DNA of 64,000 nucleotides. Source: Candidatus Aeolococcus gillhamiae (GTDB lineage Bacteria; Chloroflexota; Dormibacteria; Aeolococcales; Aeolococcaceae). Both the position numbers and the translations under genes were made by a program. Of this stretch, positions 1 through 64,000 are shown one piece after another. Where the stretch lies: contig QHBU01000153.1 of the NCBI GenBank assembly GCA_003244045.1, positions 67-64,066 on the forward strand, written 5' to 3'. The notes below the pieces were generated by a model. The model made no database searches, had not been told where the DNA came from, and saw only the letters and a program-made list of their open reading frames with translations. Every line of letters begins with the position of its first letter. The first letter of the stretch is position 1.

Positions 1-582
1 GCACGTCTGCAGGGTCAGCAACGGGACAGGCGAGAACTCGGTGATCCACGAGGTGTCGTTCCACGCGGTCCGCCCGACCACGCGCGAGATGTGCAGAGTT
101 CGCAGCACCCCGGTCGTGTAGTTGTGAAGCACGACCTCCTGGTTCGTCCTCGCGTAGAGAAGCGTGCCGAACATGCCGCGCAGGCCGTGGGCGTACAGGT
201 AGCTGTTGCCCCCATTACCTGGATCGGCCGTGCCCGGGTAGTGGAGCGCCACCCAGTCGGGAATGGTGTCCGATCCGTCGCCGTCCCGGATCGGAAGGGC
301 GATGCCGAGGGAGGCCACCTCGATCCACAGACCTGTCCGGGGCACGTCGGGTGGCGACGGGGACGCCGAGTGGGAAGCGGCGTACGCGTTGATGGGGTCC
401 GAGGGCTGATCGAGGAGCAGCGCCGGCGTGTGCATGAACTGGATCGCGAAAACGATCCCGACCACGGCCGCGGCCAGGCCTCCGAGCGCGACCACGCGCC
501 GTGTCCACCTCACCCAGGCGGGTGCGCGCTTCGACCCGGGGCCGAAGCGCCACTCGATCTCCGGGCGCCCCTCGTCAGCCAT
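1..582 (-). CDS. sortase-family transpeptidase (3' end cut by window edge)
   Basis: Not in the ORF track because it runs off the window. Hand translation of the minus strand from ATG 582-580 gives MADEGRPEIEWRF... It has a TM anchor LGGLAAAVVGIVFAI, a His region YLYAHG, and the catalytic LTLQTC encoded by nt 1-18. It starts 7 nt after the stop of the upstream surface-protein gene. Confidence 0.75.
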   Translation of the reverse strand, partial: MADEGRPEIEWRFGPGSKRAPAWVRWTRRVVALGGLAAAVVGIVFAIQFMHTPALLLDQPSDPINAYAASHSASPSPPDVPRTGLWIEVASLGIALPIRDGDGSDTIPDWVALHYPGTADPGNGGNSYLYAHGLRGMFGTLLYARTNQEVVLHNYTTGVLRTLHISRVVGRTAWNDTSWITEFSPVPLLTLQTC

Positions 583-588
583 GGAACG

Positions 589-1449
589 TTACCGGCGCAG
601 GCGACGCCGTAGCAGCGCGGGACCGACTCCAGCGAGAACAGCCAGCAGTAGGCCGGCGCCTGTCAGCAGGGTGGCAGCCACCGGGAACGGGTGCTCCGGG
701 CCGCCGGTGAACGGTGTCTTGGTGGCGGCTGCCTGGACCGCGCCGGTCGGTGTGGGCGCGGGCGTGGAGGTCACGCCACCCACACCACCGCCACCGCCGC
801 CCCCTCCACTGCCGCCGCCACTAGGCGTCGGGCTGGGGGATGGCTTAGGCGTGGCCGAAGGGATCGGGAGCGCGGGCGCACATCCGCCGACCACGGGAAG
901 CGCGGCGGCACCCACACAGGACCCCGGCCCGCTGACCCCCATAGGGGCTGCCGGGCCACACGTCGGTTTCCCAACGATTGGGGGAAAGACCGGGCACTGA
1001 ATTGCGTTCTGGGTCACCGAGGTTCCGGCCTTTGTGCCATGCGGTATGGACAGCGTTTCTACGCCCAAAACGTTGTTCCCGACGGCGGGGCCGGTCGTGA
1101 CCGTCCAGGTGCAGGCGTTGTTGCTAATGAGGGCGCTCGTCGAGTACGCGAAGGGCGAGGTGACGGTTGTGCCCACGCACCCGGAAACGACGGCGTTTTC
1201 CGGTGCCGACGGCGCGACGGTGAACTGATCCCCCTGAGCTAGCGCCCCAAAAATGGAGACGATGCAAAAGTCTTGCTGTCCCGGCTGGGCCGCGCCACCA
1301 GGGCCAGGCCCGGTGCATGTCTTGGTCGGAATCCCCTGAGCCGCGGCGTGCTGAGATCCGAGAACCATCCCCGCCCCGACTGCGATTGCGCCCCCCAGGA
1401 CCACCGCGGCCAAGCCGCGTCGAAGCCTACTGCTGGTTGTGCCCGCCAT
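589..1449 (-). CDS. secreted cell-wall-anchored surface protein (likely sortase substrate)
   Basis: Signal peptide MAGTTSSRLRRGLAAVVLGGAIAVGAGMVLGSQHAAAQG. Pro/Ser/Thr/Gly stalk (PSPSPTPSGGGSGGGGGGGGVGG). C-terminal sorting-signal architecture: TPFTGG, then hydrophobic VAATLLTGAGLLLAVLAGV, then RRRLRR. Confidence 0.7.
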   Translation of the reverse strand: MAGTTSSRLRRGLAAVVLGGAIAVGAGMVLGSQHAAAQGIPTKTCTGPGPGGAAQPGQQDFCIVSIFGALAQGDQFTVAPSAPENAVVSGCVGTTVTSPFAYSTSALISNNACTWTVTTGPAVGNNVLGVETLSIPHGTKAGTSVTQNAIQCPVFPPIVGKPTCGPAAPMGVSGPGSCVGAAALPVVGGCAPALPIPSATPKPSPSPTPSGGGSGGGGGGGGVGGVTSTPAPTPTGAVQAAATKTPFTGGPEHPFPVAATLLTGAGLLLAVLAGVGPALLRRRLRR

Positions 1450-1611
1450 GGATATCCCTCCTCATGACGGTCGAGGCGCGCTTCTCCGCCCCCCGGCGTC
1501 CCTTACGGAACATCCGCCCGGAACGGACTGTACCTGTCGCGTACTTCGTATGCAAGCGAGTGGCGCGATTCGCCCGGTTGGCCGACCTCTACGCGACCGC
1601 TCATGCCCTGC

Positions 1612-1809
1612 CTAGGACCGCGTGGCAGGGTGCTCCAGTCGCTTGAGCAACCATCTGACCGCGCGCGGCGCGGCGACGGTTCCTTTGAGATCTGTTTCGT
1701 GGTCCTCCTCTCCGTCCCCGAAGAGCCACAGCAGGCGGCGACTGTCGCCCGGGGCCCTCTCCCACGCAACTCCCGGGGCAGGGGCATCGTCGGCAGGACT
1801 GCGTTTCAT
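1612..1809 (-). CDS. small hypothetical protein
   Basis: 65-aa ORF with an AAGGA Shine-Dalgarno-like sequence about 9 nt upstream of the ATG. No recognisable family. Confidence 0.3.
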   Translation of the reverse strand: MKRSPADDAPAPGVAWERAPGDSRRLLWLFGDGEEDHETDLKGTVAAPRAVRWLLKRLEHPATRS

Positions 1810-2064
1810 GGGGGCATCCTTGAATTGCTACGAGCCGGGTGGCGACCTCACTGCGGGCAACGTGACCGCTCGTTCCTTCCGACTGTACGGGCGCGACGCG
1901 AGCGCGTCGTCGCGGCCGCGCTACCTAACAAGACCGTCCCTGTGACGATGACCCAGCCCCTGAGCGCCCGGCTCCGATGCGAGGCGACCCCCGACGGAAC
2001 GAAGGGTTTGACGCTTTTGGTGGGTTGCGCTAGAGTTCCCCTTGGACTAGCCGGAGGGGGAAAA

Positions 2065-2241
2065 GTGGGCTACCTGATCAACTGCGCTGCGTGCGGCGGG
2101 CCGCATCCTGTCGATGCCCCGTCGTGCAAGGCGCGCACTTCCAACGCTGCGACGCCGACTCCGTATCGGCAGGCGGAGGCCGACCGTATGGAACGCCTGG
2201 CGATCGCTCGTCACGACGCGACCCGCCAGAAGCACGCGTAA
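2065..2241 (+). CDS. small hypothetical protein (58 aa)
   Basis: GTG start preceded by a strong SD, GGAGGGGG (2053-2060). This is the C-terminal part of track ORF 1603..2241; the rest of that ORF looks non-coding. Sequence VGYLINCAACGGPHPVDAPSCK... Confidence 0.35.
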   Translation: MGYLINCAACGGPHPVDAPSCKARTSNAATPTPYRQAEADRMERLAIARHDATRQKHA

Positions 2242-2395
2242 GGGCGCGTCCTCCGCGGCTTTCGGCCGTCCGATCGGAGATGCATCGCTTCGGTCGCCCT
2301 GGTGCTTGAGAGAAGCAACTGAAGGCACATTGCTGTCACGTTTGCGATCAAGCCGCGCTCATAACGTGGGCGCTTTCCTCGAAACCTCGAGGTTG

Positions 2396-2414
2396 GTCGG
2401 GAAGGGGAGATTCG
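2396..2414. repeat. attL: 19-bp direct repeat GTCGGGAAGGGGAGATTCG (copy of the tRNA-Pro 3' end)
   Basis: Identical to 18049-18067. Flanks diverge immediately on both sides (g/t upstream, c/a downstream). Confidence 0.8.
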
Positions 2415-2425
2415 CGTCAAACTCA

Positions 2426-2515
2426 CTCAGCGCGTCTCAGCGGTTCTCAGAGTGCCCTTGCGTACCAAGGATTTCGGCGTTTGGCCGTCTCAGCACGTCT
2501 CACCGTTTCTCCGAG
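2426..2515. repeat. two imperfect 27-bp direct repeats just inside attL
   Basis: R1 2426-2452 is ctcagcgcgtctcagcggttctcagag. R2 2489-2515 is ctcagcacgtctcaccgtttctccgag. They match at 23/27 positions with starts 63 bp apart. Confidence 0.5.
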
Positions 2516-2517
2516 CG

Positions 2518-2539
2518 TTGTCGTCAGCTACTGTCGTCA
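2518..2539 (+). promoter_or_regulatory. tandem pair of 9-mer CTGTCGTCA (putative arm-type recombinase/Xis site, left arm)
   Basis: ttgtcgtca at 2518-2526 (1 mismatch) and ctgtcgtca at 2531-2539 (exact), 13-bp period. The same motif pair occurs at 17974-17994 and, inverted, at 14084-14105. Confidence 0.5.
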
Positions 2540-2593
2540 GGCGAGTTCGCGGCCTTAGTGGGCGAGAGCCACGACAGCGAGCTACGCCTCGCC

Positions 2594-3682
2594 TCAATCC
2601 GACGCAGGAAGGCGCCAGCCAACCCGGGTCAGGCGCCCCCACGCCGAGTGAAGGTCGCGGCGGAAGCGCCATTTGCTCCGGGGGCCGTCGTCGTGGCTGC
2701 CATACCTGCCGCGCTTGCGGCCGGGGCCGGCGTTCCACTGCTTGCGCCAGTCTTCCCAGGGTGGCTTGCCATCGCCGTACCCGTGGTCGAGCGCGAACCG
2801 GGCGAGCGCCTGGGACTTGTCGTCTAGCGGACGGACGCGTACGCCGCTGTAGATCGTCGCCCTAGCGCGACCATAGGCGGCTGCAACGTCGGAAGGAGTG
2901 AACGCGGGGTCGACCTCTAACACCAGGCGGGTCGTCGTGTCGGTGATTTCACCTCGATGCAGTCCTCGAAGCTCGGGCTTCCATCGGAACACCCAAGGGA
3001 CCGGCGAGTCGCCGCCGCATACGAGCCAGCGCGTCGCATCCCACGGGCTCCAGCGGTAGCGATCGGCCAACTCTGCGGCCACCTTGGCGACTTCGCCGAG
3101 CAGGCTGCCAGCCGGGACCGCCACGACCCGAACCTCGTCGCCATCTCGATACCACAGCTCTGGGAGCGTCCCCAGGTGTGGGACGAGGGCGGTACGAACC
3201 GCGTCAGCATCGGCGTCTGCCGCGATGTTCAATGCTCGGTAGTAGCGGTCGATGATCCATGTCACCAGCGCCGCGGGTTCCGGCGTCCCGGCTACCTCAC
3301 GGGTGGCCTTCTCCCTACCAGCCTTCCTGAGTGCGGCCCGCCGGGATAAGCCGTCGATCTTCGCCCGGAGGTGACGAACTGACAGCTCCTGTTCGGCCAG
3401 TTGGGTATACACGCGGGCGAGCTGCCGGATTCGATCCTCCTGCCACCCCTTCGGCGCGCGTTCAACATGATCGATCGGCTGACGAGTGGTGCGGAAGACT
3501 CTGCGATGCTTTCTGACCGCTTCGGCGGCCCCCTTCGCGCCGCCCTCCTGCCACTCGATGTCATCCGTGTAGCTCTCGTCCTCCAACCAAGCCCACACGG
3601 CGTCGGTTATGGGGCCCCGTAGCTCCCGCTCTATCTCGGCGCGACAATCCGGCGACATAAGCCTATCGTAACCCGCCGGCAT
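2594..3682 (-). CDS. hypothetical element protein, divergent from the Xis-type gene (candidate regulator)
   Basis: Track ORF 2594..3913 trimmed to the in-frame ATG at 3682 (MPAGYDRLMSPD...). The longer form would fully overlap the HTH gene on the other strand. No family recognised. Confidence 0.6.
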   Translation of the reverse strand: MPAGYDRLMSPDCRAEIERELRGPITDAVWAWLEDESYTDDIEWQEGGAKGAAEAVRKHRRVFRTTRQPIDHVERAPKGWQEDRIRQLARVYTQLAEQELSVRHLRAKIDGLSRRAALRKAGREKATREVAGTPEPAALVTWIIDRYYRALNIAADADADAVRTALVPHLGTLPELWYRDGDEVRVVAVPAGSLLGEVAKVAAELADRYRWSPWDATRWLVCGGDSPVPWVFRWKPELRGLHRGEITDTTTRLVLEVDPAFTPSDVAAAYGRARATIYSGVRVRPLDDKSQALARFALDHGYGDGKPPWEDWRKQWNAGPGRKRGRYGSHDDGPRSKWRFRRDLHSAWGRLTRVGWRLPASD

Positions 3683-3694
3683 AGTCTCTGAGCC

Positions 3695-3907
3695 ATGGAG
3701 AGCACCACCGCACCCCGCAGCGCCACCGACACCCCACTTCGACTCCTCGTCCCTGTTGCTGAGGCGAAGCGCCTCCTCGGCGACATCTCGACCGCGACCT
3801 TCTACAGGCTTACGGGGTCGGGTCGCCTGCGTTCCGTCCGCGTAGGTGGGAGGCGCTTCGTCCGCCGTGGCGACCTCGACCGTTTCGTCGCCGATCTGGA
3901 CGAGTAG
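3695..3907 (+). CDS. excisionase-family / MerR-like helix-turn-helix DNA-binding protein
   Basis: LLVPVAEAKRLLGDISTATFYRLTGSGRLRSVRVGGRRFVRRGDLDRFV matches the HTH_17/Xis pattern (L..eAa.lLg.s..T.yrl...G.l....iG.r..i....l..f). Confidence 0.7.
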   Translation: MESTTAPRSATDTPLRLLVPVAEAKRLLGDISTATFYRLTGSGRLRSVRVGGRRFVRRGDLDRFVADLDE

Positions 3908-5386
3908 GTGCAAACACCCCCGGGCGATACCGCCACAATCGAGCGCGAGTACAGCGTCGGGCCCAACCTGCGCCTACGCGACGAAAGGGCACTCGAGCTT
4001 GCAGACCTGGCGCTCGCTGGATCGGCCGCACCAGTCTGCGACGTTGCCCGATTGCTGGGTGCGGTTCGTGCAGTCCTGCGGCGCTATCTCGTGCTGCCCG
4101 GAGACCACTTCTATGACGTGGTGACACTGTGGATCGCTCATGCTCACGCTGTCGCGGCCGCGGACACTTCACCGCGCCTGATCTTCAAAAGCCCCGAGAA
4201 GGAGTCGGGCAAGACCCGCTGCCTCGAGCTGCTCGAGTTGCTAGTCCCGGCGCCGCTGACAGTCGTTAGCGTCACCACGACCGCCATCTTCCGACTCCTC
4301 AAGCAGGAGCAATGCACGGTCCTCCTCGATGAGTGCGACGCCGTCTTCAGTCCCAAAGCCGGTAATTACGAAGACCTGCGCGCTCTGTTGAACGCCGGCT
4401 ACCGGCGTGGCGCCACTGTTGCCCGCGTTGTCGGTGACGGCAAGCGGATGCATGTCGACCGGTTTCCCGTCTTCGCAGCCACCGCGCTTGCCGCCATCGG
4501 TGATCTGCCAGACACCATCGAGTCGCGGTCGATCATCGTGCCCATGCGCCGCCGCGCACCCAGCGAGGCCGTCGAGAAGTTCCGGCACCGCCGCGTCGAC
4601 CTCGAACTCGCGGATCTGCGCGAGGGATTGGTTGAGTGGTCCGCAGCTCAGAGCGAATCGCTGGGCAACGCGAGGCCGTCGATGCCGGAAGCCCTCGAGG
4701 ACCGGGCCGAGGACTGCTGGGAGCCGCTGATCGCGATCGCTGATCTCGCCGGCGCGGAATGGGGTCGGCGAGCTCGCGAAGCAGCCGTGACGGTGGTCAA
4801 GGGTCGGGTAGCGGAGGATGCCAGCGTCGGCGTGCGCCTTCTCGCCGACCTCCGCGTGGTCATGGATGGGCACGACCGCATGCCCAGCGCCGCACTGTGT
4901 GCTGCGCTCAACGGTCTCGAGGAGTCCGGCTGGAGTGCGTGGAACGACGGCAAGGGCATCGGCCAGCGCGACCTGGCCAGGCGGCTGAAGCAGCACCGCA
5001 TCGCCTCGCACAACATCAAGCTATCGGACGGCACTGTGCCCAAGGGGTACTTGCGCACCGACTTCTCGGATGCATGGTGCCGCTACCTTCGGGATACCCC
5101 CGCTACCTCCGCTACCACCGCTACCCGGGTACGAGTTGACGTAGCGCCTGTAGCGCATGTAGCGGACACCACGGGAGAGGACTTCACCGTCATTGACGCG
5201 CTGTTCGCGCCAGACGAGGACCGTCCGCTGTCCGACGTCATCCACCGCCCGGCCTGTCCGCGATGCGGCAGCACTGCGGCGTCTATGCTGCGAGCCGGCG
5301 ATGCCGCCGCACTCTGCGCACGCTGCACGCCCGAGCCGCAGAGCCGGTGGCGAGGCCCCCGAGGCGGTCGCGTCATGACCGGATGA
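3908..5386 (+). CDS. DUF3631-like P-loop protein (replication/primase-associated protein of actinobacterial integrative elements)
   Basis: Walker-A-like SPEKESGKTRCLELLELL and Walker-B-like TVLLDECDAVF. The stretch ALLNAGYRRGATVARVVGDG...FPVFAATALAAIGDLPDTIESRSIIVPMRR is typical of DUF3631. C-terminal Zn-ribbon CPRCGS...CARC. GTG start abuts the stop of the HTH gene. Confidence 0.7.
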   Translation: MQTPPGDTATIEREYSVGPNLRLRDERALELADLALAGSAAPVCDVARLLGAVRAVLRRYLVLPGDHFYDVVTLWIAHAHAVAAADTSPRLIFKSPEKESGKTRCLELLELLVPAPLTVVSVTTTAIFRLLKQEQCTVLLDECDAVFSPKAGNYEDLRALLNAGYRRGATVARVVGDGKRMHVDRFPVFAATALAAIGDLPDTIESRSIIVPMRRRAPSEAVEKFRHRRVDLELADLREGLVEWSAAQSESLGNARPSMPEALEDRAEDCWEPLIAIADLAGAEWGRRAREAAVTVVKGRVAEDASVGVRLLADLRVVMDGHDRMPSAALCAALNGLEESGWSAWNDGKGIGQRDLARRLKQHRIASHNIKLSDGTVPKGYLRTDFSDAWCRYLRDTPATSATTATRVRVDVAPVAHVADTTGEDFTVIDALFAPDEDRPLSDVIHRPACPRCGSTAASMLRAGDAAALCARCTPEPQSRWRGPRGGRVMTG

Positions 5387-5555
5387 CCCCACGCACGTGC
5401 CGGAGAGCTGGTCAGGCTCACAGTTACCTAACCCGCTACAAACACACAGGCACGTGGTTGAGCCCGATGGCGCCGATGTATATCCCCGCGTGAGGACCGC
5501 TTCTGCCGCGCACTTTGCCGCCCCGCGCTCACACATTCACCGAGGAACACAGATC

Positions 5556-6017
5556 ATGCCAAGAATTGCCAAGTCCCGCGGCGGACCGCGAGGGCCCGTT
5601 CCGAAGCGATCCGACCAGAGGCTGGGTCACGGCAGTCCATCGCGGATGCAGACCGTCCGGGCTCCGGCGACCTCGCCGATCAAGGTTCTCGAGCCGGACC
5701 CCGCGTGGCACCCATTGATTCAGCGGTGGTTTCGCTCGTTGACCACCTCCGGTCAGCACGTCTTCTACGAGGATTCCGATTGGGCGCTCGCGGCAGTCAT
5801 GGCTGAGCGTGAGAGTAAGAACCTGCTCAGCCCCCGGCCGTCCGCCCAGGCGTCGGCCCTCTTTCTGTCGGTTCAGAGCGACCTTTTGACAAGCGAGGGT
5901 GCTCGACGGCGGCTGCGAATCGAGTTGCAGCGCGACCAGCCGGAGGAGCCGCCGAGCGTTGCGATCATGCGGAACTATCGGGCGCGTTTGGGGGGTGACC
6001 ATGCCGCTTCCGCGTGA
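5556..6017 (+). CDS. phage terminase small-subunit-like protein
   Basis: ATG 5556 with SD GAGGAA at 5542-5547. The N-terminal GPRGPVPKRSDQRLGH and later W.PL...WFRSL..SGQ...YEDSDWA pattern resemble actinophage TerS proteins. This recognition is from memory. Confidence 0.5.
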   Translation: MPRIAKSRGGPRGPVPKRSDQRLGHGSPSRMQTVRAPATSPIKVLEPDPAWHPLIQRWFRSLTTSGQHVFYEDSDWALAAVMAERESKNLLSPRPSAQASALFLSVQSDLLTSEGARRRLRIELQRDQPEEPPSVAIMRNYRARLGGDHAASA

Positions 6018-6306
6018 CCTCGATCTCACCCCTCACGGCGGCCTCGACTCAACCATCCGCGATCTCTTCGCGCAGCGCGCTTCCGAGATCGCAGCAGTGG
6101 ACGAGGAGGCGTTGCCCGACTTGATCGCCGCAGCCGGCGCGACACTTGCCAACGGAGACGAGGATAACCTAGCCAGAGTCGCTGCGGGCTTGCTTTGGAT
6201 GGCATTGCGACATCGTCAACTCGGAGCGAGCGATCTCGAGGTCCATGCCCTCCTTCGGCGTTGGGCCGACATCCTCGTTCAAGACACAGGAGGCGAAAGC
6301 GAATAG
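6001..6306 (+). CDS. hypothetical protein (101 aa)
   Basis: ATG 6001 overlaps the end of the TerS-like gene by 17 nt. Acidic, Ala/Leu-rich and coding-like. No family recognised. Confidence 0.45.
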   Translation: MPLPRDLDLTPHGGLDSTIRDLFAQRASEIAAVDEEALPDLIAAAGATLANGDEDNLARVAAGLLWMALRHRQLGASDLEVHALLRRWADILVQDTGGESE

Positions 6307-6309
6307 GCG

Positions 6310-6693
6310 TCAGGCGCGCACTGCTATTGCCTCGTCCGCGAGTCGAGCCAGAACGCTGAGCGCCGCTAGATGCTCCAAGGCTTCCTGCTCGCCCGGCTGC
6401 TCGTGGAAGTGTGTCGCAAGATTGTCGATGAACATCGTGCACCCGACGCCGAGATGCAGCGCCCCTCGTGTGCGCTTCTGCCAATCCTCCGTCTACTTGG
6501 TACTTGCCGAAGCGGAGGCGGGGCCGCCCAGGTCTCGGATCGTCGCTGCTGAATGCCGCCTGAATAGACGGCTTCCTGTTACGTCGTTCCTGCCAAGCCT
6601 CGCCCGAACGACGATGTCCAGTTGGGTGGCCGCGGCCTGTATGGCCTCGCGGCTGCCGGCTGCGTTCCACACTACCGGGTGAAGGCCCGTCAC
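6310..6693 (-). pseudogene. TIGR02391 (Hypoth_Ymh)-family gene interrupted by an in-frame TAG
   Basis: One frame reads MTGLHPVVWNAAGSREAIQAAATQLDIVVRARLG...STK, then TAG (6493-6495), then TEDWQKRTRGALHLGVGCTMFIDNLATHFHEQPGEQEALEHLAALSVLARLADEAIAVRA and a stop. The LHP start, A..A...L...VR, G..L and the (F)I.N..TH...EA.E.L...S.L.RL layout fit the family. Confidence 0.5.
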
Positions 6694-6768
6694 TGCGAGG
6701 GACGGGAGCGAGGAATTTCTCTACGAGGGTTGCGGAGGAGGGAAGAAATCCGGGCATCATTACGCCCG

Positions 6769-9700
6769 ATGACCACTCGGTATGACGTCAGCAAGGTCCC
6801 CCTCCAGGGCGGTTACGTCGCCAAGCAGTGCCCCGTGCGGGCTCAGAACGACGCGATCGTGCCGGGCGTGCGCCTGGCGCCGGACACATTCCAGCAACGG
6901 CTGATCGATCAGGGCGTTGCGTTCGAAACGGATGTGGTGGCGGAGCTCGTGGCCGCCCAACCGGCCGCCGTAATCATCGAAGGTGGCGGGGAGATTGCAG
7001 AGGTGGCGACCCTTGAGGCAATGCGCGCCGGGGCACCACTTATCGTGAATGCTCGGATGTCCGATCCGGCAGGGCGGAGGGTGGGCAAGCCCGATCTGCT
7101 AGTACAGGCCTCCGCCGGCTACGACGCAGTAGACATTAAGTGGCATCACGCGTTAGAGGTGGCGAAGCCTTCGGGTAAGGATCCTTCTGCGCTGGTCTCA
7201 GCTCTCTCAGCACCGACCCTCATGTTAGCCACGAATGACCCCGCTTTCGTTCCACGGAAACACGAGGGAGATCTGCTCCAGCTAGCCCACTACCGGCGGA
7301 TGCTGGAGACCGTCGGTATGGCGGCGCCCGGGGATCGCGTCGCTGGGATTATTGGTACGGAGCGGCGCGTCGTGTGGCACGACCTGGATGCAGCCATCTG
7401 GCGCACGCCGTCGCTTTCGGAGAAGCACAAACGCCGCAGCACCATGGAGCGATACGACTTCGAGTTCGACTTCCGGCTCGACATCATATCGGTGGCGCAT
7501 CAGCACCAGAACGACCCGTCGGTGGATCTACTAGTGGTGCCTGTGCGCTGCGGCGAGTGTCCGACTTGTCCATGGAATGACTACTGCCGACCAATACTCG
7601 AAACTCCGCCCGGAGATGTGAGTCTGCTCCCACGATTGGGCTGGACGCAGTGGAAGGCGCATCGCGAACGTGGCGTAACCAACCGTGCGGAATTGGCCGC
7701 GCTCGACATGCGAACCGCACAAATCGTCGCCGCCAAACTGGATGTAGCGGGACTAATAGCGACAGTTGCCGGCGTGAATCCTGCTACTCCGATTCTGGAG
7801 CTCGGTGCGAGCTGGTCTAAAGGTAAGCGGTTCGAACAGCTGCAACAACTTGGAATAGCAACAGTGGGCGACGCCCTCTCGTTGGATGCGTCAACTGCCC
7901 GATATTCAGACGCGCCTATTCCCTCGCTACCTGACCAGATCGACATGGCACGTGCCGCACTGGGACCCGAATCTGTGTACCGGCGACGTGGAACGGATGA
8001 GGTGATTGTGCCTCGCGCTGATATCGAGATCGATGTTGACATGGAAAGCACAGAGCTGGGTGTCTACATGTGGGGAACGTGGCTCTCATCGGGAACAAAC
8101 GTCGGGGACGCCTTGTTGCACGCGCTGCGTACGCGAGGAGCATCGATGGAACTAGTGGAAGGCTATCGGTCGTTCGCGACCTTTGATGAACTGACGCCAG
8201 AATCAGAGGCCAAGAATTCGCTGACGTTCTGGCAGTGGCTCCAGCGGATTCGTGAGTATTGCCACCAACAGGGCCTAACGGTCCGTGCGTTCTGCTGGAA
8301 TGAGTCCGCGGAGAACCAGTACCTGCGCAACATCGGTCTGGCCTGGGACGTTGCCGATGACGTTGAGGCCTTCATCACGTCTGGTGAGTGGGTCGACTTG
8401 CTCAGGGTCTGGGATGCGCAGCTGGTGACAGGCGGAGCGAGCGGTCTGAAGGTCGTGGCGCCGCTAATCGGCTTCCACTGGGACGTAGATGAGGCAGGTG
8501 GTGGGGAGTCCATGGTCGTGCATGACCGGGCCGTGAACGGGCCCGATGCAGCGAGTGCCCAGGAGTGGTTGCTGGCCTACAACCGTAGTGATGTGATGGC
8601 AACCCGAGGGGTCCGCGAGTGGATGACCAATACAGTCGTGCCCGCGGCCGAGGAGCTAGATCACGCCGCGGGAATTAGCTCCGCTCCTGGCGCCGCCACC
8701 GTCGCCCCTACAGTGTCCTCGGCCGTGGCGTCCCCAACTGGACCTGCGATCCAGCTACCCTCCCACCAGGTGGCCTCGCGGACTGCTTTCGGAGGAGCTA
8801 TGACCGCCGCTGAGTTCGCACGTAAGTGGATCGGGAGCACTCGTGGCGAACGCGCTGCATCACATGAGCATTTCATGAACTTGTGCAGCCTCCTTGGGCA
8901 ACCCACACCGAACTCTGACCAGACCGGTGATCGGTATGCCTTCGAAAAGGGTGCCGCGAAGGTCGAGGGAGGAGAGGGGTGGGCGGATGTTTGGAAGAAG
9001 GGTCATTTCGCATGGGAGTACAAAGGCAAGCACAAGGACTTGGAAGCCGCCTACCGGCAACTCCTCCTCTACCGTGAGGCGTTGGAGAATCCACCCCTCC
9101 TTGTCGTCTGCGACCTGGACAAGTTCGAGATCCACACCAACTTCACGAACACGGCTAAGGAGGTCCACAAGTTTTCACTCCAAGACTTCCTGGACGGGCC
9201 GGCGCGGCCCATGCGGCTCCTCAAGGCAGTTATGGAGGCACCGGACTCCCTCAAGCCGTCTGCGACTCGGGAAGAACTGACAGAAAAGGCAGCGGGACAT
9301 TTCGCAGAACTCGCGGTCGGCCTTCGCGGCAGAGGTTACGACGCCCAGCGTGTTGCTCACTTTCTCAACAAGCTGGTGTTCTGCATGTTTGCCGAGGACT
9401 CTGGTCTCCTTCCCGCCGGCCTGATCGCTCGGGTCACGAAGATCGGCGATTCGCTCTTCGCCGACCCGGCGGAAGTACGTGCCGCGATGGCCGAACTATT
9501 TTCCCGTATGTCCAGTCAGGGAGGCCGTTTCGGAGCGGAGCGTATTCAGTGGTTCAACGGCGGTCTTTTCGACGGCGACGATGCCCTTGAGCTGACATCC
9601 GGTGAGCTCGACGTCGTCTCGACGGTCGCTGCTCTGGACTGGTCGCAAATTGAGCCAGCAGTCCTTGGGACTCTCTTCGAACGCGGGCTTGACCCGGACA

Positions 9701-11583
9701 AGCGCAGCCAGATGGGCGCGCACTACACGGATCGCATCAGTATTGAGCGAGTCATTGCCCCGATGGTAATCGAACCACTAGAGAGAGAGTTTGCTCTTGC
9801 TCAGCGGGCGGCTCGGGAAGCACTCGGCGATATCTCTATCACGGGATCCCTCAGTGGTTCCGCGCTCGGCACCCGCACGAGAGCCATCCAGCGTGCTGAA
9901 TCGATCGTGACCAAATTCCTGAAACGGCTCGACGGCGTGCGTGTGCTTGACCCGGCATGTGGCTCGGGCAATTTTCTGTACGTCGCCCTCCAAGCGCTGA
10001 AGGATCTTGAGAGTCGGGTCATCCTTTGGGAGTCGATGGAGCTGGGGACCCCCATACGGTTCCCTGTCCTCGGCCCGCACAATCTTCTCGGAATAGAACT
10101 CAACCCGTATGCCGCCGAACTCGCAAGGGTCGCCATCTGGATCGGCGAAATCCAATGGATGCTGGGCAACGGTTTTGCCTATCTACGAAACCCGGTACTG
10201 CGCCCCCTCGACAACATTGAGTGTAGGGACGCCGTAGTCGCGTTCGATGGTGATGGCGCGCCCGGTGAACCCCGGTGGCCGCGGACGGATTTCATCATCG
10301 GTAACCCACCATTTCTCGGCATCCGCAAGATGCGTTCAGCGCTGGGTGATGCATATGTCGACGCCCTTTTCGAGGTCTACGCGGGCCGGGTCCCGCATTC
10401 CGCAGATCTGGTGTGCTACTGGCACGAGAAGGCTGGCGCGATGATTGCCGCAGGAGAATGCACGTACGCCGGATTGCTGGCTACCCAATCAATTCGCGCT
10501 GGCGCGAACCGGGTCGTCCTCGAGCGGATCAAGACCACGGGTGACATCTTCATGGCATGGGCCGACGAACCTTGGATCGTCGAGGGTGCCGCAGTGCGCG
10601 TGTCGATCATCGCCTACGACGACGGCAGAGAAGGTCAACGAACCCTCGATGGCAAGGCCGTCACAACAATCAACTCCGACCTAACGGCTGAGATTGATCT
10701 ATCACGAAGCCAGGCGCTTCCAGAGAATGGAATGATTGCCTTCCAAGGGCCCGTGAAGGTGGGCCCCTTCGAGATTCCGCACGTATTGGCACGGCAGCTT
10801 CTCGATTCGCCTAACCCGGATGGACGCAGCAACGTGGACGTTATCCGCCCCTGGATGAACGCTAAAGACATAACGGGTCGGCCCCGGGACATGTTTATCA
10901 TCGACTTCGGCGAACTATCCGAGGAGCACGCGTGCTTGTATGAGGCGCCGTTTGAGTACGTGCGTGAGCATGTGCGACCAGTGCGCGTGACTAATCGCCG
11001 CGCGCGAAGAGCTGAGCGGTGGTGGCAGCATGGTGAGACGGTTCCTGGATTGCGTGCAGCGATGGTCGGGCTCCAGCGATTCTTCGTCACTCCGCGCGTG
11101 ACGAAGCACCGCATATTTGCCTGGGTCGACGCGCGAACCCTTCCCGATACACGACTCATAGCATTCGCTCGACAGGACGACTACTTCTTTGGTGTTCTTC
11201 ACTCGCGTGTCCACCAGGTGTGGTCGTTGCGTACCGGTAGCCAGCACGGCGTGGGTGCAACCTTCACGTATACGCCCACTACGACATTCGAGACATTTCC
11301 ACTTCCTCACGGTACAAATGAGCAGACCCGAGCGATCGCCGAAGCCGCCCAGAGAGTGAACGCGCTCCGGGAAGGGTGGCTCAACCCGGCGAGTATGTCG
11401 GAGTCGGAATTGAGGATGCGCACGCTCACGAACCTCTACAACGCGATGCCGACCTGGCTCATGCAAGCACACGAACGCCTCGACCGGACAGTGCACGATG
11501 CATATGGGTGGTCGTATCCGCTGGATGATGGCGAGATTCTGGCTCGCCTCTGGTCACTGAACGTTGAGCGCTCGTCGGCATAA
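6769..11583 (+). CDS. 1604-aa fusion: TM0106/RecB-Cas4-like PD-(D/E)XK nuclease + DEDDy RNase-H-fold exonuclease + MmeI-family type IIL (IIG) restriction endonuclease/N6-adenine methyltransferase
   Basis: Track ORF 6622..11583 trimmed to ATG 6769 (MTTRYDVSKVPLQGGYVAKQCPVR). Nuclease 1: GKPDLLV...YDAVDIKWH plus Cys cluster CGECPTCPWNDYC. Exonuclease: IEIDVDMES, CWNESAENQYL, YNRSDV. MmeI-like part: ADVWKKGHFAWEYK (D-x9-E-x-K), LVFCMFAED, FNGGLFD, LDWSQIEPAVLGTLFE, MGAHYT, VLDPACGSGNFL, IIGNPPFLG. Confidence 0.85.
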   Translation: MTTRYDVSKVPLQGGYVAKQCPVRAQNDAIVPGVRLAPDTFQQRLIDQGVAFETDVVAELVAAQPAAVIIEGGGEIAEVATLEAMRAGAPLIVNARMSDPAGRRVGKPDLLVQASAGYDAVDIKWHHALEVAKPSGKDPSALVSALSAPTLMLATNDPAFVPRKHEGDLLQLAHYRRMLETVGMAAPGDRVAGIIGTERRVVWHDLDAAIWRTPSLSEKHKRRSTMERYDFEFDFRLDIISVAHQHQNDPSVDLLVVPVRCGECPTCPWNDYCRPILETPPGDVSLLPRLGWTQWKAHRERGVTNRAELAALDMRTAQIVAAKLDVAGLIATVAGVNPATPILELGASWSKGKRFEQLQQLGIATVGDALSLDASTARYSDAPIPSLPDQIDMARAALGPESVYRRRGTDEVIVPRADIEIDVDMESTELGVYMWGTWLSSGTNVGDALLHALRTRGASMELVEGYRSFATFDELTPESEAKNSLTFWQWLQRIREYCHQQGLTVRAFCWNESAENQYLRNIGLAWDVADDVEAFITSGEWVDLLRVWDAQLVTGGASGLKVVAPLIGFHWDVDEAGGGESMVVHDRAVNGPDAASAQEWLLAYNRSDVMATRGVREWMTNTVVPAAEELDHAAGISSAPGAATVAPTVSSAVASPTGPAIQLPSHQVASRTAFGGAMTAAEFARKWIGSTRGERAASHEHFMNLCSLLGQPTPNSDQTGDRYAFEKGAAKVEGGEGWADVWKKGHFAWEYKGKHKDLEAAYRQLLLYREALENPPLLVVCDLDKFEIHTNFTNTAKEVHKFSLQDFLDGPARPMRLLKAVMEAPDSLKPSATREELTEKAAGHFAELAVGLRGRGYDAQRVAHFLNKLVFCMFAEDSGLLPAGLIARVTKIGDSLFADPAEVRAAMAELFSRMSSQGGRFGAERIQWFNGGLFDGDDALELTSGELDVVSTVAALDWSQIEPAVLGTLFERGLDPDKRSQMGAHYTDRISIERVIAPMVIEPLEREFALAQRAAREALGDISITGSLSGSALGTRTRAIQRAESIVTKFLKRLDGVRVLDPACGSGNFLYVALQALKDLESRVILWESMELGTPIRFPVLGPHNLLGIELNPYAAELARVAIWIGEIQWMLGNGFAYLRNPVLRPLDNIECRDAVVAFDGDGAPGEPRWPRTDFIIGNPPFLGIRKMRSALGDAYVDALFEVYAGRVPHSADLVCYWHEKAGAMIAAGECTYAGLLATQSIRAGANRVVLERIKTTGDIFMAWADEPWIVEGAAVRVSIIAYDDGREGQRTLDGKAVTTINSDLTAEIDLSRSQALPENGMIAFQGPVKVGPFEIPHVLARQLLDSPNPDGRSNVDVIRPWMNAKDITGRPRDMFIIDFGELSEEHACLYEAPFEYVREHVRPVRVTNRRARRAERWWQHGETVPGLRAAMVGLQRFFVTPRVTKHRIFAWVDARTLPDTRLIAFARQDDYFFGVLHSRVHQVWSLRTGSQHGVGATFTYTPTTTFETFPLPHGTNEQTRAIAEAAQRVNALREGWLNPASMSESELRMRTLTNLYNAMPTWLMQAHERLDRTVHDAYGWSYPLDDGEILARLWSLNVERSSA

Positions 11584-12809
11584 CAATCAGGGCTTGGCGA
11601 GAAGCCTCCGCAGCATACTGGTCGCCGCGAGGCGTCATCGGACGGAGGTCATCCAGGGCTTCAGTCGCTTCGGAGTGGGCCGCCGATCATCGCCGTTCTT
11701 AGCCTCTCGTACGTGCCGTCTCAATTCGGCCAATCCAGCCGAAGCCCCTTGGTTGGTCCCCGGCACGCAGGTCGTTCTGAAGTTCTTCCAGGGCGACCCG
11801 CCGATACTACCCAGCCGGCAGGGCCGGTTTGAATCCGAGCTGTCGAGGCGCTTCGCTCTGTCGGGGCTCGCCAACGACGTTGATGATTCCGTGCCACTGG
11901 CCGCGCGGAAAGAAAGCGATTCCGTCGTACTCAACGCGACCGACGCCATCGGGCTCGCTGACGGCCTTTTAAAGAACGAGATTGCCGTCGTTGCGCGAGT
12001 CGACATTGACCTCTTGCTCGATCACGTGGGGTCCGGCGAGGACGCGCAACCTGAACGTCGTGACGGCGCCAGTCGCAAATACAGGTCCTTCCACTAGGGC
12101 GCACTAGGAGATACGGCATCCGTCGTGGTCGCCGGGCGAGCGCCGACGTCCCCGCGCTGGTTCGCCGTGGTCCGCAACTTTCCCACCGATCTCAGGATCG
12201 AGGGACGCGCCGTTGCGCGGCATTTGCTGATTCAGCTGCTGCAACAGGTCGAGGCCAGACTGGTAGTCGGCAGCCCGTCGGCGCAGTCCGGTGGCGGCGG
12301 CTGCAACGTCACGGGTCACGCGGAACTCTCGAGGCAATCGATGCACCTGTCCAGCGACGCCAGGTCACCGACGTCGGCGTTCATAGCCCTGCACCTGTCG
12401 CCTAAGAGGCGAGCCTCAGTCAGCACCTCGTACAGAATTGGCGAAACTGCTCGTCTGCACGCCAGGCGTACTCACGTCGCGCCCCAGCGGCATCGCGTCG
12501 TGTTTGCTGCTCGTGCTGCTGCTTGTTCGTCCAGATGGAGGCGCCGAACCCGATCAGCGCACCCACTGCCACCGAAACGATGGTCGACCACCGCTCCACC
12601 CGCCGGCCTACCCGCAACCCCAGCCAACGCAGGCTCCGCCGCCGCGCAGAAAGCCGCAGAAGGAGAGCACATAGATCGAGACGCGCACCGCCGCGCCGAT
12701 AGCAGTAGCAACCTTCGCCCAGCGGCGAGGACGCTTACCTGCGTGGTAAACGCCGATCGGAAGAGTCGAGACGGTCACAGCAACGGTCGGTCCAGCTCAC
12801 CGCTAGCGA

Positions 12810-13253
12810 TCATGTCTGCGGAGGAAGTGCCGCAGTCGCCGGCGGCGGCTGTCCCTCAACGAACCGAAAGGGGACGCTCTTCAGATGCTGGCCATCGACG
12901 CTGACTTCAAAGCTGTAACGCCCCGCGGCGGGAATCGGCAAACCATGTAGCCCAACGGACAATTGGGCCGGGACTTCCCAGTTGGGAGGATGGCCCTCAG
13001 GCACGGTTCCAGGCCCAAGGTCGACCTGTAAGGGCGGCGCGAAATCGGCGCCATCCTCATCCCAAAAGCGGACCTCAAGCCTGTGCTGAGCAGCGACTTC
13101 GGTCCGGTGGACCATGACCCGGAGGGTTAGCGCACCGATGAACGTGGTGGGGAAGGATGGCCGCCAACTGGTGTCCCATCCGCCGCCCAGCACGTAGCTC
13201 AACCCCGCCTGAATCTCGCTCGAATTTGAGAGGATCGCCCAGTCGAGTCTCAT
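12810..13253 (-). CDS. hypothetical protein translationally coupled to mazF (147 aa)
   Basis: Track ORF 12810..13361 trimmed to ATG 13253 (MRLDWAILSNSSEIQAGLSYVLGGGWD...). The ATG overlaps the mazF TGA in an ATGA at 13250-13253. Looks beta-rich. No family confidently recognised. Confidence 0.6.
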   Translation of the reverse strand: MRLDWAILSNSSEIQAGLSYVLGGGWDTSWRPSFPTTFIGALTLRVMVHRTEVAAQHRLEVRFWDEDGADFAPPLQVDLGPGTVPEGHPPNWEVPAQLSVGLHGLPIPAAGRYSFEVSVDGQHLKSVPFRFVEGQPPPATAALPPQT

Positions 13254-13606
13254 TCGGCTTCCGGCGACGGGAGATCCAGGAATTGGGCCAAAGCCTCTTC
13301 GATCTCCCTCCTCAGGACGGGGTCCTCCACGCGCCCGCGCCTCCGGACGATCCGATCGCAATCGATGGTTCGAATCTGTTGGATGAGGATGACACCGCGG
13401 TGAACTATGCCCGGGAGATCAGGAAGCGCGACCTCGGATGGGTATTTCGGCGGCTCCCGTGAGGTTATTGCGACCACCGTCGCCATTCCCGCCCGCCGAT
13501 TGAAACCATCATTGGAAACCACGATGGCCGGTCGCGTTTTGCCCTGCTCATGCCCACGCGGGACGCCGTAGTCCACATCCACGACGTCCCAGCGACGACC
13601 GTCCAA
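13250..13606 (-). CDS. mazF: MazF/PemK-family type II toxin (endoribonuclease)
   Basis: WDVVDVDYGVPRGHEQGKTRPAIVVSND...VVAITS...EVALP...GVILIQQIRTIDCDRI matches the PemK/MazF signature. TTG start. Confidence 0.8.
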   Translation of the reverse strand: MDGRRWDVVDVDYGVPRGHEQGKTRPAIVVSNDGFNRRAGMATVVAITSREPPKYPSEVALPDLPGIVHRGVILIQQIRTIDCDRIVRRRGRVEDPVLRREIEEALAQFLDLPSPEAE

Positions 13607-13611
13607 GGAGC

Positions 13612-13806
13612 CTATTCGTCCTGAAGGACAGCCTCGGCGTCAGCGGCCTCGGCCAGTTGCAGGAGCTCGGCCTGCTCCGCACGCCACGCCCGATCGGTCT
13701 CGACGGCCGCCCAAGGGTCCACGCCGTCAGCCCGATTTTCGCCTGTTTGGACGCGTTCCGGCGCGCCGGTCGCCGAAAAGCTGAAGTGAATAGTTCCTGT
13801 CGTCAT
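13612..13806 (-). CDS. putative cognate antitoxin (64 aa)
   Basis: Small acidic ORF ending 5 nt upstream of mazF. Assigned by position only. Confidence 0.55.
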   Translation of the reverse strand: MTTGTIHFSFSATGAPERVQTGENRADGVDPWAAVETDRAWRAEQAELLQLAEAADAEAVLQDE

Positions 13807-14082
13807 TTGTTGCGTGTTCCTCCGGCTCTTCCAAGATTAGTGCTGGAGTGCCTGCCGCCGACTCCCCCGTGACAAGTCTGATGCAATTGCCACCCTCCCG
13901 AGTTCCTTGGCGGGAACTGTACGCCCCGCATCGCATCACTAGCCGTGGTTCCAGTCGGCGCCTGGGCGGGGGGCGCAGCACTCACCTCCCGAGCAAAGAA
14001 CTGTGTCTTCAAGGCAGGCGGGAATATCACCTTCCCGACCAAATGGCATCAGCCCTATTCGATTGTCGGCTTCGCCGACCGA

Positions 14083-14111
14083 TTGACGACAGCTGTTGAC
14101 GACAGTAGACT
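14083..14111 (+). promoter_or_regulatory. near-consensus sigma-70-type promoter upstream of int, overlapped by a tandem TTGACGACAG repeat
   Basis: TTGACG (14083-14088), a 17-nt spacer, then TAGACT (14106-14111), about 95 nt upstream of the int ATG. TTGACGACAG occurs at 14083-14092 and 14096-14105 and is the reverse complement of the arm 9-mer. Confidence 0.4.
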
Positions 14112-14205
14112 GCTCATGAGACGGCATGAGCCACCCAGGGAGGCCGGCGTTGCGGGCACCAGTCCAGCCCGTGATCGGACACCCTGACCAAGAGGGCACT
14201 CGACA

Positions 14206-15402
14206 ATGGCCAGGCGTACTGCCAGCCCTGGACGCCGCACCCGCGCCAATGGCGAGGGCACCGTCAGTCGGCGGCAGGACGGCCGCTGGGAGGCCCGCGT
14301 CTTCGTCCGCCAGGATGGCCGCTGGGTCCGACGCGCTCTCTACGCGAAGACCAAAGCCGAGGCCAGCCGCAAGCTGCGCGAGGCGATCACGGCCCGCGAC
14401 AAGGGGCTCCCGATGCCCAAGGGCTCAACGACCGTTGCCGCCTTTCTGGAGGAGGAGTGGTGGCCCGGGGTCGCGCCGTCGCTCCGGCCGGGGTCGCAGC
14501 GTCGCTATCACCAGGTGGTCACCGACTACCTCGTACCCGCTTTGGGTAGGCGTCGCTTGGTCGACCTCCAGCCCGAGCACCTTCAAACCCTCTACGGACG
14601 GCTGCTAGCCGAGGGCAAATCGCCTGCCACGGTTCGCCTCGCTCACGCCGTCCTCCACCGGGCGCTGAGCCGCGCGCTGTCCTGGGGCAAGGTTGTCCGC
14701 AACGTGGCTGACGCTTCCATGGTCGATTTGCCCCGGAGTCCGCGCCGCGAAGCGGCCCACTTCGACGCCCAGGCAGCTCGGCTCGTCGTCGGTGCTGCTC
14801 AAGGGGACCGACTGGAGGCGCTGTGGGCGCTCGCCCTCACCGCTGGCCTGCGCCGTGGCGAGCTGCTCGCCCTCCGATGGGATGCCGTCGATCTTGACCG
14901 CGGGGTCGTCGAAGTCCGCTACACGCTCCAGCCCGACGGAAGCCTCGCCGAGCCGAAATCCGCGAGCTCGCGCCGGGCTGTCCCAATAGCCGATGCCGTC
15001 ATTTCCGTCCTCCGCTCTCACATGAGCAGCCAAGCCGCCGAGCGGCTTGAGGCGGGGAACCAATGGCAGGAACCTCGCCTCTCTGTAGCCGGTAGCAAGG
15101 TGACCCTCGACGGCGGACTCGTCTTCACTACCCCTCTAGGCCGGCCGCTTCCGATCACCTCGATGGTGAAAGCGTGGGTCGCCGTGCTCGGGCGGGCCGG
15201 GGTGCCCATCATCCCCTTCCACGGCACCCGCCATACCGCCGCATCCCTGCTCGCCGACGCTGGGGTTCACCCCACAGTGGCTCAGGCCCGGCTCGGACAC
15301 GCGACGTCGGCGATGACGCTTGAGCGATACACCCACGTCGGCGAGGCTCAGCGGCGAGGGGCGGCTGACGACGTCGAGCGGTTGCTCGGGCTGAGCAGCT
15401 AG
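14206..15402 (+). CDS. int: tyrosine recombinase / phage-type integrase
   Basis: N-terminal GEGTVSRRQDGRWEARVFV (arm-binding/AP2-like motif). Catalytic LTAGLRRGELLALRW (Arg), HGTRHTAAS (H-x-x-R) and LGHATSAMTLERYTHV (His...Tyr). Confidence 0.9.
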   Translation: MARRTASPGRRTRANGEGTVSRRQDGRWEARVFVRQDGRWVRRALYAKTKAEASRKLREAITARDKGLPMPKGSTTVAAFLEEEWWPGVAPSLRPGSQRRYHQVVTDYLVPALGRRRLVDLQPEHLQTLYGRLLAEGKSPATVRLAHAVLHRALSRALSWGKVVRNVADASMVDLPRSPRREAAHFDAQAARLVVGAAQGDRLEALWALALTAGLRRGELLALRWDAVDLDRGVVEVRYTLQPDGSLAEPKSASSRRAVPIADAVISVLRSHMSSQAAERLEAGNQWQEPRLSVAGSKVTLDGGLVFTTPLGRPLPITSMVKAWVAVLGRAGVPIIPFHGTRHTAASLLADAGVHPTVAQARLGHATSAMTLERYTHVGEAQRRGAADDVERLLGLSS

Positions 15403-15404
15403 CA

Positions 15405-15725
15405 GTGTGCAGCCGGCTAATCGCCATCGCCCTACTCATTGCCGGGATCAGCGGCATGTGGCAAGTGAGCCCTGCCCTCGGGGTGGTCGGCATCTTGGGT
15501 CTCCTCCTAGTCCTCGCGGCTCGCGGTCGTCTCCAGTGGCAGCGCGCCGAGGCTGACGCCCAGCGGATGCGCGCCGGCACCCCAACTCCCTGGGTCAAGA
15601 CCTACCGTCGGGCGAGGGAGTACGCACAGGACCGCCGAGCGGATGACCGCATTCGACGGCCGCGCTCAGGCGAACGTCACTACGGGCTTCGCAGCAACAG
15701 GATCGTAATCACGTGGGATCGGTGA
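15405..15725 (+). CDS. small membrane protein (2 TM)
   Basis: GTG start 3 nt after the int stop. Hydrophobic LIAIALLIAGISGMW and ALGVVGILGLLLVLAA segments. Confidence 0.5.
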   Translation: MCSRLIAIALLIAGISGMWQVSPALGVVGILGLLLVLAARGRLQWQRAEADAQRMRAGTPTPWVKTYRRAREYAQDRRADDRIRRPRSGERHYGLRSNRIVITWDR

Positions 15726-15735
15726 TCCGGTGGCG

Positions 15736-15749
15736 GAGCCGATCGGCTC
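15736..15749. terminator. GC-rich palindrome between convergent genes (weak bidirectional terminator candidate)
   Basis: GAGCCGATCGGCTC is a perfect 14-nt palindrome (5-bp stem, 4-nt loop). No U-tract. Confidence 0.25.
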
Positions 15750-15777
15750 TAGCGTCGCCTCGGGTCCATCCAGTTGA

Positions 15778-16551
15778 CTAGGCGAAGAATCCGGTCACGC
15801 CAACAAGAAATGTCGGGCACGCGGCCCCGTACAAGGACACAGTAAAGGTGAGATTCCCGCCCGGTGCAACGCCATTATTCTGATCGGCAAACCCCCCGGA
15901 CGTGTTGACGATTGCCCCGGTCGCATCGAAGCAGTAGACGTTCACGTTGTACGGACCCTGCAATGCAGCTCGTGTCGCGTTTGTTGCCGTGCCCACGATG
16001 CTACCTCCTAACAGCTTCGCTTCCGTCACCTTCGCCGTCGCTGTGTTGTACGAAGACGTGTCGGCCGGGACGGTCTCGGAGGTAAAGGCGTACACCGCGG
16101 TGTCAGGAATCTGCGCCGCCGTTCCGATCTGGAAGTAGATAAAGGAGAGAGCGGCCTCCCCGGGAGCCAACTGCGATGGGTCGGTCTCTTGACTCTGACC
16201 AGTCGCGCGGAGGGTTCCGGTGGCGTCGCGAGCCGTCGCTGTCACGTCGATGTGGGAAACGGCATGCGCCGTGTTGTTCCTCAGAACGATTGGAATGTCC
16301 GCGGCGCCACTCGGATCCCGAAGGAGCTTCCCGACATATACAGCGTCGATTTTGCCCGGGTGTCCGGCGGGAAAATTGGGCTTTGCAGTTCCGGCGAGCA
16401 GAGCACCTGGGTTGAATGTCGAAGGCGCGCTCGCGCTGCTTGAAGACGTCACCGGACTACCTCCGGTTGCAGTCATAGTGCTCCCGCCGCAGGCGCTTAG
16501 TGCCAACACAGCCCCGGCGGCGGCAGGCCCGACCAGCTGGCGCAGTCTCAT
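15778..16551 (-). CDS. lipoprotein of unknown function
   Basis: Signal peptide with lipobox AVLALSAC-GGS, a Ser/Thr-rich linker, then a beta-rich domain. Confidence 0.7.
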   Translation of the reverse strand: MRLRQLVGPAAAGAVLALSACGGSTMTATGGSPVTSSSSASAPSTFNPGALLAGTAKPNFPAGHPGKIDAVYVGKLLRDPSGAADIPIVLRNNTAHAVSHIDVTATARDATGTLRATGQSQETDPSQLAPGEAALSFIYFQIGTAAQIPDTAVYAFTSETVPADTSSYNTATAKVTEAKLLGGSIVGTATNATRAALQGPYNVNVYCFDATGAIVNTSGGFADQNNGVAPGGNLTFTVSLYGAACPTFLVGVTGFFA

Positions 16552-16602
16552 TAATCGGGAGATAGTAGGACTCCTTCGGCGGTTCCGCTCAGCCTCCGAC
16601 CG

Positions 16603-16740
16603 CTAGTCGATGAGCCGTGCCTTCAGCCGGGCGAACTCCTCCTCGGACAACGCACCCGCCTGACGCAGCGCGACTAGATTACCAACCTCATCGGCAAAGA
16701 TGAGCGGGGTGCGGCTGCGTCGTCTGAGCCCAAACGTGCT
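16603..16740 (-). pseudogene. orphan SHOCT-domain C-terminal fragment
   Basis: The frame reads ...PLIFADEVGNLVALRQAGALSEEEFARLKARLID then stop, a SHOCT-like motif. There is no ATG/GTG/TTG between it and the upstream in-frame TGA (16741-16743). Upstream sequence to ~16960 switches frames. Confidence 0.35.
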
Positions 16741-17054
16741 TCAGGAAGAACGTCATCCACCCCAATTGCATCCACAGGCCCTGACGCCCGTGCCAAGATC
16801 GCCCAATGCGTGGCGGCTCCAGGGTATTTGCCCTGGGCCCACACTCAACCGATGGCCGGTCAGATGCGCATCACTCATCCTGCGCGGTCGTCGATCCGCC
16901 TGGATGACGTGGTCGCGAACCAATGAGATACCACAGCGACTTCACCCGGAGCTGCGCCTCCGCGGCTGGCTCATTGTGGAAGTTGGCTGGCAAGTTGATC
17001 GGCCGTCAGCCACCGCCGAGGACGCTGGGCCAGAAGGTCCAAGGGTGCGGTTGC

Positions 17055-17516
17055 ATGATGATCTTCCCCGTGTTCTCTTTGACGTTGTGGCTGCTCAAGT
17101 GGATGGTGATGGCTATGGCGGCGCTAGCACTGATAACGGCAGCGACGGGCTGCAGCCTAGCGGCTGGGGTCGGGCTGATCGTGGATCTTTTCCCCAGCCA
17201 GGCCAAGAAAGCCTGGAGTCCACCACAACCACGGATTCCACCGCCGCCCGGCCGTTCGGTTGCTTCCAAGGTGGCGCCCCAGGCGGCTCCTGACGTAGTA
17301 AGTGACCCACCGCCCGTCGCAGCTGGCCCCCCTGTTGCATACAGACTTGAATGGGCAGTGAAGAATGCACTTGCGGCCCAGGTGATAGCTGGCCAAAAGC
17401 ATTACCGCGTCAACTGCCTCCACTGCGGACAGTTGCTTGAGGTTCCGACAGGGAATATCCGCTGCCCGCTGTGCCGCAAGCGGAACAGGGTCAAGGCACC
17501 GCCTGAGTCAGGTTAG
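17055..17516 (+). CDS. membrane-anchored zinc-ribbon protein
   Basis: Track ORF 16923..17516 trimmed to ATG 17055 (MMIFPVFSLTLWLLKWMVMAMAALALITAATG). Pro-rich linker. C-terminal CLHCGQLLEVPTGNIRCPLCRKRN. Confidence 0.5.
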   Translation: MMIFPVFSLTLWLLKWMVMAMAALALITAATGCSLAAGVGLIVDLFPSQAKKAWSPPQPRIPPPPGRSVASKVAPQAAPDVVSDPPPVAAGPPVAYRLEWAVKNALAAQVIAGQKHYRVNCLHCGQLLEVPTGNIRCPLCRKRNRVKAPPESG

Positions 17517-17537
17517 CCCGAGCAACCGCTCGACATC

Positions 17538-17795
17538 TTGAGCCGCGCGTTCGGCGTGTTCGAGCTAGCCGCGAAGGGTTCTGGAAGCCACGCAACTGTC
17601 GTCATCCGAACAAACGGCGAGGCGGCGGAGACGGGCTGCTTCACAATCCGAGACCTCTCCGCGGCTGAGGTCCGGGCGAAACTTGCCGGGTGGTTGCGCG
17701 GTCGAGACATTCCTTGGTACGAGGACCAAGAGGGTGAGGGCCCGGCTAACGCCACCTCTGCGACACGCTCTCCGCCGGCGTGGGCGACTAGTTGA
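17538..17795 (+). CDS. hypothetical protein (85 aa)
   Basis: TTG-start ORF with coding-like composition. No family recognised. Confidence 0.35.
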   Translation: MSRAFGVFELAAKGSGSHATVVIRTNGEAAETGCFTIRDLSAAEVRAKLAGWLRGRDIPWYEDQEGEGPANATSATRSPPAWATS

Positions 17796-17973
17796 CATTC
17801 GACCTCCCGAATCGCCCTTGCGGTGCTGCGCCTTCGAGAACAGCAGCCTGCGGCTGGCCGGCGACGGTTTCAGTGGCGAGCTGGTGCTGGACGGCTCGGT
17901 GCGGCCGGTCTGCCTGAGTGCTCGGCCGGCGTAGGAAAGTCAACACACTGCTCAAGTCGGGATCGAGGGCCTA

Positions 17974-17994
17974 CTGTCGTCGGTGCTGTCGTCA
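17974..17994 (+). promoter_or_regulatory. tandem pair of 9-mer CTGTCGTCA (putative arm-type site, right arm)
   Basis: ctgtcgtcg at 17974-17982 (1 mismatch) and ctgtcgtca at 17986-17994 (exact), 12-bp period, 55-75 bp from attR. Confidence 0.5.
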
Positions 17995-18048
17995 TTCGGC
18001 CCATTCTCGTCAGAAATCCCTTGTGTTATAAGGGTTCTCTAAAGACAT

Positions 18049-18067
18049 GTCGGGAAGGGGAGATTCG
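18049..18067. repeat. attR: 19-bp direct repeat GTCGGGAAGGGGAGATTCG within the tRNA-Pro 3' end
   Basis: Identical to 2396-2414. Covers the discriminator base, the 3' acceptor strand, the 3' T-stem and part of the T-loop. Confidence 0.8.
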
Positions 18068-18124
18068 AACTCCCGACCTCACGGTCCCGAACCGTGCACT
18101 CTAACCTGGCTGAGCTACTTCCCG
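18050..18124 (-). tRNA. tRNA-Pro (anticodon CGG)
   Basis: Hand-folded cloverleaf. Acceptor CGGGAAG/CTTCCCG (C1-G72). D arm GCTC-AGCCAGGTTA-GAGT. Anticodon arm CACGG-TTCGGGA-CCGTG. Variable loop AGGTC. T arm GGGAG-TTCGAAT-CTCCC. Discriminator A. 75 nt, CCA not encoded. Confidence 0.9.
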
Positions 18125-18206
18125 AGGCGCCGGAGTGTACCACCGCCCTCTCCGGCGCTCTTCGGCCGCAGACCTACAATGTCCAGTCCATGCAGGGACA
18201 ACAGTC

Positions 18207-19214
18207 ATGAGCCGCCGCGTGTCAGCGCCCTCGGGAGCAGCCAAAAAGCCACGCGTCTCGCGCGTTGCCGGCGACGAACTTCTCGCGCTTGCCGCCACCC
18301 CCACACGCCGTCGGCGCCGTGCGTCGTCGGCCGGCCCGCCGAGCCCGCTGCGAGAGATCATCGACACCCTCGATGGAACCGTGCAAGGCGTCATCGAGCG
18401 CGGCCGGAAGGGGTCACTCGACGAGCGCGACCCCGAGTACATGGAGCGCAACCTCCGCTGGCTGAACTACGTCGCCGATTACTACTTCCGTGGCGAGGTG
18501 CGCCACATCGAGCGCATCCCCGCGAAGGGACCGGTGCTCCTGGTCGGCAACCACAGCGGCGGCATGGCCACGCCTGACACATGGGTCTTCATGGTCAACT
18601 TCCTGCGCCATTTCGGCCTGTCCCGACCGAGCTACGCTCTGGCTCACAACATCGTGATGGGCCTGCCCATCATGGGCACGATGCTGCGCAAGTCGGGCAC
18701 GCTGCCGGCGCATCCTGACTACGCGCGTGCGGCATTGCGAAAGGGCGCGTCCGTGCTCGTGTATCCCGGTGGCGACGAGGACGTCTTCCGCACCTGGTCG
18801 GAGCGCAATCGCATCCACCTGGCCAACCGCACGGGATTCGTGCGCCTTGCCCTGCAGGAGCGCGTGCCCATCCAGCCGGTGGTCAGCATCGGCGGACACG
18901 AGACCGTGTTCGTGGCCAGCGACGGCAAGAAGCTGGCGCGCGTGCTCGGGCTCGAGAGATTTCGCCTCAAGGCTCTGCCGATCATGTTCTGCCTGCCGTG
19001 GGGCATCTCGCCGGGCAACTACCTTCTCCACCTGCCGCTGCCGGCCAAGATCACCGTCGAGGTGGGGGAGCCGATCGATTTCCACGCACAGTTCGGGAAG
19101 CTCGACGCCCGCGATCCCGAGGTTCTCTGGGCCTGCTACCACTACGTCGAGCAGCGCATGCAGAGCATCCTCGACGGCCTCGCCGAAGAGCGCAGACTTC
19201 CGGTGCTCGGCTGA
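18207..19214 (+). CDS. lysophospholipid/glycerolipid acyltransferase-family protein
   Basis: Track ORF trimmed to ATG 18207. VLLVGNHSGG (H-x4-D-type block region) and VYPGGDEDVFR motifs. Confidence 0.8.
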   Translation: MSRRVSAPSGAAKKPRVSRVAGDELLALAATPTRRRRRASSAGPPSPLREIIDTLDGTVQGVIERGRKGSLDERDPEYMERNLRWLNYVADYYFRGEVRHIERIPAKGPVLLVGNHSGGMATPDTWVFMVNFLRHFGLSRPSYALAHNIVMGLPIMGTMLRKSGTLPAHPDYARAALRKGASVLVYPGGDEDVFRTWSERNRIHLANRTGFVRLALQERVPIQPVVSIGGHETVFVASDGKKLARVLGLERFRLKALPIMFCLPWGISPGNYLLHLPLPAKITVEVGEPIDFHAQFGKLDARDPEVLWACYHYVEQRMQSILDGLAEERRLPVLG

Positions 19215-19235
19215 CGCGAGGGGAAGGAGAGACAG

Positions 19236-19715
19236 ATGGGACACATCACCACAAGTGAGCAGATCGCGGCGCCGGTCGAGGCCGTGTTTGCGTACGTCGA
19301 CGACCATCGCAACACCACCAAGTACATGAAGGACCTCACCAAGTGGGCCCCCGTCGGTTCGAAGACCCACGGCAAGGGCGCGAAGTTCGCGGTGGCGATG
19401 AAGGCGGGCCCGATGACGCTGTCGTCGGTCGTCGACATCACCACCTGGACGGAGAACCGCGCCATCGGCTGGAAGTCGACCGAGGGTTTCAAGCAGACCG
19501 GCAAGTGGTCGTTCAAGGCGTCGGCGGAGGGAACGGAGGCAACCTTCGACATGGATTACGAACTGCCAGGCGGGATCGCCGGACGGATGGTCTCGCGCGC
19601 TGCCGATCCGATCGTGCGCGGCAACATCGAGCAGTCCGTGCGCAATCTCCGCTCGCAGGTCGAGAAGGCCTCCAAGAAGCCCACGGCCTCGGCCAAAGCG
19701 CGTCGCAAGGCCTGA
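19236..19715 (+). CDS. SRPBCC (START/polyketide-cyclase-like) family protein
   Basis: MGHITTSEQIAAPVEAVFAYVDDHRNTTKYMKDL... is a typical SRPBCC N-terminus, and the size fits. Confidence 0.8.
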   Translation: MGHITTSEQIAAPVEAVFAYVDDHRNTTKYMKDLTKWAPVGSKTHGKGAKFAVAMKAGPMTLSSVVDITTWTENRAIGWKSTEGFKQTGKWSFKASAEGTEATFDMDYELPGGIAGRMVSRAADPIVRGNIEQSVRNLRSQVEKASKKPTASAKARRKA

Positions 19716-19816
19716 TCCGGACGACCCGGGCACGGCGAGTCGCCGTTACTGGCCCAGCACCACTCCGCTACCGGGTGGGGTCAGGCAGGTCGCCGAACCC
19801 TCGGGATAATGCCCAT

Positions 19817-21541
19817 GTGAGCATCGCGGCCCCGACTCCGCGCGTTGCCGCACCGGACGAGCCCTCCTCGAGCCAGCACGACATTCAGGCGCCGCGCCCG
19901 CCGCTGGATCTCGCCCAGGCGGTACGCCTCTTCACCGGCCTTGCGTTGATGGGCTGGTCGATGTTGTGGTGGATCGACACCGGCACCTCGCCGCTCGGCC
20001 CCGCGATGACCGCTGTGTCGCTGGTCGGCGGTTTGACAGTGGTCGGTCTGAGCGTCACCAACCGTTCGGTTGCGAGCTGGCGCCGGCTCGACCTCCGCGT
20101 GCTGGTTTTCACGCTGATCGTCACCGGCATGTGGCTGTCCGTCCGGTCATCGGAGCACGTGTACCAGACCGACGAGATCACCACAGGCCAGGCATCGGCG
20201 GCTGTGCTTCTCTCCGGACACAATCCGTACGCGACCGACCTCACCAAGGAGCTCAGCCGGTTCAACCTGCCGCCCGATGTCGCCACACCACTGCTGGACG
20301 GCGGCACGATTCACTCGACGAGCTACCCCGCGCTGTCATTCCTTCTCTATATCCCCTTCGGAGCGTTGCTCGGGCTCGGCTCGCCATTCGCGCTGGTCGC
20401 CGACGGCTTGGCGTGGATCCTGCTCATGTTTCTGCTCTGGCGCCTGCTCGATGAACGGCTGCGCCCCGTGGTCCCGCTGATCGCCAGCTTCCCCTTTTAC
20501 CTCAGCTTCATCGATGGTGGCGTCACCGACGTCCTCTATCTGCCCTTCCTGCTGCTTGCCCTTCATCGCTGGGACCGTTTTCTCGACAGCGGCGGGTCAC
20601 GACTCATGCGCTGGCTGGGTCCCGTCTGTCTTGGGCTGGCCTGCAGCGTCAAGCCAACGCCGTGGCTGATCGCGCCCTTCCTCGTCGCCGCGTTGACGAT
20701 CGAGTCGGCACGCCGCGGACGCAATCCCTGGCGCACCGCGGCGACGTACTCGACGATCGCGCTCGGCGCATTCCTGGTCGTGAACGGTCCATTCATCGTC
20801 ATGGACCCCGGTGCCTGGGCCCACGGCACGCTGTTGCCACTGCTGCAGCCGATCGTGCCGTTCGGGCAGGGCATCGCCATGCTCCCGGTGTACCTCCACA
20901 TCGCCGGTGGACACGTCTCCTACCTTGGCGTCGCGGGGGTCGCCGCCATTCTCGCCAGCCTCGGGGCATTCATCGCGTTCTATCCGCGCAGCGCGCGCCT
21001 GCTTCCTTTGATGGCGGCCGTGCCACTGCTGCTGTCGGCCCGCTCCCTGTTCAACTACTTCATCTACCTCGCCATCCTCGTGCTGGTGCACGCCGCCAAC
21101 GTGCCGTACAGCCGGCGCACCCCGTTCCGAGGCCAGCACCTGTTCCGGTGGGCTGGCCTCGGGCTTGCCGGCGCCGGAGCAGCGGCGGCGGCGGCGGCAA
21201 CGGTGGCCTTCCTGGTCAGCCCGGCGCCATTGCACCTCACCATCACCGCACAGCGCGGCTCGGGTGACCCCGGCAGCCCCGTACCCACCATCACCGTGGC
21301 GGCGGACAACATCACCGACAAGCCGGTGAAGCCGATCTTCCTGGTCACGTCAGCCGGGTGGATGAACCCGGCCTGGCGCACGCAGGGGCCGGCAGTGCTC
21401 GGGCCACACGCCTCCGCCACCTACACCCTGGTGAGCACCGACTCGCGCACCAGGTTCGACCTCGGGACGGTGTACCTGGTCGACGCGCTGGCCAGCAATC
21501 CCGGCTCGGTCAGCACCTCGCAGTGGGTCACGGTGCCGTGA
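19817..21541 (+). CDS. polytopic GT-C membrane glycosyltransferase (DUF2029/GT87-like)
   Basis: Track ORF 19343.. trimmed to GTG 19817 because its upstream part overlaps the SRPBCC gene. Many TM segments. LLSGHNPYATDL...STSYPALSFLLYIPF motif. C-terminal extracytoplasmic beta-rich domain. Confidence 0.7.
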   Translation: MSIAAPTPRVAAPDEPSSSQHDIQAPRPPLDLAQAVRLFTGLALMGWSMLWWIDTGTSPLGPAMTAVSLVGGLTVVGLSVTNRSVASWRRLDLRVLVFTLIVTGMWLSVRSSEHVYQTDEITTGQASAAVLLSGHNPYATDLTKELSRFNLPPDVATPLLDGGTIHSTSYPALSFLLYIPFGALLGLGSPFALVADGLAWILLMFLLWRLLDERLRPVVPLIASFPFYLSFIDGGVTDVLYLPFLLLALHRWDRFLDSGGSRLMRWLGPVCLGLACSVKPTPWLIAPFLVAALTIESARRGRNPWRTAATYSTIALGAFLVVNGPFIVMDPGAWAHGTLLPLLQPIVPFGQGIAMLPVYLHIAGGHVSYLGVAGVAAILASLGAFIAFYPRSARLLPLMAAVPLLLSARSLFNYFIYLAILVLVHAANVPYSRRTPFRGQHLFRWAGLGLAGAGAAAAAAATVAFLVSPAPLHLTITAQRGSGDPGSPVPTITVAADNITDKPVKPIFLVTSAGWMNPAWRTQGPAVLGPHASATYTLVSTDSRTRFDLGTVYLVDALASNPGSVSTSQWVTVP

Positions 21542-22323
21542 TGGCGCGGCAGAACACCGTCCACGCCGCCGCTGCCGTGCTCGTCGTCGTCCCCACCTAC
21601 AACGAGCGCGAGAACCTGGCCACGTTGGCCCCGCGGATCCTGGCGCAGGGCGAACAGTTCCATCTCCTCGTCGTCGACGACGACTCTCCGGACGGCACGG
21701 GGCCGCTCGCCGACGAGCTCGCTGCCGCCGACCCCCGGGTCCGCGTGCTGCACCGCGCATCCAAGGGCGGTTTGGGGCCGGCCTACATCGCCGGACTCAC
21801 CACCGGGATGAAGCGCGGGTTCGACTACCTGGTCACCATGGACGCGGACCACTCGCACGACCCGGCGGATCTGCCCCGTCTCCTTGCCGCGACCCACGAC
21901 GCCCTGGCGGACGTGGCGCTTGGCTCGCGCTGGACCGCGGGGGGGAGCACGCGCGGCTGGCCGCTGCGGCGCCGCGTGCTGAGCCGCGGCGGCTCGGCCT
22001 ATGTCCGGCTGGTGCTGGGCGTCGACCTGCGCGACGCCACCGCGGGCTTCAAGTGCATCCGCGCGTCGGCGCTGGCGGCGTTGGAGATCGACACCATCGG
22101 CAGCTCTGGGTACGCCTTCAATATCGAGCTCAACTACCGCGCCACGCTGCGCGGCTTTCGCATCGTCGAGGTTCCCATCGTCTTCACCGAGCGCATCACC
22201 GGCGCCAGCAAGATGTCCGGACGGATCGTCGCGGAAGCACTCCTGCGCGTCCCGGCGCTGCGCACCACCAGCCTGCGTCCCCTCGCGGACGTGCGCCCCC
22301 TTGCCGACGCCCGCCCCACCTAG
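21541..22323 (+). CDS. ppm1: polyprenol-phosphate mannose synthase (GT2, Ppm1/DPM1-like)
   Basis: VVVPTYNERENL, LLVVDDDSPDGT, GLGPAYIAG and VTMDADHSHDP motifs. The start overlaps the upstream stop by 1 nt. Confidence 0.85.
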   Translation: MARQNTVHAAAAVLVVVPTYNERENLATLAPRILAQGEQFHLLVVDDDSPDGTGPLADELAAADPRVRVLHRASKGGLGPAYIAGLTTGMKRGFDYLVTMDADHSHDPADLPRLLAATHDALADVALGSRWTAGGSTRGWPLRRRVLSRGGSAYVRLVLGVDLRDATAGFKCIRASALAALEIDTIGSSGYAFNIELNYRATLRGFRIVEVPIVFTERITGASKMSGRIVAEALLRVPALRTTSLRPLADVRPLADARPT

Positions 22324-22329
22324 GCGGAG

Positions 22330-23748
22330 TCAGTCCGCCGCAGCCCTCGCTTCCGCGGTCGGGCGGTGGCGCGCACCCGGCACACGCGGCAGGCGTGAGC
22401 CGAGCACTCGACGCAACGGTGCCGGCCAGGCCAGGCCGCCCCGGGGAACAATGCCCGGCGCGCCGGCCACGAACAGCAGGGCGATGGCCGCGCTGAAGTA
22501 GTAGTTGAGGAACGCCTGCTTGGCGAAGATGCAGGCGACGATGAGCAGGCCCGCGCCGGCCACCAGCAGGTCGCCGTAGTCACGACAGCGGCGCAGCGTG
22601 AAGAGGACAACCGCCAAGACCACACCCACCAGCAGCACCGTGGCCGGGATCGGCGCACTGCCGAAGACGTGCAGCAGACCGTTGAGGTTGGCGGCGTCAT
22701 GGCGGCCGGGAAGGTCGCCGTAGATGCCGACCGTGTCGTAAACGAACTGCGGGACCCCGGTCCAGATCGCGAACGGAGCCACGATCGCCACCGTCGCCAC
22801 GGCGGCGCGGAGCAGCTCGCTGCGCACCGCGCCGTTCCAGAAGGCCAGCGGCACCATCACCGCCAGCATGGTGGGCTTGCAGGCCAGGCCGACGGTGAGC
22901 GCCGCGATGGCCCAGTTGCGGTGGCGGTCACGCAACACCAGCCACCAGGCCATGCCGGCGACACAGAACGTGTCGGTCCACTCGGTGAGGATCATGAATG
23001 GGAGGAACGGCGAGGCCAGCCACACCGCGGCGATGGTGGCGCTGTGCCTATGGCTGCCCGCCGCTCGCCGTGTCCACACCACGACGGCGGCGAGGATGGC
23101 GACGTTGAGCGCGACCACGGTGAGGCGCACGTCGCCGATGAGCCGCGCCGGAATGCTCAGGATGATCACCATCGGTCCGTAGTTCAGCGAGCCGGACCCG
23201 TACAGCTGGTGCGCACCGTAGCTGTCGAGCAGGATGGGGTAGACGGGCGCGTAGGGGTTCTGCCCGTGCAGGAACGCCTGGGTGGACCCCTGCACCTCGT
23301 CGAAGACGTCGATGGGCGCGTATCCCCAGGTCCAGGCGTGCGTGACGGTGAGGGTCACCGCCAGGGCGCAGGCGCCGAGAAGCAGCCAGGCTTGGCGCGG
23401 GGAGCGCAGCAGCGGGACGGCGGCAAGCGCGAGCCCGGTCAGGTACATGGCCGCAGCCGGCGGCAACACCACCGGCTGGCCGAGTGTCTGCACCGCGATG
23501 GCCACCGTGCAGACGAGCGCACCCGGCATCGCCGCGGGCCGTCCCGACGCCAGGTAGCAGAGCCCGGCCGCCGCCACCACCAGCGCAAACCCGAGGATGA
23601 ACGCCCCGGGGCTCGGCGCGGTCACCACGTTCCCCCCGCCGACCCGGATCCAGACGTTGCCCGCGCCCAGCGCGCAGAAGCCGATCACGGCCAGTTCCGC
23701 ACGGTTGAGGGCGCGCAGCGTCGCAGCGATTCTCGATGCCCGCTTCAC
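22330..23748 (-). CDS. polytopic GT-C membrane glycosyltransferase (DUF2029/GT87-like)
   Basis: FLHGQNPYAPVYP...LNYGPMVIILSIP motif and many TM segments. Start set at GTG 23748, since the track start at 23895 would abut pdxS. Start uncertain. Confidence 0.7.
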   Translation of the reverse strand: MKRASRIAATLRALNRAELAVIGFCALGAGNVWIRVGGGNVVTAPSPGAFILGFALVVAAAGLCYLASGRPAAMPGALVCTVAIAVQTLGQPVVLPPAAAMYLTGLALAAVPLLRSPRQAWLLLGACALAVTLTVTHAWTWGYAPIDVFDEVQGSTQAFLHGQNPYAPVYPILLDSYGAHQLYGSGSLNYGPMVIILSIPARLIGDVRLTVVALNVAILAAVVVWTRRAAGSHRHSATIAAVWLASPFLPFMILTEWTDTFCVAGMAWWLVLRDRHRNWAIAALTVGLACKPTMLAVMVPLAFWNGAVRSELLRAAVATVAIVAPFAIWTGVPQFVYDTVGIYGDLPGRHDAANLNGLLHVFGSAPIPATVLLVGVVLAVVLFTLRRCRDYGDLLVAGAGLLIVACIFAKQAFLNYYFSAAIALLFVAGAPGIVPRGGLAWPAPLRRVLGSRLPRVPGARHRPTAEARAAAD

Positions 23749-23897
23749 GCACAGATCATGCGATCGATCGGCGGGACGCGCGCACAGTGATGTCGCAAGT
23801 CGGCTTCGCCTTCTTCTCGTTGTCTCGGCGGCGCGGCGGGCATCCCGACGTCGGCGGTCTGCGAGAATGACCCCACGACGTGAATGAGGAGACACCT

Positions 23898-24821
23898 GTG
23901 GCCACCAAGAACGGGAGCGGACGAAGCGAGGCCAACGGCCATCAGACCGGCGGCCTGCGCGTCAAGCGCGGGCTCGCGGAGATGCTCAAGGGCGGCGTGA
24001 TCATGGACGTGGTCACGGCCGAGCAGGCACGCGTCGCGGAGGCGGCGGGCGCGGTCGCCGTCATGGCGCTGGAGCGCGTCCCGTCCGACATCCGCCGCGA
24101 CGGCGGTGTGGCCCGGATGAGCGCGGTCAGCCTGGTCAGCGAGATCAAGCAGTCGGTGACCATCCCGGTCATGGCCAAGGCGCGCATTGGCCACTTCGTC
24201 GAGGCGCAGGTGCTCGAGGCGCTGGGCATCGACTACGTCGACGAGTCCGAGGTGCTCACCCCCGCGGATGAGGAGCACCACATCGACAAGTGGGCGTTCA
24301 CGATCCCCTTTGTGTGCGGCGCGCGCGACCTCGGTGAGGCGCTGCGCCGCATTGGTGAGGGCGCCGCGATGATCCGCACCAAGGGCGAGGCGGGCACAGG
24401 CAACGTCGTCGAGGCGGTGCGGCACATGCGCGCCGTCCGCGGGGGCATCCGGCGCCTCCAGGGCCTGCGCCGCGACGAGCTCATGGCCGAGGCCAAGCGG
24501 CTCCAGGCGCCCTACGAGCTGGTCGTGGAGATCGCCGAGACCGGCCGGCTTCCGGTCGTCAACTTCTCGGCCGGTGGCATTGCCACCCCCGCCGACGCCG
24601 CGCTGATGATGCAGCTCGGTGCCGAGGGCAACTTCGTGGGCAGCGGCATCTTCAAGAGCGAGGACCCACTCAACTACGCAAAGGCGATCGTGGCCGCCAC
24701 CACGTACTTCGACAAGCCCGAGGTGATCGCCGAGGTGAGCGCCGGGCTGGGACCGGCTATGCGCGGTCTCGACGTCGCCGCCATGCCGCGCGAGGAGCTC
24801 CTCTCCACCCGGGGCTGGTAG
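23898..24821 (+). CDS. pdxS: pyridoxal 5'-phosphate synthase, lyase subunit
   Basis: [47 protein letters not shown] 23898 is preceded by SD AGGAG. Confidence 0.95.
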
Positions 24822-24924
24822 CCGGGGCGGCGGTGGTCGACGGGCTGACGGGGTACACTCATCTCGTGCTCATGACGCTGTTCGGGCCTCGCGGCGAGCG
24901 GGGCTGCCACGTCCGCTGGGAAAG

Positions 24925-25530
24925 CTGACGATCACCACTGTCGGTGTCCTTGCCCTTCAGGGCGACGTTCGCGAACACCTGGCCGCCTTCCGCCGCTGTG
25001 GCGTTGACGCCGTGCCCGTCCGACTCGCCGCCGAGATCGAGTCGGTCGACGCGCTGGCGGTGCCGGGCGGCGAGTCGACGACCATGGGAAAGCTGCTCCG
25101 CGCCTTCGCGCTCGAGGACACGTTGCGCCGCCGCCTCGCCGGCGGCCTGCCGACGCTGACCACGTGCGCCGGGCTCATCCTGCTCAGCCGCTCCATCGTC
25201 GACGGCCGTCCTGACCAGGTCGCCACCGGCACGCTCGACATCGCCGTGCGACGCAACGGCTGGGGCAGCCAGGTGGACTCCTTCGAGGCCGACGTGCGCT
25301 TCGAAGGGCTCGGTGACCTCCTGTTCCGCGGCGTGTTCATCCGTGCCCCGCGCATCGAGGAGGTGGGCGCCGATGTCAAGGTGCTCGCGCGGCTGCGCGA
25401 CGAACCGGTTGCGGTGCGCCAGGGTGCGAACATCGGCCTCACATTCCATCCCGAGATGACCGGCGACGACCGCATCCACCGGCTCTTCCTCGAGCAAGTC
25501 GACGCCGCTCGCAACGAGAACGCCGCATGA
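24925..25530 (+). CDS. pdxT: pyridoxal 5'-phosphate synthase, glutaminase subunit (start codon uncertain)
   Basis: The conserved N-terminus TVGVLALQGDVREHLAAF is encoded at 24937-24990, upstream of the first in-frame ATG/GTG/TTG (25012). PGGESTTM and GTCAG motifs follow. The start given is the in-frame CTG. Confidence 0.85.
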   Translation: MTITTVGVLALQGDVREHLAAFRRCGVDAVPVRLAAEIESVDALAVPGGESTTMGKLLRAFALEDTLRRRLAGGLPTLTTCAGLILLSRSIVDGRPDQVATGTLDIAVRRNGWGSQVDSFEADVRFEGLGDLLFRGVFIRAPRIEEVGADVKVLARLRDEPVAVRQGANIGLTFHPEMTGDDRIHRLFLEQVDAARNENAA

Positions 25531-26597
25531 ACGTGCGCTCCGCGTCGTTCCGCGACCTCGCCCGCGTTGAGCAGCTCTACCGCGACGCGCTCGCCGCCGA
25601 CGAGAGCGGTCCCGGGCCTCACCCTGACAGCCCCGTTCCTGAGGCGACGCTGCTGCGCCTCTGGTACGCGCTCAGCAAGACGCTCTCCTCGCTGGTGCCG
25701 CTCAGCGACACGGGCGGAGTCCTTTTCGTCGCCGAGGATGACGCTGAGGGTGTGGTCGGCTTCATCCAGGCGCAGAGCACGTCGACGCGGCCGTCCGTCT
25801 GGCAGATCGTCAACCTCTGCGTGGCCCAGAGCGCCGCCGGTCATTTCGCGCGCGAGCGGCTGCTCACCCATCTCTGCAACCACGGTCTCGAACAGGGTGT
25901 GCACCGCTTCCATGTGCGTCTGCCGCTCGGCCACGCGCTGGTCGGCGTCTTTCTCGAGCACGGCTTCACCCAGTTCGCCACCGAGCAGATCCTCTTCCAT
26001 GACAACCCCGAGCAGATCACGCGGGGCGACGCGCAGGCCCTGCCCATCCGCCCCGCGCGGCGCGAGGACGCCGCCGCCATCCATCTGCTCTACCGCCGGG
26101 TCACGCCAAGTCACATCGCCGGCTTCGAGGCGCCGTCGCTGAAGACGTGGCAGGCCTCGTTCGCGCAGGGCAGCGTGGCCCGCATCGGCCGTGACGAGGT
26201 GAAGCACTTCGTCGCCGAGCATCCCGGGGTGGTCGGTTGGGCGGCGGTCCGGCCCGCCGGTGCGGGGCGGCCGAGCATCCTCTCGATCATGTGCGAGGCG
26301 CACGACCCGGCCATCCGCGAAGGCTTCCTCGACGCCATCCTCGCCGAGCTTCCGCCGCAGCCGATGTCGTGCGTGCTTCGCCACTACGACTCCGAGCTGA
26401 TCCGTTCATTGCAGAACCGCGGCTTCGCGGTCTACGGCACCCAGCTGCTGCTGGTCCGCGACCTCGGCATCAAGGTGCGCATCCGTGCCGTCGCCAAGCA
26501 GAGCAAGCAGGTGCTCGCTCACGCCGGTGTGGCCAGCTCCCACGCCGCCGCGCCGTCGCTGACAGTGTTGCGTCCACCAGAGAGGAGAGAGAGATAG
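25527..26597 (+). CDS. GNAT-family N-acetyltransferase (two-domain)
   Basis: ATGA overlap with pdx[15 protein letters not shown] and later [16 protein letters not shown] segments suggest tandem GNAT folds. Confidence 0.65.
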
Positions 26598-26605
26598 TCG
26601 CCCAG

Positions 26606-28249
26606 ATGATGCCCTACGGTTCGTCATGGCAGGAGGAGCTCAACGTCCTCATCGAAGCGCTTCCGCCGCGCGTCGCCGTCGCCGCGCAGCGTCTGTCCCA
26701 GGAACGTGGCGATCTCCTCGAGATCGTGCTCGACCTGGGACGTGAACCCGAGGCTCGGTTCACCGACGGCGAGGTCATCCTCGACGCCGTCCAGGTGACC
26801 CACCACGACCTCGAGTACGTCACCGAGCGCGTCGGCGACTTCGGCGATGACAACCGCGCCGGCATCGAGCGCACTCTGCACCGCATCAGCGCCATCCGCA
26901 ACCGCGCCGGCACGGTCGTCGGCCTCACCTGCCGGGTGGGCCGCGCGGTGACCGGGACCATCGACATCATCAAGGACATCGTCGTCAACGGCCAGTCGAT
27001 CCTCCTGCTGGGGCCGCCGGGAATCGGCAAGACCACCATGCTCCGCGAATGCGCACGCGTACTCAGCGACGAGTGCAGCAAGCGCGTGGTCATCGTCGAC
27101 ACCAGCAACGAGATCGGTGGTGACGGCGACATCCCGCACGCCGGTATCGGCCGGTCGCGCCGGATGCAGGTGCGCACCCCTCCGGAGCAGCACGCGGTGA
27201 TGATCGAGGCGGTCGAGAACCACATGCCCCAGGTGATCGTCATCGACGAGATCGGTACCGCGCTGGAGGCGATGGCGGCGCGCACCATCGCCGAACGCGG
27301 CGTGCAGCTCGTCGGCACAGCGCACGGCTCCAACCTCGACAACCTGCTGGTCAACCCCACCCTCAACGACCTGCTCGGCGGCATCCAGACCGTGACCCTG
27401 AGCGACGAGGAGGCTCGCCGGCGTGGCACCCAGAAGAGCGTGCTCGAACGCAAAGCGCCGCCCACCTTCGATGTGCTCATCGAGATCCAGGAGCGCGACC
27501 GCGTCGTCGTGCACATGCCGCTCGACGAAACCGTCGACGAGGCGCTGCGCGGACGGATGAAGCCGCCGCAGCTGCGCCTTCGCGGCGAGGACGGTGAGAT
27601 CGTCAGCCGCATCGACACCAGCGCTCCGCCCCCGGCGGCGTTCGAGCCCAGTCCGTTCGCCGGCGCTGGCCGCCGGCGCAGCCGCGAGCGCCACCGGCGC
27701 GGCTTCGACGTCGAGGAGTACATGCAGCAGCGTGCGCGCGACACCTCGTGGGAGGGAGCCGGTGTGCCCCACCCTGGCGGTCGCGCGTTGCAGCCGCTCG
27801 CCGTCTTTCCTTACGGCGTCTCGCGCACGTACCTCGAGCAATCGGTGCGTGAGCTCCAGGTGCCGGTGCGCATCCAGCACAACGTCGACGACGCCGACAT
27901 GGTGCTGACGCTCAAGAACTACTACCGCCGCAAGGATTCGCCGGTGCGGTCCGCTGAGGCCACGGGCATCCCCATCCAGGTGCTGCGCAGCAACACGGTG
28001 GCGCAGATCAAGGGCGCCCTGGCGCGTGTGTACGGCGTGGAGGAGGTCGACCCCACGGAGACCGCCCTCGAGGAGGCGCTCGAGGCGGTCGAGCGGGCGC
28101 GGCAGACGACGTCGGACGTCGAGCTGGCACCCCAGAACTCGTACGTGCGCCGTCTCCAGCATCAGCTCGTCGAGCGCCACGACATGAGCGCCCGCAGCAC
28201 CGGCAACGAGCCCAACCGCCGTCTCGTCATACTCGGCGCCGAGGAGTGA
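26606..28249 (+). CDS. AAA ATPase with C-terminal R3H domain (SpoIIIAA/Ycf45-like)
   Basis: [12 protein letters not shown] (Walker A), VIVIDEIG (Walker B), [10 protein letters not shown], and a C-terminal R3H-like [30 protein letters not shown]. Confidence 0.8.
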
Positions 28250-28255
28250 CGAACT

Positions 28256-28921
28256 GTGGCACGTGCCGGATTCTTCGTCTCGTTCGAGGGTCTCGACGGG
28301 GCTGGTAAGAGCACCCAGGTGGCCGCGCTTGGCGCCGCACTGGGGGCCGACGGATACGACGTCATCACCGTACGCCCCAACGACACGCCGCTCGGCGCGA
28401 TGGTCACAGGAGCCGTCCTCCAGCACCAGCTCGCCGCGTCCCTGCAGCCATGGACCGAGGCGCTGCTCTTCAACGCGGGGCGCGTGCAGCTGCTCGCCGA
28501 GGTGATCCTCCCCGCCCTGGAGCACGGCACGGTGGTCGTCGCCGATCGTTTCGTCGACTCGACGCTCGCCTACCAGGGCGGTGGCCGCGGCGTCGACGAG
28601 CAGGCTCTGCTCCGCTTACATCGCGACTGCTGCGACGACATCTGGCCGGATCTCACCCTCTACCTCGACCTCGACCACAGCGTCGCCGCGCAGCGCCAGC
28701 ACGCCGAGCAGCTGCCGCTCGATCGCATCGAGGGTGCGCCCGACGATTTCCACGCCCGCGTGCACGCCACCTTCGACCGGCTCGCCGCCGAGCAGCCCGA
28801 ACGGATCGCGCGTGTCGACGCGAGCCGGCCAGCGGTGGCGGTGTCGCAGGACGTGATGCGCCTCGTCCAGGAGCGGCTGCGCAGCGTGCGCACCGCCCCC
28901 CGTCCGGCGGTGCTGCGGTGA
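28256..28921 (+). CDS. tmk: thymidylate (dTMP) kinase
   Basis: FFVSFEGLDGAGKSTQ P-loop, DRFVDSTLAYQG. Confidence 0.9.
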   Translation: MARAGFFVSFEGLDGAGKSTQVAALGAALGADGYDVITVRPNDTPLGAMVTGAVLQHQLAASLQPWTEALLFNAGRVQLLAEVILPALEHGTVVVADRFVDSTLAYQGGGRGVDEQALLRLHRDCCDDIWPDLTLYLDLDHSVAAQRQHAEQLPLDRIEGAPDDFHARVHATFDRLAAEQPERIARVDASRPAVAVSQDVMRLVQERLRSVRTAPRPAVLR

Positions 28922-29247
28922 AGCTCATCTTCGCGGTGGTGCAGTCCAAGGACGTCGAGAGCTGCGCCGATGCGCTCACCGCCGCCGGGTTCGTGTGCAC
29001 GCGTTTTGCCACCCAGGGCGGTTTCCTCGACAGCGACAACTGCACGTTCATGACCGCCGTCGACGACGAGCAGGTGGAGCAGGTGCTCGACATCCTCCGC
29101 CGCCGCGCCAAGCGTCGGGTCGAGATGCTCGAGGCTGCCCAGCCGCTCTCCGGCGGTCTCGCCCCGGTGATCGCGCCGCCCCTGGACGTCGAAGTGGGCG
29201 GCGCCGCCGTCTTCGTGCTGCCGCTGGACCGGGTCGAGAAGCTCTAG
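28918..29247 (+). CDS. darA: PII-like cyclic-di-AMP receptor (YaaQ/DarA family)
   Basis: VKLIFAVVQSKD...TRFATQGGFLDSDNCTFMTAV...VEVGGAAVFVLPLDRVEKL parallels B. subtilis YaaQ. GTGA overlap with tmk, the same tmk-yaaQ synteny as in Bacillus. Confidence 0.8.
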   Translation: MKLIFAVVQSKDVESCADALTAAGFVCTRFATQGGFLDSDNCTFMTAVDDEQVEQVLDILRRRAKRRVEMLEAAQPLSGGLAPVIAPPLDVEVGGAAVFVLPLDRVEKL

Positions 29248-29282
29248 CCGGCCTGCAAGGAGAACGGTCGCTGATCCCCGGC

Positions 29283-30002
29283 ATGGGCACCCTGCTCAAC
29301 ACCGCGACGGTGCTCACCGGCGGCGCCATCGGCATACGCGCCGGTGACCGCATCCCCGCGCGGGTCCGCGAGAGCCTGATCGCGGTGCTGGGGCTCTTCA
29401 CCATGGTCTACGGCTTCCGCACGGCGCTCAGCCCGGCGTGCAACGGCTCCCCGGCGCCGGACCTGGCGTTGGTGTTGCTCGCGCTCCTCGTCGGCACCGC
29501 CGTCGGCAGTGCGCTTGACCTCGACGGCCGGCTGCAGCGCCTGGGGGCTGCGATCGAGGCACGCATCGGGCGGGCGGCCCCCGACGGGCGCATGGCCCAC
29601 GCCCTGGTCACCACCAGCCTGCTCTTCTGCGTCGGTCCGCTGACCATCCTTGGGTCGTTCGAGGATGGCGCGCGCGGCGACATCCTGTTGCTGGGCATCA
29701 AGTCAGCGCTCGACGGCGTAGCGGCGCTGATCTTCGGCGCCAGCCTCGGCGCCGGCGTCCTGCTCAGCGCCGTCACCGTGCTCGTGGTTCAGGGGTCGCT
29801 CACCGCGGCGGCGTACTTCAGTCGCGGTGTGCTCGACCCCGTGCTCACCACCGCGGCGCTCGGCGCCGGCGGTTTCATGCTCATCGCCATCGCTCTCGGC
29901 CTGCTCAACATCCGCCGCCTGCGGGTGCCCGACATGCTGCCCGCGCTGGTGATCGCGCCGCTGGTCGCGCTGGCGGCACGCGGCTGGCACATCCCCATCT
30001 GA
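29283..30002 (+). CDS. DUF554-family membrane protein
   Basis: MGTLLNTATVLTGGAIGIRAGDRIP...LGLFTMVYG is a typical DUF554 (YdfK/YqgA) N-terminus. Confidence 0.75.
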   Translation: MGTLLNTATVLTGGAIGIRAGDRIPARVRESLIAVLGLFTMVYGFRTALSPACNGSPAPDLALVLLALLVGTAVGSALDLDGRLQRLGAAIEARIGRAAPDGRMAHALVTTSLLFCVGPLTILGSFEDGARGDILLLGIKSALDGVAALIFGASLGAGVLLSAVTVLVVQGSLTAAAYFSRGVLDPVLTTAALGAGGFMLIAIALGLLNIRRLRVPDMLPALVIAPLVALAARGWHIPI

Positions 30003-30266
30003 CGCCTCAACCGGATGCGGGCGACAGCCTCCGGCTGGGCCGTGTGAGCGCCCAGGCGACCGTTGCCACCACTACCGCTCCGAGCAGAGGGAAGTACCAG
30101 CGGTTCGCGGCGGCGCGGCGTCACGGTCTGCAGACGCCCGCGGCGCAGGCGTTCTGGCAACACCTCACCGCGGTGGCCCGGGGCGCTGCCTGATTGCATC
30201 GTCCGGCCGGCGAACGCAGGCGTCGGTGACGTACGCTCGGGCACTCGCCGGGCACGGAGGAGTGGG

Positions 30267-30830
30267 ATGGCTCACGTCGCCGCCGTCGCGATGCTGGCTG
30301 CGCTGGCGAGCATCAGCGCCTGCGGGTCGGCCAACCAGCCGGAGCCGGTGCATCCCAGCACCAACCCCGCCACCTCGACACCGAGCGGTGCCGGGTCGAC
30401 GCTCAGCTACCGGCTCACTATGTCCGGGCCGGACCCGATCGCTGAGCAGCTTCCCCCCACCGCGGTGCAGGGCCGCGGTGGTCAACTGGAGCGCTGTGGC
30501 CAGTTCGTCGCCGGCTCGGAGATGCTCATCGACATTCAGGGCAACACCCAGAACGGCACACGCTACCGGCTGACGCTGGACATCTTGCCCTACAACGGGC
30601 CGGGCACGTACACCACCTCGACGCTTCTGCCGGTCGACCTGCTGGTCGGCCCACCCCAAGGTCCGACCGTGCAGTACGAGGCGCCGCGCGACTCGACGGC
30701 CAAGCTAACCGGCGTGGTGCTCAGGACGCAGGGCAACGGTTCGGGCACCTTCACCATGACCAACTGGCTCGACATGGCCAGCGGCAGGACCGAGAGCGGC
30801 GTGCTGGGCTGGACCTGCAAGGACGGCTGA
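30267..30830 (+). CDS. lipoprotein of unknown function
   Basis: MAHVAAVAMLAALASISAC-GS lipobox. Track ORF trimmed to ATG 30267. Confidence 0.7.
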   Translation: MAHVAAVAMLAALASISACGSANQPEPVHPSTNPATSTPSGAGSTLSYRLTMSGPDPIAEQLPPTAVQGRGGQLERCGQFVAGSEMLIDIQGNTQNGTRYRLTLDILPYNGPGTYTTSTLLPVDLLVGPPQGPTVQYEAPRDSTAKLTGVVLRTQGNGSGTFTMTNWLDMASGRTESGVLGWTCKDG

Positions 30831-30861
30831 GTGAGGGCGGCCGCTGGGGAGGGAGCGCCGG

Positions 30862-31506
30862 TTATTCCCCGGGTCGCACCACGACCTCGGCGGCGTCGAC
30901 GACCCGCTCCACCCGCGTGCCCACAAGGTGAACGCGTACCCCGGGGACGCCCGGCGACCCGGGCTCCCAGCCGTCCGCGAAGAGCCGACGTGCCTCACCC
31001 CAGGTGCGCGCGGTGCGCGCCTGGCGGCCATCCGTGAAGGCCACCGACCCGGGCCGGGTTGCGTACCCGAAGCGCACCTCACCGCCGCTCTTCAAGAAGG
31101 CAGCCACCTCGGCCAGCGGGCGATCGTCGGGAAGGAGGTCGGTGGTGCCCAGCGCGTCGGAGAAGCTGGGCATCTCGCCGCTCTTGGCCTGCTCACGCAC
31201 TGCAGCGCGCGCGGCGATGTGCGTAGCGCGCTCGCGGCGGCGCCGTTCGGTGGCGATCTGGCCGGACCGAGCGCGCAGCTCGCGGAGCTGAGCCTGGTGC
31301 GGGGCCATCGCCGTCACCGTCGCGCGTTCGACGGTCGCCAGCGCGCCGGCCAGGTCGTCGAGCGCGCCGTCGTCGAGGGCGGTGAGGGACTCCTGCTCGA
31401 ACGGCGCTGGCAGGTCGGGAAGCGGGGGCAGCTCGGTCACCGCGCTCATGATGGCGCCGGACCCGTGCCGTGTGTCCGGCGCGCTACCGTTGCGCGAGGC
31501 AGTCAT
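30862..31506 (-). CDS. hypothetical protein
   Basis: 214-aa ORF with coding-like composition. Alternative start at MSAVTEL (31449). No family recognised. Confidence 0.55.
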   Translation of the reverse strand: MTASRNGSAPDTRHGSGAIMSAVTELPPLPDLPAPFEQESLTALDDGALDDLAGALATVERATVTAMAPHQAQLRELRARSGQIATERRRRERATHIAARAAVREQAKSGEMPSFSDALGTTDLLPDDRPLAEVAAFLKSGGEVRFGYATRPGSVAFTDGRQARTARTWGEARRLFADGWEPGSPGVPGVRVHLVGTRVERVVDAAEVVVRPGE

Positions 31507-31526
31507 CGTGAGGAGGGCGTACGCGA

Positions 31527-32303
31527 GTGTCCACGGTCCTGAACGACGTCGTGCGTGTCGACCGCGACGGTGCCCTGGTCGTCGTCACCATCGACCACCC
31601 GCCGGCCAACGCGATCAGCCGCGCCGTCATCAGCGGGATCACCCAGGCGATCACCGAGGCGGAGGCCGACCCCGGCTGTCGTGCGCTCATCCTCACCGGC
31701 GCCGGGCCCAAGTTCTTCGCCGCCGGCGCCGACATCAGCGAGTTCGGATCGGCAGGCGGCGACAACATCGCCGCCGGCGCTGAGTTCACCCTGGCCATGG
31801 AGCGCTCGCGGTTGCCGATCGTCGCGGCCGTCAACGGCATCGCCTTTGGCGGCGGCTGCGAGCTCACCCTGGCCTGCGACGTGCGCATCGCGTCCACCAC
31901 CGCGCGCTTCGGCCAGCCCGAGATCAAGCTCGGGATAATCCCCGGCTGGGGGGGCACGCAACGGCTGCCGCGGCTCATCGGCCGAACCGCGGCCATGGAG
32001 CTGCTGCTCACGGGCGATCCCATCGACGCGGCGCGGGCGCTCGAGCTCGGCCTGGTCTCCCGCGTCGTCGAGCCCGATGTGCTGCTCGACACCGCGCGTG
32101 AGGTCGCTGGACGCTACGCCGCCCAGGCCCCGCTGGCGCTGGCGGCCACCAAGCGCGCTGTCGCTGAGGGCCTCGACCGTCCGCTCGCAGAGGGGCTCGA
32201 GGCGGAGCGCCGCGAGTTCGTCGGGCTCTTCACCTCCGCGGACGCGGCCGAGGGCATCACGGCGTTTCTCGAGAAGCGACCGCCGACGTGGACGGGCCGC
32301 TAA
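31527..32303 (+). CDS. enoyl-CoA hydratase/isomerase (crotonase) family
   Basis: KFFAAGADISEF and AFGGGCELTLACDVRIAS motifs. Confidence 0.9.
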   Translation: MSTVLNDVVRVDRDGALVVVTIDHPPANAISRAVISGITQAITEAEADPGCRALILTGAGPKFFAAGADISEFGSAGGDNIAAGAEFTLAMERSRLPIVAAVNGIAFGGGCELTLACDVRIASTTARFGQPEIKLGIIPGWGGTQRLPRLIGRTAAMELLLTGDPIDAARALELGLVSRVVEPDVLLDTAREVAGRYAAQAPLALAATKRAVAEGLDRPLAEGLEAERREFVGLFTSADAAEGITAFLEKRPPTWTGR

Positions 32304-32307
32304 GCCC

Positions 32308-34875
32308 GTGACCGCGATCGTCAGCCCCATCGCCCTGGTCCTGCTGGCGGGCACGGCAACCGTCGCGACCGGCCTGCGCTGGCGCCTGCTCATCAAGGCG
32401 ATGCTGCGCAGCCGCCGTCCCGATCCACGCTTCGACAGCGTCGGTGAGCGCGTCAAGGCCTTCTTTGTGTACGTCATCGCCCAGGGCCGGCTGCTGCGCT
32501 GGCCCTACGCCGGCATCCTCCACGCGCTCATCTTCTGGGGATTCCTGGTCCTGCTCACCGCCATCGCCCAGGCGATCGTCGAAGCACTCTGGCAGGGCTT
32601 TCGGTTCAACGACGTCCCGGCCGCCTTCGTCATCGCCTTCGCGCAGGACATCTTCTGCGTCGCCGTCCTGGCCGGCGTCGGGCTCGCGCTCATCAACCGT
32701 CTGATTGTCAATCCCACCCGTTTCCGCGGCAGCCACCGCGCCGACGCCGTGCTGATCCTCGGCTGGATCGGCACCCTGCTCATCTTCATGACCCTGAACT
32801 ACGCGACGCTGATCGCGCAGGGCAAACCGGCGCAGGCGATGGCCGCCGACCGCCCGTTCGCGAGCGCGGTGTCGCGGCTCTTCACGCCGCTCGGCGCCAA
32901 CAGCAACGTGCTCGTCGGCTTGCACGGGCTCTTCTTCTGGGCCCACCTCGTGCTCGTCTTCGGCTTCCTCGTGTACCTCGGCTACAGCAAGCACCTCCAT
33001 ATCGTCAGCGCCGCCCCCAACGTCGTCTTCAAGTCCACCAAGCCGAAGGGCCGGCTGCCGTTGCTCGACATCGAGGCCGTGATGAACGCCGAGGACGAGA
33101 CCGACCAGCACTTCGGCCCGGTCACGCTCGAGCATTTCAGCTGGAAAGACATGCTCGACCTCTACACGTGTACCGAGTGCGGCCGCTGCCAGACGCACTG
33201 CCCCGCGTACAACACCGGCAAGGTGCTCTCACCGAAGACGCTGATCACCGATCTGCGAGATCACCTCTACGAGAACCTCGCCGGCGGCTACGGCGCCACC
33301 ACGCACGACGCCTACGTCGCGCAGGGCGCCAATCCCGACGGCACGCCGGCGCCGGACGGCGCGGTGATGTGGGCCACAGGCGATCACCACCCCGGCGCCC
33401 TGCACGACCTGCCCGGGCACTTCCAGCCGTCCTGGATCGCGCCCGACAAGGTCGCCGCGGCGGCGGAGGCCAACGGCGGCGAGCGTCCGCTGTTCGGGGG
33501 CACCATCGCCGACGACACCCTCTGGGCGTGCACCACCTGCGGCGCGTGCATGGATCAGTGCCCGGTGCTCATCGAGCACGTGCCCAAGATCATCGAGATG
33601 CGCCGTCACCTCGTCCTCGACGAGTCGCGGATGCCCAAGCAGGCCGAGACCGCGCTGCGTGGCATCGAGAACGTGTTCAACCCGTATGGCCTCTCCCACC
33701 AGACGCGCGCCGACTGGGCCAAGGACCTCGGCGTCAAGTTCGCCGCTGACAAGCCCGACGCCGAATACCTCTACTGGGTGGGCTGCGCCGCGTCGTTCGA
33801 CGACCGCGCCAAGACCATCGCCACCGCGCTGGTGAAGATCCTCCAGGCCGGTGACGTGGATTTCGCCATCCTCGGCACCGAGGAGAAGTGCAACGGCGAC
33901 CCCGCGCGCCGCATCGGCAACGAGTACCTCTTCCAGGAGCGCGCCAAGGAGAACGTCGAGGTCCTCAAGAAGTACAGCGTGCGCAAGATCATCGCCTCCT
34001 GCCCGCACTGCTTCAACACGTTCGCCAATGAGTACAAGGATTTCGGTGGTGACTACGAGGTGGTGCACCACACCCAGATGATCGAGCGCCTGCTCGCCGA
34101 CGGCCGCATCACCCTCGACCAGGCCAAGCGCCAGGAGGAGACGATCACGTACCACGACTCCTGCTACCTGGGACGCTGGAACGACATCTTCGCGCCGCCG
34201 CGCGACATCCTCGAGCAGATCCCCGGGCTCAAGGTCGTCGAGATGGCGCGCAATCGCAACGAGGGGATGTGCTGCGGCGCCGGGGGCGGACGCATGTGGA
34301 TGGAGGAGGACCAGCCGCGCGTCAACCACAAGCGCGTCGAGCAGGCGGCTGCGACCGAGGCGACCAAGGTGGCCACGGCGTGCCCGTTCTGCCTGTCGAT
34401 GTTCGACGAGGGCATCGCCAGCAAGCAGCTCGGCGAGCGCCTCGCGGTCGACGATGTCGCCGTGTACGTGGCGCGCTCGCTGGCCGGCGCCGCGGGTGAG
34501 GAGGCGGTGGCCGCAGTGAGCGCCGCCGAGCACGCCGCCGCGGAGTCCCAGAGCTCGACCGAGGGAGCCACGGCACCCGCCGTCGCCGAGCAGGACGCGC
34601 CGGAGCAGGCGCCGCCGCCGTCTCCCGGCGAGGCTCCGCCCGAGGTCCCCGCACAGCCGGCCACACCGAGCCCCGAGATCCCCGGCGAGCCGTCGGGACC
34701 ACAACCGGAGGTGCCTGCAGAGCCGGCGGTCCCCGAGCCGGAGATCCCCGCCGAACCAACCACGCCGAGCCCCGAGGTCCCCGCCGAGCCCACCGTCCCC
34801 GACCCCGGCGGTCCGGGCGTCCCGGACGAGGTGCCCAGCATCGACACACCAGACGGGCCGAGAGCCAGCGCGTAG
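32308..34875 (+). CDS. membrane-anchored (Fe-S)-binding oxidoreductase with CCG domains (heterodisulfide-reductase/GlpC-like)
   Basis: GTG 32308. N-terminal polytopic segment. CTECGRCQTHCP and CTTCGACMDQCP ferredoxin motifs. Two Cys-rich CCG-type regions (CPHC..., MCCGAGGG). Pro-rich C-terminal tail. Confidence 0.85.
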   Translation: MTAIVSPIALVLLAGTATVATGLRWRLLIKAMLRSRRPDPRFDSVGERVKAFFVYVIAQGRLLRWPYAGILHALIFWGFLVLLTAIAQAIVEALWQGFRFNDVPAAFVIAFAQDIFCVAVLAGVGLALINRLIVNPTRFRGSHRADAVLILGWIGTLLIFMTLNYATLIAQGKPAQAMAADRPFASAVSRLFTPLGANSNVLVGLHGLFFWAHLVLVFGFLVYLGYSKHLHIVSAAPNVVFKSTKPKGRLPLLDIEAVMNAEDETDQHFGPVTLEHFSWKDMLDLYTCTECGRCQTHCPAYNTGKVLSPKTLITDLRDHLYENLAGGYGATTHDAYVAQGANPDGTPAPDGAVMWATGDHHPGALHDLPGHFQPSWIAPDKVAAAAEANGGERPLFGGTIADDTLWACTTCGACMDQCPVLIEHVPKIIEMRRHLVLDESRMPKQAETALRGIENVFNPYGLSHQTRADWAKDLGVKFAADKPDAEYLYWVGCAASFDDRAKTIATALVKILQAGDVDFAILGTEEKCNGDPARRIGNEYLFQERAKENVEVLKKYSVRKIIASCPHCFNTFANEYKDFGGDYEVVHHTQMIERLLADGRITLDQAKRQEETITYHDSCYLGRWNDIFAPPRDILEQIPGLKVVEMARNRNEGMCCGAGGGRMWMEEDQPRVNHKRVEQAAATEATKVATACPFCLSMFDEGIASKQLGERLAVDDVAVYVARSLAGAAGEEAVAAVSAAEHAAAESQSSTEGATAPAVAEQDAPEQAPPPSPGEAPPEVPAQPATPSPEIPGEPSGPQPEVPAEPAVPEPEIPAEPTTPSPEVPAEPTVPDPGGPGVPDEVPSIDTPDGPRASA

Positions 34876-34924
34876 GCGCCCCCAGCCATAATCAGCCACC
34901 GCTCATCGATCCTGGAGGAGAGAC

Positions 34925-35347
34925 GTGGCATACGAAGCGTACAGCCCGGAGTGGGCGGAGGCCTTCAAAGCTGAGATCAACAAGTCGCCCGTGTACAAGC
35001 AGGCCGCGGCCAACTGGGAGGGCACAGTCGGTCTCGTCGTCCTCGCCGAGCCCGACAAGAACGTGCCCGACGACATGGGCATCTTCCTCGACCTCTGGCA
35101 CGGTGAGGCGCGCGAGGTGCGGCCGACGACCCGCGAGGAAGCCGAGGCGGCCCAGTACGTGATCACCGGGGCCTACTCGCGCTGGAAGAAGGTCGCCAAG
35201 GGTGAGATGGACGCGACCAAGGGGATCATGCTGGGACAGCTCAAGCTGAAGGGCGACTTTCCGACGCTGGTGCGCTACACCAAGGCCAGCCAGGAACTGA
35301 CCGAGTGCACCACCCGCGTCCCGGTCAACTGGCCGGACGAGGCCTGA
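34925..35347 (+). CDS. SCP2 sterol-carrier-like domain protein
   Basis: WAEAFKAEINKSPVYKQAAANWEGTV...IMLGQLKLKGDFPTLVRY is a typical SCP2 pattern. Confidence 0.8.
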   Translation: MAYEAYSPEWAEAFKAEINKSPVYKQAAANWEGTVGLVVLAEPDKNVPDDMGIFLDLWHGEAREVRPTTREEAEAAQYVITGAYSRWKKVAKGEMDATKGIMLGQLKLKGDFPTLVRYTKASQELTECTTRVPVNWPDEA

Positions 35348-35363
35348 GCGCGGCGGCTCGACG

Positions 35364-36374
35364 GTGAACGTGTTCGACGGTCGGACCATCCTGGTCACGG
35401 GCGGGACCGGTTCCTTCGGCAACCATTTCACGCGCGCCCTCCTCGCGCACGCCAACCCGGCGGCGGTGCGCATCTTCAGCCGCGATGAGCTGAAGCAGTC
35501 GGAGATGGCGCGCCGGATCGACGACCCGCGGTTGCGGTTCCTCATCGGCGACGTGCGCGACCGCGATCGCCTTCGCCGGGCAGTCGACGGCGTGGACATC
35601 GTCGTCCACGCCGCTGCCCTCAAGCAGGTGCCAGCCTGCGAGTACAACCCCTTCGAGGCGGTGCGGACCAACATCCTCGGTGCACAGAACGTCGCCGAGG
35701 TCTGCATCGACGCCGGTGTCCCCCGAGCGGTCGCCCTCAGCACGGACAAGGCAGTGAGCCCGGCCAACCTCTACGGAGCCACCAAGCTGTGCGCGGAGCG
35801 GCTGTTCATCCAGGCCAACGTCTACGCCGGGGCGCACCAGACCCTGCTCTCGTGCGTGCGCTACGGCAACGTCGTCGGGTCACGGGGCAGCGTCATTCCG
35901 CTCTTCCTCGACCAGGCGTCGTCCGGGGAGCTGACCGTCACTGATGAGCGCATGACAAGGTTCTGGATCACGCTCGACCAGGCCGTTGCCTTCGTCGTCG
36001 AGTGCATCAGCCGCATGCAGGGCGGTGAGCTGTTCATCCCCAAGATCCCGAGCATGCGGGTGCTCGAACTCGCCGAGGCGGTCGCCCCCGGTCTGCCCAT
36101 CCGCTATACGGGGATCCGCCCCGGCGAGAAGCTGCACGAGTCGCTGATCACGCCAGAGGAGGCCAGGCATACCCTCGATGCCGGCTGGTGCTACGTCGTC
36201 GAGCCGGAGCATCAATTCTGGGGCGGCCGCCAGATCCCCGGAGCCACGCCGGTGGCCGAGGACTTCGTGTACAGCAGCGACCGCAACACCGAGTGGCTGG
36301 ACGTCGACGCGCTGCGAGGCCTGCTTGCATCCGGTCAGAGGATTGCGGAGCCGGCGGCGATCGAGGTCGGATGA
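35364..36374 (+). CDS. pseB: UDP-N-acetylglucosamine 4,6-dehydratase (inverting), PseB/FlaA1-type
   Basis: ILVTGGTGSFGN, FIGDVRD, HAAALKQVP.CEYNP.EAV.TNI.G..NV, STDKAVSPANLYGATK. Confidence 0.85.
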   Translation: MNVFDGRTILVTGGTGSFGNHFTRALLAHANPAAVRIFSRDELKQSEMARRIDDPRLRFLIGDVRDRDRLRRAVDGVDIVVHAAALKQVPACEYNPFEAVRTNILGAQNVAEVCIDAGVPRAVALSTDKAVSPANLYGATKLCAERLFIQANVYAGAHQTLLSCVRYGNVVGSRGSVIPLFLDQASSGELTVTDERMTRFWITLDQAVAFVVECISRMQGGELFIPKIPSMRVLELAEAVAPGLPIRYTGIRPGEKLHESLITPEEARHTLDAGWCYVVEPEHQFWGGRQIPGATPVAEDFVYSSDRNTEWLDVDALRGLLASGQRIAEPAAIEVG

Positions 36375-37573
36375 CCGACCCGGGCTTGCCCGCGGTGGCG
36401 GGTGGCACCCCGCTGCGATCCCAACCCCTGCCGTACGGCCGGCATCAGCTCAGCGAGTCCGACGTCGCTGCGGTCGTCGAGTCGCTGCGCAGCGGCACGC
36501 TGACCGGGGGGCCCGGCGTCGCCGCGTTCGAGCGGGCTCTCGCCGACCGATGCGGTGCCGCGCACGCGGTCGCTGTCAGCAACGGCACTGCGGCGCTGGA
36601 CCTGGCCGTCGCCGCGCTGGGCATCGGTCCCGGCGACGAGGTGATCACGACGCCCCTGACGTTCGTCTCGACCGCCAACGCCGTAGTCCGCGCCGGCGCC
36701 ACGCCGGTGTTCGCCGACGTCGGCGCCGACAGGTGTCTGGACCCGCGCGCTACCGCCGCCGCGGTGACGGCGCGCACGCGGGCGGTCATCACCGTCGATT
36801 ACTCCGGGCTGCCCGCCGACGTCGATGCCCTGCGAGCAGCCCTGCCCCGGCCTCTCCCGGTCATTGCCGACGCGGCCCACTCACTGGGGGCGTCACTTGG
36901 CGGCCGCGCCGTGGGCTCGCTGGCCGACGTGACCACGTTCAGCTTCCATCCCGTCAAGCAGATCACCACCGGTGAGGGCGGGGCGGTGCTCACCTCCGAT
37001 GGCGCCGCCGCCGACCGCGTCCGCCACCTGCGCAACCACGGGATGACCAGCACCGCAGAGGAGCGCAGCGGGGCGCAGTGGCGCTACGACGTGACCACTC
37101 TCGGCAGCAACCATCGGTTGACGGCATTCCAGGCGGCGCTGGGGACCGCGCAGCTGGGCCGGCTCGAGGACATCGTCGCTCAGCGCTCCGAGCTCGCCGC
37201 TCGGTATGACGCACTGCTCGGCCGCATCCCTGGGATCGGCCTACCGCCTCGGCCGGACGGGCGGCGCAGCGCCTGGCACCTCTACGCGATCGAGATCGAT
37301 GCCGGTGTGTTCGGATGCAACCGCGACGCCGTCATCGACGCGTTGCGCGCCGAGGGAATTGAGGCCACCCTGCATTACCCGGCGGTCCATCTGCTTGCCC
37401 TGTACCGCTCCCGCGGCGGCCGATCCGGCACCGCGCCCCGCGCCGAGGCCCTCTGCGGCTCGCTGGTGACGCTGCCCCTGTTCCCCTCGATGACCCCAGC
37501 CGACCAGGAGGACGTCGTCACGGCGTTGACGAGGATCCAGGCGTGGGCGGGAGCACACCCGGTGGGGCGGTGA
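36371..37573 (+). CDS. pseC: DegT/DnrJ/EryC1-family aminotransferase, PseC-type
   Basis: LPYGRHQLSESDVAAVVESLRSGTLTGGP, SNGTAALDLA and FSFHPVKQITTGEGG (Lys). ATGA overlap with pseB. Confidence 0.85.
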   Translation: MTDPGLPAVAGGTPLRSQPLPYGRHQLSESDVAAVVESLRSGTLTGGPGVAAFERALADRCGAAHAVAVSNGTAALDLAVAALGIGPGDEVITTPLTFVSTANAVVRAGATPVFADVGADRCLDPRATAAAVTARTRAVITVDYSGLPADVDALRAALPRPLPVIADAAHSLGASLGGRAVGSLADVTTFSFHPVKQITTGEGGAVLTSDGAAADRVRHLRNHGMTSTAEERSGAQWRYDVTTLGSNHRLTAFQAALGTAQLGRLEDIVAQRSELAARYDALLGRIPGIGLPPRPDGRRSAWHLYAIEIDAGVFGCNRDAVIDALRAEGIEATLHYPAVHLLALYRSRGGRSGTAPRAEALCGSLVTLPLFPSMTPADQEDVVTALTRIQAWAGAHPVGR

Positions 37574-38550
37574 CCACCAGCGCGCTGCTCGTGCCGGACT
37601 GCGGGAGCGGCGTTGGCCTCGGTCACCTCGAGCGGATGCTCGCGCTCGCCGACGCGCTCCGCCCCGACGTCACCGCGATGCTCGTGGTGCCCGCCGGCGA
37701 TGACACCGTGCGGCGGCGCGTCACCGACCGTGGCCACGCGACGCTCGAGCAGGCCGGTGCCGCCGCCACGCGCGCGCTGTCGGCCGCGGCCGGCAGCGGC
37801 ACCGATGTTGTCGTGCTCGACGGCTACGTTTTCGACGTCGCCATCCAGCAGCGGCTGCGCGAGATCGCCCCACTGATCGTCGTCGACGATCTCGGGCTGC
37901 CGAGCGCCTGCGACCTGGCCGTGAACCCCGCCCCAGGCGGCGAGGCCAAGCATCCCGACGGCGCCGATTCCTTCCTGGGCGGCGCCCCCTTCGCGTTGAT
38001 CTCCGCCGCCATCGTGGAAGCACGCGACTCGGTGCCGCAACAAGGCCGGGGACGGCGCAGCGTGGTCGTCTCGACGGGTGCGGCCGACGCCAGCGGTCTC
38101 TGTGCGCTGGTGGTCGCAGGCGTGCTCTCCGGTGACGCCGGCGCCGAGGTGGTGGCCGTCGTCGGCCCGGACATGCGTCGCGATGACCTTGGCGATGATC
38201 CGCGCCTGACCGCCCTTGTCGGGCCGTCGACACTGGCGGGGGCACTCGCCAGTGCGACGCTGTTCGCGGGGGCCGCGGGCACCAGCGCGGTCCAGGCAGC
38301 GTGTGTCGGCATCCCCGCGGTGATCACGGCCACGGTGGCCAACCAGATGGACCAGGCCGCTGCCCTGGCCGACGCCGGCTGTGCCGTGCTCGCGCCGCCC
38401 CACAGAATCACCGCCGAGTGCCTCCGGCTTCTCGATGACGCGACGACCTGTGCGGAAATGTCCACCCGCGGTCGCCTCCTTGTCGACGGGCACGGGGCCG
38501 TCCGCGTCGCCGGCGCGGTGCGCCGCCTCATCCGCGCTCGGGCGGCCTGA
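37570..38550 (+). CDS. pseG: PseG/SpsG-type UDP-sugar hydrolase (GT-B fold)
   Basis: VPDCGSGVGLGHLERMLALADALR at the N-terminus, AGTSAVQAACVGIPAV toward the C-terminus. GTGA overlap with pseC. Confidence 0.65.
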   Translation: MTTSALLVPDCGSGVGLGHLERMLALADALRPDVTAMLVVPAGDDTVRRRVTDRGHATLEQAGAAATRALSAAAGSGTDVVVLDGYVFDVAIQQRLREIAPLIVVDDLGLPSACDLAVNPAPGGEAKHPDGADSFLGGAPFALISAAIVEARDSVPQQGRGRRSVVVSTGAADASGLCALVVAGVLSGDAGAEVVAVVGPDMRRDDLGDDPRLTALVGPSTLAGALASATLFAGAAGTSAVQAACVGIPAVITATVANQMDQAAALADAGCAVLAPPHRITAECLRLLDDATTCAEMSTRGRLLVDGHGAVRVAGAVRRLIRARAA

Positions 38551-39503
38551 TGCGGGCGCTCGTCCTGGGGTGCGGGTCGGTCGGGAGCCGGCACGCTCGC
38601 AACCTCACAGATCTCGGCCTCGAGGTCGCCGTTGCCGACGTCGACGAGGGTGTGGCAACCACTCTCGCCGCCGCGATCGGAGCGACACCGGTGACACGCG
38701 AGAGCGCGCCGCCGGGCGAGCTGGTGGTGGTGGCCACGCCGACCGCGGCGCATGCCGGCGACCTTGGCTGGGCGCTCGACCGGGGCGCTGACGTCTTCGT
38801 CGAGAAGCCATTGGCGTCCTCGCGGGGGGAGCTGGCCACGGCGCGAGCGCTGGCCCTCGCCCACAGGGACCGCATCGTCATGGTGGGCTGCAACCTGCGC
38901 TTCTCTGAGGGGTTCGAGACGGTGTCCTCCAACCTCGTGAGCGTCGGGCGTCCGGCCGCGCTGCTCGTCGACTTCGGCTGGTGGCTGCCGGCCTGGCGGC
39001 CGGCAGCTGACTACCGCACCCAGTACAGCGCGCGCCGCGCTCTCGGGGGAGGGATCGTCCTCGACGCCATCCATGAGCTCGACTACACGATCGCGCTCGC
39101 CGGTCCCGTCGAGCACGTCCATGGCGAGTGCGACTCGACGGGGATCCTCGACATCGACGTCGAGGACGTCGCCGACATCACCCTGCGCCATCGCGGTGGC
39201 GTGCAATCGCACGTTCACGTCGACTACCTGCGCCGCACGTACTCGCGGAGCTGCACGGTGATCGGCAGCGATGCGCAGATCACCTGGGACGTTCCGCGCG
39301 CGGTGGTCGAGCTCTCGCGCGACGCCGGGTCCGAAGCACAGATCCTGGCAGCCGGGATTGACGCCGATCCCAATGCGCAGTACGTCGCGGAGATGCGCCA
39401 CATGCTCGCCGCCATGGAGTCGCGAACGCCGACGTGCAACGATATCGAGCGCGCGGCCGCCACCACGGAGATCGCGCTGACCGCGCGCGACGGCGCTGCA
39501 TGA
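38550..39503 (+). CDS. Gfo/Idh/MocA-like NAD(P)-dependent oxidoreductase
   Basis: MRALVLGCGSVGSRHARNL Rossmann start, VFVEKPLA, VGCNLRF. Confidence 0.7.
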   Translation: MRALVLGCGSVGSRHARNLTDLGLEVAVADVDEGVATTLAAAIGATPVTRESAPPGELVVVATPTAAHAGDLGWALDRGADVFVEKPLASSRGELATARALALAHRDRIVMVGCNLRFSEGFETVSSNLVSVGRPAALLVDFGWWLPAWRPAADYRTQYSARRALGGGIVLDAIHELDYTIALAGPVEHVHGECDSTGILDIDVEDVADITLRHRGGVQSHVHVDYLRRTYSRSCTVIGSDAQITWDVPRAVVELSRDAGSEAQILAAGIDADPNAQYVAEMRHMLAAMESRTPTCNDIERAAATTEIALTARDGAA

Positions 39504-40267
39504 CGACTGTCGCGGTCATTCAGGCACGCACCGGGTCCACCAGGTTTCCCGGCAAGGTTCTCGCCGACCTCTGCGGCCGGCCGATGCTCGCTCACGTCAT
39601 CGAGCGGGTGTCGCTGGCACGCACCGTCGACCGCGTTGTGGTGGCAACCACCGAGGAGGCAGAAGACGACGCCGTCGCCGCCCTCGCCGGACAATGCAGA
39701 GTTGCGGTGACCCGCGGGCCGGTTGACGACGTCCTCAGCCGGTTCGTTCTTGCGGCCACGCAGCAGGCTGCCGACGTGGTGGTGCGCATCACCGCGGACT
39801 GCCCGCTGGTCGACCCGGCGGTCGTCGACCAGGTGGTGGAGGCGCGCGCTCTGCAGGGCGCCGACTACGCCAGCAATGTCGAGCCGGCGACGTACCCGGA
39901 CGGCTACGACGTCGAGGTGTTCACCGTCGCCTGCCTCGAACGCCTCGACCACGAAGCCGTCCTGCCGCACGAGCGAGAGCACGTCACCGCGCGCGTCCGG
40001 GAGCACCCGGATGAGTTCCGTGCTGTCCGCGTGGCCTGGGACCGCGACCTCTCGTCGATCCGTCTGACGGTCGACGTGCCGGAGGACCTTGAACGCGTCG
40101 CCGCGGTCCTGGCAGCGCTCCCGAAGGCGCCTCCACCCAACGTCGCGGCCGTGGTCGCGTACCTTGCCGGCAGGCCCGACCTCGGGCGCGGGCAGGGTCT
40201 GCCCGAGCGAGATGAGCGCTATCGTGCCCAGCGAGACGCGGCGCGGCCACAGGAGAGCTCGGGATGA
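39500..40267 (+). CDS. SpsF/FlmC-type cytidylyltransferase (candidate CMP-nonulosonate synthetase)
   Basis: VAVIQARTGSTRFPGKVLADLCGRPML, VVATT, RITADCPLVDP. This is the cytidylyltransferase family, but not the canonical NeuA/PseF GGSKG..KN motif. Confidence 0.75.
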   Translation: MTTVAVIQARTGSTRFPGKVLADLCGRPMLAHVIERVSLARTVDRVVVATTEEAEDDAVAALAGQCRVAVTRGPVDDVLSRFVLAATQQAADVVVRITADCPLVDPAVVDQVVEARALQGADYASNVEPATYPDGYDVEVFTVACLERLDHEAVLPHEREHVTARVREHPDEFRAVRVAWDRDLSSIRLTVDVPEDLERVAAVLAALPKAPPPNVAAVVAYLAGRPDLGRGQGLPERDERYRAQRDAARPQESSG

Positions 40268-41553
40268 CGGCATCGACGGCGGCCACCGACGGCGAGCTGC
40301 TCCAGCGTGCCCGGCGTGTCCTGCCGGGGATCACCCAGACCTACAGCAAGGCCCCCGACCAGCAGGTGGAGGGCGTCTACCCGGTCTTTCTCGAGCGCGG
40401 TGAGGGGTGCCGGGTGTGGGACCTGGCCGGCAACGCCTACATCGACTACCCCTGCGCGCTGGGGCCGATGGTGCTCGGCTACGCTGACGCCGAGGTCGAC
40501 GCGGCGGCGCGCGACCGTGTGAATGGCGGCCCATGCTTCTCGCTCGGGCACCGGCTCGAGGTCGAGGTGGCCGAGCTGCTCGTGGAGATGGTCCCGGGTG
40601 CCGAGATGGTGCGTTTCCTCAAGACGGGCTCGGAGGCCACCACCGCCACCGTGCGCCTGGCTCGTGCCGCCACCGGCCGTGACCACGTGGCCATGTGTGG
40701 CTACCACGGCTGGCACGACTGGGCGATCGGTCACACCACGCGCAGCGCCGGCGTGCCGCCCGCGGTGCGCGAACTGACGCATCAGTGGACCTACAACGAC
40801 CTCGAGTCGCTGCGCGCCGTGCTCGAGAAGCATCGAGGCGGCGTGGCGGCGGTGATCATGGAACCGGTCGGTGTCGAGCCGCCGGCGCCGGGCTTCCTCG
40901 AGGGCGTCCGTGCGCTGGCCGACGAGCACGGCGCGCTGCTCATCTTCGACGAGGTGATCACCGGGTTCCGGCTCGCCCCGGGAGGAGCGCAGGAATACTT
41001 CGGCGTCCTGCCCGACCTGGCCGCGTTCGGCAAAGCGATGGCCAACGGCTACCCGCTGGCAGCGGTCACGGGTCGCGCCACGGTGATGGAGCAGATCGCC
41101 TCCACGGTGTTCATCTCGAGCACGTTCGGCGGCGACACCGTCTCGCTCGCCGCGTCCCTCGCGACCATGCGGCGCATCCGCGCCGGCGGCGTCATCGAGC
41201 ACCTCTGGCGGCAGGGCGCGCGGATCATGGAGGGGTTCAACGCGCTCGCCTCCGAGCACGAGGTACCGGCGCGGATGATCGGGCTGGCACCACGCCGCGT
41301 CATCGCGTTCGAGCCGGCGGGAGGCGCGGACGGCAATGGCGTGAAAGGGCTGCTCTGGCAGGAGTGCCTCGACCGCGGTGTGCTCATGGGCAACGCCAAC
41401 TTCGTCTCCCTCGCCCACGATGATGCAGCCGTCGACGCGACACTCGATGCCTTCGACGGCGCGCTGGCGGTGGTGGGACAGGCGGTCCGCCAGGGTGACG
41501 TCACCAGCCGGCTGCGCGGGCATGAACCAGCCGAGGTGTTCCGCCGCGCATGA
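40264..41553 (+). CDS. class-III (HemL-like) PLP aminotransferase
   Basis: ERGEGCRVWDLAGNAYIDY, GSEATTATVRLARA, LIFDEVITGFR, FGKAMANGYP (Lys). Confidence 0.8.
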   Translation: MTASTAATDGELLQRARRVLPGITQTYSKAPDQQVEGVYPVFLERGEGCRVWDLAGNAYIDYPCALGPMVLGYADAEVDAAARDRVNGGPCFSLGHRLEVEVAELLVEMVPGAEMVRFLKTGSEATTATVRLARAATGRDHVAMCGYHGWHDWAIGHTTRSAGVPPAVRELTHQWTYNDLESLRAVLEKHRGGVAAVIMEPVGVEPPAPGFLEGVRALADEHGALLIFDEVITGFRLAPGGAQEYFGVLPDLAAFGKAMANGYPLAAVTGRATVMEQIASTVFISSTFGGDTVSLAASLATMRRIRAGGVIEHLWRQGARIMEGFNALASEHEVPARMIGLAPRRVIAFEPAGGADGNGVKGLLWQECLDRGVLMGNANFVSLAHDDAAVDATLDAFDGALAVVGQAVRQGDVTSRLRGHEPAEVFRRA

Positions 41554-43097
41554 CCCAGCCGGCCGAGCCCGAGGTCAAACACGGCCGCCGCGTCTTCCGC
41601 AACACCCTCATCACCGGCGTCGTCGGCGTTCTGTCCCTGCTGCTCAACTTCTTCGTGGTCGCCTATGCCATCGGCAAGCTGGGCGCCGACTCGTACGGGG
41701 TGTGGGTGCTTGCCCTGTCGTTCTCAGTGTCGGCCGGCTACCTGAGCATCTCGGACCTCGGTCTGCAGGCAGGGGTGGTGCGCTTCGTCGCCGACGCCGA
41801 CGGCCGCGGGCAACGCGAGCGGATCGGCGAGGTGGTCAGCTCGGCGCTGGCGGTGCTCGGCGGGATGGCGCTGGTGGCTGTCGCCGTGCTTCTGGCGTTC
41901 TCGATCGGTGCCGAACATCTCTTCCACGTGCCCGCATCGCTGCACAGCGCCCTGCGCCTGCTGCTTGTCCTGCTTGCGGCCGAAGCGCTGTTCAGCCTTC
42001 CTGGGCTTGCGTTCGTCGGCCTTCTCGAGGGCCTGCAGCGGTACGGCTGGATCAAGGCCGTCGCCCTGACCCGTCAGGTCCTCTACACGGTCCTCGTCGT
42101 GATCGTGCTCGGCACCGGGCACGACGTCGTGGCCTTCGGCGCGCTCATGGTGGGGAGCAGCATGTTCGCGGCTGTGGGGTACGCGGTCGTCAGCCGCGTG
42201 CTCTGCCCGGAGCTGCGCGTCTCGCCGCGGCTTGTGCGTGTGGTCGCGTTGCGCCCGCTGGCACGGTTCAGCGCATGGGTTTTCGTCGGCCGGGTCAACG
42301 GGGTCATCTGGGCACAGATGGACAAGGTTATCCTGGCCACGTTCGTCGGAACCTCCGTCCTGACCGGGTATGACGTGGCTGCGCGCATCCAGTCGGCCGC
42401 CGCGTACCCGCTGTCGTTCACGTCATCGGCGGTTGTGCCGGCCGCCGCCAATCTTCGTGCCATGGGGTCGACCATTCGGCTCCAGGACCTGCTGGTTCGC
42501 GGCACCCGGTACACGCTGGCGCTCGCGCTGCCGGTCACCATCGCGGCGATGATCTTGGCCAGGCCGCTCATCGTGGGATGGGTGGGCGCCGGTTACGCCG
42601 ACTTCGCGGGGCCGACACAGCTATTCCTCACGTACCAGCTGGTCGTGTGCACGGCCACCATCCCCAACACGATGCTGGTCGGCCTGGGACGCGTTCGTGC
42701 GGTCGCCGGGTACGTCACGACGGCGGTGGTCGTCAACCTGGTGATCTCCGTTGCGCTGGCTCCCCACCTGGGTATCACCGGCGTCATCATCGGCACGCTC
42801 GTGGGCTTCGGCATCACCGCGCCGCTGTACATCCGGCTTGTGCTGCGCGAGGTGTCGATGCCTCTGCGCGTTTTCCTGCGCGACGCCATCGTTCCCATCC
42901 TTCCGTGGGCGGCACTCTTCGCCGCCATGGTCGTCGTGACGGCGCACATCGCCCAACCGGGCCACCTCATCACTGTCGCCGCCTGCTGCGTCCCAGCGGG
43001 AGTCGTCTACCTGGGCGGGGTCCTCCGGTTCGCGATGAGCACCGAGGAGCGCGCCGCCCTTCTCGGATTCGTGCTTCCCTCGGGACGCAGAACCTGA
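41550..43097 (+). CDS. MOP/Wzx-type oligosaccharide flippase
   Basis: 515 aa, about 12-14 hydrophobic segments. N-terminal FRNTLITGVVGVLSLLLNFFVVAYAIGKLGADSYGVWVLA is typical of polysaccharide-biosynthesis flippases. Confidence 0.8.
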   Translation: MTQPAEPEVKHGRRVFRNTLITGVVGVLSLLLNFFVVAYAIGKLGADSYGVWVLALSFSVSAGYLSISDLGLQAGVVRFVADADGRGQRERIGEVVSSALAVLGGMALVAVAVLLAFSIGAEHLFHVPASLHSALRLLLVLLAAEALFSLPGLAFVGLLEGLQRYGWIKAVALTRQVLYTVLVVIVLGTGHDVVAFGALMVGSSMFAAVGYAVVSRVLCPELRVSPRLVRVVALRPLARFSAWVFVGRVNGVIWAQMDKVILATFVGTSVLTGYDVAARIQSAAAYPLSFTSSAVVPAAANLRAMGSTIRLQDLLVRGTRYTLALALPVTIAAMILARPLIVGWVGAGYADFAGPTQLFLTYQLVVCTATIPNTMLVGLGRVRAVAGYVTTAVVVNLVISVALAPHLGITGVIIGTLVGFGITAPLYIRLVLREVSMPLRVFLRDAIVPILPWAALFAAMVVVTAHIAQPGHLITVAACCVPAGVVYLGGVLRFAMSTEERAALLGFVLPSGRRT

Positions 43098-44452
43098 TGG
43101 GCCGCGTCCGGGTCCTGGCCATGGATCACTTCTTCGACCAGGACCTGCGTGCTCTGGAGGCGCACCCGGACCTTGATGTACGGCGGTTTCCCTATCAGCG
43201 CCTCCGTAACCCTGCGTTGCGCATCATGACCGAGGCCATCTCGGCGGGGCTGCGGGGCTACAACGACCCTCGTCTGCGGCAGCGACGACTCCGATATGCG
43301 GCTTGGCTCCGCCGCGAGGTCCGCCGGCTCTTCCTTGAGCGAGCTTTCGACGTGCTCGTACTTCCCTCCGACACCTTCTTCTACGTTCGCGCCCTACCCG
43401 TGGCGGTCCACGAGCTGGGCATCCCGGTGGTGGTCGTGCAGAAAGAGACGACCATTTCCGCGGATACCATGAAAGCTCACAGCCGCCTCACACGCGACGA
43501 AGCCCCGTTCATTGCCGACTTCATGACCGTCTGCAGCAACAGACAGCGCGAGTTCTGGCTGCGTGCCGGCGCGGACGCGTCGGTCATCGAGGTGACCGGT
43601 CAACCGCGCTTTGACGTCTACGCGTCGCGACGGTTGCGTCCGGCATCAGTGCGAAAGCGCGTGCTGTTCCTCTCGTACGAGCTGGATGCCTACGTCCCTG
43701 AAGCCGATCACGCCGCAGGCTCGGCGCGCACGTGGGAGACGCTTCGCGACGCCACGGAGTCCGTTTTGCTCGACGCAGTCCGCGCTGGCAGCTGTGATGT
43801 GGTTGTCAAGTGCCACCCTCAACAGAACTACAGAGTGGAGCGGGCGCGCCTCGCTCGCCACGCCGGCCAGGAATGGAACAGGGGCGTCTCCCTTGCCGGA
43901 CCCAACGCCGACACGCGTGACCTCATCCTCGCCTCGGACTGCGTGGTTGGCTTTCAGACCACGGCGATCTACGAGGCGGTCGCCGCCTCCCGGCCGGTGG
44001 TCTTTGCGGCGTGGGGTGAGGCCTACGACCGGTTGCGCGGCGGCCTCATCCCCTTCTATGACGCTCCGCCGGCCTGCGTGAGCAAGGCCCGATCAGCCGC
44101 CCAGCTCGCGACCCTCCTCGCGGAGAAGCAGCAGCCCCCCTCGTCGTCTGCCTGCGCTGCCTGGTACGAGGAAGCTCTGGGGTCGGTCGATGGCGGTGCC
44201 ACTGAGAGAGTCGCGGCGCGGCTACAGAAAATTGCCGCGGACTGGCGCCCCACCGCAGAGCGGCGCCTCTTGGAACGCCGCAGGCGCAGTCATGCCGTGG
44301 GCCTTCTTGTGAGATCGTTTGCGGCCGAGGCGGTGTGGACCGCGGCCGTGCCGGCCGCCCGGCTGGCGGGTCAGCAGCACCGCGTCGAAGCCCGTCGGTG
44401 CCGCGCGCGCGAAGGCCGATGGATGGCGATGACTACAATTCACGGCGGGTAG
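43097..44452 (+). CDS. GT-B-fold transferase of the capsule-synthesis (KpsC/KpsS/TagF-like) type, unassigned
   Basis: Track ORF trimmed to ATG 43097 (1-nt overlap with the flippase stop). VVVKCHPQQN (strand-HP motif) and CVVGFQTTAIYEAVAASRPVVFAAWGEAY. Confidence 0.55.
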   Translation: MGRVRVLAMDHFFDQDLRALEAHPDLDVRRFPYQRLRNPALRIMTEAISAGLRGYNDPRLRQRRLRYAAWLRREVRRLFLERAFDVLVLPSDTFFYVRALPVAVHELGIPVVVVQKETTISADTMKAHSRLTRDEAPFIADFMTVCSNRQREFWLRAGADASVIEVTGQPRFDVYASRRLRPASVRKRVLFLSYELDAYVPEADHAAGSARTWETLRDATESVLLDAVRAGSCDVVVKCHPQQNYRVERARLARHAGQEWNRGVSLAGPNADTRDLILASDCVVGFQTTAIYEAVAASRPVVFAAWGEAYDRLRGGLIPFYDAPPACVSKARSAAQLATLLAEKQQPPSSSACAAWYEEALGSVDGGATERVAARLQKIAADWRPTAERRLLERRRRSHAVGLLVRSFAAEAVWTAAVPAARLAGQQHRVEARRCRAREGRWMAMTTIHGG

Positions 44453-44475
44453 GCAACCAGCGCGGCGGAAGGGCG

Positions 44476-45330
44476 TCAGCCATGGTGCAGGCTGAATGGA
44501 CCCTCACCGTACCGCACCATGACGTATGGCTTCCCGTTTTCCGTGAGCAGGCCATCGACCTCCAGCCGAATTTTCTGAACGGCGCCCCCCGCAGCAACAA
44601 GGTCCCCCGCGGCGACGGAGACGCGAATCGCACCGTGGGCGGGTACGGATGCGGTGCGCTCGACCACCGTCCTGCTGTCCGGATGCGTGACCCAGCGAAT
44701 GGTGGTTCGACCCGCCGCAGGGCTGTGGTTCACGAGGTATGCGTCGACGCGCCGCAGGTCCTGCGCGTCGATCAACCGTTTGCTCGTCCACGGACCGCCG
44801 CGGTGCCAGCGGCTTCGAAAGGTCAGGCTGCCAAGGCGGCCGACGCCGAACGCCTCTCCGTAGTACTGGTCGATCGAGTGCACGTACGCCACGCTGCCAC
44901 CGGCGTCGTAGTACCCCATCCAGAAAGGCGACTGGGTCATGGCCCCATCCGGCCCGGACTCGACGAGCCGCTTCGCGTACGCCTCGCCCGGGTCCACGTC
45001 GACGGCGACGGTACCCAATGTGGCGGTGCTTCCCAGCTCGGCGAGTACGCCCGCGACCGGGAGTGTCAGCGAGGTGAACGGAGCCAGCTGGCGACTGACG
45101 TCCCCGAGGACTCTTCCTCCGGCATCGAACACGCGAACGTGCGCATCGACGGGCTCGGTGACGTCGGGCAGGAACATCGAATAGAAGTGGTGCAGGTGCA
45201 GCCGGCTGTGGACACCATCCTCCTCGATGAAGCAGTGCGCGTAGGCGCGGCGAGGCAGCCGGCCGCCGGGATTGGACAGCCGCCGCGCCACGACAATGCC
45301 GCGCCGGGCGAGCGATCGCGACGTGCTCAC
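44476..45330 (-). CDS. hypothetical protein (paralog B of tandem pair)
   Basis: 284 aa, coding-like and beta-rich. Shares the ..HV.VFDAGGRVLGDV.. block with the upstream gene. Ends ...GEGPFSLHHG. Confidence 0.65.
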   Translation of the reverse strand: MSTSRSLARRGIVVARRLSNPGGRLPRRAYAHCFIEEDGVHSRLHLHHFYSMFLPDVTEPVDAHVRVFDAGGRVLGDVSRQLAPFTSLTLPVAGVLAELGSTATLGTVAVDVDPGEAYAKRLVESGPDGAMTQSPFWMGYYDAGGSVAYVHSIDQYYGEAFGVGRLGSLTFRSRWHRGGPWTSKRLIDAQDLRRVDAYLVNHSPAAGRTTIRWVTHPDSRTVVERTASVPAHGAIRVSVAAGDLVAAGGAVQKIRLEVDGLLTENGKPYVMVRYGEGPFSLHHG

Positions 45331-46253
45331 GGCGCACGACCTTCAGCATGGTCGAAAAGCAGCTCGCGCACCCGCCGGTTGGCCGCCTTGCGCACGTCAC
45401 CGCCCCACCAGGGGATGTAGTACATGGGCGGCAGCGTGTGATCACAGGCCAGCCCGCCGGAGCGGTCGTTGCGTGTGATGGAGAGTGGCACCACGCTGCC
45501 CTTGTCGGAGAAGCCGACGACCATCCCGTTGCCGCCCAGCTCCACGAAGCGCTCAAAGACGCCCGCTGCACGGAGGACCCCGCGCGAGCTCACTCGTGTG
45601 AAGCCGTACGCCGGTATCCGGACGGTGTGGTTGGCAAGCCGCTCACCGTTGGCCGCGATGAATGCGAGGTCGAAGGAGATGTCCAGCTGATAGTCCGCAG
45701 ACGTCGAGATGTTGAGGAGCACCAGGTTCGTGTCCGTCTCATCATCGACGAGCAGTTTCGGTGACTGCATCAGTGTGCTCCGGGTGCCGCCGAAGCGCGG
45801 GTCGTTCATCGGAATCGACTGGTACGCAAGCCCCGCCGCGACCGACCACTCCTTCGAGTGGTATTCGATGTATTCATCCGACACTGCGACCTGGTCGAAG
45901 ATCGCGCTCAGCTCGATGTCCACGGCGTCGATGCCGACGTACCGGCCTGGGGTGAGGTGGAAGATGCCAAGCACATCCTCGCCGTCGGTGTCGATGGTGC
46001 GGCCGGGACCGACGTGGTCGTCCACCTCGACGACGGTGAACCCGCCGGGCTTGATCACCTCGAATCGGTCGACGGCGCCGAGCCGCCGCCCGCCGGCGCT
46101 GAACGCCTCGAACGACACGTGGAGATCGTCGACGAGCGGGCTCGACTCCGTAGTGCCGTTTGCAAGAGAGACCCGGGTGCGATACCCCAGTTCGCCGAGG
46201 GTGGCGAAGTAGCACATCTTGATGTACCGGGGATCGAAGCCCTTGATGAGCAC
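45327..46253 (-). CDS. hypothetical protein (paralog A of tandem pair)
   Basis: 308 aa. LHVSFEAFSAGGRRLGAVDRFEVIKPGGFTVVEV and a second similar module ISFDLAFIAANGERLANHTVRIPAYGFTRV. 4-nt overlap with the downstream paralog. Confidence 0.65.
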   Translation of the reverse strand: MLIKGFDPRYIKMCYFATLGELGYRTRVSLANGTTESSPLVDDLHVSFEAFSAGGRRLGAVDRFEVIKPGGFTVVEVDDHVGPGRTIDTDGEDVLGIFHLTPGRYVGIDAVDIELSAIFDQVAVSDEYIEYHSKEWSVAAGLAYQSIPMNDPRFGGTRSTLMQSPKLLVDDETDTNLVLLNISTSADYQLDISFDLAFIAANGERLANHTVRIPAYGFTRVSSRGVLRAAGVFERFVELGGNGMVVGFSDKGSVVPLSITRNDRSGGLACDHTLPPMYYIPWWGGDVRKAANRRVRELLFDHAEGRAP

Positions 46254-46295
46254 GAAGTCCCTCCGTGAGCGGCCCGCCGGCAGTTGGGTCGCAGT

Positions 46296-47267
46296 CTAAC
46301 CGCGGCGGTCGGCGTGGTCGGTACGGGTGCCCGGCCGGCCGCGCAAACGGAGGGCACGAAGGATCCGACCGCCCATGGTTCGGGCGTTTCGCCAGGCGCC
46401 GACCGACGCCGGTCGACCGCGAAAGGTGCGTTCGCGCTGGTAGCGGGTGACATCGATGGGCCGGCCGTCGAGGAGGCAGTCGACGGCGTCGAGCAGCAGC
46501 GGGCGCGTGGCATGCTCGCTTGTGTGGCCGCCCGAGCGCCGGGCGTCGAGTGCCACCGAGCCGCCTGCCGCAGCCCAGGCCAAGGACAGGGGTTCGACCT
46601 GCTCGCCGAAGACGCCCTCGTCGTCGCGGCACGCCTGGACGAACAGACGCGGTGGCGGCTGGGGCTCCCCCCACTCGTCGATGATCCGGCGGACCTGCCG
46701 CGTGTAGCGGTGGTTCTGGCTCGACACCGGGTCGCCGTCCGGGCAGATGAAAGCAACGTGTCGCCAGCGTCCTTGTCGTTGGGCGCACACATCGAGGTCG
46801 ACGTGTGGGCTGATCGCGACGATACCCCTGACCCCGAACTGCAGCCCGAACTTGAGTGCGGCAGTCGCTCCCATTGACGACCCCATCGTCACCGTCTCGG
46901 ACGCCGAACGAGCGGAGGACTCCATCACGGTCGTGATCACCTCGGTCACCGCGCGCTCCACGAAGAAGTCACCAGCCTCGCCGGTGTAGTACGTGCCATT
47001 GCCGTCAGCCCCGTACTCGTCGCAGACGAAGAGCCAGTCGAAGTCGACAACGTCGCCGAGCATCCGCAACCTGTGGAAGTGGCCCTGGAACGCCGCTCGA
47101 TACTGGCGGGCATCACCCCATTCGCCGAAGAAAGCGCTGAAGTGAATGACCAGGCCACGCGCTCCCGGATGGGTGACGTGCACGTAGTGCAGGACGTGCC
47201 CGGCTGCATCGCGATACTCGCGGACCTGGTCCGACCACTGCTGTCGCGTTGTGGACGTCACGGCCAC
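46296..47267 (-). CDS. alpha/beta-hydrolase-like protein
   Basis: VIHFSAFFGEWGD, then a nucleophile elbow in TMGSSMGATAALKFG (G-x-S-x-G). Confidence 0.6.
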   Translation of the reverse strand: MAVTSTTRQQWSDQVREYRDAAGHVLHYVHVTHPGARGLVIHFSAFFGEWGDARQYRAAFQGHFHRLRMLGDVVDFDWLFVCDEYGADGNGTYYTGEAGDFFVERAVTEVITTVMESSARSASETVTMGSSMGATAALKFGLQFGVRGIVAISPHVDLDVCAQRQGRWRHVAFICPDGDPVSSQNHRYTRQVRRIIDEWGEPQPPPRLFVQACRDDEGVFGEQVEPLSLAWAAAGGSVALDARRSGGHTSEHATRPLLLDAVDCLLDGRPIDVTRYQRERTFRGRPASVGAWRNARTMGGRILRALRLRGRPGTRTDHADRRG

Positions 47268-47746
47268 TCGAATACCAGGAACCCGGCATCCGCAGAGGCC
47301 ATCCGTCGAAACCCCGCGCGCGTGAATGCGCGAAGTGACACGCTGTTGTCCGGATGAACGAGCGCCCTGAGCCTGGTCACCGCACCGGTGGACAGCACGC
47401 CTGCCTGCATCGCTTGCAGGATCGCCGACCCGACGCCTCGTCCGCGCTGCCCGGCGGCGACGGCGATGGACACCGTGCCCGTGTCGTCGTCGACATCGAG
47501 GCGGACCTGGCCGACCGCGACACCGTCCTCCTCAGCGATCCAGAGGCGAGTGGCGGGGTCCCGCAGCCGTCGGGCAAGCCATGCTTCGTGCTCGTCGAGC
47601 GTCACCGCCCTGCCGCTGACGCTGAAGCGCACCGCGTCGTGGTCATTGCGCCATTGGAAGAGCAGCGCGACATCGTCAGGGCGGACCGGACGCAGCGTCA
47701 CCCGCGGGTGTTGCGCCCCGGCGTTCACCGCTCCAGATCGTCCCAC
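47258..47746 (-). CDS. pseH: GNAT N-acetyltransferase, PseH-type
   Basis: LRPVRPDDVALLFQWRNDHDAVRFS....LDEHEAWL and IAVAAGQRGRGVGSAILQA (acetyl-CoA site). Confidence 0.7.
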   Translation of the reverse strand: MGRSGAVNAGAQHPRVTLRPVRPDDVALLFQWRNDHDAVRFSVSGRAVTLDEHEAWLARRLRDPATRLWIAEEDGVAVGQVRLDVDDDTGTVSIAVAAGQRGRGVGSAILQAMQAGVLSTGAVTRLRALVHPDNSVSLRAFTRAGFRRMASADAGFLVFEWP

Positions 47747-48804
47747 TGGAGGACCTGATCGCGCACCACGTCGTGTGCCACGTGCCGTCCCACGACCTGG
47801 TCGAGCGCGTCGACCGGGATTCCGAAGCCGGGCCGCTTCACGGCGATGTCGGCAGGAGTGATCACACCGCCGGCAAGCAGGTCACGCGCGGCGACCAGGC
47901 TGCGCCGACCCAGTCGGAACATCTCGGCTTCGGCCTCGGTGACACGTTTCACGCTCGAACCGAGCGATGCCTCCGTCTCTCTGATGGCGACGACCATCGC
48001 GGCAAGCTCGTCAGGCTCGAGAGCGAAGGGATGGTCGGGCCCCTCTTGGTCGCGGCTCAGCGTGTAGTGCTTCTCGATGGCGCAGGCACCCAGCGCCACC
48101 GCGACCACGTCGGCGGTGTTGCCCATGGTGTGGTCGGACCAGCCGACCGGGATGTCGAACGCGCTACGCAACGTCTTGATCGCCAGCAGGTTGAGGTCCT
48201 CGAACCGCGGCGGATAGTTGACGGCGCAGTGCATGAGCAGGAGATCGCGCGCGCCCGCGGCCGCGGCGGTGTCGAGAGCGCGCTCGATGTCGCCGAGCGA
48301 GGCCATCCCCGTGGAGATGAGCAACGGCTTCCCGGTACGCGCTGCGTACTGGATGAGCGGCAGGTGATTCACCTCGTACGACGCGATCTTGTACGCCGGC
48401 ACCCCCAGGTCCTCGAGCAGGTCGATGGCCGCCTCCTCGAAGGGTGTCGACAGGAAGGTGATGCCTGCGCTGGCCGCGTGGCGCGCCAGATCCGCGTGCC
48501 ATTCCCAGGGGATCTCGACGCGTTTGATCAGCTCCCAAACGGATTCGCGCTCTCCCACTAGGCCCTTGTCCTTCAGGTAGCTCATCTCCGGCGTCTGCCG
48601 CGAGTACAGGCCTTCGGCGGTGTACGTCTGGAACTTGACGGCGTCCGCCCCCGCTTCTGCGGCGACGTCGATGAGACGCAACGCGGTGTCGAGGTCGCGG
48701 TTGTGGTTCGACCCGGCCTCGGCGATGACGTAGCAGGGATGCCCGGGCCCAACCGCACGATCGCCGATGCGGAACTCAGGGCTGCCGTAGACGCGCGCGC
48801 TCAC
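47725..48804 (-). CDS. pseI: NeuB-family nonulosonic acid synthase, PseI-type
   Basis: FRIGDRAVGPGHPCYVIAEAGSNHNRDLDTALRLIDVAAEAGADAVKFQTY with a C-terminal SAF-like domain. Track ORF (to 49014) trimmed to the in-frame GTG at 48804. ATG 48927 is an alternative start. Confidence 0.85.
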   Translation of the reverse strand: MSARVYGSPEFRIGDRAVGPGHPCYVIAEAGSNHNRDLDTALRLIDVAAEAGADAVKFQTYTAEGLYSRQTPEMSYLKDKGLVGERESVWELIKRVEIPWEWHADLARHAASAGITFLSTPFEEAAIDLLEDLGVPAYKIASYEVNHLPLIQYAARTGKPLLISTGMASLGDIERALDTAAAAGARDLLLMHCAVNYPPRFEDLNLLAIKTLRSAFDIPVGWSDHTMGNTADVVAVALGACAIEKHYTLSRDQEGPDHPFALEPDELAAMVVAIRETEASLGSSVKRVTEAEAEMFRLGRRSLVAARDLLAGGVITPADIAVKRPGFGIPVDALDQVVGRHVAHDVVRDQVLQWDDLER

Positions 48805-48950
48805 TATGGCGTGGTGCCGGCGAGCGCCTGGGGTTCGGACACGTTGCCGATGGTATATGGGCCGGGCCGGCGTCGTTGCGTCGGGCAGTTCGACCGGGTG
48901 ATCAGCTTCTGGCCGCCTGTCTCCCATGAGGTCCTGGAGCAATTCCGGGT

Positions 48951-50018
48951 TTACGTCGCGTATCGCTCGATCCTTGACCCCATGGCACGTCGATATGCCT
49001 CTTTCGAGAACCACTTCTCACGCACCATCAGTGGCACGGTTCCCCCACCGAACCCGCGCTTGAAGCGTGCGATGCCCAACTGCTTGTCCGACGGCACGTC
49101 GTGCGGAAGCGGCCCGAACTGCTGGAGGCCCAGCTCGTAGCGACGAAAGCCACGCGCCTTCAGCCAGTCGATCGCGGCGGCGTGGAGGACGTGGCCGATC
49201 GGTTCTGCGGCGTGGTCGGGGTGGTTGGCGGCGGACGCGTAGTACGCCGCGCCCGCGTGGAGGATAAGGTAGGTGAATCCCACCGCGGCGTCGCCTCTCA
49301 CCGCCTTCACGAGCGCAGCAGCTCCGGTGGTGAGCCATGACTCCATCAGTCGGAACGTCTCGTCCGGCCGGGTCACCCGGCCGGCAGCGAGCGCGTGCAT
49401 CGCCCGATACGCCGGGAAATCGGCGATGGCCTGCTCGCCCGTGGTCACGCTCGTGTCGAGCACCCGCCGACCGCGGGTGACGTCGGCGCGATGACCCTTG
49501 GTCATCGACGTTCGGAGGGTCTGCGCGTCCACGTCGAGGTCGATCACCTGCGACGAGAGGCTGACATCCGTGTAGCCGGCCCGGGTCGTGGCTGCAATGA
49601 ACACGGGCAGGTGATCCCGCCAGCCCGCCGCCAGCGGGCTGAGCTTCAGTGCGACGGAATCGACCCCGTGCTGTTCGGCCAGCTCGTCGACGTGATGCAG
49701 GGCGGCGCGGAGCGCGGCGTCACCCTGTGACGGATCGAGTGTGGCGGCGACAGCAGGTGACCAGCACGCGTCGCCGCCAAACGAGAAGCGCTGACCGTCG
49801 TAGTGCTCCGCGGCCTTCTCGACCATCAGCGGTACGAGCGCGAGCGGTTGCGTGCCCTCGACCACCGCGAAGGCCAAGCTGCGACTCGCCAACGCCGGTC
49901 GGTACGCGAGTGTGTAGTCTCGCCAAGCGGTGGTGTGCCAGAACCAGGCGCCGCTCGCGTCCTGGCACAGACGGTCCCACTCCCGGTCTCCGAGCTCCGC
50001 GGCCGCGACGACGTCCAC
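48951..50018 (-). CDS. FemAB-like (GNAT-fold, aminoacyl-transferase-type) protein
   Basis: WDRLCQDASGAWFWHTTAWRDY at the N-terminus, and AAYYASAANHPD...IGHVLHAAAIDWLKARGFRRYELG in the second GNAT lobe. This is the FemAB / lipid II:glycine glycyltransferase-like layout. Confidence 0.7.
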   Translation of the reverse strand: MDVVAAAELGDREWDRLCQDASGAWFWHTTAWRDYTLAYRPALASRSLAFAVVEGTQPLALVPLMVEKAAEHYDGQRFSFGGDACWSPAVAATLDPSQGDAALRAALHHVDELAEQHGVDSVALKLSPLAAGWRDHLPVFIAATTRAGYTDVSLSSQVIDLDVDAQTLRTSMTKGHRADVTRGRRVLDTSVTTGEQAIADFPAYRAMHALAAGRVTRPDETFRLMESWLTTGAAALVKAVRGDAAVGFTYLILHAGAAYYASAANHPDHAAEPIGHVLHAAAIDWLKARGFRRYELGLQQFGPLPHDVPSDKQLGIARFKRGFGGGTVPLMVREKWFSKEAYRRAMGSRIERYAT

Positions 50019-51758
50019 TCAGTGGGTCTCCGCCGTCGCGGGTGTGATCACCGGGCCGTCGCCCGTCAGCACGCCGTCCACCACGCGGTCGAGTCCGGCG
50101 TGGCGACCGGGCGCGAGGTCGTCGGCCGACATCACTGTCACACGTGGCCGGCTGCGGCCCTCCTCGTGCACGACCTCGAGGAACTGGTGGTAGCGGAAGA
50201 AGAAGAGATACGCGTATCGGCGTGCCAGCTCGGCGATTCGCGCACGCTCTTCGGCCTCCGGCGGTGCAGCGACAGCGGTCTCCAGCGCGCGCCAGTAGTC
50301 GTCGGCAGCGTCGGGATCCAGGGTGAACCCACGCTTCCCGTAATGGGTCTTGGCAGCGCAGATGACGGGAATCCCCTGCGCGGCCATCTCCAGGCCGATG
50401 GTCGACGTGTATACCAGCCCGACCGACGTCATGCCGATCAGCGCGTACGAGCTGACGTCGCTCTCCGCGTGCACCACCCGCACATTGTCGGGAAGGCGTG
50501 CGAACTGGGTGGCGATGTGGTCGGCCATGCGCTCACGTGACACGTGGTTGGCAAGCTTCACCTCGGCGGGATGTACCCGGAGCACCACGTCCACCGATGG
50601 GTTCCGCTGCGCCCAGCGCACGACCTCGACCAGCCATCTGCCCATGGATGGGAACGCGACGTCCTTGTCCTGGATGGCGCTGTCCCAGAGGATGTTGAGG
50701 AAGACCCCCACCACGGGGTGACCGTCGCGCAGGCGCAAACCGGCCCGGATGTCGGCCGCGTCCTCGACCCGCGTCGCCCAGAAGTTGTCGAGGGTTCTTC
50801 CGCCACGGACGCGTTCGTCGAGGTAGGTTTCGATGGTGCGCAGCTGGTCGGCCGTCAGCGCTGTGCCGGCAGCCGCATGCCATGTCGCCTCGCCGGGGTC
50901 GAGGTCGTCTGCACCAGCACGCCAGCGGCCGGCGAGCACCGTGTCGGTGAGGAAGCCCTTTTCGTACCGCGTGACCGGGATCTCACGTCGCGACGCCAGC
51001 TCCGCCAGGATCCGCTCCGGGAAGAACGCGCCGTTGAGGACCAGGATCCGGTCCGGCCGCACCTGGTCGAGCAGCTGCGTGAACGCCTCGCGCAGAACCA
51101 TTCCGCTGACCAGGAATGAGCGGTAGGTCCGCAGGGTCTCCGCGTCGTCGAGCAGAGTGCCGCGCGAGAGGAACCACGCCACCGACGTCCTGACGAACCG
51201 GCCGAGCGCGAAGCTGTCCACCGAGTAGGCGTCGCAGTCGGCCACGGACCGCAGTGCGGCGGTGCGCGCCCGTGCCGTCGCGGTCAGCGCGCCGATGTCC
51301 ACCAGGTCCTTCACGCGGATGGGGTCGAACCCCGCGGCAGCGATGGCGTCGTGCGCGTAGCCTGCGCAGGAGTGGCATGGCATGGGCGGAGCCGCATGCA
51401 CGGGTGCGACGTCGCAGACAGGCAGGCGGCCTCCACACATGGCGAAGACCGGTTCCCAGCCGCGACAGCGCGCGGCGTGGGCGATCGTGGCCTCGGTCAC
51501 CGTGTGCGTGGACCAGCCCCGTGTCGACAGGATCAACAGGCGCCCCACCGCCGCACGGGGCAGCTCGCAGGCTGTGTCGCGCAGCCGTCGCAGGTCGTCC
51601 ATCTCCACCGGTTCGAACGGCGCGGGGAGATGAACGGCGTGCGCGGCGTCGCGGGAGATTCCCCAGCCTTCGCGCAGGAGGATTCGTGCCCGGGGGTGGG
51701 CGTACGACCATTCGCGCAGGCGATCGACCGCACGTCTCTGCAGCGTTGGGCGCGTCAC
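50019..51758 (-). CDS. capsule-polysaccharide-biosynthesis (KpsC/KpsS, Capsule_synth-like) transferase
   Basis: VGVFLNILWDSAI, VVLRVHPAEVK (HP motif) and VGLVYTSTIGLEMAAQGIPVICAAKTHYGKRGFT resemble the KpsS/KpsC family core. Confidence 0.65.
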   Translation of the reverse strand: MTRPTLQRRAVDRLREWSYAHPRARILLREGWGISRDAAHAVHLPAPFEPVEMDDLRRLRDTACELPRAAVGRLLILSTRGWSTHTVTEATIAHAARCRGWEPVFAMCGGRLPVCDVAPVHAAPPMPCHSCAGYAHDAIAAAGFDPIRVKDLVDIGALTATARARTAALRSVADCDAYSVDSFALGRFVRTSVAWFLSRGTLLDDAETLRTYRSFLVSGMVLREAFTQLLDQVRPDRILVLNGAFFPERILAELASRREIPVTRYEKGFLTDTVLAGRWRAGADDLDPGEATWHAAAGTALTADQLRTIETYLDERVRGGRTLDNFWATRVEDAADIRAGLRLRDGHPVVGVFLNILWDSAIQDKDVAFPSMGRWLVEVVRWAQRNPSVDVVLRVHPAEVKLANHVSRERMADHIATQFARLPDNVRVVHAESDVSSYALIGMTSVGLVYTSTIGLEMAAQGIPVICAAKTHYGKRGFTLDPDAADDYWRALETAVAAPPEAEERARIAELARRYAYLFFFRYHQFLEVVHEEGRSRPRVTVMSADDLAPGRHAGLDRVVDGVLTGDGPVITPATAETH

Positions 51759-52507
51759 CCGCGCTTCTCGACGAGCAGGTCAGCGCGGCTGCGCTGCAGC
51801 GGTACGCCCAGCCGCGGCGCGACCCACCGCCAGCGCACTCCGGGCACCTGGCGCAGCCAGCTCTCGATCAGCCGGCGCGACAAGGGCAGGCAGTACCCAG
51901 CCGGCATGCTGCTCGGGTCCGGACGCAGCGGTTGCCGGCGGAAACGGCGGCCGACGCGCCGCGACCCCGTCCACGCTCGTCCGAGAGCACGCTGCAGCCG
52001 CGAGTGGGGGAGGTCCTCGGCGGGCAGGGGCAGGTTGCCGAAGAGCGCACGACCTCCCGGGGCGAGCAGCCCGAGCGCGCCGCGCACGAAGCGCTCGCCC
52101 TCCGCCTCGTCAGTCACGTAGTGCAGCGTGGCGTACACGAGCACGCGGTCGAACGAGCCGAGGTCGCGCAGGTCGTCCCTGGTCACGTCCGCGCAGCGGA
52201 CCACGGCGTTGGGAAGCCTCTCGCGCAGCACCTCGACGGCCTGCGGCGAGATGTCGACACCGGCGTACCGTGCCGCGCGCCGCGCGATGGGCATGCCGAG
52301 CACGCCCGTTCCGGAGCCGAGCTCGACGACGCTGACGCCGTCCGGCTTCAGTTTGGCGATGACGTCACCCACCATCCGCTTCATCTCGAGAGCGGATGTC
52401 GTCGCCGGCCTGGTGCTGGCGACCACCGGGTCCTCGCTCCGGGCGACCAAATCGTGGAGGTCGCGGACGGGGTTCTCGGACACGGCGGGATCGTAGCCCG
52501 CCGCCAC
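51755..52507 (-). CDS. class I SAM-dependent methyltransferase
   Basis: VVELGSGTGVLGMPIARRA..YAGVDISPQAV (motif I / post-I) and LAPGGRALF. Confidence 0.8.
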   Translation of the reverse strand: MAAGYDPAVSENPVRDLHDLVARSEDPVVASTRPATTSALEMKRMVGDVIAKLKPDGVSVVELGSGTGVLGMPIARRAARYAGVDISPQAVEVLRERLPNAVVRCADVTRDDLRDLGSFDRVLVYATLHYVTDEAEGERFVRGALGLLAPGGRALFGNLPLPAEDLPHSRLQRALGRAWTGSRRVGRRFRRQPLRPDPSSMPAGYCLPLSRRLIESWLRQVPGVRWRWVAPRLGVPLQRSRADLLVEKRG

Positions 52508-52510
52508 CGA

Positions 52511-53581
52511 TCAGACCGCCGAGGACGTGTTCGCCCGGTGATCACGGGGGAGCTGCGGCGGCGCTCCACCACCGGTCCGCACCCCACGGGCGGCCTCAGC
52601 CGCGCCCGCCCAGAAGCCGACTCCCCAGGACAGGTGCATGACCGCGAACACGGGGGGCACGCGCACCCGCACCGCTGCCGGTTCAGCGCGGGCCGCCCGC
52701 AGGCCAGCCGCCACGCATGATGCCGCGTAGACCGCGGCGCCGGCGACCACTCGCGGGCGCCCGCGACGCGTGGCGGCCATGAGCGCTGCCGCCGGGAGAG
52801 CGGCCACCAGCGCGGGCGCCGCGAGGTGGTAGGGCCGGATCACCCCCAGGGTTGAGCGGGCCACCCGCACCTTGGCGCGGCCGTACCGGAAGTACTGGCG
52901 CGCCAGGGCGGTCACCGAGTCGCGGACGTGGTAGCGGGTGGGGATGTCTGGGCTGAACAGCACACGGCCGCCGCTGGCTCGGATGCGGTGGTTGAGCTCG
53001 TAGTCCTCGTGGGGCGGATAGGCTTCGTCGAAAAGGCCGACCCGCTCCAGGGCGCTGCGCCGGAAGGTTCCCGGGAAGACGGTGGGGACGTCCTCGGTGC
53101 GCTGCGAGTAGCGAAAGCGCGCGCCGCCGACGCCGAATGGCGACCGCATCGCGCAGGCGATGGCCCGCCCCATGACGTCCCGGCCGGCGCCGTCGGCGCG
53201 ACCGCCCACGTTGTCAGCGCCGCTCTCGAGGAGCAGCTCGACAGAGCGGCGGAGGTGGTGCCGCGTCCACTCCGCGTGACCGTCCTGGCGCGCGATGAAG
53301 TCGCCACAGCTGGCGAGAATCGCGCAGTTCAGGCCGGCGGCCTGGGTGCGGCCGGGGTTGTCGATCAGACGCAGGTTGGGGTGCTGCCTGGCCAACTCCT
53401 CGACCAGGTCGCGCGTGCTGTCGGACGAACCGCCGTCGGCGACGATCACCTCGTACCGGTCGGGAGGAAAGTCCTGGTCGAGCACTGAGGTTAGACAGGC
53501 CTCGATGTACCGCTCCTCGTTGTACACCGGGACCACGACGCTGACGAACGGATACGGCTGCTTCGGACCGTGCGGTTCCAT
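52511..53581 (-). CDS. family-2 glycosyltransferase with C-terminal TM segments
   Basis: VSVVVPVYNEERYIEACLTSVLDQDFP, VADGGSSDST and a DxD region. Confidence 0.85.
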   Translation of the reverse strand: MEPHGPKQPYPFVSVVVPVYNEERYIEACLTSVLDQDFPPDRYEVIVADGGSSDSTRDLVEELARQHPNLRLIDNPGRTQAAGLNCAILASCGDFIARQDGHAEWTRHHLRRSVELLLESGADNVGGRADGAGRDVMGRAIACAMRSPFGVGGARFRYSQRTEDVPTVFPGTFRRSALERVGLFDEAYPPHEDYELNHRIRASGGRVLFSPDIPTRYHVRDSVTALARQYFRYGRAKVRVARSTLGVIRPYHLAAPALVAALPAAALMAATRRGRPRVVAGAAVYAASCVAAGLRAARAEPAAVRVRVPPVFAVMHLSWGVGFWAGAAEAARGVRTGGGAPPQLPRDHRANTSSAV

Positions 53582-53684
53582 GTCGCCCGTTACCGTACGC
53601 TGATCGCGCTGCCGACGTGCGGTCCGGGCCGGGTGCTACGGTGCGGCCAGCGCGCGTCGGACGCCTCCACATGGAAGTGCGGAA

Positions 53685-54650
53685 ATGCGGACACTGGTCA
53701 CCGGCGGCGCCGGTTTCATCGGCAGCCACCTGGTGGACAGGCTGGTCGAGCGCGGTGACACCGTGGTCGTTCTCGACGACCTCTCCACGGGCCGACGCGC
53801 CAACCTGGCACACCACGCTGAGGGTGGTCCGGTTCAGCGGATCGAGGGGACCATCCTCGACGAGCCCACAGTCGGCGAGCTCGTGGCCGGCAGTGACCGC
53901 GTGTTCCACCTCGCCGCCGCTGTGGGAGTGGACAAGATCGTCCGCGATCCCCTCGGATCTCTCCAGGTCAACACACGCGGCAGCGAGAACGTTATCGCCG
54001 CGTGTGCGCTCAGCGGCCGGAAGGTGCTCATCGCCAGCTCGAGTGAGGTGTACGGCAAGACCAGCCGTGTCCCCATGCAGGAGGACGACGATCGCATCCT
54101 CGGGTCGACCATGGTCCACCGCTGGTCGTACGCTACCGCCAAAGCACTCGACGAGCACCTCGCATTGGCTCATGTCATGCACGGCCTGCGCACGGTCATC
54201 GTGCGCTACTTCAACATCTACGGCCCACGCATGGATCCGCGCGGCTACGGCAGCGTCATGGCCAACTTCCTCCGCCAGGCGACGCGCGGCGAGCCCATGA
54301 CCGTCTACGGAGACGGGTTGCAGACGCGCTGCTTCACGTACATCGACGATTGCATCGACGGCACCCTCCTTGCGATGGAGACCGAGGCAGCGGAGGCGCA
54401 GGCGTTCAACATCGGCAACCAGCAGTCCGAGACGACCATCACCGACCTCGCTCGCATGGTCGTGGCCCTCACCGGAAGCACCTCGACGGTCGCGCACGAG
54501 ACCTACGAAGCGCGCTACGGGCCGGGTTTCGAGGACACCAGGCGCCGCGTCCCGGACGCGAGCCGCGCCACCGAAAGGCTCGGCTGGACCGCGAAGGTGC
54601 GCCTCGAGGAAGGCCTTCGACGCACTCTCGAATCCTGGCCCACGGGATGA
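53685..54650 (+). CDS. NAD-dependent epimerase/dehydratase (UXS/ArnA-decarboxylase-like SDR)
   Basis: MRTLVTGGAGFIGSHLVDRLV, SSSEVYG, YATAKA (Y-x3-K). Confidence 0.85.
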   Translation: MRTLVTGGAGFIGSHLVDRLVERGDTVVVLDDLSTGRRANLAHHAEGGPVQRIEGTILDEPTVGELVAGSDRVFHLAAAVGVDKIVRDPLGSLQVNTRGSENVIAACALSGRKVLIASSSEVYGKTSRVPMQEDDDRILGSTMVHRWSYATAKALDEHLALAHVMHGLRTVIVRYFNIYGPRMDPRGYGSVMANFLRQATRGEPMTVYGDGLQTRCFTYIDDCIDGTLLAMETEAAEAQAFNIGNQQSETTITDLARMVVALTGSTSTVAHETYEARYGPGFEDTRRRVPDASRATERLGWTAKVRLEEGLRRTLESWPTG

Positions 54651-55021
54651 GAAGCCGGCTGACACCGCTGCATGAAGGAGTCGGTGCAACGCACGGCGCG
54701 AGGTAGCGTTGAGCGACGTGGAGAGTGTCAGTCAAAAGCTATAGAGTGCGATCGCGTCAACTGACGCTTGGCATCGGCACTCTGGCGCAAGCAATCGCGG
54801 CGGCCGCCCTTGTGCTTACGGTTCTGTTTTACACATACGTCGGGCGCTACACGCGATATCTCGCTGATGACCACGGATCCGCTTTGGGTGTCCGGATACG
54901 TGGCTTTTGGAACACGTACGTCGCTGAGTACCTCACGCATGACGGGCATTTCGCTGCGACCGCAGCACAGTTGACTGCCGCCGAGCTGCCCGAGCTACCC
55001 CCTGCGAGTTTCCGCACCCGG

Positions 55022-56389
55022 CTACAGCGTGTGCCAGCCGGCGCGACCCCGCCCACCGCGGACGCCGCGCGTGTCGAGCACCAGCGCCGCGTGCTGCCGC
55101 ACCATGCCCCAGTCGATGTCGTCGTGCTGGGTGGTGATCACAACCAGGTCGCTGGCGCCCAGCTCTGTTGGGCTCAGGTCCGCTCGCGACAGCCTGCCTC
55201 CATGGTGCAGCACCAATGAATCGACATGCGGGTCCACGTAGCGCACCTCTGCTCCCTTGGACCGGAGTTTGGCCGCCACGTGCAGCGCCGGCGACTCCCG
55301 AACATCGCCGATGTTGGGCTTGTAGGCGACGCCGATGAGCAGGATGCGCGAGCCGCGCAGGCTCTTGCCGGCGTCGTTGAGGACGTCGGTGGCGCGCTGC
55401 ACCACGTAGTCGGGCATGCCGCGGTTGACGTCGTCACCGAGGTCGATGAAACGGGTGCGGTACTCGAGGTTGCGCATCTTCCACTGCAGGTACGAAGGGT
55501 CGACCGGGATGCAGTGTCCGCCGACACCAGGGCCGGGGTAGAAGGGCATGAAGCCGTACGGCTTGGTGGCGGCGCTCTCGATCACCTCCCACACGTCAAC
55601 GCCGAGCCGGCGGCAGATCATCGCCACTTCGTTCGCGAATCCGATGTTCACCATGCGGAACGTGTTCTCGAGAACCTTGACCATCTCCGCCGTGGTTGCG
55701 TCGCTCACCGGGACGACCGTGTCGACGATGGTCGCCAGTGCCAGGCACGCGATCTCGGTGGAGGTCGGGTCGACGCCGCCCACGATCTTGGGGGTGGTGC
55801 GCAGCGTGAACCGCGTGTTGCCCGGGTCGATGCGCTCGGGCGCGAACGCCACGAAGACGTCGCGACCGATCACGAGGCCGGAGCGCTCGAGGATCGGGCG
55901 CAGCACCTCCTCGGTCGTGCCAGGGTAGCTGGTGCTGGTCAGCACCACCAGCTGGCCGGGACGCTGACCGGGCACGAGCGCCTCCGCGGCCGCCCTGATC
56001 GCTGAGATGTCGGGCTCGCGTGTCTCGCCGAGGGGCGTGTGTACGCAGATGTCGATCACGTCGAGGTCACCGGCCGTGGCGAGCGATGTGACCGCGGTCA
56101 GCCGATCCTTCTCCCGCGCACGCCGCAGGTCGGCGGCGATGACGTCCTCGATGTAGCTGTCGCCGCGTGTGACCGCCGCGCATCGGTTCGCGTCGGTGTC
56201 GACACCGACCACGGTGAACCCGGCCTCGGCGTACGCCACCGCTGTGGGCAGGCCGACGTAACCCAGCCCCACGATCCCGATACGGGCGGTGCGATCGCGG
56301 ATCCGCTGGACGAGCCGATCGCGCACGCCGCTGTTATCAGCGGGGACGACGCCGCCGACCGGCGCTCGCCTTTCCGCCGGAAGCGTCAT
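55022..56389 (-). CDS. UDP-sugar 6-dehydrogenase (UDP-GlcNAc/ManNAc dehydrogenase-like)
   Basis: Track ORF trimmed to ATG 56389. IGIVGLGYVGLPTAVAYAEAGF, GGHCIPVDP (catalytic Cys). Confidence 0.85.
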   Translation of the reverse strand: MTLPAERRAPVGGVVPADNSGVRDRLVQRIRDRTARIGIVGLGYVGLPTAVAYAEAGFTVVGVDTDANRCAAVTRGDSYIEDVIAADLRRAREKDRLTAVTSLATAGDLDVIDICVHTPLGETREPDISAIRAAAEALVPGQRPGQLVVLTSTSYPGTTEEVLRPILERSGLVIGRDVFVAFAPERIDPGNTRFTLRTTPKIVGGVDPTSTEIACLALATIVDTVVPVSDATTAEMVKVLENTFRMVNIGFANEVAMICRRLGVDVWEVIESAATKPYGFMPFYPGPGVGGHCIPVDPSYLQWKMRNLEYRTRFIDLGDDVNRGMPDYVVQRATDVLNDAGKSLRGSRILLIGVAYKPNIGDVRESPALHVAAKLRSKGAEVRYVDPHVDSLVLHHGGRLSRADLSPTELGASDLVVITTQHDDIDWGMVRQHAALVLDTRGVRGGRGRAGWHTL

Positions 56390-56538
56390 CGGTGACACCC
56401 GTTGTGCATTCGGCTCCTGCTGGAAGAAGGGATGGCGGCCGTAATCATAGGGGTGGCTCGGCGCACCACCCGCGCGGGCGGCCGTCGCCAAACGGTCGCG
56501 GTCAACACGTTCGGGCGCGGCGGGGTACTCTTGGCTGG

Positions 56539-57942
56539 ATGATCGTCCACGAAGCGGACGCCCCGGCTGCACCCGCGAACGCTCTGACGGCAGAGGTGGC
56601 GACCCGTCGCCGGGGAATTCTCGTTTCCGAGCGCAAGCTGCTCCTCGCGGTCGGAGATGCCCTCCTCGTCGCGGCAGCCCTGGTGGTCGCGTTCAACCTC
56701 CATTCCGGTCCGATCCAGCATGCCGGCCTGTCCATCCCATGGCTGGGTGCGGGAACGGTCACGGCGATCTGGCTGGCGGTGGCGTTGATGGTCGACGCCT
56801 ACGACCTGCGCGCCGCGGTCAGCGTGCGAGCGATCTTCCGCGTGGTCGCGACGAGCGTCGCCGTCAGCAGTGTCGTGCTGCTCGTCGTGTTCTTCGCGGT
56901 GCCGTACGGGGTGACGCGGCCGACCATCCTCATCTGGCTGCCTCTCGCGGCGTTCGCCGTGCTGTGCTGGCGCCTGCTCTATCGCCGGGTCTTCGCCCGC
57001 GCGATCTTCGCCGGCCGCATCATGCTGATCGGCGACACCGACACACGCGAGCGCATCTGGCCGCAGATCGACGGGCACATGGCCGGGCTGTACGAGACGG
57101 TGGGCAGCCTTGATCCCGCGGATGCCGGCGCAGGCGCGCGCCTTGGCGCCGCGGCCACACGACGGGAGGCGGACATCATCGTGCTCGGTGCGGACGAGGA
57201 GATCCCAGAGTCCCTGTTCGCCGGCCTGGTCGACTGCTACGACAACGGCATGGTCATCCGCTCCCTGGCCGACCTGTATGAGGAGCTGACCGGGCGGCTG
57301 CTCGTCGATCGGCTCGGACAGGGCTGGCTTCTCTCCCTGCATCAACGCAGTGAGACCTCGCGCCTCTACCGCCTGTTCAAACGATGCGTCGACATCCTCG
57401 CCGGGCTCGTCGGCGTCGTGCTCCTCGCCCCGCTTCTCGCGATCGTGTGGGTCGCCACACGCGTCGAGGACCGCGGTCCTCTGTTTCACAGGCAGTCTCG
57501 CGTGGGTCAGTACGGGCGGCCGTTCCAGATCCTCAAGCTGCGCAGCATGAGAGTCCGACCCGGCCAGGAGTTGCGCTGGACGGAGACCGAGGACGCACGC
57601 ATCACACGGGTCGGCGCCGTCCTGCGCCGCCTCCATCTCGACGAGCTGCCCCAGGCGTGGAACATCCTGCGCGGCGACATGAGCCTGGTCGGTCCCCGAC
57701 CCGAGCAACCTCACTACGTGGAGACGCTGCGTGACAGCATCGCGTACTACAACACGCGCCTCTCCGTGCGCCCGGGGCTCACGGGCTGGGCGCAGGTCAA
57801 CTTCGGCTACGGCAGTGGCGTCGACGGCGCGCGTGTGAAGCTCTCGTACGACCTGTACTACATCAAGCGGCAGTCGGTGGCGCTGGACGTGCTCATCATC
57901 GCTCGCACGGTGCTCGCGGTCGCCACGCTCAGAGGCCGCTGA
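56539..57942 (+). CDS. polyprenyl-phosphate glycosyl-1-phosphate transferase (WbaP/bacterial sugar transferase family)
   Basis: Track ORF trimmed to ATG 56539. N-terminal TM block. KRCVDILAGLVGVVLLAPLL, QILKLRSM, LDELPQAWNILRGDMSLVGPRP, RPGLTGWAQV. Confidence 0.85.
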   Translation: MIVHEADAPAAPANALTAEVATRRRGILVSERKLLLAVGDALLVAAALVVAFNLHSGPIQHAGLSIPWLGAGTVTAIWLAVALMVDAYDLRAAVSVRAIFRVVATSVAVSSVVLLVVFFAVPYGVTRPTILIWLPLAAFAVLCWRLLYRRVFARAIFAGRIMLIGDTDTRERIWPQIDGHMAGLYETVGSLDPADAGAGARLGAAATRREADIIVLGADEEIPESLFAGLVDCYDNGMVIRSLADLYEELTGRLLVDRLGQGWLLSLHQRSETSRLYRLFKRCVDILAGLVGVVLLAPLLAIVWVATRVEDRGPLFHRQSRVGQYGRPFQILKLRSMRVRPGQELRWTETEDARITRVGAVLRRLHLDELPQAWNILRGDMSLVGPRPEQPHYVETLRDSIAYYNTRLSVRPGLTGWAQVNFGYGSGVDGARVKLSYDLYYIKRQSVALDVLIIARTVLAVATLRGR

Positions 57943-58004
57943 GACCAAGCCCAAGTCGACGGCTGGCATAATGCCCGCGTCCTGAGCCTCCGCCTCTGCG
58001 GAGT

Positions 58005-60194
58005 GTGGGCGCTCGCCCAGCGCCGACGGCTCGAGCCGGAGAGGGAGTCGTATTGGCCCTGCACGACCTCGCGCAAGCTCTCCCCGGACTGGTCGTCGCT
58101 GTCCTGCTGCCCGGGTACGCCCTGGCCACCCTGCTGGTGCCACGGTGGCGAGCGTGGGAGCGGCTCGCCGGCGCTCCCGGGTTGGCTGCGGGGTTCCTGG
58201 GCGTTCTCGGGCTCGGCATGCGGTTGGTTCACATACCCTTCGAGCCGCTCACGGTGCTCCCCTGCATCGCAGCGCTCGCCGCCGCGGCCACCTTCCGAGC
58301 GCGCCGAACGGAACAGGGCCCACGCACTGAGCGGCCATGGTGGATCGCGGTGCCCGCCCTGATCGCGGGTGGGGTCGCCGCAGGAGTGTTCGCGGCGGCT
58401 CTCTCCGGACAGGTGCTCCCGCCCGACTGGGACCCACGCGCTCACGGTGCACTTGCCGCGGCGATCGCCAGGACGCACGACGTCATCCCCGTCTTCCCGA
58501 TACCGCTACAGGGCACGGCGTTCTCCTACGCGCGACCTGGTTTCGAGGCGATGACCGCCGTCGTGTCCTGGATCGGGGGGCCTTCTCCCGCGGCGTGTAT
58601 GACGCCGGTCATCACTGTGTGCCTTGTCCTCATGCCCCTGGGACTCACGCTTCTTGCACTCGAGGCGGGCGGCTCGCTGGCACTCGCCGCCGTCGTGCCC
58701 CTGGTGGCGGTGGGCATGGCCTTTCCGTCATTCCAGGCGATCCTCGGACGCTTTCCCCAGGTGGTGGACTCGACCCTGGTGGTGCCGTTCATCGTTGCCG
58801 CGATGCGCCTTGTGCGCGGCCGAGAAGCTCTCGACAACGCGCTCCTGCTCGGTGTCGCAACGGCGTCCATCTGGGTGGTGCACGGCCTCGAGGTCCTCAC
58901 CGCGCTCGTTGTCGGCGGGTTGCTGCTGGCGATGACCGCAGTTCGCGCATTGCGGGCGTCGGCGGGCCTAGCGCTGCTGCGCACCGGGGCTGCCGGGGTG
59001 GCCGTGGCGGCCGGGGCCGCGGTGGTCACGCTGCTGACCCGCCGGCCACACGTCTCGCTGGCTACCGTCGCCGAAGCGTCGACGATCCCGTCGCCATCCG
59101 CAGGCTCGCCGGCGCACCTGCACATGCTTCTCCAGTTGGTCGCGCAGACCGACTTTGTCAGCCCTCTGGCCGTCGGCCTCTACGTCGTCGGGATCGGGGC
59201 TCTCCTCGTCCGGCGACGGATGTGGTGGGTGCTTGTCGCGCACATCGTCGTGATCCTCGCCATGGCCGACAGCCTGTATTGGCACCACCTGGGCAGGTTC
59301 TGGCGCGACGTCGTCTTCCCCTATGGCGACGAGGATCGGCTGCTCGGGGTGCAGTTCTGGATCATCCCCTTCATCGTCGGGACCGGCCTGCTCGCCGTCG
59401 CGACGGTGATGCGGCGGCTCGCCGCTGATCGCCGTCTCGCAGTGGCGTCGAGCCTGGGCGCTGTGATGCTCGCTGGCATCGTGTATGTCCTGCGCACCCC
59501 CCTGGACCGCGCATACACCGACTTCTTCGCCAATCCCGTCGTGAACGTGCCCCCGCTCGGCGTCTTCGACCGCCTGGCGCACCCGACCCACTGGCGCATC
59601 GCCGCCATCTGCACTCTCCTTGCGCTGGTCGCCGGTTGGATCGGCCTGTGCCTGCGCACGAACGTCGCTTCAGGCCTGCGGGCCCGTTTTGGTGTTCGGA
59701 GAACTGTCGACGCCGCGGCCGCCGCCGTGGCGGTCATCGCATTGATCGGGCTTGCCCTGGGCGGGCAATCGGAGCTGGGGGTGTACCAGCGGGCCGTTGT
59801 CGACCGTGCCACGGCGACGCCCGCCGATGTTGCGGTCCTGGCGCGCATGTCCGCGGCTCTTCCCAAGGGCTCGTTGGTGCTTACCGACGGCCTCAACGAT
59901 GCCGGGATCTGGGTTCTCTCGCTCACCGACCTGACGCCGCTGGTGCCGCCCGGCTCCGAAGGCGGAGCTCTCAGCCTGCCGCTGCTCGCAGCCCTCTCCC
60001 ATGCCTGCGATGACCCGGCGGCCGCGGTTGCCGCTCTGCAGAACGTCGCGGCGATCTTCGTGGGTTCCCATACGATCCCCGGGAGCGCGTACCCATGGAG
60101 AGCCGACTGCATTGCACAGCTGCCCGGTGTGCGCAAGGTCGCCTCCGCACCGTGGCAGGGCACGGAGGCAGCCGGATTCGCGGTGAGCCGATAG
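58005..60194 (+). CDS. large polytopic membrane protein (candidate GT-C glycosyltransferase/polymerase)
   Basis: 729 aa with more than 12 hydrophobic segments and a C-terminal soluble domain. Start uncertain (GTG 58005 or TTG ~58053). No family confidently recognised. Confidence 0.7.
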   Translation: MGARPAPTARAGEGVVLALHDLAQALPGLVVAVLLPGYALATLLVPRWRAWERLAGAPGLAAGFLGVLGLGMRLVHIPFEPLTVLPCIAALAAAATFRARRTEQGPRTERPWWIAVPALIAGGVAAGVFAAALSGQVLPPDWDPRAHGALAAAIARTHDVIPVFPIPLQGTAFSYARPGFEAMTAVVSWIGGPSPAACMTPVITVCLVLMPLGLTLLALEAGGSLALAAVVPLVAVGMAFPSFQAILGRFPQVVDSTLVVPFIVAAMRLVRGREALDNALLLGVATASIWVVHGLEVLTALVVGGLLLAMTAVRALRASAGLALLRTGAAGVAVAAGAAVVTLLTRRPHVSLATVAEASTIPSPSAGSPAHLHMLLQLVAQTDFVSPLAVGLYVVGIGALLVRRRMWWVLVAHIVVILAMADSLYWHHLGRFWRDVVFPYGDEDRLLGVQFWIIPFIVGTGLLAVATVMRRLAADRRLAVASSLGAVMLAGIVYVLRTPLDRAYTDFFANPVVNVPPLGVFDRLAHPTHWRIAAICTLLALVAGWIGLCLRTNVASGLRARFGVRRTVDAAAAAVAVIALIGLALGGQSELGVYQRAVVDRATATPADVAVLARMSAALPKGSLVLTDGLNDAGIWVLSLTDLTPLVPPGSEGGALSLPLLAALSHACDDPAAAVAALQNVAAIFVGSHTIPGSAYPWRADCIAQLPGVRKVASAPWQGTEAAGFAVSR

Positions 60195-60247
60195 CCCGGC
60201 GGGAGCGGCGCAGCGCGCGTGCGTCGGGGGACCGCAGAATCCCGTGT

Positions 60248-61171
60248 GTGAACACTCTCAAGCGCCAGCGCGCGGCGCGCTGGCTTCGCGGGTCCGGCAT
60301 CGAGATCGGCGCCCTCGACACCCCGCTCGCTGTCCCCGCCGGCGTCGACGTGCGGTACGTCGATCGCGTTCCCACCGAGCAGCTGCACGACCAGTACAAG
60401 GAGCTGCCCGACGCCGACTTCGCGCCGGTGTCGATCGTCGGCGACGCCCAGGACCTCTCGGCGCTCCCGGACTCGTCCGTCGACTTCGTCATCGCCAACC
60501 ACCTGCTCGAGCACCTCGAGAACCCCATCGCCGGGTTACGCGAGATGCTGCGTGTGATCCGATCCGGTGGCGTCCTCTACATGGCGCTTCCCGACCCACG
60601 TGTCACGTTCGACGTCGATCGCGAGCTGACGTCGGTGGACCACGTGGTCGACGAGTACCGCAACGGCACGTCCCACACCAGGGAGGCGCACTTCATCGAG
60701 TGGGTCGAGAAAGCCGAGAAGCACGTGGAGTGGATGCGGAGGGCGGGCGTCAGCACCGGGCCGTCCCGGGTGCGCGAGCTCATGGACCTCGACTACAGCA
60801 TCCACTTCCATGTGTGGCGGCCCGACACGTTCCTCGAGTTCCTCGTCGGTGCGACGCGGGAGGCCGGCCTCGAGATGGAGATGGTGGAGTTCATCCCACG
60901 CCAGCAGGGCGACGACGAGTACATCTTCGTGTTCCTCAAGGGGATCGCCCCGGTCGACCTCGCGGTCCCGCCCGTACCGGAGGACGGGGCGGCACAGCAG
61001 CTGCACGCCGAGGTCGCGGCACTGCGTGCCGAGGTGGCCCGCCTCGCGGTGACAGCGGACCAGCTGGCCGCGGTCACTGCTTCGCGCAGCTGGCGGGTGA
61101 CCGCGCCGTTGCGAGCGGCGAGCGTCGCCGCCGCGCGGCTGCGCCACCGACGCCGAGCCGGTCTGTCCTGA
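60248..61171 (+). CDS. SAM-dependent methyltransferase with C-terminal coiled coil
   Basis: Track ORF trimmed to GTG 60248. GIEIGALDTP, VDFVIANHLLEHLENP, GGVLYMALPD. C-terminal LHAEVAALRAEVARLAVTADQLAAV followed by SRSWRVTAPLR. Confidence 0.75.
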   Translation: MNTLKRQRAARWLRGSGIEIGALDTPLAVPAGVDVRYVDRVPTEQLHDQYKELPDADFAPVSIVGDAQDLSALPDSSVDFVIANHLLEHLENPIAGLREMLRVIRSGGVLYMALPDPRVTFDVDRELTSVDHVVDEYRNGTSHTREAHFIEWVEKAEKHVEWMRRAGVSTGPSRVRELMDLDYSIHFHVWRPDTFLEFLVGATREAGLEMEMVEFIPRQQGDDEYIFVFLKGIAPVDLAVPPVPEDGAAQQLHAEVAALRAEVARLAVTADQLAAVTASRSWRVTAPLRAASVAAARLRHRRRAGLS

Positions 61172-61181
61172 CGGGGCGCGC

Positions 61182-62414
61182 TCAGGAGGGTGCGATCACC
61201 ACGCTGTGGCGCCGCGGTCCAAGCTGCCAGATGAGCACCCCGGCCAGGGCCAGCAGCGCCCAGGGCACCAGCCGCCCGGGCGGAGCCGCCTGATCGGCCC
61301 CGAGGTCGACTGCCGTCGTCAGCGAGAGCGCCACCCAGCCGGCGAGCACGGCGCGGCCATGGCGTCCTGGCCAAGCGCACGCCCCGTCCCGGCCGGCGGC
61401 CCAGGCCATCATCCAGACCAGGACCGGCGCCAGCAGCACCATGTCGTGGCTGAGCAGGTGTGGTGAGGCGAGCAGGGAGAGCAGGGTGGCCGAAGCCAGG
61501 CAGGGCTCGAGGGCGCTCCGATCCCAGGCCAGGCGGCGACCGAGGCCGATGCAGGCCGCGACCGCCGCGAGGCTCCCCGCCGCTGCGAGCAGGTGCGCCG
61601 CCGTGCCGTTGCCCAGCCAGGACCCCGTCAACCCGGTGAATCCGAGCAGCGACGCCAGGGGCCAGCGCGTGGCGTCGGCGACTCCAGCGCTCACGAACCC
61701 GGACAACCCCGCGGGCCCGGCGGCGATCAGGGACGCCAGCACGACCGCCGCCAGGCCGGCCGCGGCGCCGGCGAGCACCCGCCGCTCGCGCCAGCCCAGC
61801 AGCAGCGCGGCGAGCCCGATGGCCAGGTGGGGCTTGGCGATCGCCGCGCTCGCTGCCAGGACCACGCCGCCGGCGAAGCCTCGATCGCGGCGCCACAGCG
61901 CGTACGCCCCGGCCAGGCCCAGAGCGGTGAAGCCGTCCCATTGGGCGAGGAGGCCGAGGCTCAGCGTCCCTGTCCCGGCCAGCGCGGCCAGGGCGGTGGC
62001 CAGGCGCACACCGGGCTGCGACAGGCGGGCCGGCCACGGTGCCCTGCGGAGCGTCACCACGACGGCGGCAGCGAGCATCAGCAGCTGTGCCGCCTGCCAG
62101 ATCCGGTACGCCGTCGCCAAGGGCAGGACTGTCAGGGGGACGACGATGGCGGCGGCCACTGGTGGATTGACGTAGGGAAGGTTGCCGCGCCGCAGCGGGG
62201 CGATGAGCGCGGCGTGCAACGGCGCCTGGAGCGCCTGGTCGTACATCGCCGCCCCGTGCCCTTCGCGCAGCAGGGTGGCACCGACGTAGGTGGCGGTGAA
62301 GTCGGAGGTCCCGATGTTGATCGTGCTGACGCCACTCCACAGCGCCAGGTACGCCGCGAGAAGGACGAGGGCAGCGGTGGCGACGACGGCGGCGGGAAGG
62401 CGCGGCCGGGACAT
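61182..62414 (-). CDS. GT-C membrane glycosyltransferase (DUF2029/GT87-like)
   Basis: Track ORF trimmed to ATG 62414 (MSRPRLPAAVVATAALVLLAAY). GTSDFTATYVGATLLREGHGAAMYD...LPYVNPP motif and many TM segments. Confidence 0.75.
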   Translation of the reverse strand: MSRPRLPAAVVATAALVLLAAYLALWSGVSTINIGTSDFTATYVGATLLREGHGAAMYDQALQAPLHAALIAPLRRGNLPYVNPPVAAAIVVPLTVLPLATAYRIWQAAQLLMLAAAVVVTLRRAPWPARLSQPGVRLATALAALAGTGTLSLGLLAQWDGFTALGLAGAYALWRRDRGFAGGVVLAASAAIAKPHLAIGLAALLLGWRERRVLAGAAAGLAAVVLASLIAAGPAGLSGFVSAGVADATRWPLASLLGFTGLTGSWLGNGTAAHLLAAAGSLAAVAACIGLGRRLAWDRSALEPCLASATLLSLLASPHLLSHDMVLLAPVLVWMMAWAAGRDGACAWPGRHGRAVLAGWVALSLTTAVDLGADQAAPPGRLVPWALLALAGVLIWQLGPRRHSVVIAPS

Positions 62415-62475
62415 GGGGACGAGCCGACGGTAGCATCGAACGCGGGGCCGCTCATCGCCTCCGTGCAACGGCTCG

Positions 62476-62936
62476 GTGAGCGCTGTGCCGCACGGGCGTT
62501 TCATACTCGGCCGGGTGCTGACCAGGATCGACCACGTGGGCATCGCCGTCCCGGACATCGACGCCGCGGTCGAGGCGTACACCCGCCTCGTCGGACGCCC
62601 TCCGAGCCACCGTCAGCGCGTCGACTCCGACGGCATCGAGGCGGTGATGTTCGAGGTCGGTGAATCGCGCGTCGAATTGCTCGGCTCGACCGGCCCCGAT
62701 TCCAAGATCGCGGGCTTCCTGGAGCGGCGCGGGGGAGGCCTGCACCATGTCGCCTACGGTGTCGACGACGTCCAGGAGGCACTCGACGAGTACACGGGCT
62801 TGGGGCTGCGCACCCTGGACAGCTCCCCACGGCGTGGCGCCGCCGGCCGGCTCGTCGCCTTCCTCCACCCGTCTGCCGGCGCCGGGGTGCTGACCGAGCT
62901 CTGCATGGCCGATCCCGAACCGGACCACGCCGCAGA

Positions 62937-62940
<4 letters not shown>
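62476..62940 (+). CDS. mce: methylmalonyl-CoA epimerase (VOC/glyoxalase fold)
   Basis: [18 protein letters not shown]...VELL....[20 protein letters not shown]. The start may be GTG 62515. Confidence 0.85.

Positions 62941-64000
<1,060 letters not shown>

Follow-up and report, generated by a model that had tools for sequence, protein, structure and literature searches.

Gene content of the tRNA-Pro island

The window analysed here, 64 kb in length, belongs to the chromosome of an uncultured soil bacterium of Candidatus Dormibacterota, and not of Actinomycetota as the first-pass annotation had it. It contains a mobile island of 15,653 bp (~15.65 kb) bounded by a perfect 19-bp direct repeat, GTCGGGAAGGGGAGATTCG. 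The repeat, which had been noticed earlier, is present in exactly two copies in the 64 kb (2396-2414 and 18049-18067), and no match was found in shuffled sequence even when two mismatches were permitted. ARAGORN and Rfam agree on a minus-strand tRNA-Pro(CGG) at 18049/18050-18124, so that the 3' end of this tRNA forms the right copy, as had also been claimed. The direct repeat of the tRNA 3' end at both borders and the cognate tyrosine integrase inside (Phage_integrase and SAM_3 domains, PHROG 1) are those expected of a tRNA-integrated island.

Pfam searches recovered all four of the genes named in the first-pass annotation, i.e., an integrase, an Xis-type HTH protein, a DUF3631 protein and a small terminase (Table 1). 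The int, xis, repAM and terS genes are full-length and code for family-invariant residues: the catalytic R...HxxR...H...Y motifs of the integrase are legible in its translation, and RepAM carries every invariant residue of its family. The score of the Xis-type protein with TIGR01764 is slightly under the cutoff. The terS open reading frame opens at position 5397; the ATG at 5556 is the likely start, and homology with the TerS of locus L165 begins at this ATG (MPRIAKS).

ORF362, which is divergent from xis, appears to sit where the master regulator of a satellite (the Stl position) would be. Searches of PDB and BFVD with its AF2 model (pLDDT 86.8) found no matching fold, capsid- and portal-like folds included; the protein has no Pfam, PHROG, NCBIfam or PADLOC match and is present in none of 288 related loci. 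We recognised no derepression module in the element, nor any repressor resembling Stl or cI.

Defence or accessory cargo makes up about half of the element. The 1653-aa ORF has Pfam MmeI domains together with RNase_H_2, and matches PADLOC REase_MTase_IIG (E=4e-266) and TIGR03491; with the MazF/PemK toxin it bears out the defence-type cargo proposed earlier. The GC content of this ORF is 58-61%, compared to 68% for the whole window, and the drop begins immediately after the ORF that follows terS. The putative antitoxin has no family match and is assigned by its position directly upstream of mazF.

Searches of 17 ORFs with Pfam, PHROGs, NCBIfam and PADLOC gave no match to capsid, portal, large terminase (TerL), tail, lysis, FtsK or relaxase genes. 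A purpose-built TerL HMM, as well as a Tra (TraB) HMM built from 10 AICE Tra proteins, found nothing in the six frames of the whole window. The absence of these genes, asserted in the first-pass annotation, is thus upheld, and the element has none of the major capsid protein, prohead protease, portal and TerL that characterise a capsid-bearing satellite or a small prophage.

Table 1. Positions of features of the island in the window
Feature	Coordinates	Strand	Evidence or remark
attL core	2396..2414	-	distal copy of tRNA-Pro 3' end
Putative arm-type integrase-binding repeat (T)GACGACAGTAG, P arm	2528..2539	-	imperfect second copy adjoining
ORF362, conserved protein	2594..3682	-	family of 431 representative clusters
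Xis/AlpA-like excisionase-regulator, HTH_17	3695..3907	+	Pfam E=1.7e-8; PHROG 66
RepAM (DUF3631) replication initiator, P-loop SPEKESGKTR	3908..5386	+	Pfam E=1e-54
Small terminase TerS, Terminase_7 family	5556..6017	+	Pfam E=1.5e-32 within 5397-6017
TerS partner ORF, 101 aa, predicted helical	6001..6306	+	start overlaps terS end
1653-aa ORF: TM0106 RecB-like nuclease/RNase H-like region fused to MmeI-type Type IIG restriction-modification enzyme	6622..11583	+	
DUF6941 protein, cargo	12810..13253	-	Pfam E=2.5e-17
MazF/PemK toxin, cargo	13250..13606	-	Pfam E=1.9e-23; NCBIfam MazF
Putative antitoxin	13612..13806	-	position
Third att-like core, inverted relative to attL/attR	14021..14042	+	3 mismatches in 22 nt; 164 bp upstream of int
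Arm-type repeat pair TGACGACAGctgtTGACGACAGTAG, between inner att-like core and int	14084..14108	+	
Tyrosine integrase	14206..15402	+	Pfam Phage_integrase + SAM_3; PHROG 1 E=4.5e-65
Accessory block bracketed by 32-nt inverted int 3'-end copy	15405..17516	.	three ORFs
Small TM protein, accessory block	15405-15725	+	
FxLYD-domain lipoprotein, accessory block	15778-16551	-	
Membrane/zinc-ribbon ORF, accessory block	16923-17516	+	
Putative arm-type repeats TGACGACAGcaccGACGACAGTAG, P' arm	17971..17994	-	adjoining attR
tRNA-Pro(CGG); 3' 19 nt (18049-18067) = attR core	18049..18124	-	ARAGORN, Rfam, relatives' synteny

Attachment sites and the integrase-proximal segment

The attL core together with positions 2393-2395 reads ...CCCGACCAA, the ancestral CCA-bearing end, which is also present in relatives L206 and L208. 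Thus attL retains the ancestral ...CCCGACCA end, and the tRNA at attR ends in ...CCCGACATG; judging by these ends, the resident tRNA-Pro end at attR is derived from the element. There are just three copies of the 11-mer GACGACAGTAG in the 64 kb, all at distances of 42-113 bp from att cores. With perfect, direct cores and with arm repeats in matching orientation beside both, the outer att pair is still the best substrate.

In four Dormibacterota relatives, synteny starts exactly at 18048/18049, the 3' end of the tRNA, and the element is absent from all four. The left flank (1-2395), which is no more than about 3 kb away from the contig end, matches none of them, so the left boundary is set by the repeat alone, and the comparison with an empty site that had been proposed earlier succeeded at the right junction but gave no clean empty site. 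The 3' side of tRNA-Pro is different in every relative, which makes the site a hotspot.

The integrase gene, the only one in the element, is internal and lies 2.6 kb from attR, not at the end of the element. The third att-like core and its arm-type repeat pair precede it, and a further 2.1 kb lies between the int 3' end and its 32-nt inverted duplicate (15361-15392 and 17515-17546). The int-proximal 4 kb, bounded by inverted att-like sites, shows apparent signs of inversion or rearrangement, and such int-side rearrangements could have immobilised the element. The minus-strand orientation of tRNA-Pro, the internal integrase and the third att-like site had all been missed in the first reading.

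One can suppose that two elements, or a tandem array at the tRNA-Pro hotspot, make up the island, with an int-less xis-repAM-terS-cargo segment (2396-14020) joined to an inverted 4-kb int-bearing segment (14021-18048), and that the 15.65-kb unit is not one evolutionary or mobile entity. The inverted third core with its own arm repeats beside int, the inverted duplication of the int 3' end, the variable 3' side of tRNA-Pro and the unmatched left flank all agree with such an origin, but the inner core is degenerate (3 mismatches in 22 positions), there is a single integrase, and the outer cores with their orientation-matched arms make the better substrate. We therefore hold a composite to be very improbable; it would, moreover, be compatible with the satellite reading developed below and not exclusive of it.

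Genomic contexts of TerS and RepAM

The TerS-like call of the first-pass annotation holds, both by the match to Terminase_7 and by phage homologues adjacent to TerL. The genomes of 1154 actinophages contain homologues, located at the end of the genome and next to TerL; those of Streptomyces phages are 43-48% identical to the protein of the element, and the TerS of a metagenomic HNH-TerS-TerL module is 56% identical. Among IMG/VR viral contigs, Terminase_7 is followed by TerL in 79 of 80. As judged from these homologues, TerS belongs to a genuine phage packaging protein family, and we know of no non-packaging role for Terminase_7.

The partner ORF downstream of terS has no homologue in the phage database. 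It is similar to the ORF after TerS in L290 (35% over 72 aa, E=5e-8), which links onward to the partners in L001 and L167; the link goes via L290 only, as direct comparison with the L001 and L167 partners revealed no significant similarity. A TerL-less Terminase_7 gene with a conserved partner of ~95-100 aa is thus present in the element, L290, L001 and L167. L001 is an 11.7-kb island with a 19-nt direct repeat at its borders, which carries int, an HTH protein and DUF3987, while L167 combines the TerS-partner pair with a RepAM that shares 64% identity with that of the element, and also has int and an HTH protein. At least two further common genes come after the partner in L001 and L167, where the element has low-GC restriction cargo instead; L290 is too short to show which genes come after the pair. 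The dN/dS of TerS is 0.19-0.23, and the value of 0.19 between two TerL-less copies places them under purifying selection.

The main alternative, which we consider rather unlikely, is that a small phage-like element, of the kind seen in phiRv1 or L008, has decayed or been rearranged and left the island as its remnant. TerL, capsid and protease would once have been present, the motor and head genes would have been lost upon insertion of the restriction and toxin-antitoxin cargo, and TerS would be a leftover in an island that is immobile or excisable only. L008, from Dormibacterota, indeed has a RepAM 69% identical to that of the element, and the genes immediately after it are those of HNH, TerL, capsid and S78 protease; TerL is present in 12 of 37 IMG/VR RepAM loci. 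The drop in GC content directly behind the partner ORF, at the place of other conserved genes in L001 and L167, and the rearranged int region point the same way; isolated TerS remnants in chromosomal contexts (L165 and L289) indicate that TerS modules decay. However, L008 lacks Terminase_7, and the TerL encoded there is distant from Terminase_7-associated TerLs (E=2.8e-48, compared to 1e-140 or better for TerLs adjoining Terminase_7). The full-length core genes with their invariant residues, the perfect att cores and the purifying selection on TerS also argue against decay. Since the TerL-less TerS-partner pair recurs in four independent loci with differing replication modules, it looks like a maintained architecture and not like repeated identical decay.

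RepAM suggests another origin. DUF3631 is the RepAM of pMEA300, the replication initiator of AICEs, and the element has the integrase and Rep (RepSA, RepAM or Prim-Pol) that are expected of them (PMC3218068). The Tra HMM matches 56 of 80 genome RepAM loci, where a TraB/FtsK-like gene accompanies rep-xis-int order, and RepAM is nearly absent from sequenced phages (2 of 50,697 records). The island could then descend from an AICE and be an integrative, mobilisable or defence island unconnected with phages, whose int-xis-repAM backbone has lost Tra and whose Terminase_7 protein is a DNA-binding regulator or partition factor; the large share of defence and accessory cargo would fit this. We regard such an origin as improbable, because Terminase_7 is tied to TerL in viral contigs and has no non-packaging role known to us. 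In addition, no FtsK/SpoIIIE-type Tra translocase or other Tra-like sequence was found in the six frames of the window, and Tra is absent from the Dormibacterota-clade RepAM loci L005, L008, L167 and L085. AICE reports are limited to Actinomycetales (PMC3218068). Terminase_7 was found in none of 160 other RepAM loci, so the combination of the two genes is rare.

A candidate phage satellite

We regard the element as a PICI-like phage-satellite candidate with defence cargo in a Dormibacterota chromosome, an assignment that stands at about an even chance; parasitism of a phage by it is plausible but unproven. The integration signature, the arm repeats, the intact core genes and the recurring TerS-partner pair favour this reading, and the logic is made stronger by the fact that Terminase_7 of phages pairs with TerL while the copy in the element belongs to a TerL-less set with a partner ORF. 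It is weakened by the lack of a clean empty site, the internal Int, the rearrangements, the absence of a recognised repressor and the rarity of the RepAM-Terminase_7 combination, and also by the link of the partner via L290 only, the missing extra genes of L001 and L167 and the TerS remnants elsewhere. The element seems to show wear, with inverted att-like bounds at its int side and post-partner genes apparently replaced by restriction cargo. Of the satellite interpretation given in the first-pass annotation, the anatomy stands, now with the TerL-less TerS-partner set, and the host phylum does not. The internal Int, the signs of rearrangement on the int side and the lack of a clean empty site call for reserve, and the concept is not new, since PICI-like elements of Actinobacteria, phiRv1 and phiRv2, are already published.

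The steps of a satellite cycle can be proposed from anatomy and comparison. Int and the Xis-type HTH protein would recombine the two 19-bp cores, guided by the GACGACAGTAG arm repeats, and release the element as a 15,653-bp circle, with tRNA-Pro restored; the predicted attP junction is ...GAGTGAGTTTGACG + core + ATGTCTTTAGAG.... The circle would be replicated by RepAM, otherwise an AICE initiator. Since the element is without TerL and capsid, its TerS must act via a helper: probably together with the ~100-aa partner, it would pick out a packaging site in the DNA of the element, for which procapsids and the large terminase would be drawn from a helper siphovirus whose Terminase_7/TerL motor is related. 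Exit from the cell would take place inside helper-made particles, and the cargo (the RecB-like nuclease-Type IIG fusion, MazEF, DUF6941 and envelope proteins) would repay the host for carriage.

More tentatively, Terminase_7 TerS with a ~95-100-aa partner may mark a satellite lineage common to Dormibacterota and Actinomycetota and carried on interchangeable replication backbones, a possibility that we would not yet favour. If so, these backbones would be RepAM borrowed from AICEs (the element and L167) and DUF3987 (L001), and the partner might have a role analogous to that of Ppi or Rpp, as an interference factor or a redirector of packaging. The lineage would then include the first proposed satellites of a candidate phylum without a cultured phage-host system, and conjugative-element and satellite lifestyles would exchange modules.

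The published definition of PICIs (PMC10085698), with which the gene set of the element broadly agrees, comprises int, a regulator, a replication module and terS, and excludes genes for structure or lysis. From the core listed by de Sousa et al. 2023, the element has the integrase and the small terminase (Terminase_7, E=1.5e-32), and the "forbidden" tail, holin, capsid, portal and TerL are absent. Where an AlpA, MerR or Stl homologue is expected, it has the HTH_17 excisionase-regulator-type protein and no Stl/cI-like repressor; RepAM/DUF3631 is not of the Pri-Rep, Prim-Pol or DUF3987 type and would be a functional analogue only of the PICI primase-replicase. Like PICIs/SaPIs (pac-type, TerS-encoding), the element is inserted at a specific att site by a tyrosine integrase, carries accessory/defence cargo, lacks TerL, capsid and lysis genes, and has the order divergent regulator position, xis/HTH, replication initiator, terS; it is also similar in size, ~15 kb, by our estimate about one-third of the 42-51-kb phages with related TerS. 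It differs from them in using RepAM and not Pri-Rep, in a TerS of the actinophage Terminase_7 family, in its internal, not terminal, Int and in its Dormibacterota host; we identified in it no master repressor of the Stl, AlpA or MerR type, nor any sequence homology with the core genes of PICIs.

phiRv1/phiRv2 and other Mycobacterium PICI-like elements are candidate satellites whose mobilisation is undemonstrated (PMC10085698; PMC10654092). phiRv1/phiRv2 and the element are small integrated phage-like elements of high-GC monoderm-type genomes. Elements of the phiRv1/phiRv2 type are defined by a capsid gene (PMC10654092), and their TerL-capsid-protease architecture is that of L008, the Dormibacterota relative by RepAM; the element, in contrast, has no capsid, protease or TerL. 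With AICEs of the pMEA300 type it has in common tRNA integration, a tyrosine integrase, Xis and RepAM/DUF3631 (PMC3218068), but it lacks FtsK/SpoIIIE Tra, has xis-rep and not rep-xis-int order, carries a phage TerS at the position of the transfer gene and resides in a host outside Actinomycetales. Finally, cf-PICIs and the Streptomyces satellites MulchRoom and MiniFlayer, to which helper-siphovirus dependence and soil bacteria liken the element only as a candidate, have a full capsid and packaging set (TerS, TerL, portal, capsid and HNH). MulchRoom and MiniFlayer are without replicases, and the element is the opposite, with replication and TerS only.

Boundaries of the element and host lineage

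The first-pass annotation had described a perfect 19-bp direct repeat enclosing the element, the right copy of which is the 3' end of tRNA-Pro(CGG). The repeat, GTCGGGAAGGGGAGATTCG, has exactly two copies in the 64-kb window, and dinucleotide shuffles gave 0 matches, even with two mismatches permitted. Since both ARAGORN and Rfam place tRNA-Pro(CGG) over the right copy, that copy is indeed the tRNA 3' end; no ncRNA other than tRNA was found with Rfam. The element, counted from attL to the base preceding attR, is 15,653 bp long. The arrangement by which integration was judged, a tRNA 3'-end repeat at both ends and a cognate tyrosine integrase inside, is present.

tRNA-Pro(CGG) and the acyltransferase gene adjoining it are common to four related contigs (L205, 95% nucleotide identity; L206 and L207, 85%; L208, 82%). 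Homology of these contigs to the window starts at 18048/18049, the tRNA 3' end, and extends rightward for kilobases; the element was not found in any of the four. Since synteny breaks exactly at the tRNA 3' end, the right boundary is verified. The proposed comparison with an empty site succeeded at this junction only: the left flank (1-2395) had no family hits and no match in the four relatives by blastn or tblastx, so a clean attB is not demonstrable. Genes to the left of the tRNA differ in each relative, and the contig, 64,617 bp long, ends at most ~0.6 kb past the window.

The attL sequence reads ...CCCGAC-CAA, with the encoded CCA and trailer kept as in L206 and L208, and the resident tRNA at attR ends ...CCCGAC-ATG. 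This difference supports true integration, being what would be seen if the element provided the tRNA with a new 3' end and the old one was pushed to the far junction. In tRNA sense, the attP junction of the excised circle is predicted to read ...GCTGAGTGAGTTTGACG-CGAATCTCCCCTTCCCGAC-ATGTCTTTAGAGAACCC..., and the restored attB is predicted to be the tRNA 3' end followed by CAACCTCGAGG.... The tRNA-Pro(CGG) of L205 also has no encoded CCA. On its 3' side (9700-9925 in L205, L206 and L208, compared with window position 18049), GGDEF/FAD-oxidase genes are found in L205, a methyltransferase gene in L206 and an FG-GAP protein gene in L208; this side of the tRNA looks like a recurrent, variable integration hotspot.

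The assignment of the host to Actinomycetota did not hold. Named homologues of the acyltransferase with 66-81% identity all come from Candidatus Dormibacteraeota/Dormibacteria MAGs, and those of Actinomycetota (Solirubrobacteraceae, Thermoleophilaceae) show only ~49-55% identity. Likewise, the closest genes among species-representative genomes to the element's DUF3631 replication initiator (RepAM) belong to Dormibacterota MAGs (69-71% identity). The host is therefore a member of Candidatus Dormibacterota (at NCBI Candidatus Dormiibacterota, a separate phylum), an abundant yet uncultured soil phylum.

Gene content and the integrase region

Features of the element and its surroundings (window positions)
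Feature	Position	Strand	Basis or remark
attL core	2396-2414		19-bp repeat
Short-repeat cluster	2426-2512		repeat search; TRF period 10
ORF362	2594-3682	minus	divergent from xis, 12 bp between start codons
HTH_17 (Xis-type)	3695-3907		Pfam
DUF3631 (RepAM)	3908-5386		Pfam, E=1e-54
Terminase_7 (PF25673), TerS	5397-6017		Pfam, E=1.5e-32
Partner ORF	6001-6306		overlaps terS stop
1653-aa ORF	6622-11583	plus	Pfam, PADLOC
Family-less ORFs	11584-12809		~1.2 kb
DUF6941	12810-13361		Pfam
MazF/PemK	13250-13606		Pfam
Third att-like core	14021-14042	opposite to outer cores	3 mismatches/22 nt
Tyrosine integrase	14206-15402		Pfam
Inverted repeat, int end	15361-15392		last ~32 nt of int
FxLYD-domain lipoprotein	15778-16551		PHROGs, NCBIfam
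Small TM protein; membrane/zinc-ribbon ORF	in 2.1 kb between the inverted repeats
Inverted repeat, distal copy	17515-17546		91% complementary
attR core	18049-18067		19-bp repeat
tRNA-Pro(CGG)	18049/18050-18124	minus	ARAGORN, Rfam
Acyltransferase	18204-19214		adjoins tRNA

Because raw ORF lists are noisy at the 68% GC of the window, we relied on profile searches. All four genes claimed for the core, namely int, an Xis-type HTH gene, DUF3631 and a TerS-like gene, were matched in Pfam, and PHROGs and NCBIfam concur for Int and Xis. The claimed lack of virion and transfer genes was also borne out, as no search returned a capsid, portal, large terminase (TerL), tail, lysis, FtsK or relaxase family. 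An HMM of the 72 TerL proteins encoded behind Terminase_7 in viral contigs found nothing at E<=10 when the entire window was searched in six frames, and one built from ten TraB/FtsK-like proteins of actinomycete integrative conjugative elements (AICEs) found nothing in the window. Seven further ORFs had no match in the family search.

Profile matches to a Type IIG restriction fusion and to MazF/PemK agree with the defence-type cargo proposed earlier. The 1653-aa ORF contains all five MmeI domains; its residues 727-1649 correspond to an MmeI-type Type IIG restriction-methyltransferase (PADLOC, E=4e-266) and its N-terminal third (about residues 50-700) to a TM0106-type RecB-like nuclease with an RNase H-like part. 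The restriction part opens at an internal Met (..GGAMTAAEFARKW..), in frame with the nuclease region, and the ORF could be either a true fusion or two genes minus a stop codon. Between the restriction and DUF6941 genes only family-less ORFs with weak coding signal are seen, and this stretch may be non-coding or degraded. In the satellite reading discussed below, the restriction fusion, MazEF and DUF6941 would be defence or addiction cargo. Its GC content (58-61%, versus 65-69% for the core) suggests later acquisition.

ORF362 belongs to a family of ~431 representative clusters (50% identity level) at E<=1e-3 and has a confidently predicted fold (pLDDT 86.8). It had no match in Pfam, PHROGs, NCBIfam or PADLOC, its fold had none in PDB or BFVD, and it was absent from the phage and plasmid databases and from 288 fetched loci. 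The absence of sequence and fold matches rules out a cryptic capsid, portal or Tra protein. ORF362 thus represents an uncharacterised protein family without family annotation; its position is, purely by analogy, that of a satellite master regulator.

Upstream of int, 164 bp away, there is a third att-like core; 0 such matches are expected by chance. The 11-mer GACGACAGTAG has only three copies in the window, each 42-113 bp from one of the three cores and mostly accompanied by a second, TGACGACAG-like copy; we infer that these repeats are putative arm-type integrase sites. Just inside attL, short repeats of the CTGAGAC/CGTCTCAG type form a cluster that may contain binding sites for an accessory protein (Xis or a host factor). 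Notable tandem repeats or iterons were not found. The end of int recurs in inverted orientation beyond 2.1 kb of envelope-protein genes, and this repeat may be an inversion or duplication scar. Int thus does not lie at the end of the element, its canonical place, and the int-proximal 4 kb appears to have undergone inversion or rearrangement. A search of the element revealed neither another integrase gene nor a pseudogene of int, and the outer cores are still perfect, direct and flanked by arm repeats.

The small terminase and its relatives

The TerS-like call stands. Homologues were detected by tblastn in 1154 phage records (among them 893 of Mycobacterium, 177 of Streptomyces, 45 of Rhodococcus and 29 of Gordonia), where they lie at the genome end, with best identities of 43-48%. 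In GenBank they are named terminase small subunit, and the large subunit is adjacent in Attoomi. The label "minor tail protein" that PHROG 226 and several RefSeq phage records give to Terminase_7 was discarded as a misannotation that has propagated, since in GenBank these genes are recorded as terminase small subunit and lie beside TerL. In IMG/VR, an ORF of at least 380 aa directly follows Terminase_7 in 72 of 80 cases, and in seven of the remaining eight a TerL-HMM match lies slightly further downstream. The metagenomic contig L166 carries HNH, a TerS 56% identical to that of the window and then TerL. An exact look-up of the window TerS product found nothing on record, and no solved-structure relatives were found for TerS or RepAM.

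Three other loci, L290, L001 and L167, likewise have a TerL-less Terminase_7 gene whose stop codon is overlapped by a small ORF. The TerS of L290 is 61% identical to that of the window (dN/dS = 0.19), and the 99-aa ORF behind it matches the window partner ORF (35% over 72 aa, E=5e-8; the LRHRQLG motif is common to both). The L001 island consists of int, HTH, DUF3987, TerS, a 94-aa ORF and three more genes, and has a perfect 19-nt direct repeat at its ends (3383-3401 and 15082-15100, 11.7 kb apart). As the left copy of this repeat is situated within a DUF5679 gene, at the 3' end, the target of this element is a protein-coding gene and not a tRNA. L167 carries int, HTH, a RepAM 64% identical to that of the window, RusA, TerS, a 92-aa ORF and further genes. 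The small ORFs of L001 and L167 are mutually homologous (E=3e-8), and that of L290 matches their profile (E=0.003). Since the window partner ORF shows no significant direct similarity to those of L001 and L167, the family link goes via L290. The partner ORF had no match in the phage database or IMG/VR, and its single-sequence AF2 model is of low confidence (pLDDT 59).

Decay occurs too, as isolated, partly broken TerS copies lie amid chromosomal genes in L165 and L289. The likely start of the window terS is ATG 5556, where homology to L165 opens. Two metagenomic loci, L003 (2300-15200) and L004, have in common a ~13-kb element with Dam, DUF3987, Terminase_7, TerL and a serine recombinase, in which no recognisable capsid or portal was found; from its gene content, this is another unusual small packaging-gene element.

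RepAM context, the satellite reading and its rivals

DUF3631 corresponds to RepAM, which initiates replication of the AICE pMEA300 (PMC3218068). A TraB/FtsK-like gene lies near RepAM in 56 of 80 genome loci, and loci of the Streptomyces type have the order rep-xis-int, which brings up an AICE-derived island with TerS in some other role; we consider this less likely. RepAM relatives of the Dormibacterota clade have no Tra. TerL is present at 12 of 37 IMG/VR RepAM loci, one of which, L200, has Terminase_7 and TerL together; sequenced phages almost lack RepAM (two Pseudomonas records). Among the matches listed, 160 RepAM loci from genomes and metagenomes, Terminase_7 was not seen; the metagenome set was without the 60-68% relatives, which were taken individually through their contigs, only L167 being informative. 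The comparison therefore indicates that the RepAM module is common to conjugative and to small phage-like or satellite-like elements, and by its gene content the window element falls in the latter group.

The principal competing explanation is a phage-like element in decay, from which TerL and the head genes have disappeared. In its favour are the Dormibacterota MAG locus L008, where RepAM is followed by HNH, TerL, a capsid gene and an S78 protease, the GC break directly behind the partner ORF and the rearrangement around int. L008 itself (8200-16600) is a phiRv-like mini element with an int fragment, a 513-aa capsid-family protein and an S78 prohead protease; its RepAM is 69% identical and seems to be split into two ORFs by a frameshift. 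The island may also be a composite of two elements, which is compatible with the satellite reading. Should the satellite reading be wrong, the element would be yet another tRNA-hotspot island in the course of decay.

Among the readings, a PICI-like satellite has the best support. Of the components on the PICI list (PMC10085698), the element has an integrase and terS, and it has no structural or lysis genes. For the regulator, the HTH_17 protein is at most a candidate, and a search for an Stl- or cI-like repressor found none; the primase-replicase is not matched by homology, because RepAM is an analogue. The likeness to PICIs first suggested is upheld in part, and that to phiRv1 is not, since cf-PICI and phiRv elements have a capsid. 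Without Tra, the element also falls outside the AICE definition.

In the satellite reading, Int and Xis would excise the element as a circle, RepAM would replicate the circle, and TerS, perhaps with its partner, would divert the TerL and capsids of a helper with a Terminase_7-type motor. Siphoviruses with Terminase_7 and TerL would then be the helper pool, and an AICE replication module would also be used by phage-parasitic elements. Soil metagenomes could then be searched with a simple signature, a TerL-less Terminase_7 gene with a small partner ORF behind it and with genes for an integrase and a replication initiator close by, which would reveal a hidden class of hitch-hiking elements along with the defence cargo they carry. 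To our knowledge, satellites are well charted solely in Proteobacteria and Firmicutes; their presence in high-GC soil lineages is only suspected, and we know of none in Candidatus Dormibacterota. PICI-like elements of Mycobacterium, likewise unproven, have been described (PMC10085698, PMC10654092), and small actinobacterial elements are suspected satellites (PMC10023795). New here are the host phylum, the combination of RepAM with Terminase_7 and the recurrent TerL-less TerS-partner cassette. As a speculation, three element lengths (3 x 15.65 kb = 47 kb) would fall inside the 42-51-kb range of phage genomes with related TerS, a size that would suit headful packaging of concatemers.

Follow-up and report, generated by a model that had tools for sequence, protein, structure and literature searches.

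The Fusion Gene and Its Integrated Element

The window, that is, the whole stretch of 64,000 nucleotides that was analysed, belongs to the genome of a soil bacterium of the Dormibacterota, the host of a 15.65-kb tRNA-Pro island. The island carries a gene for a 1604-residue protein in which a complete TM0106/COG2251-type dual nuclease is joined to a complete MmeI-type Type IIL restriction-modification (R-M) enzyme. It also encodes a DUF6941 protein and the following features:

2396..18067: integrated element carrying the fusion gene, 15.65 kb, with an exact 19-nt direct repeat at 2396-2414 and 18049-18067
3908-5386: DUF3631 protein
5397-6017: small terminase
6769..11583, + strand: whole coding sequence of the fusion, 1604 aa plus stop
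13250-13606, - strand: MazF toxin
14206-15402: tyrosine integrase
18049-18124, - strand: tRNA-Pro(cgg), whose 3' end is the second copy of the direct repeat

The earlier note on this DNA had claimed a single unbroken frame of 1604 codons, and the reading of the window bears this out: the gene runs from the ATG at 6769 to the TAA at 11581-11583 (4815 nt) without an internal stop, and the remaining two forward frames over the gene contain 54 and 60 stops. The start at 6769 is backed by homologues that open with MPTRYDVS or MTTRYDVS, and codon-position GC (GC3 0.63-0.71) is even across both halves and the linker. The 1604-residue protein is confirmed as a genuine single-chain fusion and not an assembly artefact. 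All motifs quoted in the earlier note lie in the translation where it had placed them: AKQC (aa 18-21), GKPD109, VD122IK124, QLAHY171-175 and CGECPTCPWNDYC261-273 in the N-terminal nuclease; IDVDMES421-427, SAENQYL513 and YNRSD604-608 in the exonuclease; and ADVWKKGHFAWEYK739-752, FNGGLFD929, GAHYT983, DPACGSGNF1061 and GNPPF1178 in the MmeI half. In terms of domain organization, the protein is divided as follows:

6769..7638, + strand: Cas4-like PD-(D/E)XK nuclease domain, aa 1-290 (invariant columns, AF2 model, Foldseek)
7639..7962, + strand: two tandem four-helix repeats (GVTNRAELAALD... / LGIATVGDALSLD...), aa 291-398 (AF2 secondary structure)
7963..8631, + strand: RNase-H-fold DEDDy 3'-5' exonuclease domain, PolB-exo-like, PF13482, aa 399-621 (Pfam, TIGR03491, Foldseek)
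8632..8799, + strand: linker, Ala/Ser/Val/Pro/Thr/Gly-rich and predicted disordered, aa 622-677, about 56 residues (composition)
8800..9327, + strand: MmeI N-terminal PD-ExK endonuclease domain, aa 678-853 (Pfam PF20464; D740-x9-E750-x-K752)
9349..9570, + strand: MmeI helical spacer domain, aa 861-934 (Pfam PF20465, MmeI_hel, 39.9 bits, above cut-off)
9895..10620, + strand: gamma-class N6-adenine methyltransferase domain, aa 1043-1284 (Pfam PF20473, MmeI_Mtase, 96.8 bits, above cut-off)
10621..11580, + strand: probable MmeI-type target-recognition and C-terminal domains, aa 1285-1604 (PF20466/PF20467, PADLOC, 5HR4, homologues)

The N-Terminal TM0106-Type Nuclease Module

Residues 1-621 constitute a full TM0106/COG2251-type protein, in which a Cas4-like Fe-S PD-(D/E)XK nuclease is followed by helical repeats and then by a PolB-exo-like DEDDy exonuclease. 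The catalytic residues of the first domain are assigned by motif (D109, D122-x-K124 and Q171-x3-Y175), and its four invariant cysteines (C21, C264, C267 and C273) are predicted to hold an Fe-S cluster. This Cas4/AddB signature, composed of D109, (D/E)122-x-K124, Q171-x3-Y175 and C21 plus C264-x2-C267-x5-C273, is unchanged in 35/35 family members. The AF2 model of the domain (pLDDT 91.8) finds as its top Foldseek matches the Cas4 structures 7mi5, 7mi4, 8d3l and 4r5q (prob 1.0, with modest TM-scores of 0.3-0.5), followed by MGME1, Dna2 and RecE; together with the invariant signature residues, this upholds the claim of a Cas4-like nuclease with an Fe-S layout. The assignment rests on structure prediction and motifs because the sequence searches came back empty: Pfam has no match on aa 1-304 taken alone, with Cas_Cas4 and PDDEXK_1 absent even at E<=10, and the N-terminal module has no sequence match in the PDB by either a single-sequence or a 35-sequence-profile search.

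In the model, the two four-helix repeats that follow, a region in which G302, D313 and A317 are conserved, look by eye like helix-hairpin-helix DNA-binding repeats. The exonuclease domain, with the invariant residues D424, E426, E515, D543, Y604 and D608, passes the 22-bit cut-off of Pfam PF13482 (RNase_H_2) with scores of 28-31 bits, and its Foldseek matches are RNase T, 3'hExo and DexA. The DEDDy exonuclease claimed by the earlier note is thus borne out by a profile above its cut-off; of the two assignments put to profile searches, that of the exonuclease stood and that of the PD-(D/E)XK domain found no Pfam or PDB sequence match. The succession of a Cas4/DUF83-like PD-(D/E)XK domain and PF13482 agrees with the TM0106/COG2251 architecture proposed for the two parts. 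NCBIfam TIGR03491 (TM0106) is a near miss, scoring 92.0 bits (E=4e-26) against a cut-off of 97.45. Despite this score, full-length similarity to more than 1100 family clusters (counted at 50% identity) and the RefSeq homologues named TM0106 "RecB-like putative nuclease" argue that the module belongs to the TM0106 family in the broad sense.

The C-Terminal MmeI-Type Enzyme

Past a linker modelled at pLDDT <50 from aa 637, residues 678-1604 form a complete MmeI-family Type IIL R-M enzyme. The endonuclease domain scores 39 bits with PF20464 (MmeI_N), whose cut-off is 27; its D740, E750 and K752 line up with the D-x9-E-x-K of MmeI (PDB 5HR4, E=9e-45) and are unchanged in all fusions. The methyltransferase domain, which also aligns with 5HR4, retains an invariant SAM motif of the xPxCGxGxF form (DPACGSGNF1061-1069) and an invariant catalytic NPPF1179-1182. 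Further downstream, PF20466 (MmeI_TRD, 22.3 bits) and PF20467 (MmeI_C, 23.7 bits) score just below the cut-off of 27; residues 764-888 of 5HR4 align within aa 1285-1604, PADLOC IIG models extend to aa 1600 (REase_MTase_IIG, 884 bits), and stand-alone plasmid homologues annotated as MmeI-type span aa 678-1604 at 45-51% identity. A full-length MmeI-family half, as had been asserted, is accordingly supported by the three Pfam domains above their cut-offs, the PADLOC score and the 5HR4 alignment. The further proposal that one chain unites three apparently intact nuclease sites with a methyltransferase holds as well, the catalytic motifs all being invariant among the fusions.

Recurrence of the Fusion

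Seven more distinct fusion proteins were found on independent metagenome contigs (P0002, P0003, P0004, P0005, P0064, L109 and P0091), so that with the window there are eight fusion contigs, drawn from ENA, JGI and NCBI. The L109 fusion is a relative of P0064, to which it is 76-89% identical, and P0091 is the gene at locus L164. In the six full-length fusions, D109, K124, Q171, Y175, C264, C267, C273, D424, E426, E515, D543, Y604 and D608 are invariant in the nuclease module, as are D740, E750, K752, DPACGxGNF and NPPF in the MmeI module. A further candidate, L042 from an Acidimicrobiaceae metagenome-assembled genome (MAG), whose N-terminal module is 65% identical to that of the window, was rejected as a fusion: the gene stands alone, carries a frameshift and has unrelated ORFs after it.

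The nuclease modules of the fusions fall into two clades that are 36-42% identical to one another, each having its nearer relatives among stand-alone proteins (51-55%), and the MmeI modules fall into three lineages that are 23-33% identical among themselves. Clades and lineages are paired as A+1, A+2, B+2 and B+3, and in P0004 the domain order is reversed, with MmeI first. Two nuclease clades, three MmeI lineages and one reversed order imply at least three to four independent joins and, therefore, strong selection for physical linkage; the linkers are unrelated in sequence, which, with both domain orders workable, fits simple tethering. The notion that the restriction enzyme has its own module for processing DNA ends, which we infer, gains real support from the same fusion having arisen independently several times.

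The fusions are nonetheless rare, since almost all of the more than 1100 TM0106 clusters stand alone at about 620 residues. The earlier note knew of no such combination, and the searches agree: none was found in the literature, in which no description of a TM0106 plus MmeI architecture was found, or among plasmid, phage or species-representative genomes, and the architecture is confined to a handful of metagenomic proteins. Among 50,697 phage records there is no copy of the N-terminal module, and IMG/VR gave one match only, at 24%. An MmeI-type gene beside an unfused TM0106 gene was seen at 0/80 of the best genome loci and 0/78 of the non-fusion metagenome loci.

The fusions reside on mobile or defence DNA. 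Besides the island described above, the L109 fusion is flanked by a T4SS coupling protein and Prim-Pol, the L164 fusion adjoins N6_Mtase, Schlafen and an ISL3 transposase, and P0004 adjoins a PARIS-like AriAB gene. Stand-alone TM0106 genes have variable, mostly metabolic neighbours in ordinary chromosomal contexts. When each ORF of the island was compared by tblastn with all the fusion loci, no shared partner gene emerged, and the two ORFs downstream of the fusion gene (11564-12097 and 12125-12904) have Arg/Ser/Pro-rich, non-protein-like translations without family matches; the fusion gene is therefore treated as solitary. No separate methylase gene occurs among its neighbours, and a promoter and terminator scan of 5900-13000 gave a signal at or below shuffle expectation.

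Relationship to Known Systems

Both halves are of already known kinds; no paper was found that describes their combination in one chain. The MmeI half resembles the MmeI family of Type IIL (IIG/IIC) enzymes (5HR4; PMC4833311) and DrdV (10.1101/2021.01.06.425610) in an alignment of residues 678-1604 with MmeI from end to end and in the same order of PD-ExK nuclease, helical spacer, gamma-class m6A methyltransferase and probable target-recognition and C-terminal domains within a single polypeptide, although its identity to MmeI itself is only about 25%. Unlike the described enzymes of that family, the fusion has an extra 621-residue dual-nuclease module at its N-terminus. This module matches stand-alone TM0106/COG2251/TIGR03491 members over its full length, at up to 53% identity. 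These members are normally proteins of about 620 aa in mostly non-defence contexts, whereas the copy in the window is joined to an R-M enzyme. The family is listed as F.13 in PMC3985635, with the same architecture, and also appears in PMC3424549; no functional study or measured activity of any TM0106 protein was found in the literature.

The motif set of aa 1-290, composed of D, (D/E)xK, QxxxY and four cysteines, one of them N-terminal and three C-terminal, is common to Cas4, AddB, Dna2, MGME1 and EXO5; compared with Cas4 and other Fe-S PD-(D/E)XK nucleases, the domain in the fusion is larger, with inserted beta-hairpins. A CRISPR-associated Cas4 was considered and rejected, as the 64 kb hold no cas genes, CRISPR array or interspaced repeats and the domain has no Pfam Cas_Cas4 match; Rfam finds only the tRNA in the 64-kb window. 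DISARM (DrmMI) and BREX (PglX) were likewise set aside: their PADLOC matches are partial and far weaker than those of IIG, the nuclease motif is intact, and no partner genes lie among the neighbours.

Pairings of Cas4-like nucleases with other defence enzymes are on record. UvrD-Cas4 adjoins Type III R-M and solo-Cas4 adjoins R-M (PMC5704561), and ACE1, a Cas4-family protein that accompanies long-A pAgo, has been shown to boost interference (PMC12094033). UvrD-Cas4 and ACE1 resemble the fusion in that a Cas4-like nuclease is paired with a DNA-cutting effector able to discriminate self from non-self; however, they are separate genes or subunits without a DEDD exonuclease, whereas the fusion has a covalent link and a Type IIL partner. 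In concept, exonucleolytic destruction after restriction is what RecBCD and AddAB perform, and the single-chain Type ISP enzyme LlaGI (PMC2790903) likewise unites more than one DNA-processing activity within an R-M protein. Unlike these, the fusion has no helicase or translocase motor, and degradation would have to come in cis from two small nuclease domains.

Proposed Mechanism and Alternative Explanations

The reading that best fits the locus, and that we hold with belief and doubt in about equal measure, is that of a Type IIL enzyme that carries, on a tether, a module for the resection or degradation of DNA ends. The open frame, the homology of every domain, the conserved active-site residues, the recurrence of the fusion and its place on mobile or defence DNA are observed; the enzymatic activities and the cooperation of the two halves are inferred. 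By analogy with MmeI, the self-sufficient MmeI half (about 930 residues) would recognise an asymmetric site, methylate one adenine at N6 and thereby mark host DNA, and its PD-ExK domain would cut unmodified DNA about two helical turns off, at the spacing of about 20/18 nt that characterises the MmeI family. The flexible linker would tether to this restriction enzyme a complete TM0106/COG2251 protein, which has a DEDDy 3'-5' exonuclease and a predicted Cas4-like nuclease; the latter's class (Cas4, AddB, Dna2, MGME1) takes in single-stranded DNA ends by threading and breaks them down. The module would engage the fresh double-strand ends left by the restriction domain and resect or degrade both strands, making the break unrepairable by religation, NHEJ or recombinational rescue, so that the invader might be destroyed without reliance on a host enzyme of the RecBCD/AddAB type. 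Such host independence would be useful for a gene that moves on mobile elements between distant hosts. Several observations count against tethered end degradation: TM0106 genes that stand alone are not generally linked to R-M, and very few members of the family are fusions; a long, flexible linker would also suit two activities that have only their expression in common; and the TIGR03491 score falls slightly short and the Cas4 TM-scores are modest.

It is rather unlikely that the halves are autonomous, an R-M enzyme and a repair or housekeeping nuclease that do not act in sequence on one DNA and are fused to ensure co-inheritance and co-expression. Abundant self-sufficient stand-alone relatives of both halves, the long disordered linker and the ordinary chromosomal contexts of stand-alone TM0106 genes would suit such an arrangement, but repeated fusion, module swapping and circular permutation are hard to explain without a benefit of proximity; moreover, co-expression alone was seemingly not selected, since an unfused adjacent-gene version was seen at none of the 80 genome and 78 metagenome loci. 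We also think it doubtful that the nuclease module works ahead of the MmeI cut or in its place, by loading on nicks or on the free ends of linear phage DNA or conjugative DNA as it enters and then delivering the R-M enzyme to foreign DNA, or by supplying most of the degradation while the MmeI part mainly marks self by methylation. Nucleases of the Cas4/Dna2/AddB class require free DNA ends, which speaks for this order of events, as does the inefficiency of Type IIL enzymes. The latter cleave single sites poorly (10.1101/2021.01.06.425610, PMC4833311). Against it, no fusion departs from the D-x9-E-x-K site, so that the MmeI module's own cut is under selection, and no sequence sign indicates that the N-terminal module senses methylation.

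That the module limits self-damage, trimming or processing stray cuts at host sites that briefly lack methylation so that repair can follow, is improbable. Resection nucleases such as AddAB and RecBCD do start recombinational repair. The MmeI family methylates one strand only, and protection by hemi-methylation alone is a known liability (PMC4833311). Yet the protein lacks a helicase or a Chi-like control element, the host would already possess repair nucleases, and mobile elements and defence neighbours point to offence and not to repair. An assembly chimera or frameshift joining two genes, or an inactive protein, is effectively refuted and has a negligible chance of being correct: the window does look metagenomic, on a single contig of 64,617 nt, and the related MAG locus L042 does carry a frameshift, but eight independent contigs hold in-frame fusions with different linkers, codon GC is even across the junction and the catalytic residues are all intact.

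Significance

The fusion is the first functional lead, in the form of a Rosetta-stone link, for TM0106/COG2251, a group of widespread predicted nucleases abundant in Actinomycetota, Dormibacterota and Chloroflexota. We regard it as possible, while leaning slightly towards doubt, that the fusions define a "restriction-degradation" subclass in which sequence-specific cleavage is covalently coupled to exonucleolytic destruction of the ends on both strands, without a helicase and independently of RecBCD/AddAB. A Type IIL enzyme that destroys and does not merely cut its target would differ from MmeI in behaviour and would offer a compact model of the coupling between cleavage and resection. The fusion suggests that, by bringing an end-degrading module of their own, mobile elements can render restriction irreversible, which would matter in hosts that have NHEJ or lack RecBCD. 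If the "restriction-degradation" reading is true, the family of more than 1100 clusters would be one of DNA-end-degrading nucleases, whose stand-alone members would act as end-targeting defence enzymes or in double-strand break processing.

An uninterrupted reading frame

The gene is one ORF of 1604 codons running from ATG to TAA (positions 6769-11583, forward strand), as the earlier note had read it from the sequence, and every peptide motif listed there lies at the residues it gave. The start at ATG 6769 is backed by homologues beginning at the equivalent MPTRYDVS/MTTRYDVS, and the two alternative forward frames carry 54 and 60 stops across the same span. GC content at the three codon positions is about 0.66/0.47/0.68 in each 200-codon block, junction included; the frame is thus coding throughout rather than made of two joined pieces of differing composition.

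An apparently complete Type IIL enzyme at the C-terminus

Three Pfam domains score above their gathering cut-offs in the C-terminal half:

aa 678-853: MmeI_N
aa 861-934: MmeI_hel
aa 1043-1284: MmeI_Mtase

MmeI_TRD and MmeI_C fall slightly under theirs. The protein scores 884 bits against the PADLOC Type IIG model PDLC03627, and the sole PDB sequence match is MmeI itself (5HR4, E=9e-45), aligned in three stretches spanning MmeI residues 12 to 888, with D740-x9-E750-x-K752 on the catalytic D-x9-E-x-K and NPPF on NPPF. Stand-alone homologues of ~920 aa from proteobacterial and Geobacter plasmids, labelled MmeI-type or DNA methyltransferase, share 45-51% identity with aa 678-1604 and are solitary genes adjoining toxin-antitoxin modules. 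Together these lines of evidence make the C-terminal 930 residues an apparently complete, ordinary Type IIL enzyme, in agreement with the earlier reading. By domains and alignment, this half has the sequence-level hallmarks of the MmeI family, from which the fusion protein differs by its added dual-exonuclease module. A DISARM or BREX methylase identity was rejected with PADLOC. MmeI recognises an asymmetric site, methylates one adenine and cuts unmodified DNA at a fixed distance (PMC4833311), and the C-terminal module, judged by its sequence, should act likewise.

A predicted dual nuclease of the TM0106 type at the N-terminus

Residues 1-621 match the NCBIfam model TIGR03491 ('TM0106 family RecB-like putative nuclease') with E=4e-26 and 92 bits, narrowly short of the cut-off of 97.45. 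The proposed assignment to TM0106/COG2251 stands on architecture and overall similarity, while the curated score is missed. In the literature COG2251 figures solely as an uncharacterised family whose members pair a PD-(D/E)XK domain like that of DUF83/Cas4 with an RNase H-fold domain resembling PolB exonuclease (PMC3985635, PMC3424549). HMMER, run exhaustively over 1.84 billion cluster representatives, yielded 1146 relatives at E<=0.001; nearly all are 600-650 aa long, stand alone and align to residues ~1 to ~625 with up to 53% identity.

In a 35-sequence alignment of this module, the invariant or near-invariant residues coincide exactly with the expected active sites: a Cas4/AddB-type PD-(D/E)XK Fe-S signature (C21, D109, (D/E)122-x-K124, Q171-x3-Y175, C264-x2-C267-x5-C273) and a DEDDy set (D424-x-E426, E515, D543, Y604-x3-D608). 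The latter, together with an RNase_H_2 match (PF13482) above the Pfam cut-off, bears out the suggested DEDDy exonuclease. An AlphaFold2 model built from the family alignment is confident (pLDDT 93, pTM 0.90), as is a separate model of aa 1-290 (pLDDT 92), whose closest PDB neighbours are Cas4 (7mi5_A and 7mi4_A, probability 1.0, E ~1e-3; 8d3l; 4r5q), followed by MGME1, Dna2 and RecE; the whole module also matched the DEDD exonucleases RNase T, 3'hExo and DexA. Since the TM-scores of the structural matches are modest (0.3-0.5) and neither Pfam nor PDB gave a sequence-level match to Cas4, the N-terminal domain is Cas4-like in fold and motifs and not a Cas4 orthologue; the Cas4-type Fe-S nuclease proposed earlier is carried by motifs and structure model. 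A CRISPR Cas4 identity was ruled out by the lack of a Pfam match and, in the window, of cas genes and of arrays. In the model, aa 291-398 form two four-helix repeats, helix-hairpin-helix-like by eye. An insertion of ~14 residues in the DEDD domain, LLHALRTRGASMEL (aa ~445-458, window 8101-8142), is absent from the other five aligned members (P0002-P0006) and is the only low-confidence stretch of the model (pLDDT 61-65).

The host island and its surroundings

The fusion gene lies inside an integrated element:

2396-18067: integrated element of 15.65 kb, with an exact 19-nt direct repeat at both ends
2396-2414 and 18049-18067: the direct repeat GTCGGGAAGGGGAGATTCG, one copy being the 3' end of tRNA-Pro(cgg)
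3908-5386: DUF3631 protein
5397-6017: small terminase, actinophage-like
12810-13361, reverse strand: DUF6941 ORF, sharing ~110 nt with the 3' end of the same-strand toxin ORF
13250-13606, reverse strand: MazF/PemK toxin gene
13612-13806, reverse strand: 64-codon ORF immediately upstream of the toxin gene, probably its antitoxin
14206-15402: tyrosine integrase

With an integrase, a DUF3631 protein and a small terminase, and no further virion genes seen, the element resembles a phage satellite or a PICI-like island. The GC3 of the fusion gene (0.68) is below that of island genes (0.72-0.80) and host genes (0.80-0.92), which suggests recent acquisition. The overlap with the toxin ORF implies that DUF6941 probably starts later. 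No convincing gene was seen in the ~1.2 kb 3' of the fusion gene (11584-12800); the ORFs at 11564-12097 and 12125-12904 have Arg/Ser/Pro/Ala-rich translations, match nothing in Pfam, PHROG or PADLOC and lack counterparts at the other fusion loci.

Farther along the window is an oxidoreductase gene:

32077-34875: heterodisulfide-reductase-like Fe-S oxidoreductase, 932 aa

Homologues of a flanking Fe-S oxidoreductase at 84-90% identity are named from Candidatus Dormibacterota, the phylum to which the host belongs. The close homologues listed for the 932-aa ORF are 686-850 aa long and span no more than 72-92% of it, so that its ends are not common to them, and the true start may lie later than ATG 32077. 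A 33-nt tandem repeat of ~5 copies (34638-34823) at the 3' end of this gene encodes a Pro/Glu-rich tail.

Recurrence and independent origins of the fusion

A word-indexed search of 5.8 billion proteins found four more full-length fusions (P0002, P0003, P0004 and P0005); the exhaustive HMMER search added P0064 and P0091, and a metagenome scan added the L109 fusion (76% identical to P0064 in the MmeI-type module and 89% in the nuclease module) while re-finding P0091 as locus L164. The sources are differing ENA, JGI and NCBI assemblies. The fusion is thus real and recurrent; at the junction, where the earlier note had considered a stop or frameshift, the frame is open, codon GC is constant, and in-frame fusions recur on other assemblies.

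The nuclease modules form two clades, A (the window's protein, P0002, P0003, P0004 and P0005; 54-63% mutual identity) and B (P0064, L109 and L164; 64-89%), which share only 36-42% identity, each being nearer to stand-alone proteins (51-55%) than to the other. Three lineages can be told apart among the MmeI modules: type 1 (the window's protein, P0002, P0003, P0004), type 2 (P0005, P0091; 46% identical to the stand-alone P0010 and only 23-27% to type 1) and type 3 (P0064, L109). The pairings seen are A+1, A+2, B+2 and B+3, and P0004 has its modules the other way round, the MmeI module leading and the nuclease module trailing, joined by an unrelated linker; these pairings and the reversal imply at least three to four independent joining or module-exchange events.

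Across six aligned fusions none of the four active sites varies in its catalytic residues, which upholds, at the level of sequence, the claim of three intact nuclease sites and an m6A methyltransferase. We read this pattern of joins and conservation as clear selection for maintaining a physical link between an active TM0106 module and an active MmeI-type enzyme. Given the unrelated linkers and both orders, what counts is apparently the tether and not a fixed interface.

Rarity and genomic setting

The fusion is rare. None of the 80 best TM0106 loci from 185,579 species-representative genomes is fused to an MmeI-type gene or has one close by, and fusions account for two of the 80 best metagenome loci. 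None occurs among phage records or on 72,556 plasmids, only eight of which, all actinobacterial, carry a TM0106 gene of any form. Fusions, unlike stand-alone TM0106 genes, are located on mobile or defence DNA. The L109 neighbours are a T4SS coupling protein, a Prim-Pol and a RecD-like helicase; those of L164 are an N6-MTase, a Schlafen/AlbA_2 protein, a 'Beta protein' and an ISL3 transposase. The P0004 gene (L003, 469-7734) comes straight after a gene for a 738-aa AriA-AriB fusion (PARIS-like), a sign of a small defence island. Stand-alone TM0106 genes have variable, mostly metabolic neighbours and no conserved partner.

The closest genome-derived nuclease module (65% identity; L042, 9827-11876) comes from an Acidimicrobiaceae Nanopore MAG. 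It stands alone, with unrelated genes after it, and is split across two frames near its 3' end, probably by a sequencing indel. Plasmid-borne stand-alone genes of Mycobacterium avium p1-JPH1 (L168) and Pimelobacter simplex pA-N39 (L169) are surrounded by a cytosine methyltransferase, a HerA-like helicase, DprA, a GIY-YIG nuclease and an ADP-ribosylglycohydrolase, a neighbourhood of DNA-processing or establishment type and a possible pointer to what the family natively does. The family takes other fusion partners too, as seen from uncharacterised extensions in P0048 (830 aa; ~200 aa, C-terminal) and P0006 (882 aa; ~260 aa, N-terminal) and an N-terminal HTH in P0128.

The combination was unfamiliar to the earlier reader, and no description of it was found in 8.3 million full-text papers; one JGI automatic annotation names both halves, and REBASE or InterPro architectures may already list it.

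Proposed mechanism and alternatives

Cas4, AddB, Dna2 and MGME1 digest single strands starting at an end, DEDDy domains trim nucleotides in the 3'-5' direction, and in E. coli it is RecBCD that attacks the ends after restriction. Because the nuclease module is tethered to a restriction domain and both its folds belong to end-acting classes, attack on newly made DNA ends would be its most economical role. Such attack would block religation, NHEJ and recombinational rescue, turning a clean restriction cut into degradation, and a mobile element with its own end-destroying module would be independent of each new host's repair repertoire. We hold this cooperative model to be about evenly poised between right and wrong. 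Precedents by analogy are Cas4-family nucleases aiding DNA-cutting immune effectors: UvrD-Cas4 genes adjoin Type III R-M systems and solo-Cas4 genes adjoin R-M systems (PMC5704561), and ACE1 increases pAgo interference (PMC12094033).

That two autonomous enzymes are merely co-expressed is unlikely. Rather unlikely, too, is a role for the nuclease module upstream of cleavage, in end recognition or delivery, and mitigation of self-damage is improbable. An artefact, with the frame open and fusions recurring on other assemblies, is scarcely credible.

Judged by its sequence, the protein is a putative Type IIL R-M enzyme plus a dual-exonuclease module acting, in the cooperative model, on the ends made by restriction. 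The fusion offers a testable case of possible cis-coupled restriction and degradation, and it is most valuable, together with that, for the functional lead it gives on a nuclease family still uncharacterised.

What the first reader, a model, noticed from the sequence alone, without database searches (positions are those of the whole stretch)
48951..50018. FemAB-like aminoacyl-transferase-type gene immediately upstream of pseI
FemAB-family enzymes use aminoacyl-tRNA to add amino acids to amino groups of peptidoglycan precursors. Here one is embedded between a KpsC/S-like transferase and pseI/pseH in the same operon, with adjacent stop/start at 50018/50019. Nonulosonic acids N-acylated with amino-acid-derived groups have been reported in some O-antigens (from memory). 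The responsible enzymes are, to my knowledge, not well defined. This gene is a candidate for tRNA-dependent aminoacylation of the 5/7-amino (or an extra) group.
Basis: inference. Interest (0 to 1): 0.6.

Follow-up and report, generated by a model that had tools for sequence, protein, structure and literature searches.

The report
Fem-like aminoacyl transferase in pseudaminic-acid cluster
The gene is real and encodes an uncharacterised relative of the FemX enzymes, which copy amino acids from charged tRNA; it most likely hangs an amino acid, probably then methylated, on a sialic-acid-like surface sugar, a step no searched paper demonstrates.

Summary
The ORF at 48951-50018 (minus strand, 355 aa) is a real gene. 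Its GTG start abuts the stop codon of the KpsC/S-like gene, and the pseI-like gene lies about 146 nt downstream.

It matches Pfam PF13480, not PF02388 FemAB. The AlphaFold model (pLDDT 96) is a double-GNAT fold. Its nearest solved structures are all aminoacyl-tRNA-dependent: FemX, FemA and Sbb17/Sba18 (Z 24-29), then MprF (Z 18-19). Acyl-CoA tandem GNATs score Z 17 or less.

The FK(R)GFGG motif with the catalytic-type lysine is invariant in 54 relatives. No conserved CoA-binding loop was found. Four relatives carry a C-terminal GatB/YqeY tail, a domain I know only from tRNA-handling proteins.

- A NeuB/PseI gene lies within 10 kb in 41 of 47 well-flanked relatives' loci, in bacteria, CPR and archaea.
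- The gene was absent from all 21 clustered pseudaminic-type loci found through the class-III aminotransferase, so it is an accessory tailoring gene.
- The operon's methyltransferase (51755-52507) recurs next to Fem genes.

Best reading (about 0.6): tRNA-dependent aminoacylation of a pseudaminic-acid intermediate, followed by methylation. The acceptor atom and the amino acid are unresolved.

This scan noted the same kind of gene before on other DNA. One supporting comparison rests on an unpublished genome (G014).

The parts
48951..50018 (-). Fem-like double-GNAT transferase (P0001, 355 aa), the finding itself
   Evidence: PF13480 at 38.9 bits. AF2 pLDDT 96.4. Nearest structures FemX, FemA and Sbb17 at Z 24-29. 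Invariant F319-K320-R321-x-F323-G324-G325, R217, H176, W25-F26-x-H28.
51755..52507 (-). SAM-dependent methyltransferase (P0004); recurrent partner of Fem genes
   Evidence: Methyltransf_11 at 54.5 bits, NodS at 27.2 bits. Matches at E 1e-8 to 1e-16 lie next to Fem in L016, L030, L039, L043, L053, L058 and L063. Fem-less loci give only weak core matches. A Fem-linked MTase community occurs in 6/43 Fem loci against 0/21.
50019..51758 (-). KpsC/KpsS-like (Capsule_synth) transferase, translationally coupled to Fem
   Evidence: PF05159 at 24.4 bits. Its stop abuts the Fem start. The Kps-Fem order is conserved in L006/G011 and L007.
52511..53581 (-). GT2 glycosyltransferase, first gene of the same tightly packed run
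   Evidence: PF00535 at 102.8 bits. A 3-nt gap separates it from the MTase.
47725..48804 (-). NeuB/PseI-type nonulosonate synthase (likely start GTG 48804)
   Evidence: PF03102 at 306.8 bits. TIGR03586 PseI at 338.8 bits (cut-off 340.25) and TIGR03569 at 370.2 (cut-off 399.65).
47258..47746 (-). PseH-like GNAT N-acetyltransferase with canonical CoA loop RGRGVG
   Evidence: PF13302 at 69.6 bits. TIGR03585 at 47.7 bits, below its cut-off of 93.1. Motif A is present.
44476..47267 (-). Three conserved genes of unknown function downstream of pseH (u323, u308, u284)
   Evidence: No clear family. Syntenic at 64-82% identity in congener G014 (unpublished genome).
35364..36374 (+). PseB, inverting UDP-GlcNAc 4,6-dehydratase
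   Evidence: TIGR03589 at 467.8 bits, above its cut-off of 407.75.
36440..37573 (+). PseC-like DegT aminotransferase
   Evidence: TIGR03588 at 366.8 bits (cut-off 423.5). PF01041 at 372 bits.
37543..38550 (+). PseG-like UDP-sugar hydrolase
   Evidence: TIGR03590 at 86.4 bits (cut-off 153.55).
38550..39503 (+). GFO/IDH/MocA oxidoreductase
   Evidence: PF22725 and PF01408. Found within 10 kb of Fem in 34/47 loci.
39434..40267 (+). CTP_transf_3 cytidylyltransferase (PseF candidate)
   Evidence: PF02348 at 112.4 bits. Only 35.7 bits to TIGR03584 PseF.
40264..41553 (+). HemL-like class-III aminotransferase
   Evidence: PF00202 at 180.8 bits. NF004856 at 391 bits (cut-off 486). Common in nonulosonate loci without Fem.

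Best explanation
P0001 is a FemX-type double-GNAT aminoacyl transferase. It most likely takes an amino acid from an ordinary charged tRNA and transfers it to a pseudaminic-acid pathway intermediate. That intermediate is probably nucleotide-linked: either the UDP-4-amino sugar made by PseC (which becomes N7) or CMP-Pse. The product would be an amino-acid-decorated nonulosonic acid, which the KpsC/S-like and GT2 transferases of the same operon then build into a surface glycan. The operon's methyltransferase P0004 probably methylates the added residue, most simply at its free alpha-amino group. Shown here: the fold, the conserved catalytic-type motif, the lack of a conserved CoA loop, fusion of relatives to a tRNA-binding domain, and the genomic linkage to Pse genes and to this methyltransferase type. 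Inferred: tRNA as donor, the sugar as acceptor, and methylation of the residue. Not resolved: which amino acid and which acceptor atom. My rough split is N7 via the PseC product 35%, an extra amine made by the GFO oxidoreductase plus aminotransferase 25%, and other sites 40% (N5 after deacetylation, a hydroxyl, or the assembled glycan).
For: (1) Structure. The AF2 model has pLDDT 96.4. Foldseek's top 11 hits are FemX of W. viridescens and S. aureus, Sbb17/Sba18 and FemA. VIA Z-scores are 28.8 (6snr), 26.0 (1lrz), 25.3 (1ne9) and 25.0 (9wqw; rmsd 2.9 A over 278 residues). MprF follows at 18-19 and acyl-CoA tandem GNATs at 17.4 or less. (2) Sequence. A family profile against all PDB sequences hits only FemX and Sbb17/Sba18 at E about 1.5e-4. 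In that alignment FemX R211 pairs with the invariant R217 and FemX Y254 with Y260. The motif GIxRFKxGFGG is shared with Sbb17/Sba18, and F319 and K320 are invariant in 54/54 relatives. An F-K pair holds the catalytic lysine in DhpH-C (F328-K329), which corresponds to FemX K305 (PMC12945691). (3) The CoA loop [RQ]xxGx[GA] is present in the neighbouring PseH (RGRGVG) but is not conserved in the Fem family at the beta4-alpha3 position. (4) Four family members carry a C-terminal GatB_Yqey domain: P0096 at 89.5 bits (full length), and P0085, P0106 and P0112 with partial tails. P0106 sits directly after NeuB in a full Pse operon. (5) Context. Of 47 genome loci with at least 8 kb on each side, 41 have NeuB/PseI, 40 a DegT aminotransferase, 36 a cytidylyltransferase and 34 PseB within 10 kb. 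They span many bacterial phyla, CPR and archaea. (6) One relative is a single chain of B12-radical-SAM, PseH-like GNAT and Fem domains inside a Pse operon. (7) The P0004-type methyltransferase lies next to Fem genes in at least 8 unrelated loci and is not found as a full-length match in Fem-less loci. (8) Precedents. Orf11 (BD-12 pathway), a FemABX-like enzyme, aminoacylates an amino sugar from Gly-tRNA (PMC12945691), and the PDB entries for Sbb17/Sba18 are titled aminoacyl-tRNA-dependent peptide synthases complexed with streptothrisamine. Alanyl-bearing legionaminic acids exist in E. coli O161, with a proposed 'Lea3 alanyltransferase', and in Vibrio vulnificus (PMC7685785; PMC7371886).
Against: There is no biochemical or glycan-structure evidence for this organism or for any member of this family. 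P0001 does not reach Pfam FemAB (PF02388) or the TIGR04421 cut-off. P0001 itself has no GatB/YqeY tail, and fused forms are rare: 4 distinct proteins, found among the 90 homologues and the 150 listed representatives. No dedicated tRNA gene was found next to Fem; aminoacyl-tRNA synthetase paralogues were not looked for. A PseH-like acetyltransferase is present, so the N7 amine may already be taken. The oxidoreductase and class-III aminotransferase that could supply an extra amine occur in nonulosonate loci without Fem: 0 of the 21 clustered loci had Fem, and among 23 well-flanked loci only one weak HMM hit appeared. They are therefore not Fem-specific partners. Fold similarity does not prove the donor.
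Confidence: 0.6

Rival explanations
1. It is a tandem-GNAT N-acyltransferase that uses an acyl-CoA or acyl-carrier-protein donor, as MshD and other double GNATs do. It would add a non-amino-acid acyl group (for example hydroxybutyryl or glyceroyl) to the sugar.
For: Pfam names the family an acetyltransferase (GNAT) domain. Acyl-CoA tandem GNATs are still clear structural matches at Z 14-17. One related locus (L087) encodes an AMP-binding ligase and a phosphopantetheinyl transferase nearby. Many known N-acyl groups on nonulosonic acids are not amino acids (own knowledge).
Against: All the closest structures and the only PDB profile hits are aminoacyl-tRNA users, with a gap of about 7 Z-units to the CoA enzymes. 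No conserved CoA pyrophosphate loop was found. The FK catalytic motif of tRNA-dependent Fem enzymes is invariant. GatB/YqeY fusions make little sense for a CoA enzyme.
Confidence: 0.2
2. It is tRNA-dependent, but the acceptor is not the nonulosonic acid. It could be another sugar, the lipid-linked repeat unit or the finished polymer made by this locus (for example a residue added by the adjacent KpsC/S-like or GT2 enzyme).
For: In this window and its closest relatives the gene is translationally coupled to the KpsC/S-like transferase, not to pseC. MprF and VlmA show that Fem-fold enzymes can acylate hydroxyls of non-sugar acceptors (for VlmA; own knowledge for MprF). In Clostridium difficile a FemAB-like gene sits in a cluster for a peptidylamido hexose, not a nonulosonic acid (PMC5207246).
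Against: Across phyla the constant neighbours are NeuB, PseB, PseC and the cytidylyltransferase, whereas Kps-like genes are near Fem in only 2 of 47 loci. Fem often directly follows the pseC-like gene or neuB. FemX R211, which I recall contacts the UDP phosphates of its substrate, aligns with the invariant R217, which fits a nucleotide-linked acceptor (the role of R211 is own knowledge).
Confidence: 0.12
3. It is an ordinary peptidoglycan cross-bridge enzyme (FemX/MurM type) that happens to lie in a glycan locus.
For: The nearest characterised structures are peptidoglycan Fem enzymes.
Against: Family members occur in archaea (Hadesarchaea, Woesearchaeota, Methanomicrobiaceae, the isolate Natrarchaeobius versutus) and in CPR bacteria, again beside nonulosonate genes. 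The gene is present in only some congeners, together with the glycan cluster. It has no PF02388 match.
Confidence: 0.03

Closest known systems
Sbb17 / Sba18 (PDB 9wqw, 9wqx, 9wqy), with Orf11 of the BD-12 streptothricin-type pathway as the published biochemical precedent
   Same: Single-chain double-GNAT fold without the coiled-coil insert (Z 24.3-25.0, rmsd 2.8-2.9 A, 17-18% identity). Shared HPDH and GIxRFKxGFGG motifs. The acceptor is an amino group on a sugar (PMC12945691).
   Different: Those enzymes work in antibiotic biosynthesis on streptothrisamine. This one sits in a cell-surface glycan cluster, and the presumed acceptor is a pseudaminic-acid intermediate. Its N-terminal motif AWFWHT and other invariant residues are family-specific.
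FemX of Weissella viridescens (PDB 1ne9, 4ii9) and FemX/FemA of S. aureus (6snr, 1lrz)
   Same: Fold (Z 25-29). A nucleotide-sugar-type acceptor in FemX(Wv). R211 and Y254 equivalents are conserved, as are the basic helix and the F-K catalytic motif.
   Different: 11-13% identity. No PF02388 match. No coiled-coil arm as in FemA and S. aureus FemX. The context is not peptidoglycan, and the family includes archaea.
E. coli O161 O-antigen lea cluster (CMP-Leg5Ac7Ala, proposed 'Lea3 alanyltransferase') and Vibrio vulnificus Leg5Ac7AcAla
   Same: Nonulosonic acids that carry an amino acid on N7, with a gene proposed for the alanyl transfer (PMC7685785; PMC7371886).
   Different: These are legionaminic-type, not pseudaminic-type. 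I could not obtain Lea3 to test whether it belongs to this family (one search found nothing). To my knowledge none of these enzymes has been assayed.
TIGR04421 FemAB_IMCC1989 with PF27889 PLP_IMCC1989 (database-defined, uncharacterised pair)
   Same: Best NCBIfam hit, over the C-terminal half. In some relatives' loci Fem is flanked by a PLP_IMCC1989-type gene and the same type of methyltransferase.
   Different: The score of 64.9 bits is far below the cut-off of 250. The window has no PLP_IMCC1989-type gene.

Membership tests
FemABX-type GNAT-fold aminoacyl-tRNA-dependent transferases (functional class) | Two tandem GNAT domains forming one acceptor cleft | tested here: met
   AF2 pLDDT 96.4. 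Whole-length alignment to FemX, FemA and Sbb17 at Z 24-29 and TM 0.63-0.70.
FemABX-type GNAT-fold aminoacyl-tRNA-dependent transferases (functional class) | Catalytic lysine preceded by an aromatic residue near the C-terminus (FemX K305, DhpH-C F328-K329) | tested here: met
   F319-K320 are invariant in 54/54 relatives. They align with RFK of Sbb17/Sba18. The equivalence to FemX K305 rests on PMC12945691, not on a residue-level structural alignment made here.
FemABX-type GNAT-fold aminoacyl-tRNA-dependent transferases (functional class) | Aminoacyl-tRNA as acyl donor | not testable with these tools
   Indirect evidence only: GatB_Yqey fusions in four relatives, no conserved CoA loop, and a basic helix K174/R177 aligned with the FemX KSKIKR helix.
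Pfam PF02388 FemAB | Score above the gathering threshold | tested here: not met
   P0001 gives no PF02388 hit at E<=0.1. A 30%-identical relative, P0094, reaches 29.4 bits against a cut-off of 24.
Pfam PF13480 Acetyltransf_6 | Score above the gathering threshold | tested here: met
   38.9 bits against a cut-off of 22, residues 176-298.
NCBIfam TIGR04421 FemAB_IMCC1989 | Score above the curated cut-off | tested here: not met
   64.9 bits against a cut-off of 250; only the C-terminal half aligns.
Acyl-CoA-dependent GNAT acetyltransferases | Conserved motif A, [RQ]xxGx[GA], at the beta4-alpha3 loop | tested here: not met
   No conserved occurrence at residues 266-275 in 54 relatives. The positive control PseH has RGRGVG. 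A pattern test is soft evidence.
Pseudaminic acid pathway (context of the gene) | PseB-type inverting 4,6-dehydratase plus PseC, G, H, I and F equivalents | tested here: inconclusive
   PseB passes its equivalog cut-off (467.8 against 407.75). PseI is borderline (338.8 against 340.25). The PseC, PseG, PseH and PseF homologues are all below their cut-offs. The sugar is pseudaminic-type, but its exact structure is unknown.

The most novel reading that the evidence does not exclude
Charged tRNA is a routine building-block donor for cell-surface sialic-acid-like sugars in many bacterial phyla, CPR and archaea. This Fem family, together with its partner methyltransferase, would write amino-acid (N-methyl-aminoacyl) decorations onto pseudaminic or legionaminic acids. 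That would be a direct, previously undemonstrated link between the translation apparatus and glycan diversity.
Probability: 0.5. Interest if true: 0.7.

Novelty: new variant of a known kind. Interest (0 to 1): 0.55.

Why it matters
Amino-acid-bearing nonulosonic acids are known antigens (E. coli O161, Vibrio vulnificus), but within the text searches I could run, no paper demonstrates the enzyme that attaches the amino acid. This family is a concrete, widely distributed candidate, with about 970 sequence clusters at E<1e-30. It could be tested with a simple in vitro assay. If confirmed, it would extend tRNA-dependent, non-ribosomal aminoacyl transfer from peptidoglycan, lipids and antibiotics to surface glycans, in archaea as well. 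It would also allow amino-acid decorations to be predicted from genomes. For this particular window the result is one more example of something the scan has met several times. The added value is the supporting evidence: the tRNA-domain fusions, the partner methyltransferase, and the finding that the oxidoreductase/aminotransferase pair is not Fem-specific.

Tried and rejected
(1) Dedicated tRNA genes. None lies next to Fem in the window or in 60 related loci. The exception is L020, where a tRNA-Val/Leu/Arg cluster follows a Fem homologue that has no nonulosonate genes nearby; I take this as coincidence.

(2) Longer fused forms. A search of proteins of 623-2000 aa found nothing. The GatB/YqeY fusions are 453-548 aa and came from the other searches.

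(3) The idea that the GFO oxidoreductase and class-III aminotransferase are obligate partners that make the amine Fem acylates. In 80 metagenome loci anchored on the aminotransferase, 22 of the 23 well-flanked ones had NeuB. None had a clear Fem: one weak HMM hit at E 2.8e-4, and 0 of the 21 loci that were clustered. The pair is therefore a common part of this cluster type, independent of Fem. This lowers that acceptor model but does not exclude it.

(4) The idea that Fem replaces PseH. A PseH-like GNAT is present in the window and in 26/47 Fem loci. tBLASTn detects PseH at a similar rate in Fem loci and Fem-less loci, so I saw no depletion.

(5) PIG-L deacetylase as a supplier of a free amine. 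It is present in only 10/47 loci and is absent from the window.

(6) Testing whether E. coli O161 Lea3 is a family member. blastn of an 'Enterobacteriaceae'-labelled homologue against E. coli genomes found nothing.

(7) The roughly 40%-identical aminotransferase hits in relatives are isolated HemL-like genes with no nonulosonate neighbours.

(8) The hexapeptide-repeat acetyltransferase scan was too unspecific to use.

(9) Literature. No paper in the searchable library links FemAB with nonulosonic, pseudaminic or legionaminic acid biosynthesis, apart from a mention of a FemAB-like gene in the C. difficile type B flagellin locus.
Full report
**Observation**

The minus-strand ORF 48951-50018 encodes 355 aa. 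Its codon-position GC matches that of its neighbours. The upstream 579-aa ORF ends in TGA at 50021-50019, and the GTG of this gene follows immediately, with a GGAG 11-14 nt upstream. Downstream lies a NeuB/PseI-type synthase. Its listed ORF overlaps the Fem stop, but homologue lengths and the start of the domain favour GTG 48804, which leaves a gap of about 146 nt. The run GT2 - methyltransferase - KpsC/S-like - Fem - PseI - PseH-like - three unknown genes is tightly packed on the minus strand. The plus strand at 35364-44452 carries, in order:
- PseB
- a PseC-like aminotransferase
- a PseG-like hydrolase
- a GFO/IDH/MocA oxidoreductase
- a cytidylyltransferase
- a HemL-like class-III aminotransferase
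- a flippase
- a Glyphos_transf-like gene

Only PseB passes its NCBIfam equivalog cut-off, and PseI is borderline. I therefore call the sugar 'pseudaminic-type' and nothing more precise.

The window is contig C153 of a 2.96-Mb MAG that is 84% complete. One congener, G011, holds the contig of record DATBPD010000028.1, titled Candidatus Dormiibacterota.

**What the protein is**

Pfam places it in PF13480 (38.9 bits). There is no PF02388 FemAB hit. NCBIfam's best match is TIGR04421 FemAB_IMCC1989, at 64.9 bits against a cut-off of 250.

An alignment of 54 relatives shows these invariant residues: W25, F26, H28, H176, R217, W228, G297 and F319-K320-R321-x-F323-G324-G325.

The AlphaFold model is very confident (pLDDT 96.4).
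- By Foldseek, the first eleven matches are FemX (two species), Sbb17/Sba18 and FemA.
- By VIA-align, these enzymes score Z 24-29, MprF scores 18-19, and acyl-CoA tandem GNATs (clavulanate tandem GNAT, MshD, N-myristoyltransferase, VipF) score 14-17.

A family profile searched against all PDB sequences finds only FemX and Sbb17/Sba18. In that alignment FemX R211 pairs with the invariant R217, and FemX Y254 pairs with Y260. The C-terminal motif GIxRFKxGFGG is shared with Sbb17/Sba18. A recent review identifies the lysine of this F-K pair as the only reactive active-site residue of FemX (K305) and as essential in DhpH-C (K329, next to F328) (PMC12945691). The canonical CoA pyrophosphate loop is present in the neighbouring PseH-like protein (RGRGVG) but is not conserved in this family.

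**Independent hint at tRNA use**

Four family members score E 1e-123 to 1e-134 against the family profile and are 37-38% identical to P0001. Each carries a C-terminal GatB_Yqey domain:
- P0096 has the full domain, at 89.5 bits.
- P0085, P0106 and P0112 have its last helical part.

To my knowledge this domain occurs only in tRNA-handling proteins: GatB, GatE, YqeY and one GlnRS. P0106 lies immediately after neuB in a complete Pse operon, and P0112 follows a methyltransferase. The scan has also met such a fusion in an archaeal glycan operon (e1-4529534).

**Genomic linkage**

A pattern scan of one genome per species returned 161 relatives. The best 80 come from Dormiibacterota, Actinomycetota, Acidobacteriota, Chloroflexota, Desulfobacterota, Elusimicrobiota, many CPR lineages, Clostridia, Bacteroidota and archaea. 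Of the 47 loci with at least 8 kb on each side, the following had a given gene within 10 kb:

| Gene within 10 kb of Fem | Loci (of 47) |
|---|---|
| NeuB/PseI | 41 |
| DegT aminotransferase | 40 |
| Cytidylyltransferase | 36 |
| GFO oxidoreductase | 34 |
| PseB | 34 |
| Class-III aminotransferase | 31 |
| Methyltransferase | 26 |
| PseH-like GNAT | 26 |

Fem often directly follows the pseC-like gene (gaps of 15-96 nt) or directly precedes a GFO gene. One relative is a single chain of B12-radical-SAM, PseH-like GNAT and Fem domains inside a Pse operon. The archaeal members rule out a peptidoglycan-specific role for the family.

**Reverse test**

To see which neighbours are specific to Fem, I anchored a metagenome scan on the class-III aminotransferase. 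Of 23 loci with at least 6 kb on each side, 22 had NeuB and 21 the cytidylyltransferase. None had a clear Fem gene: there was one weak hit at E 2.8e-4, while the HMM did detect the divergent G014 Fem-like control. In a clustering of all ORFs, the Fem community was present in 43/43 Fem loci and in 0/21 aminotransferase-anchored loci.

Fem is therefore an accessory tailoring gene added to a common cluster type, and the oxidoreductase/aminotransferase pair does not depend on it. This weakens my earlier idea that Fem acylates an extra amine made by that pair, though it does not exclude it.

The communities seen only with Fem were a PLP_IMCC1989-type enzyme (absent from this window), a second GFO-plus-DegT pair, and a methyltransferase type. 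The window's own methyltransferase P0004 belongs to that last type. Matches over most of its length, at E 1e-8 to 1e-16, lie directly beside Fem in L016, L030, L039, L043, L053, L058 and L063. Fem-less loci give only weak matches to the SAM-binding core. P0004 also scores above the Pfam NodS threshold (27.2 bits against 24). NodS N-methylates a free sugar amine (own knowledge). This is a hint, not a test.

**Close relatives**

Among 60 relatives, the cluster-type aminotransferase occurs only in G011, G014 and G015, so the locus is accessory within the genus.
- G011 has the same Kps-Fem-PseI arrangement, with Fem 67-68% identical.
- In G015 the second operon is not assembled.
- G014 keeps GT2, PseI, PseH and the three unknown genes. 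Its Kps-like gene is inverted and only 52% identical, and it has no orthologous Fem. Instead it has a divergent PF13480 protein (22% identity, hhalign probability 97%, motif RYKAQFGG) that overlaps the start of the P0004-type methyltransferase.

The G014 comparison supports a Fem-methyltransferase unit that is swapped along with the transferase. It rests on an unpublished genome that is only 54% complete.

**Mechanism proposed**

- Shown: the fold, the motifs and the genomic linkage.
- Inferred: P0001 binds the 3' end of a housekeeping aminoacyl-tRNA. K320 and F319 position the ester, and an amine of a nucleotide-linked Pse intermediate attacks it. P0004 then methylates the residue. The KpsC/S-like and GT2 enzymes incorporate the decorated sugar into the glycan.
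- Open: the acceptor. N7 via the PseC product is favoured by gene order in many loci, by the O161 Leg5Ac7Ala precedent and by the PseH-Fem fusion, where PseH could then acetylate the new alpha-amine. An extra amine, N5 after deacetylation, or a hydroxyl all remain possible.

**Comparison and novelty**

[quoted passage not shown] The closest glycan precedents are E. coli O161 Leg5Ac7Ala, with its proposed but, to my knowledge, untested 'Lea3 alanyltransferase' (PMC7685785), and V. vulnificus Leg5Ac7AcAla (PMC7371886). I found no paper that assigns a Fem-type enzyme to a nonulosonic acid. A FemAB-like gene is mentioned in the C. difficile type B flagellin locus (PMC5207246).

The scan has already reported this kind of gene on other DNA (e1-1193123, e1-1174731, e1-4513413, e1-4482847, e1-954861, e1-1054688). 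This window is therefore a further instance. I rate it a new variant of a known kind, with interest 0.55.

Noticed in passing
L151, L163, L166, L169, L175, L188 (metagenome loci): The HemL-like class-III aminotransferase, NeuB and a cytidylyltransferase occur together without any PseB or PseC homologue in range. This suggests a separate, widespread ulosonic-acid pathway in which this aminotransferase has a core role.
   Followed up: no
L087:3032-6775 (protein P0109, 1247 aa): A single chain joins a B12-binding radical-SAM domain, a PseH-like GNAT and the Fem domain. Next to it lies a cytidylyltransferase-kinase(APH)-class-III aminotransferase triple fusion.
   Followed up: partly
L119:695-2703 (G014, unpublished genome): A congener carries a divergent Fem-like gene (22% identity) whose end overlaps the start of the same type of methyltransferase. 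It lacks the orthologous Fem between the Kps-like gene and pseI.
   Followed up: partly
L009, L016, L044, L045, L052, L053, L058, L120: A PLP_IMCC1989-type (divergent DegT-fold) gene sits beside Fem and its methyltransferase and was not seen in Fem-less loci. It could act on the free alpha-amine of the added residue, for example to invert it to the D-form. The window has no such gene.
   Followed up: partly
L020:10001-11396: A 43%-identical Fem homologue with no nonulosonate genes within 10 kb is followed after about 90 nt by tRNA-Val, tRNA-Leu and tRNA-Arg genes.
   Followed up: no
window 44476-47267 (minus strand): Three genes downstream of pseH have no clear family. u323 shows a faint esterase/XcbB-CpsF signal. 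All three are conserved in synteny in G014 at 64-82% identity.
   Followed up: no
window 6001-12000: G+C falls to 0.60-0.62 against 0.66-0.73 elsewhere in the window. This may be a foreign or otherwise distinct segment.
   Followed up: no
window 58005-60194: A large DUF6541 membrane-type protein (89.6 bits) lies just after the Bac_transf initiating transferase, followed by another methyltransferase at 60095-61171. Both probably belong to the same glycan locus.
   Followed up: no
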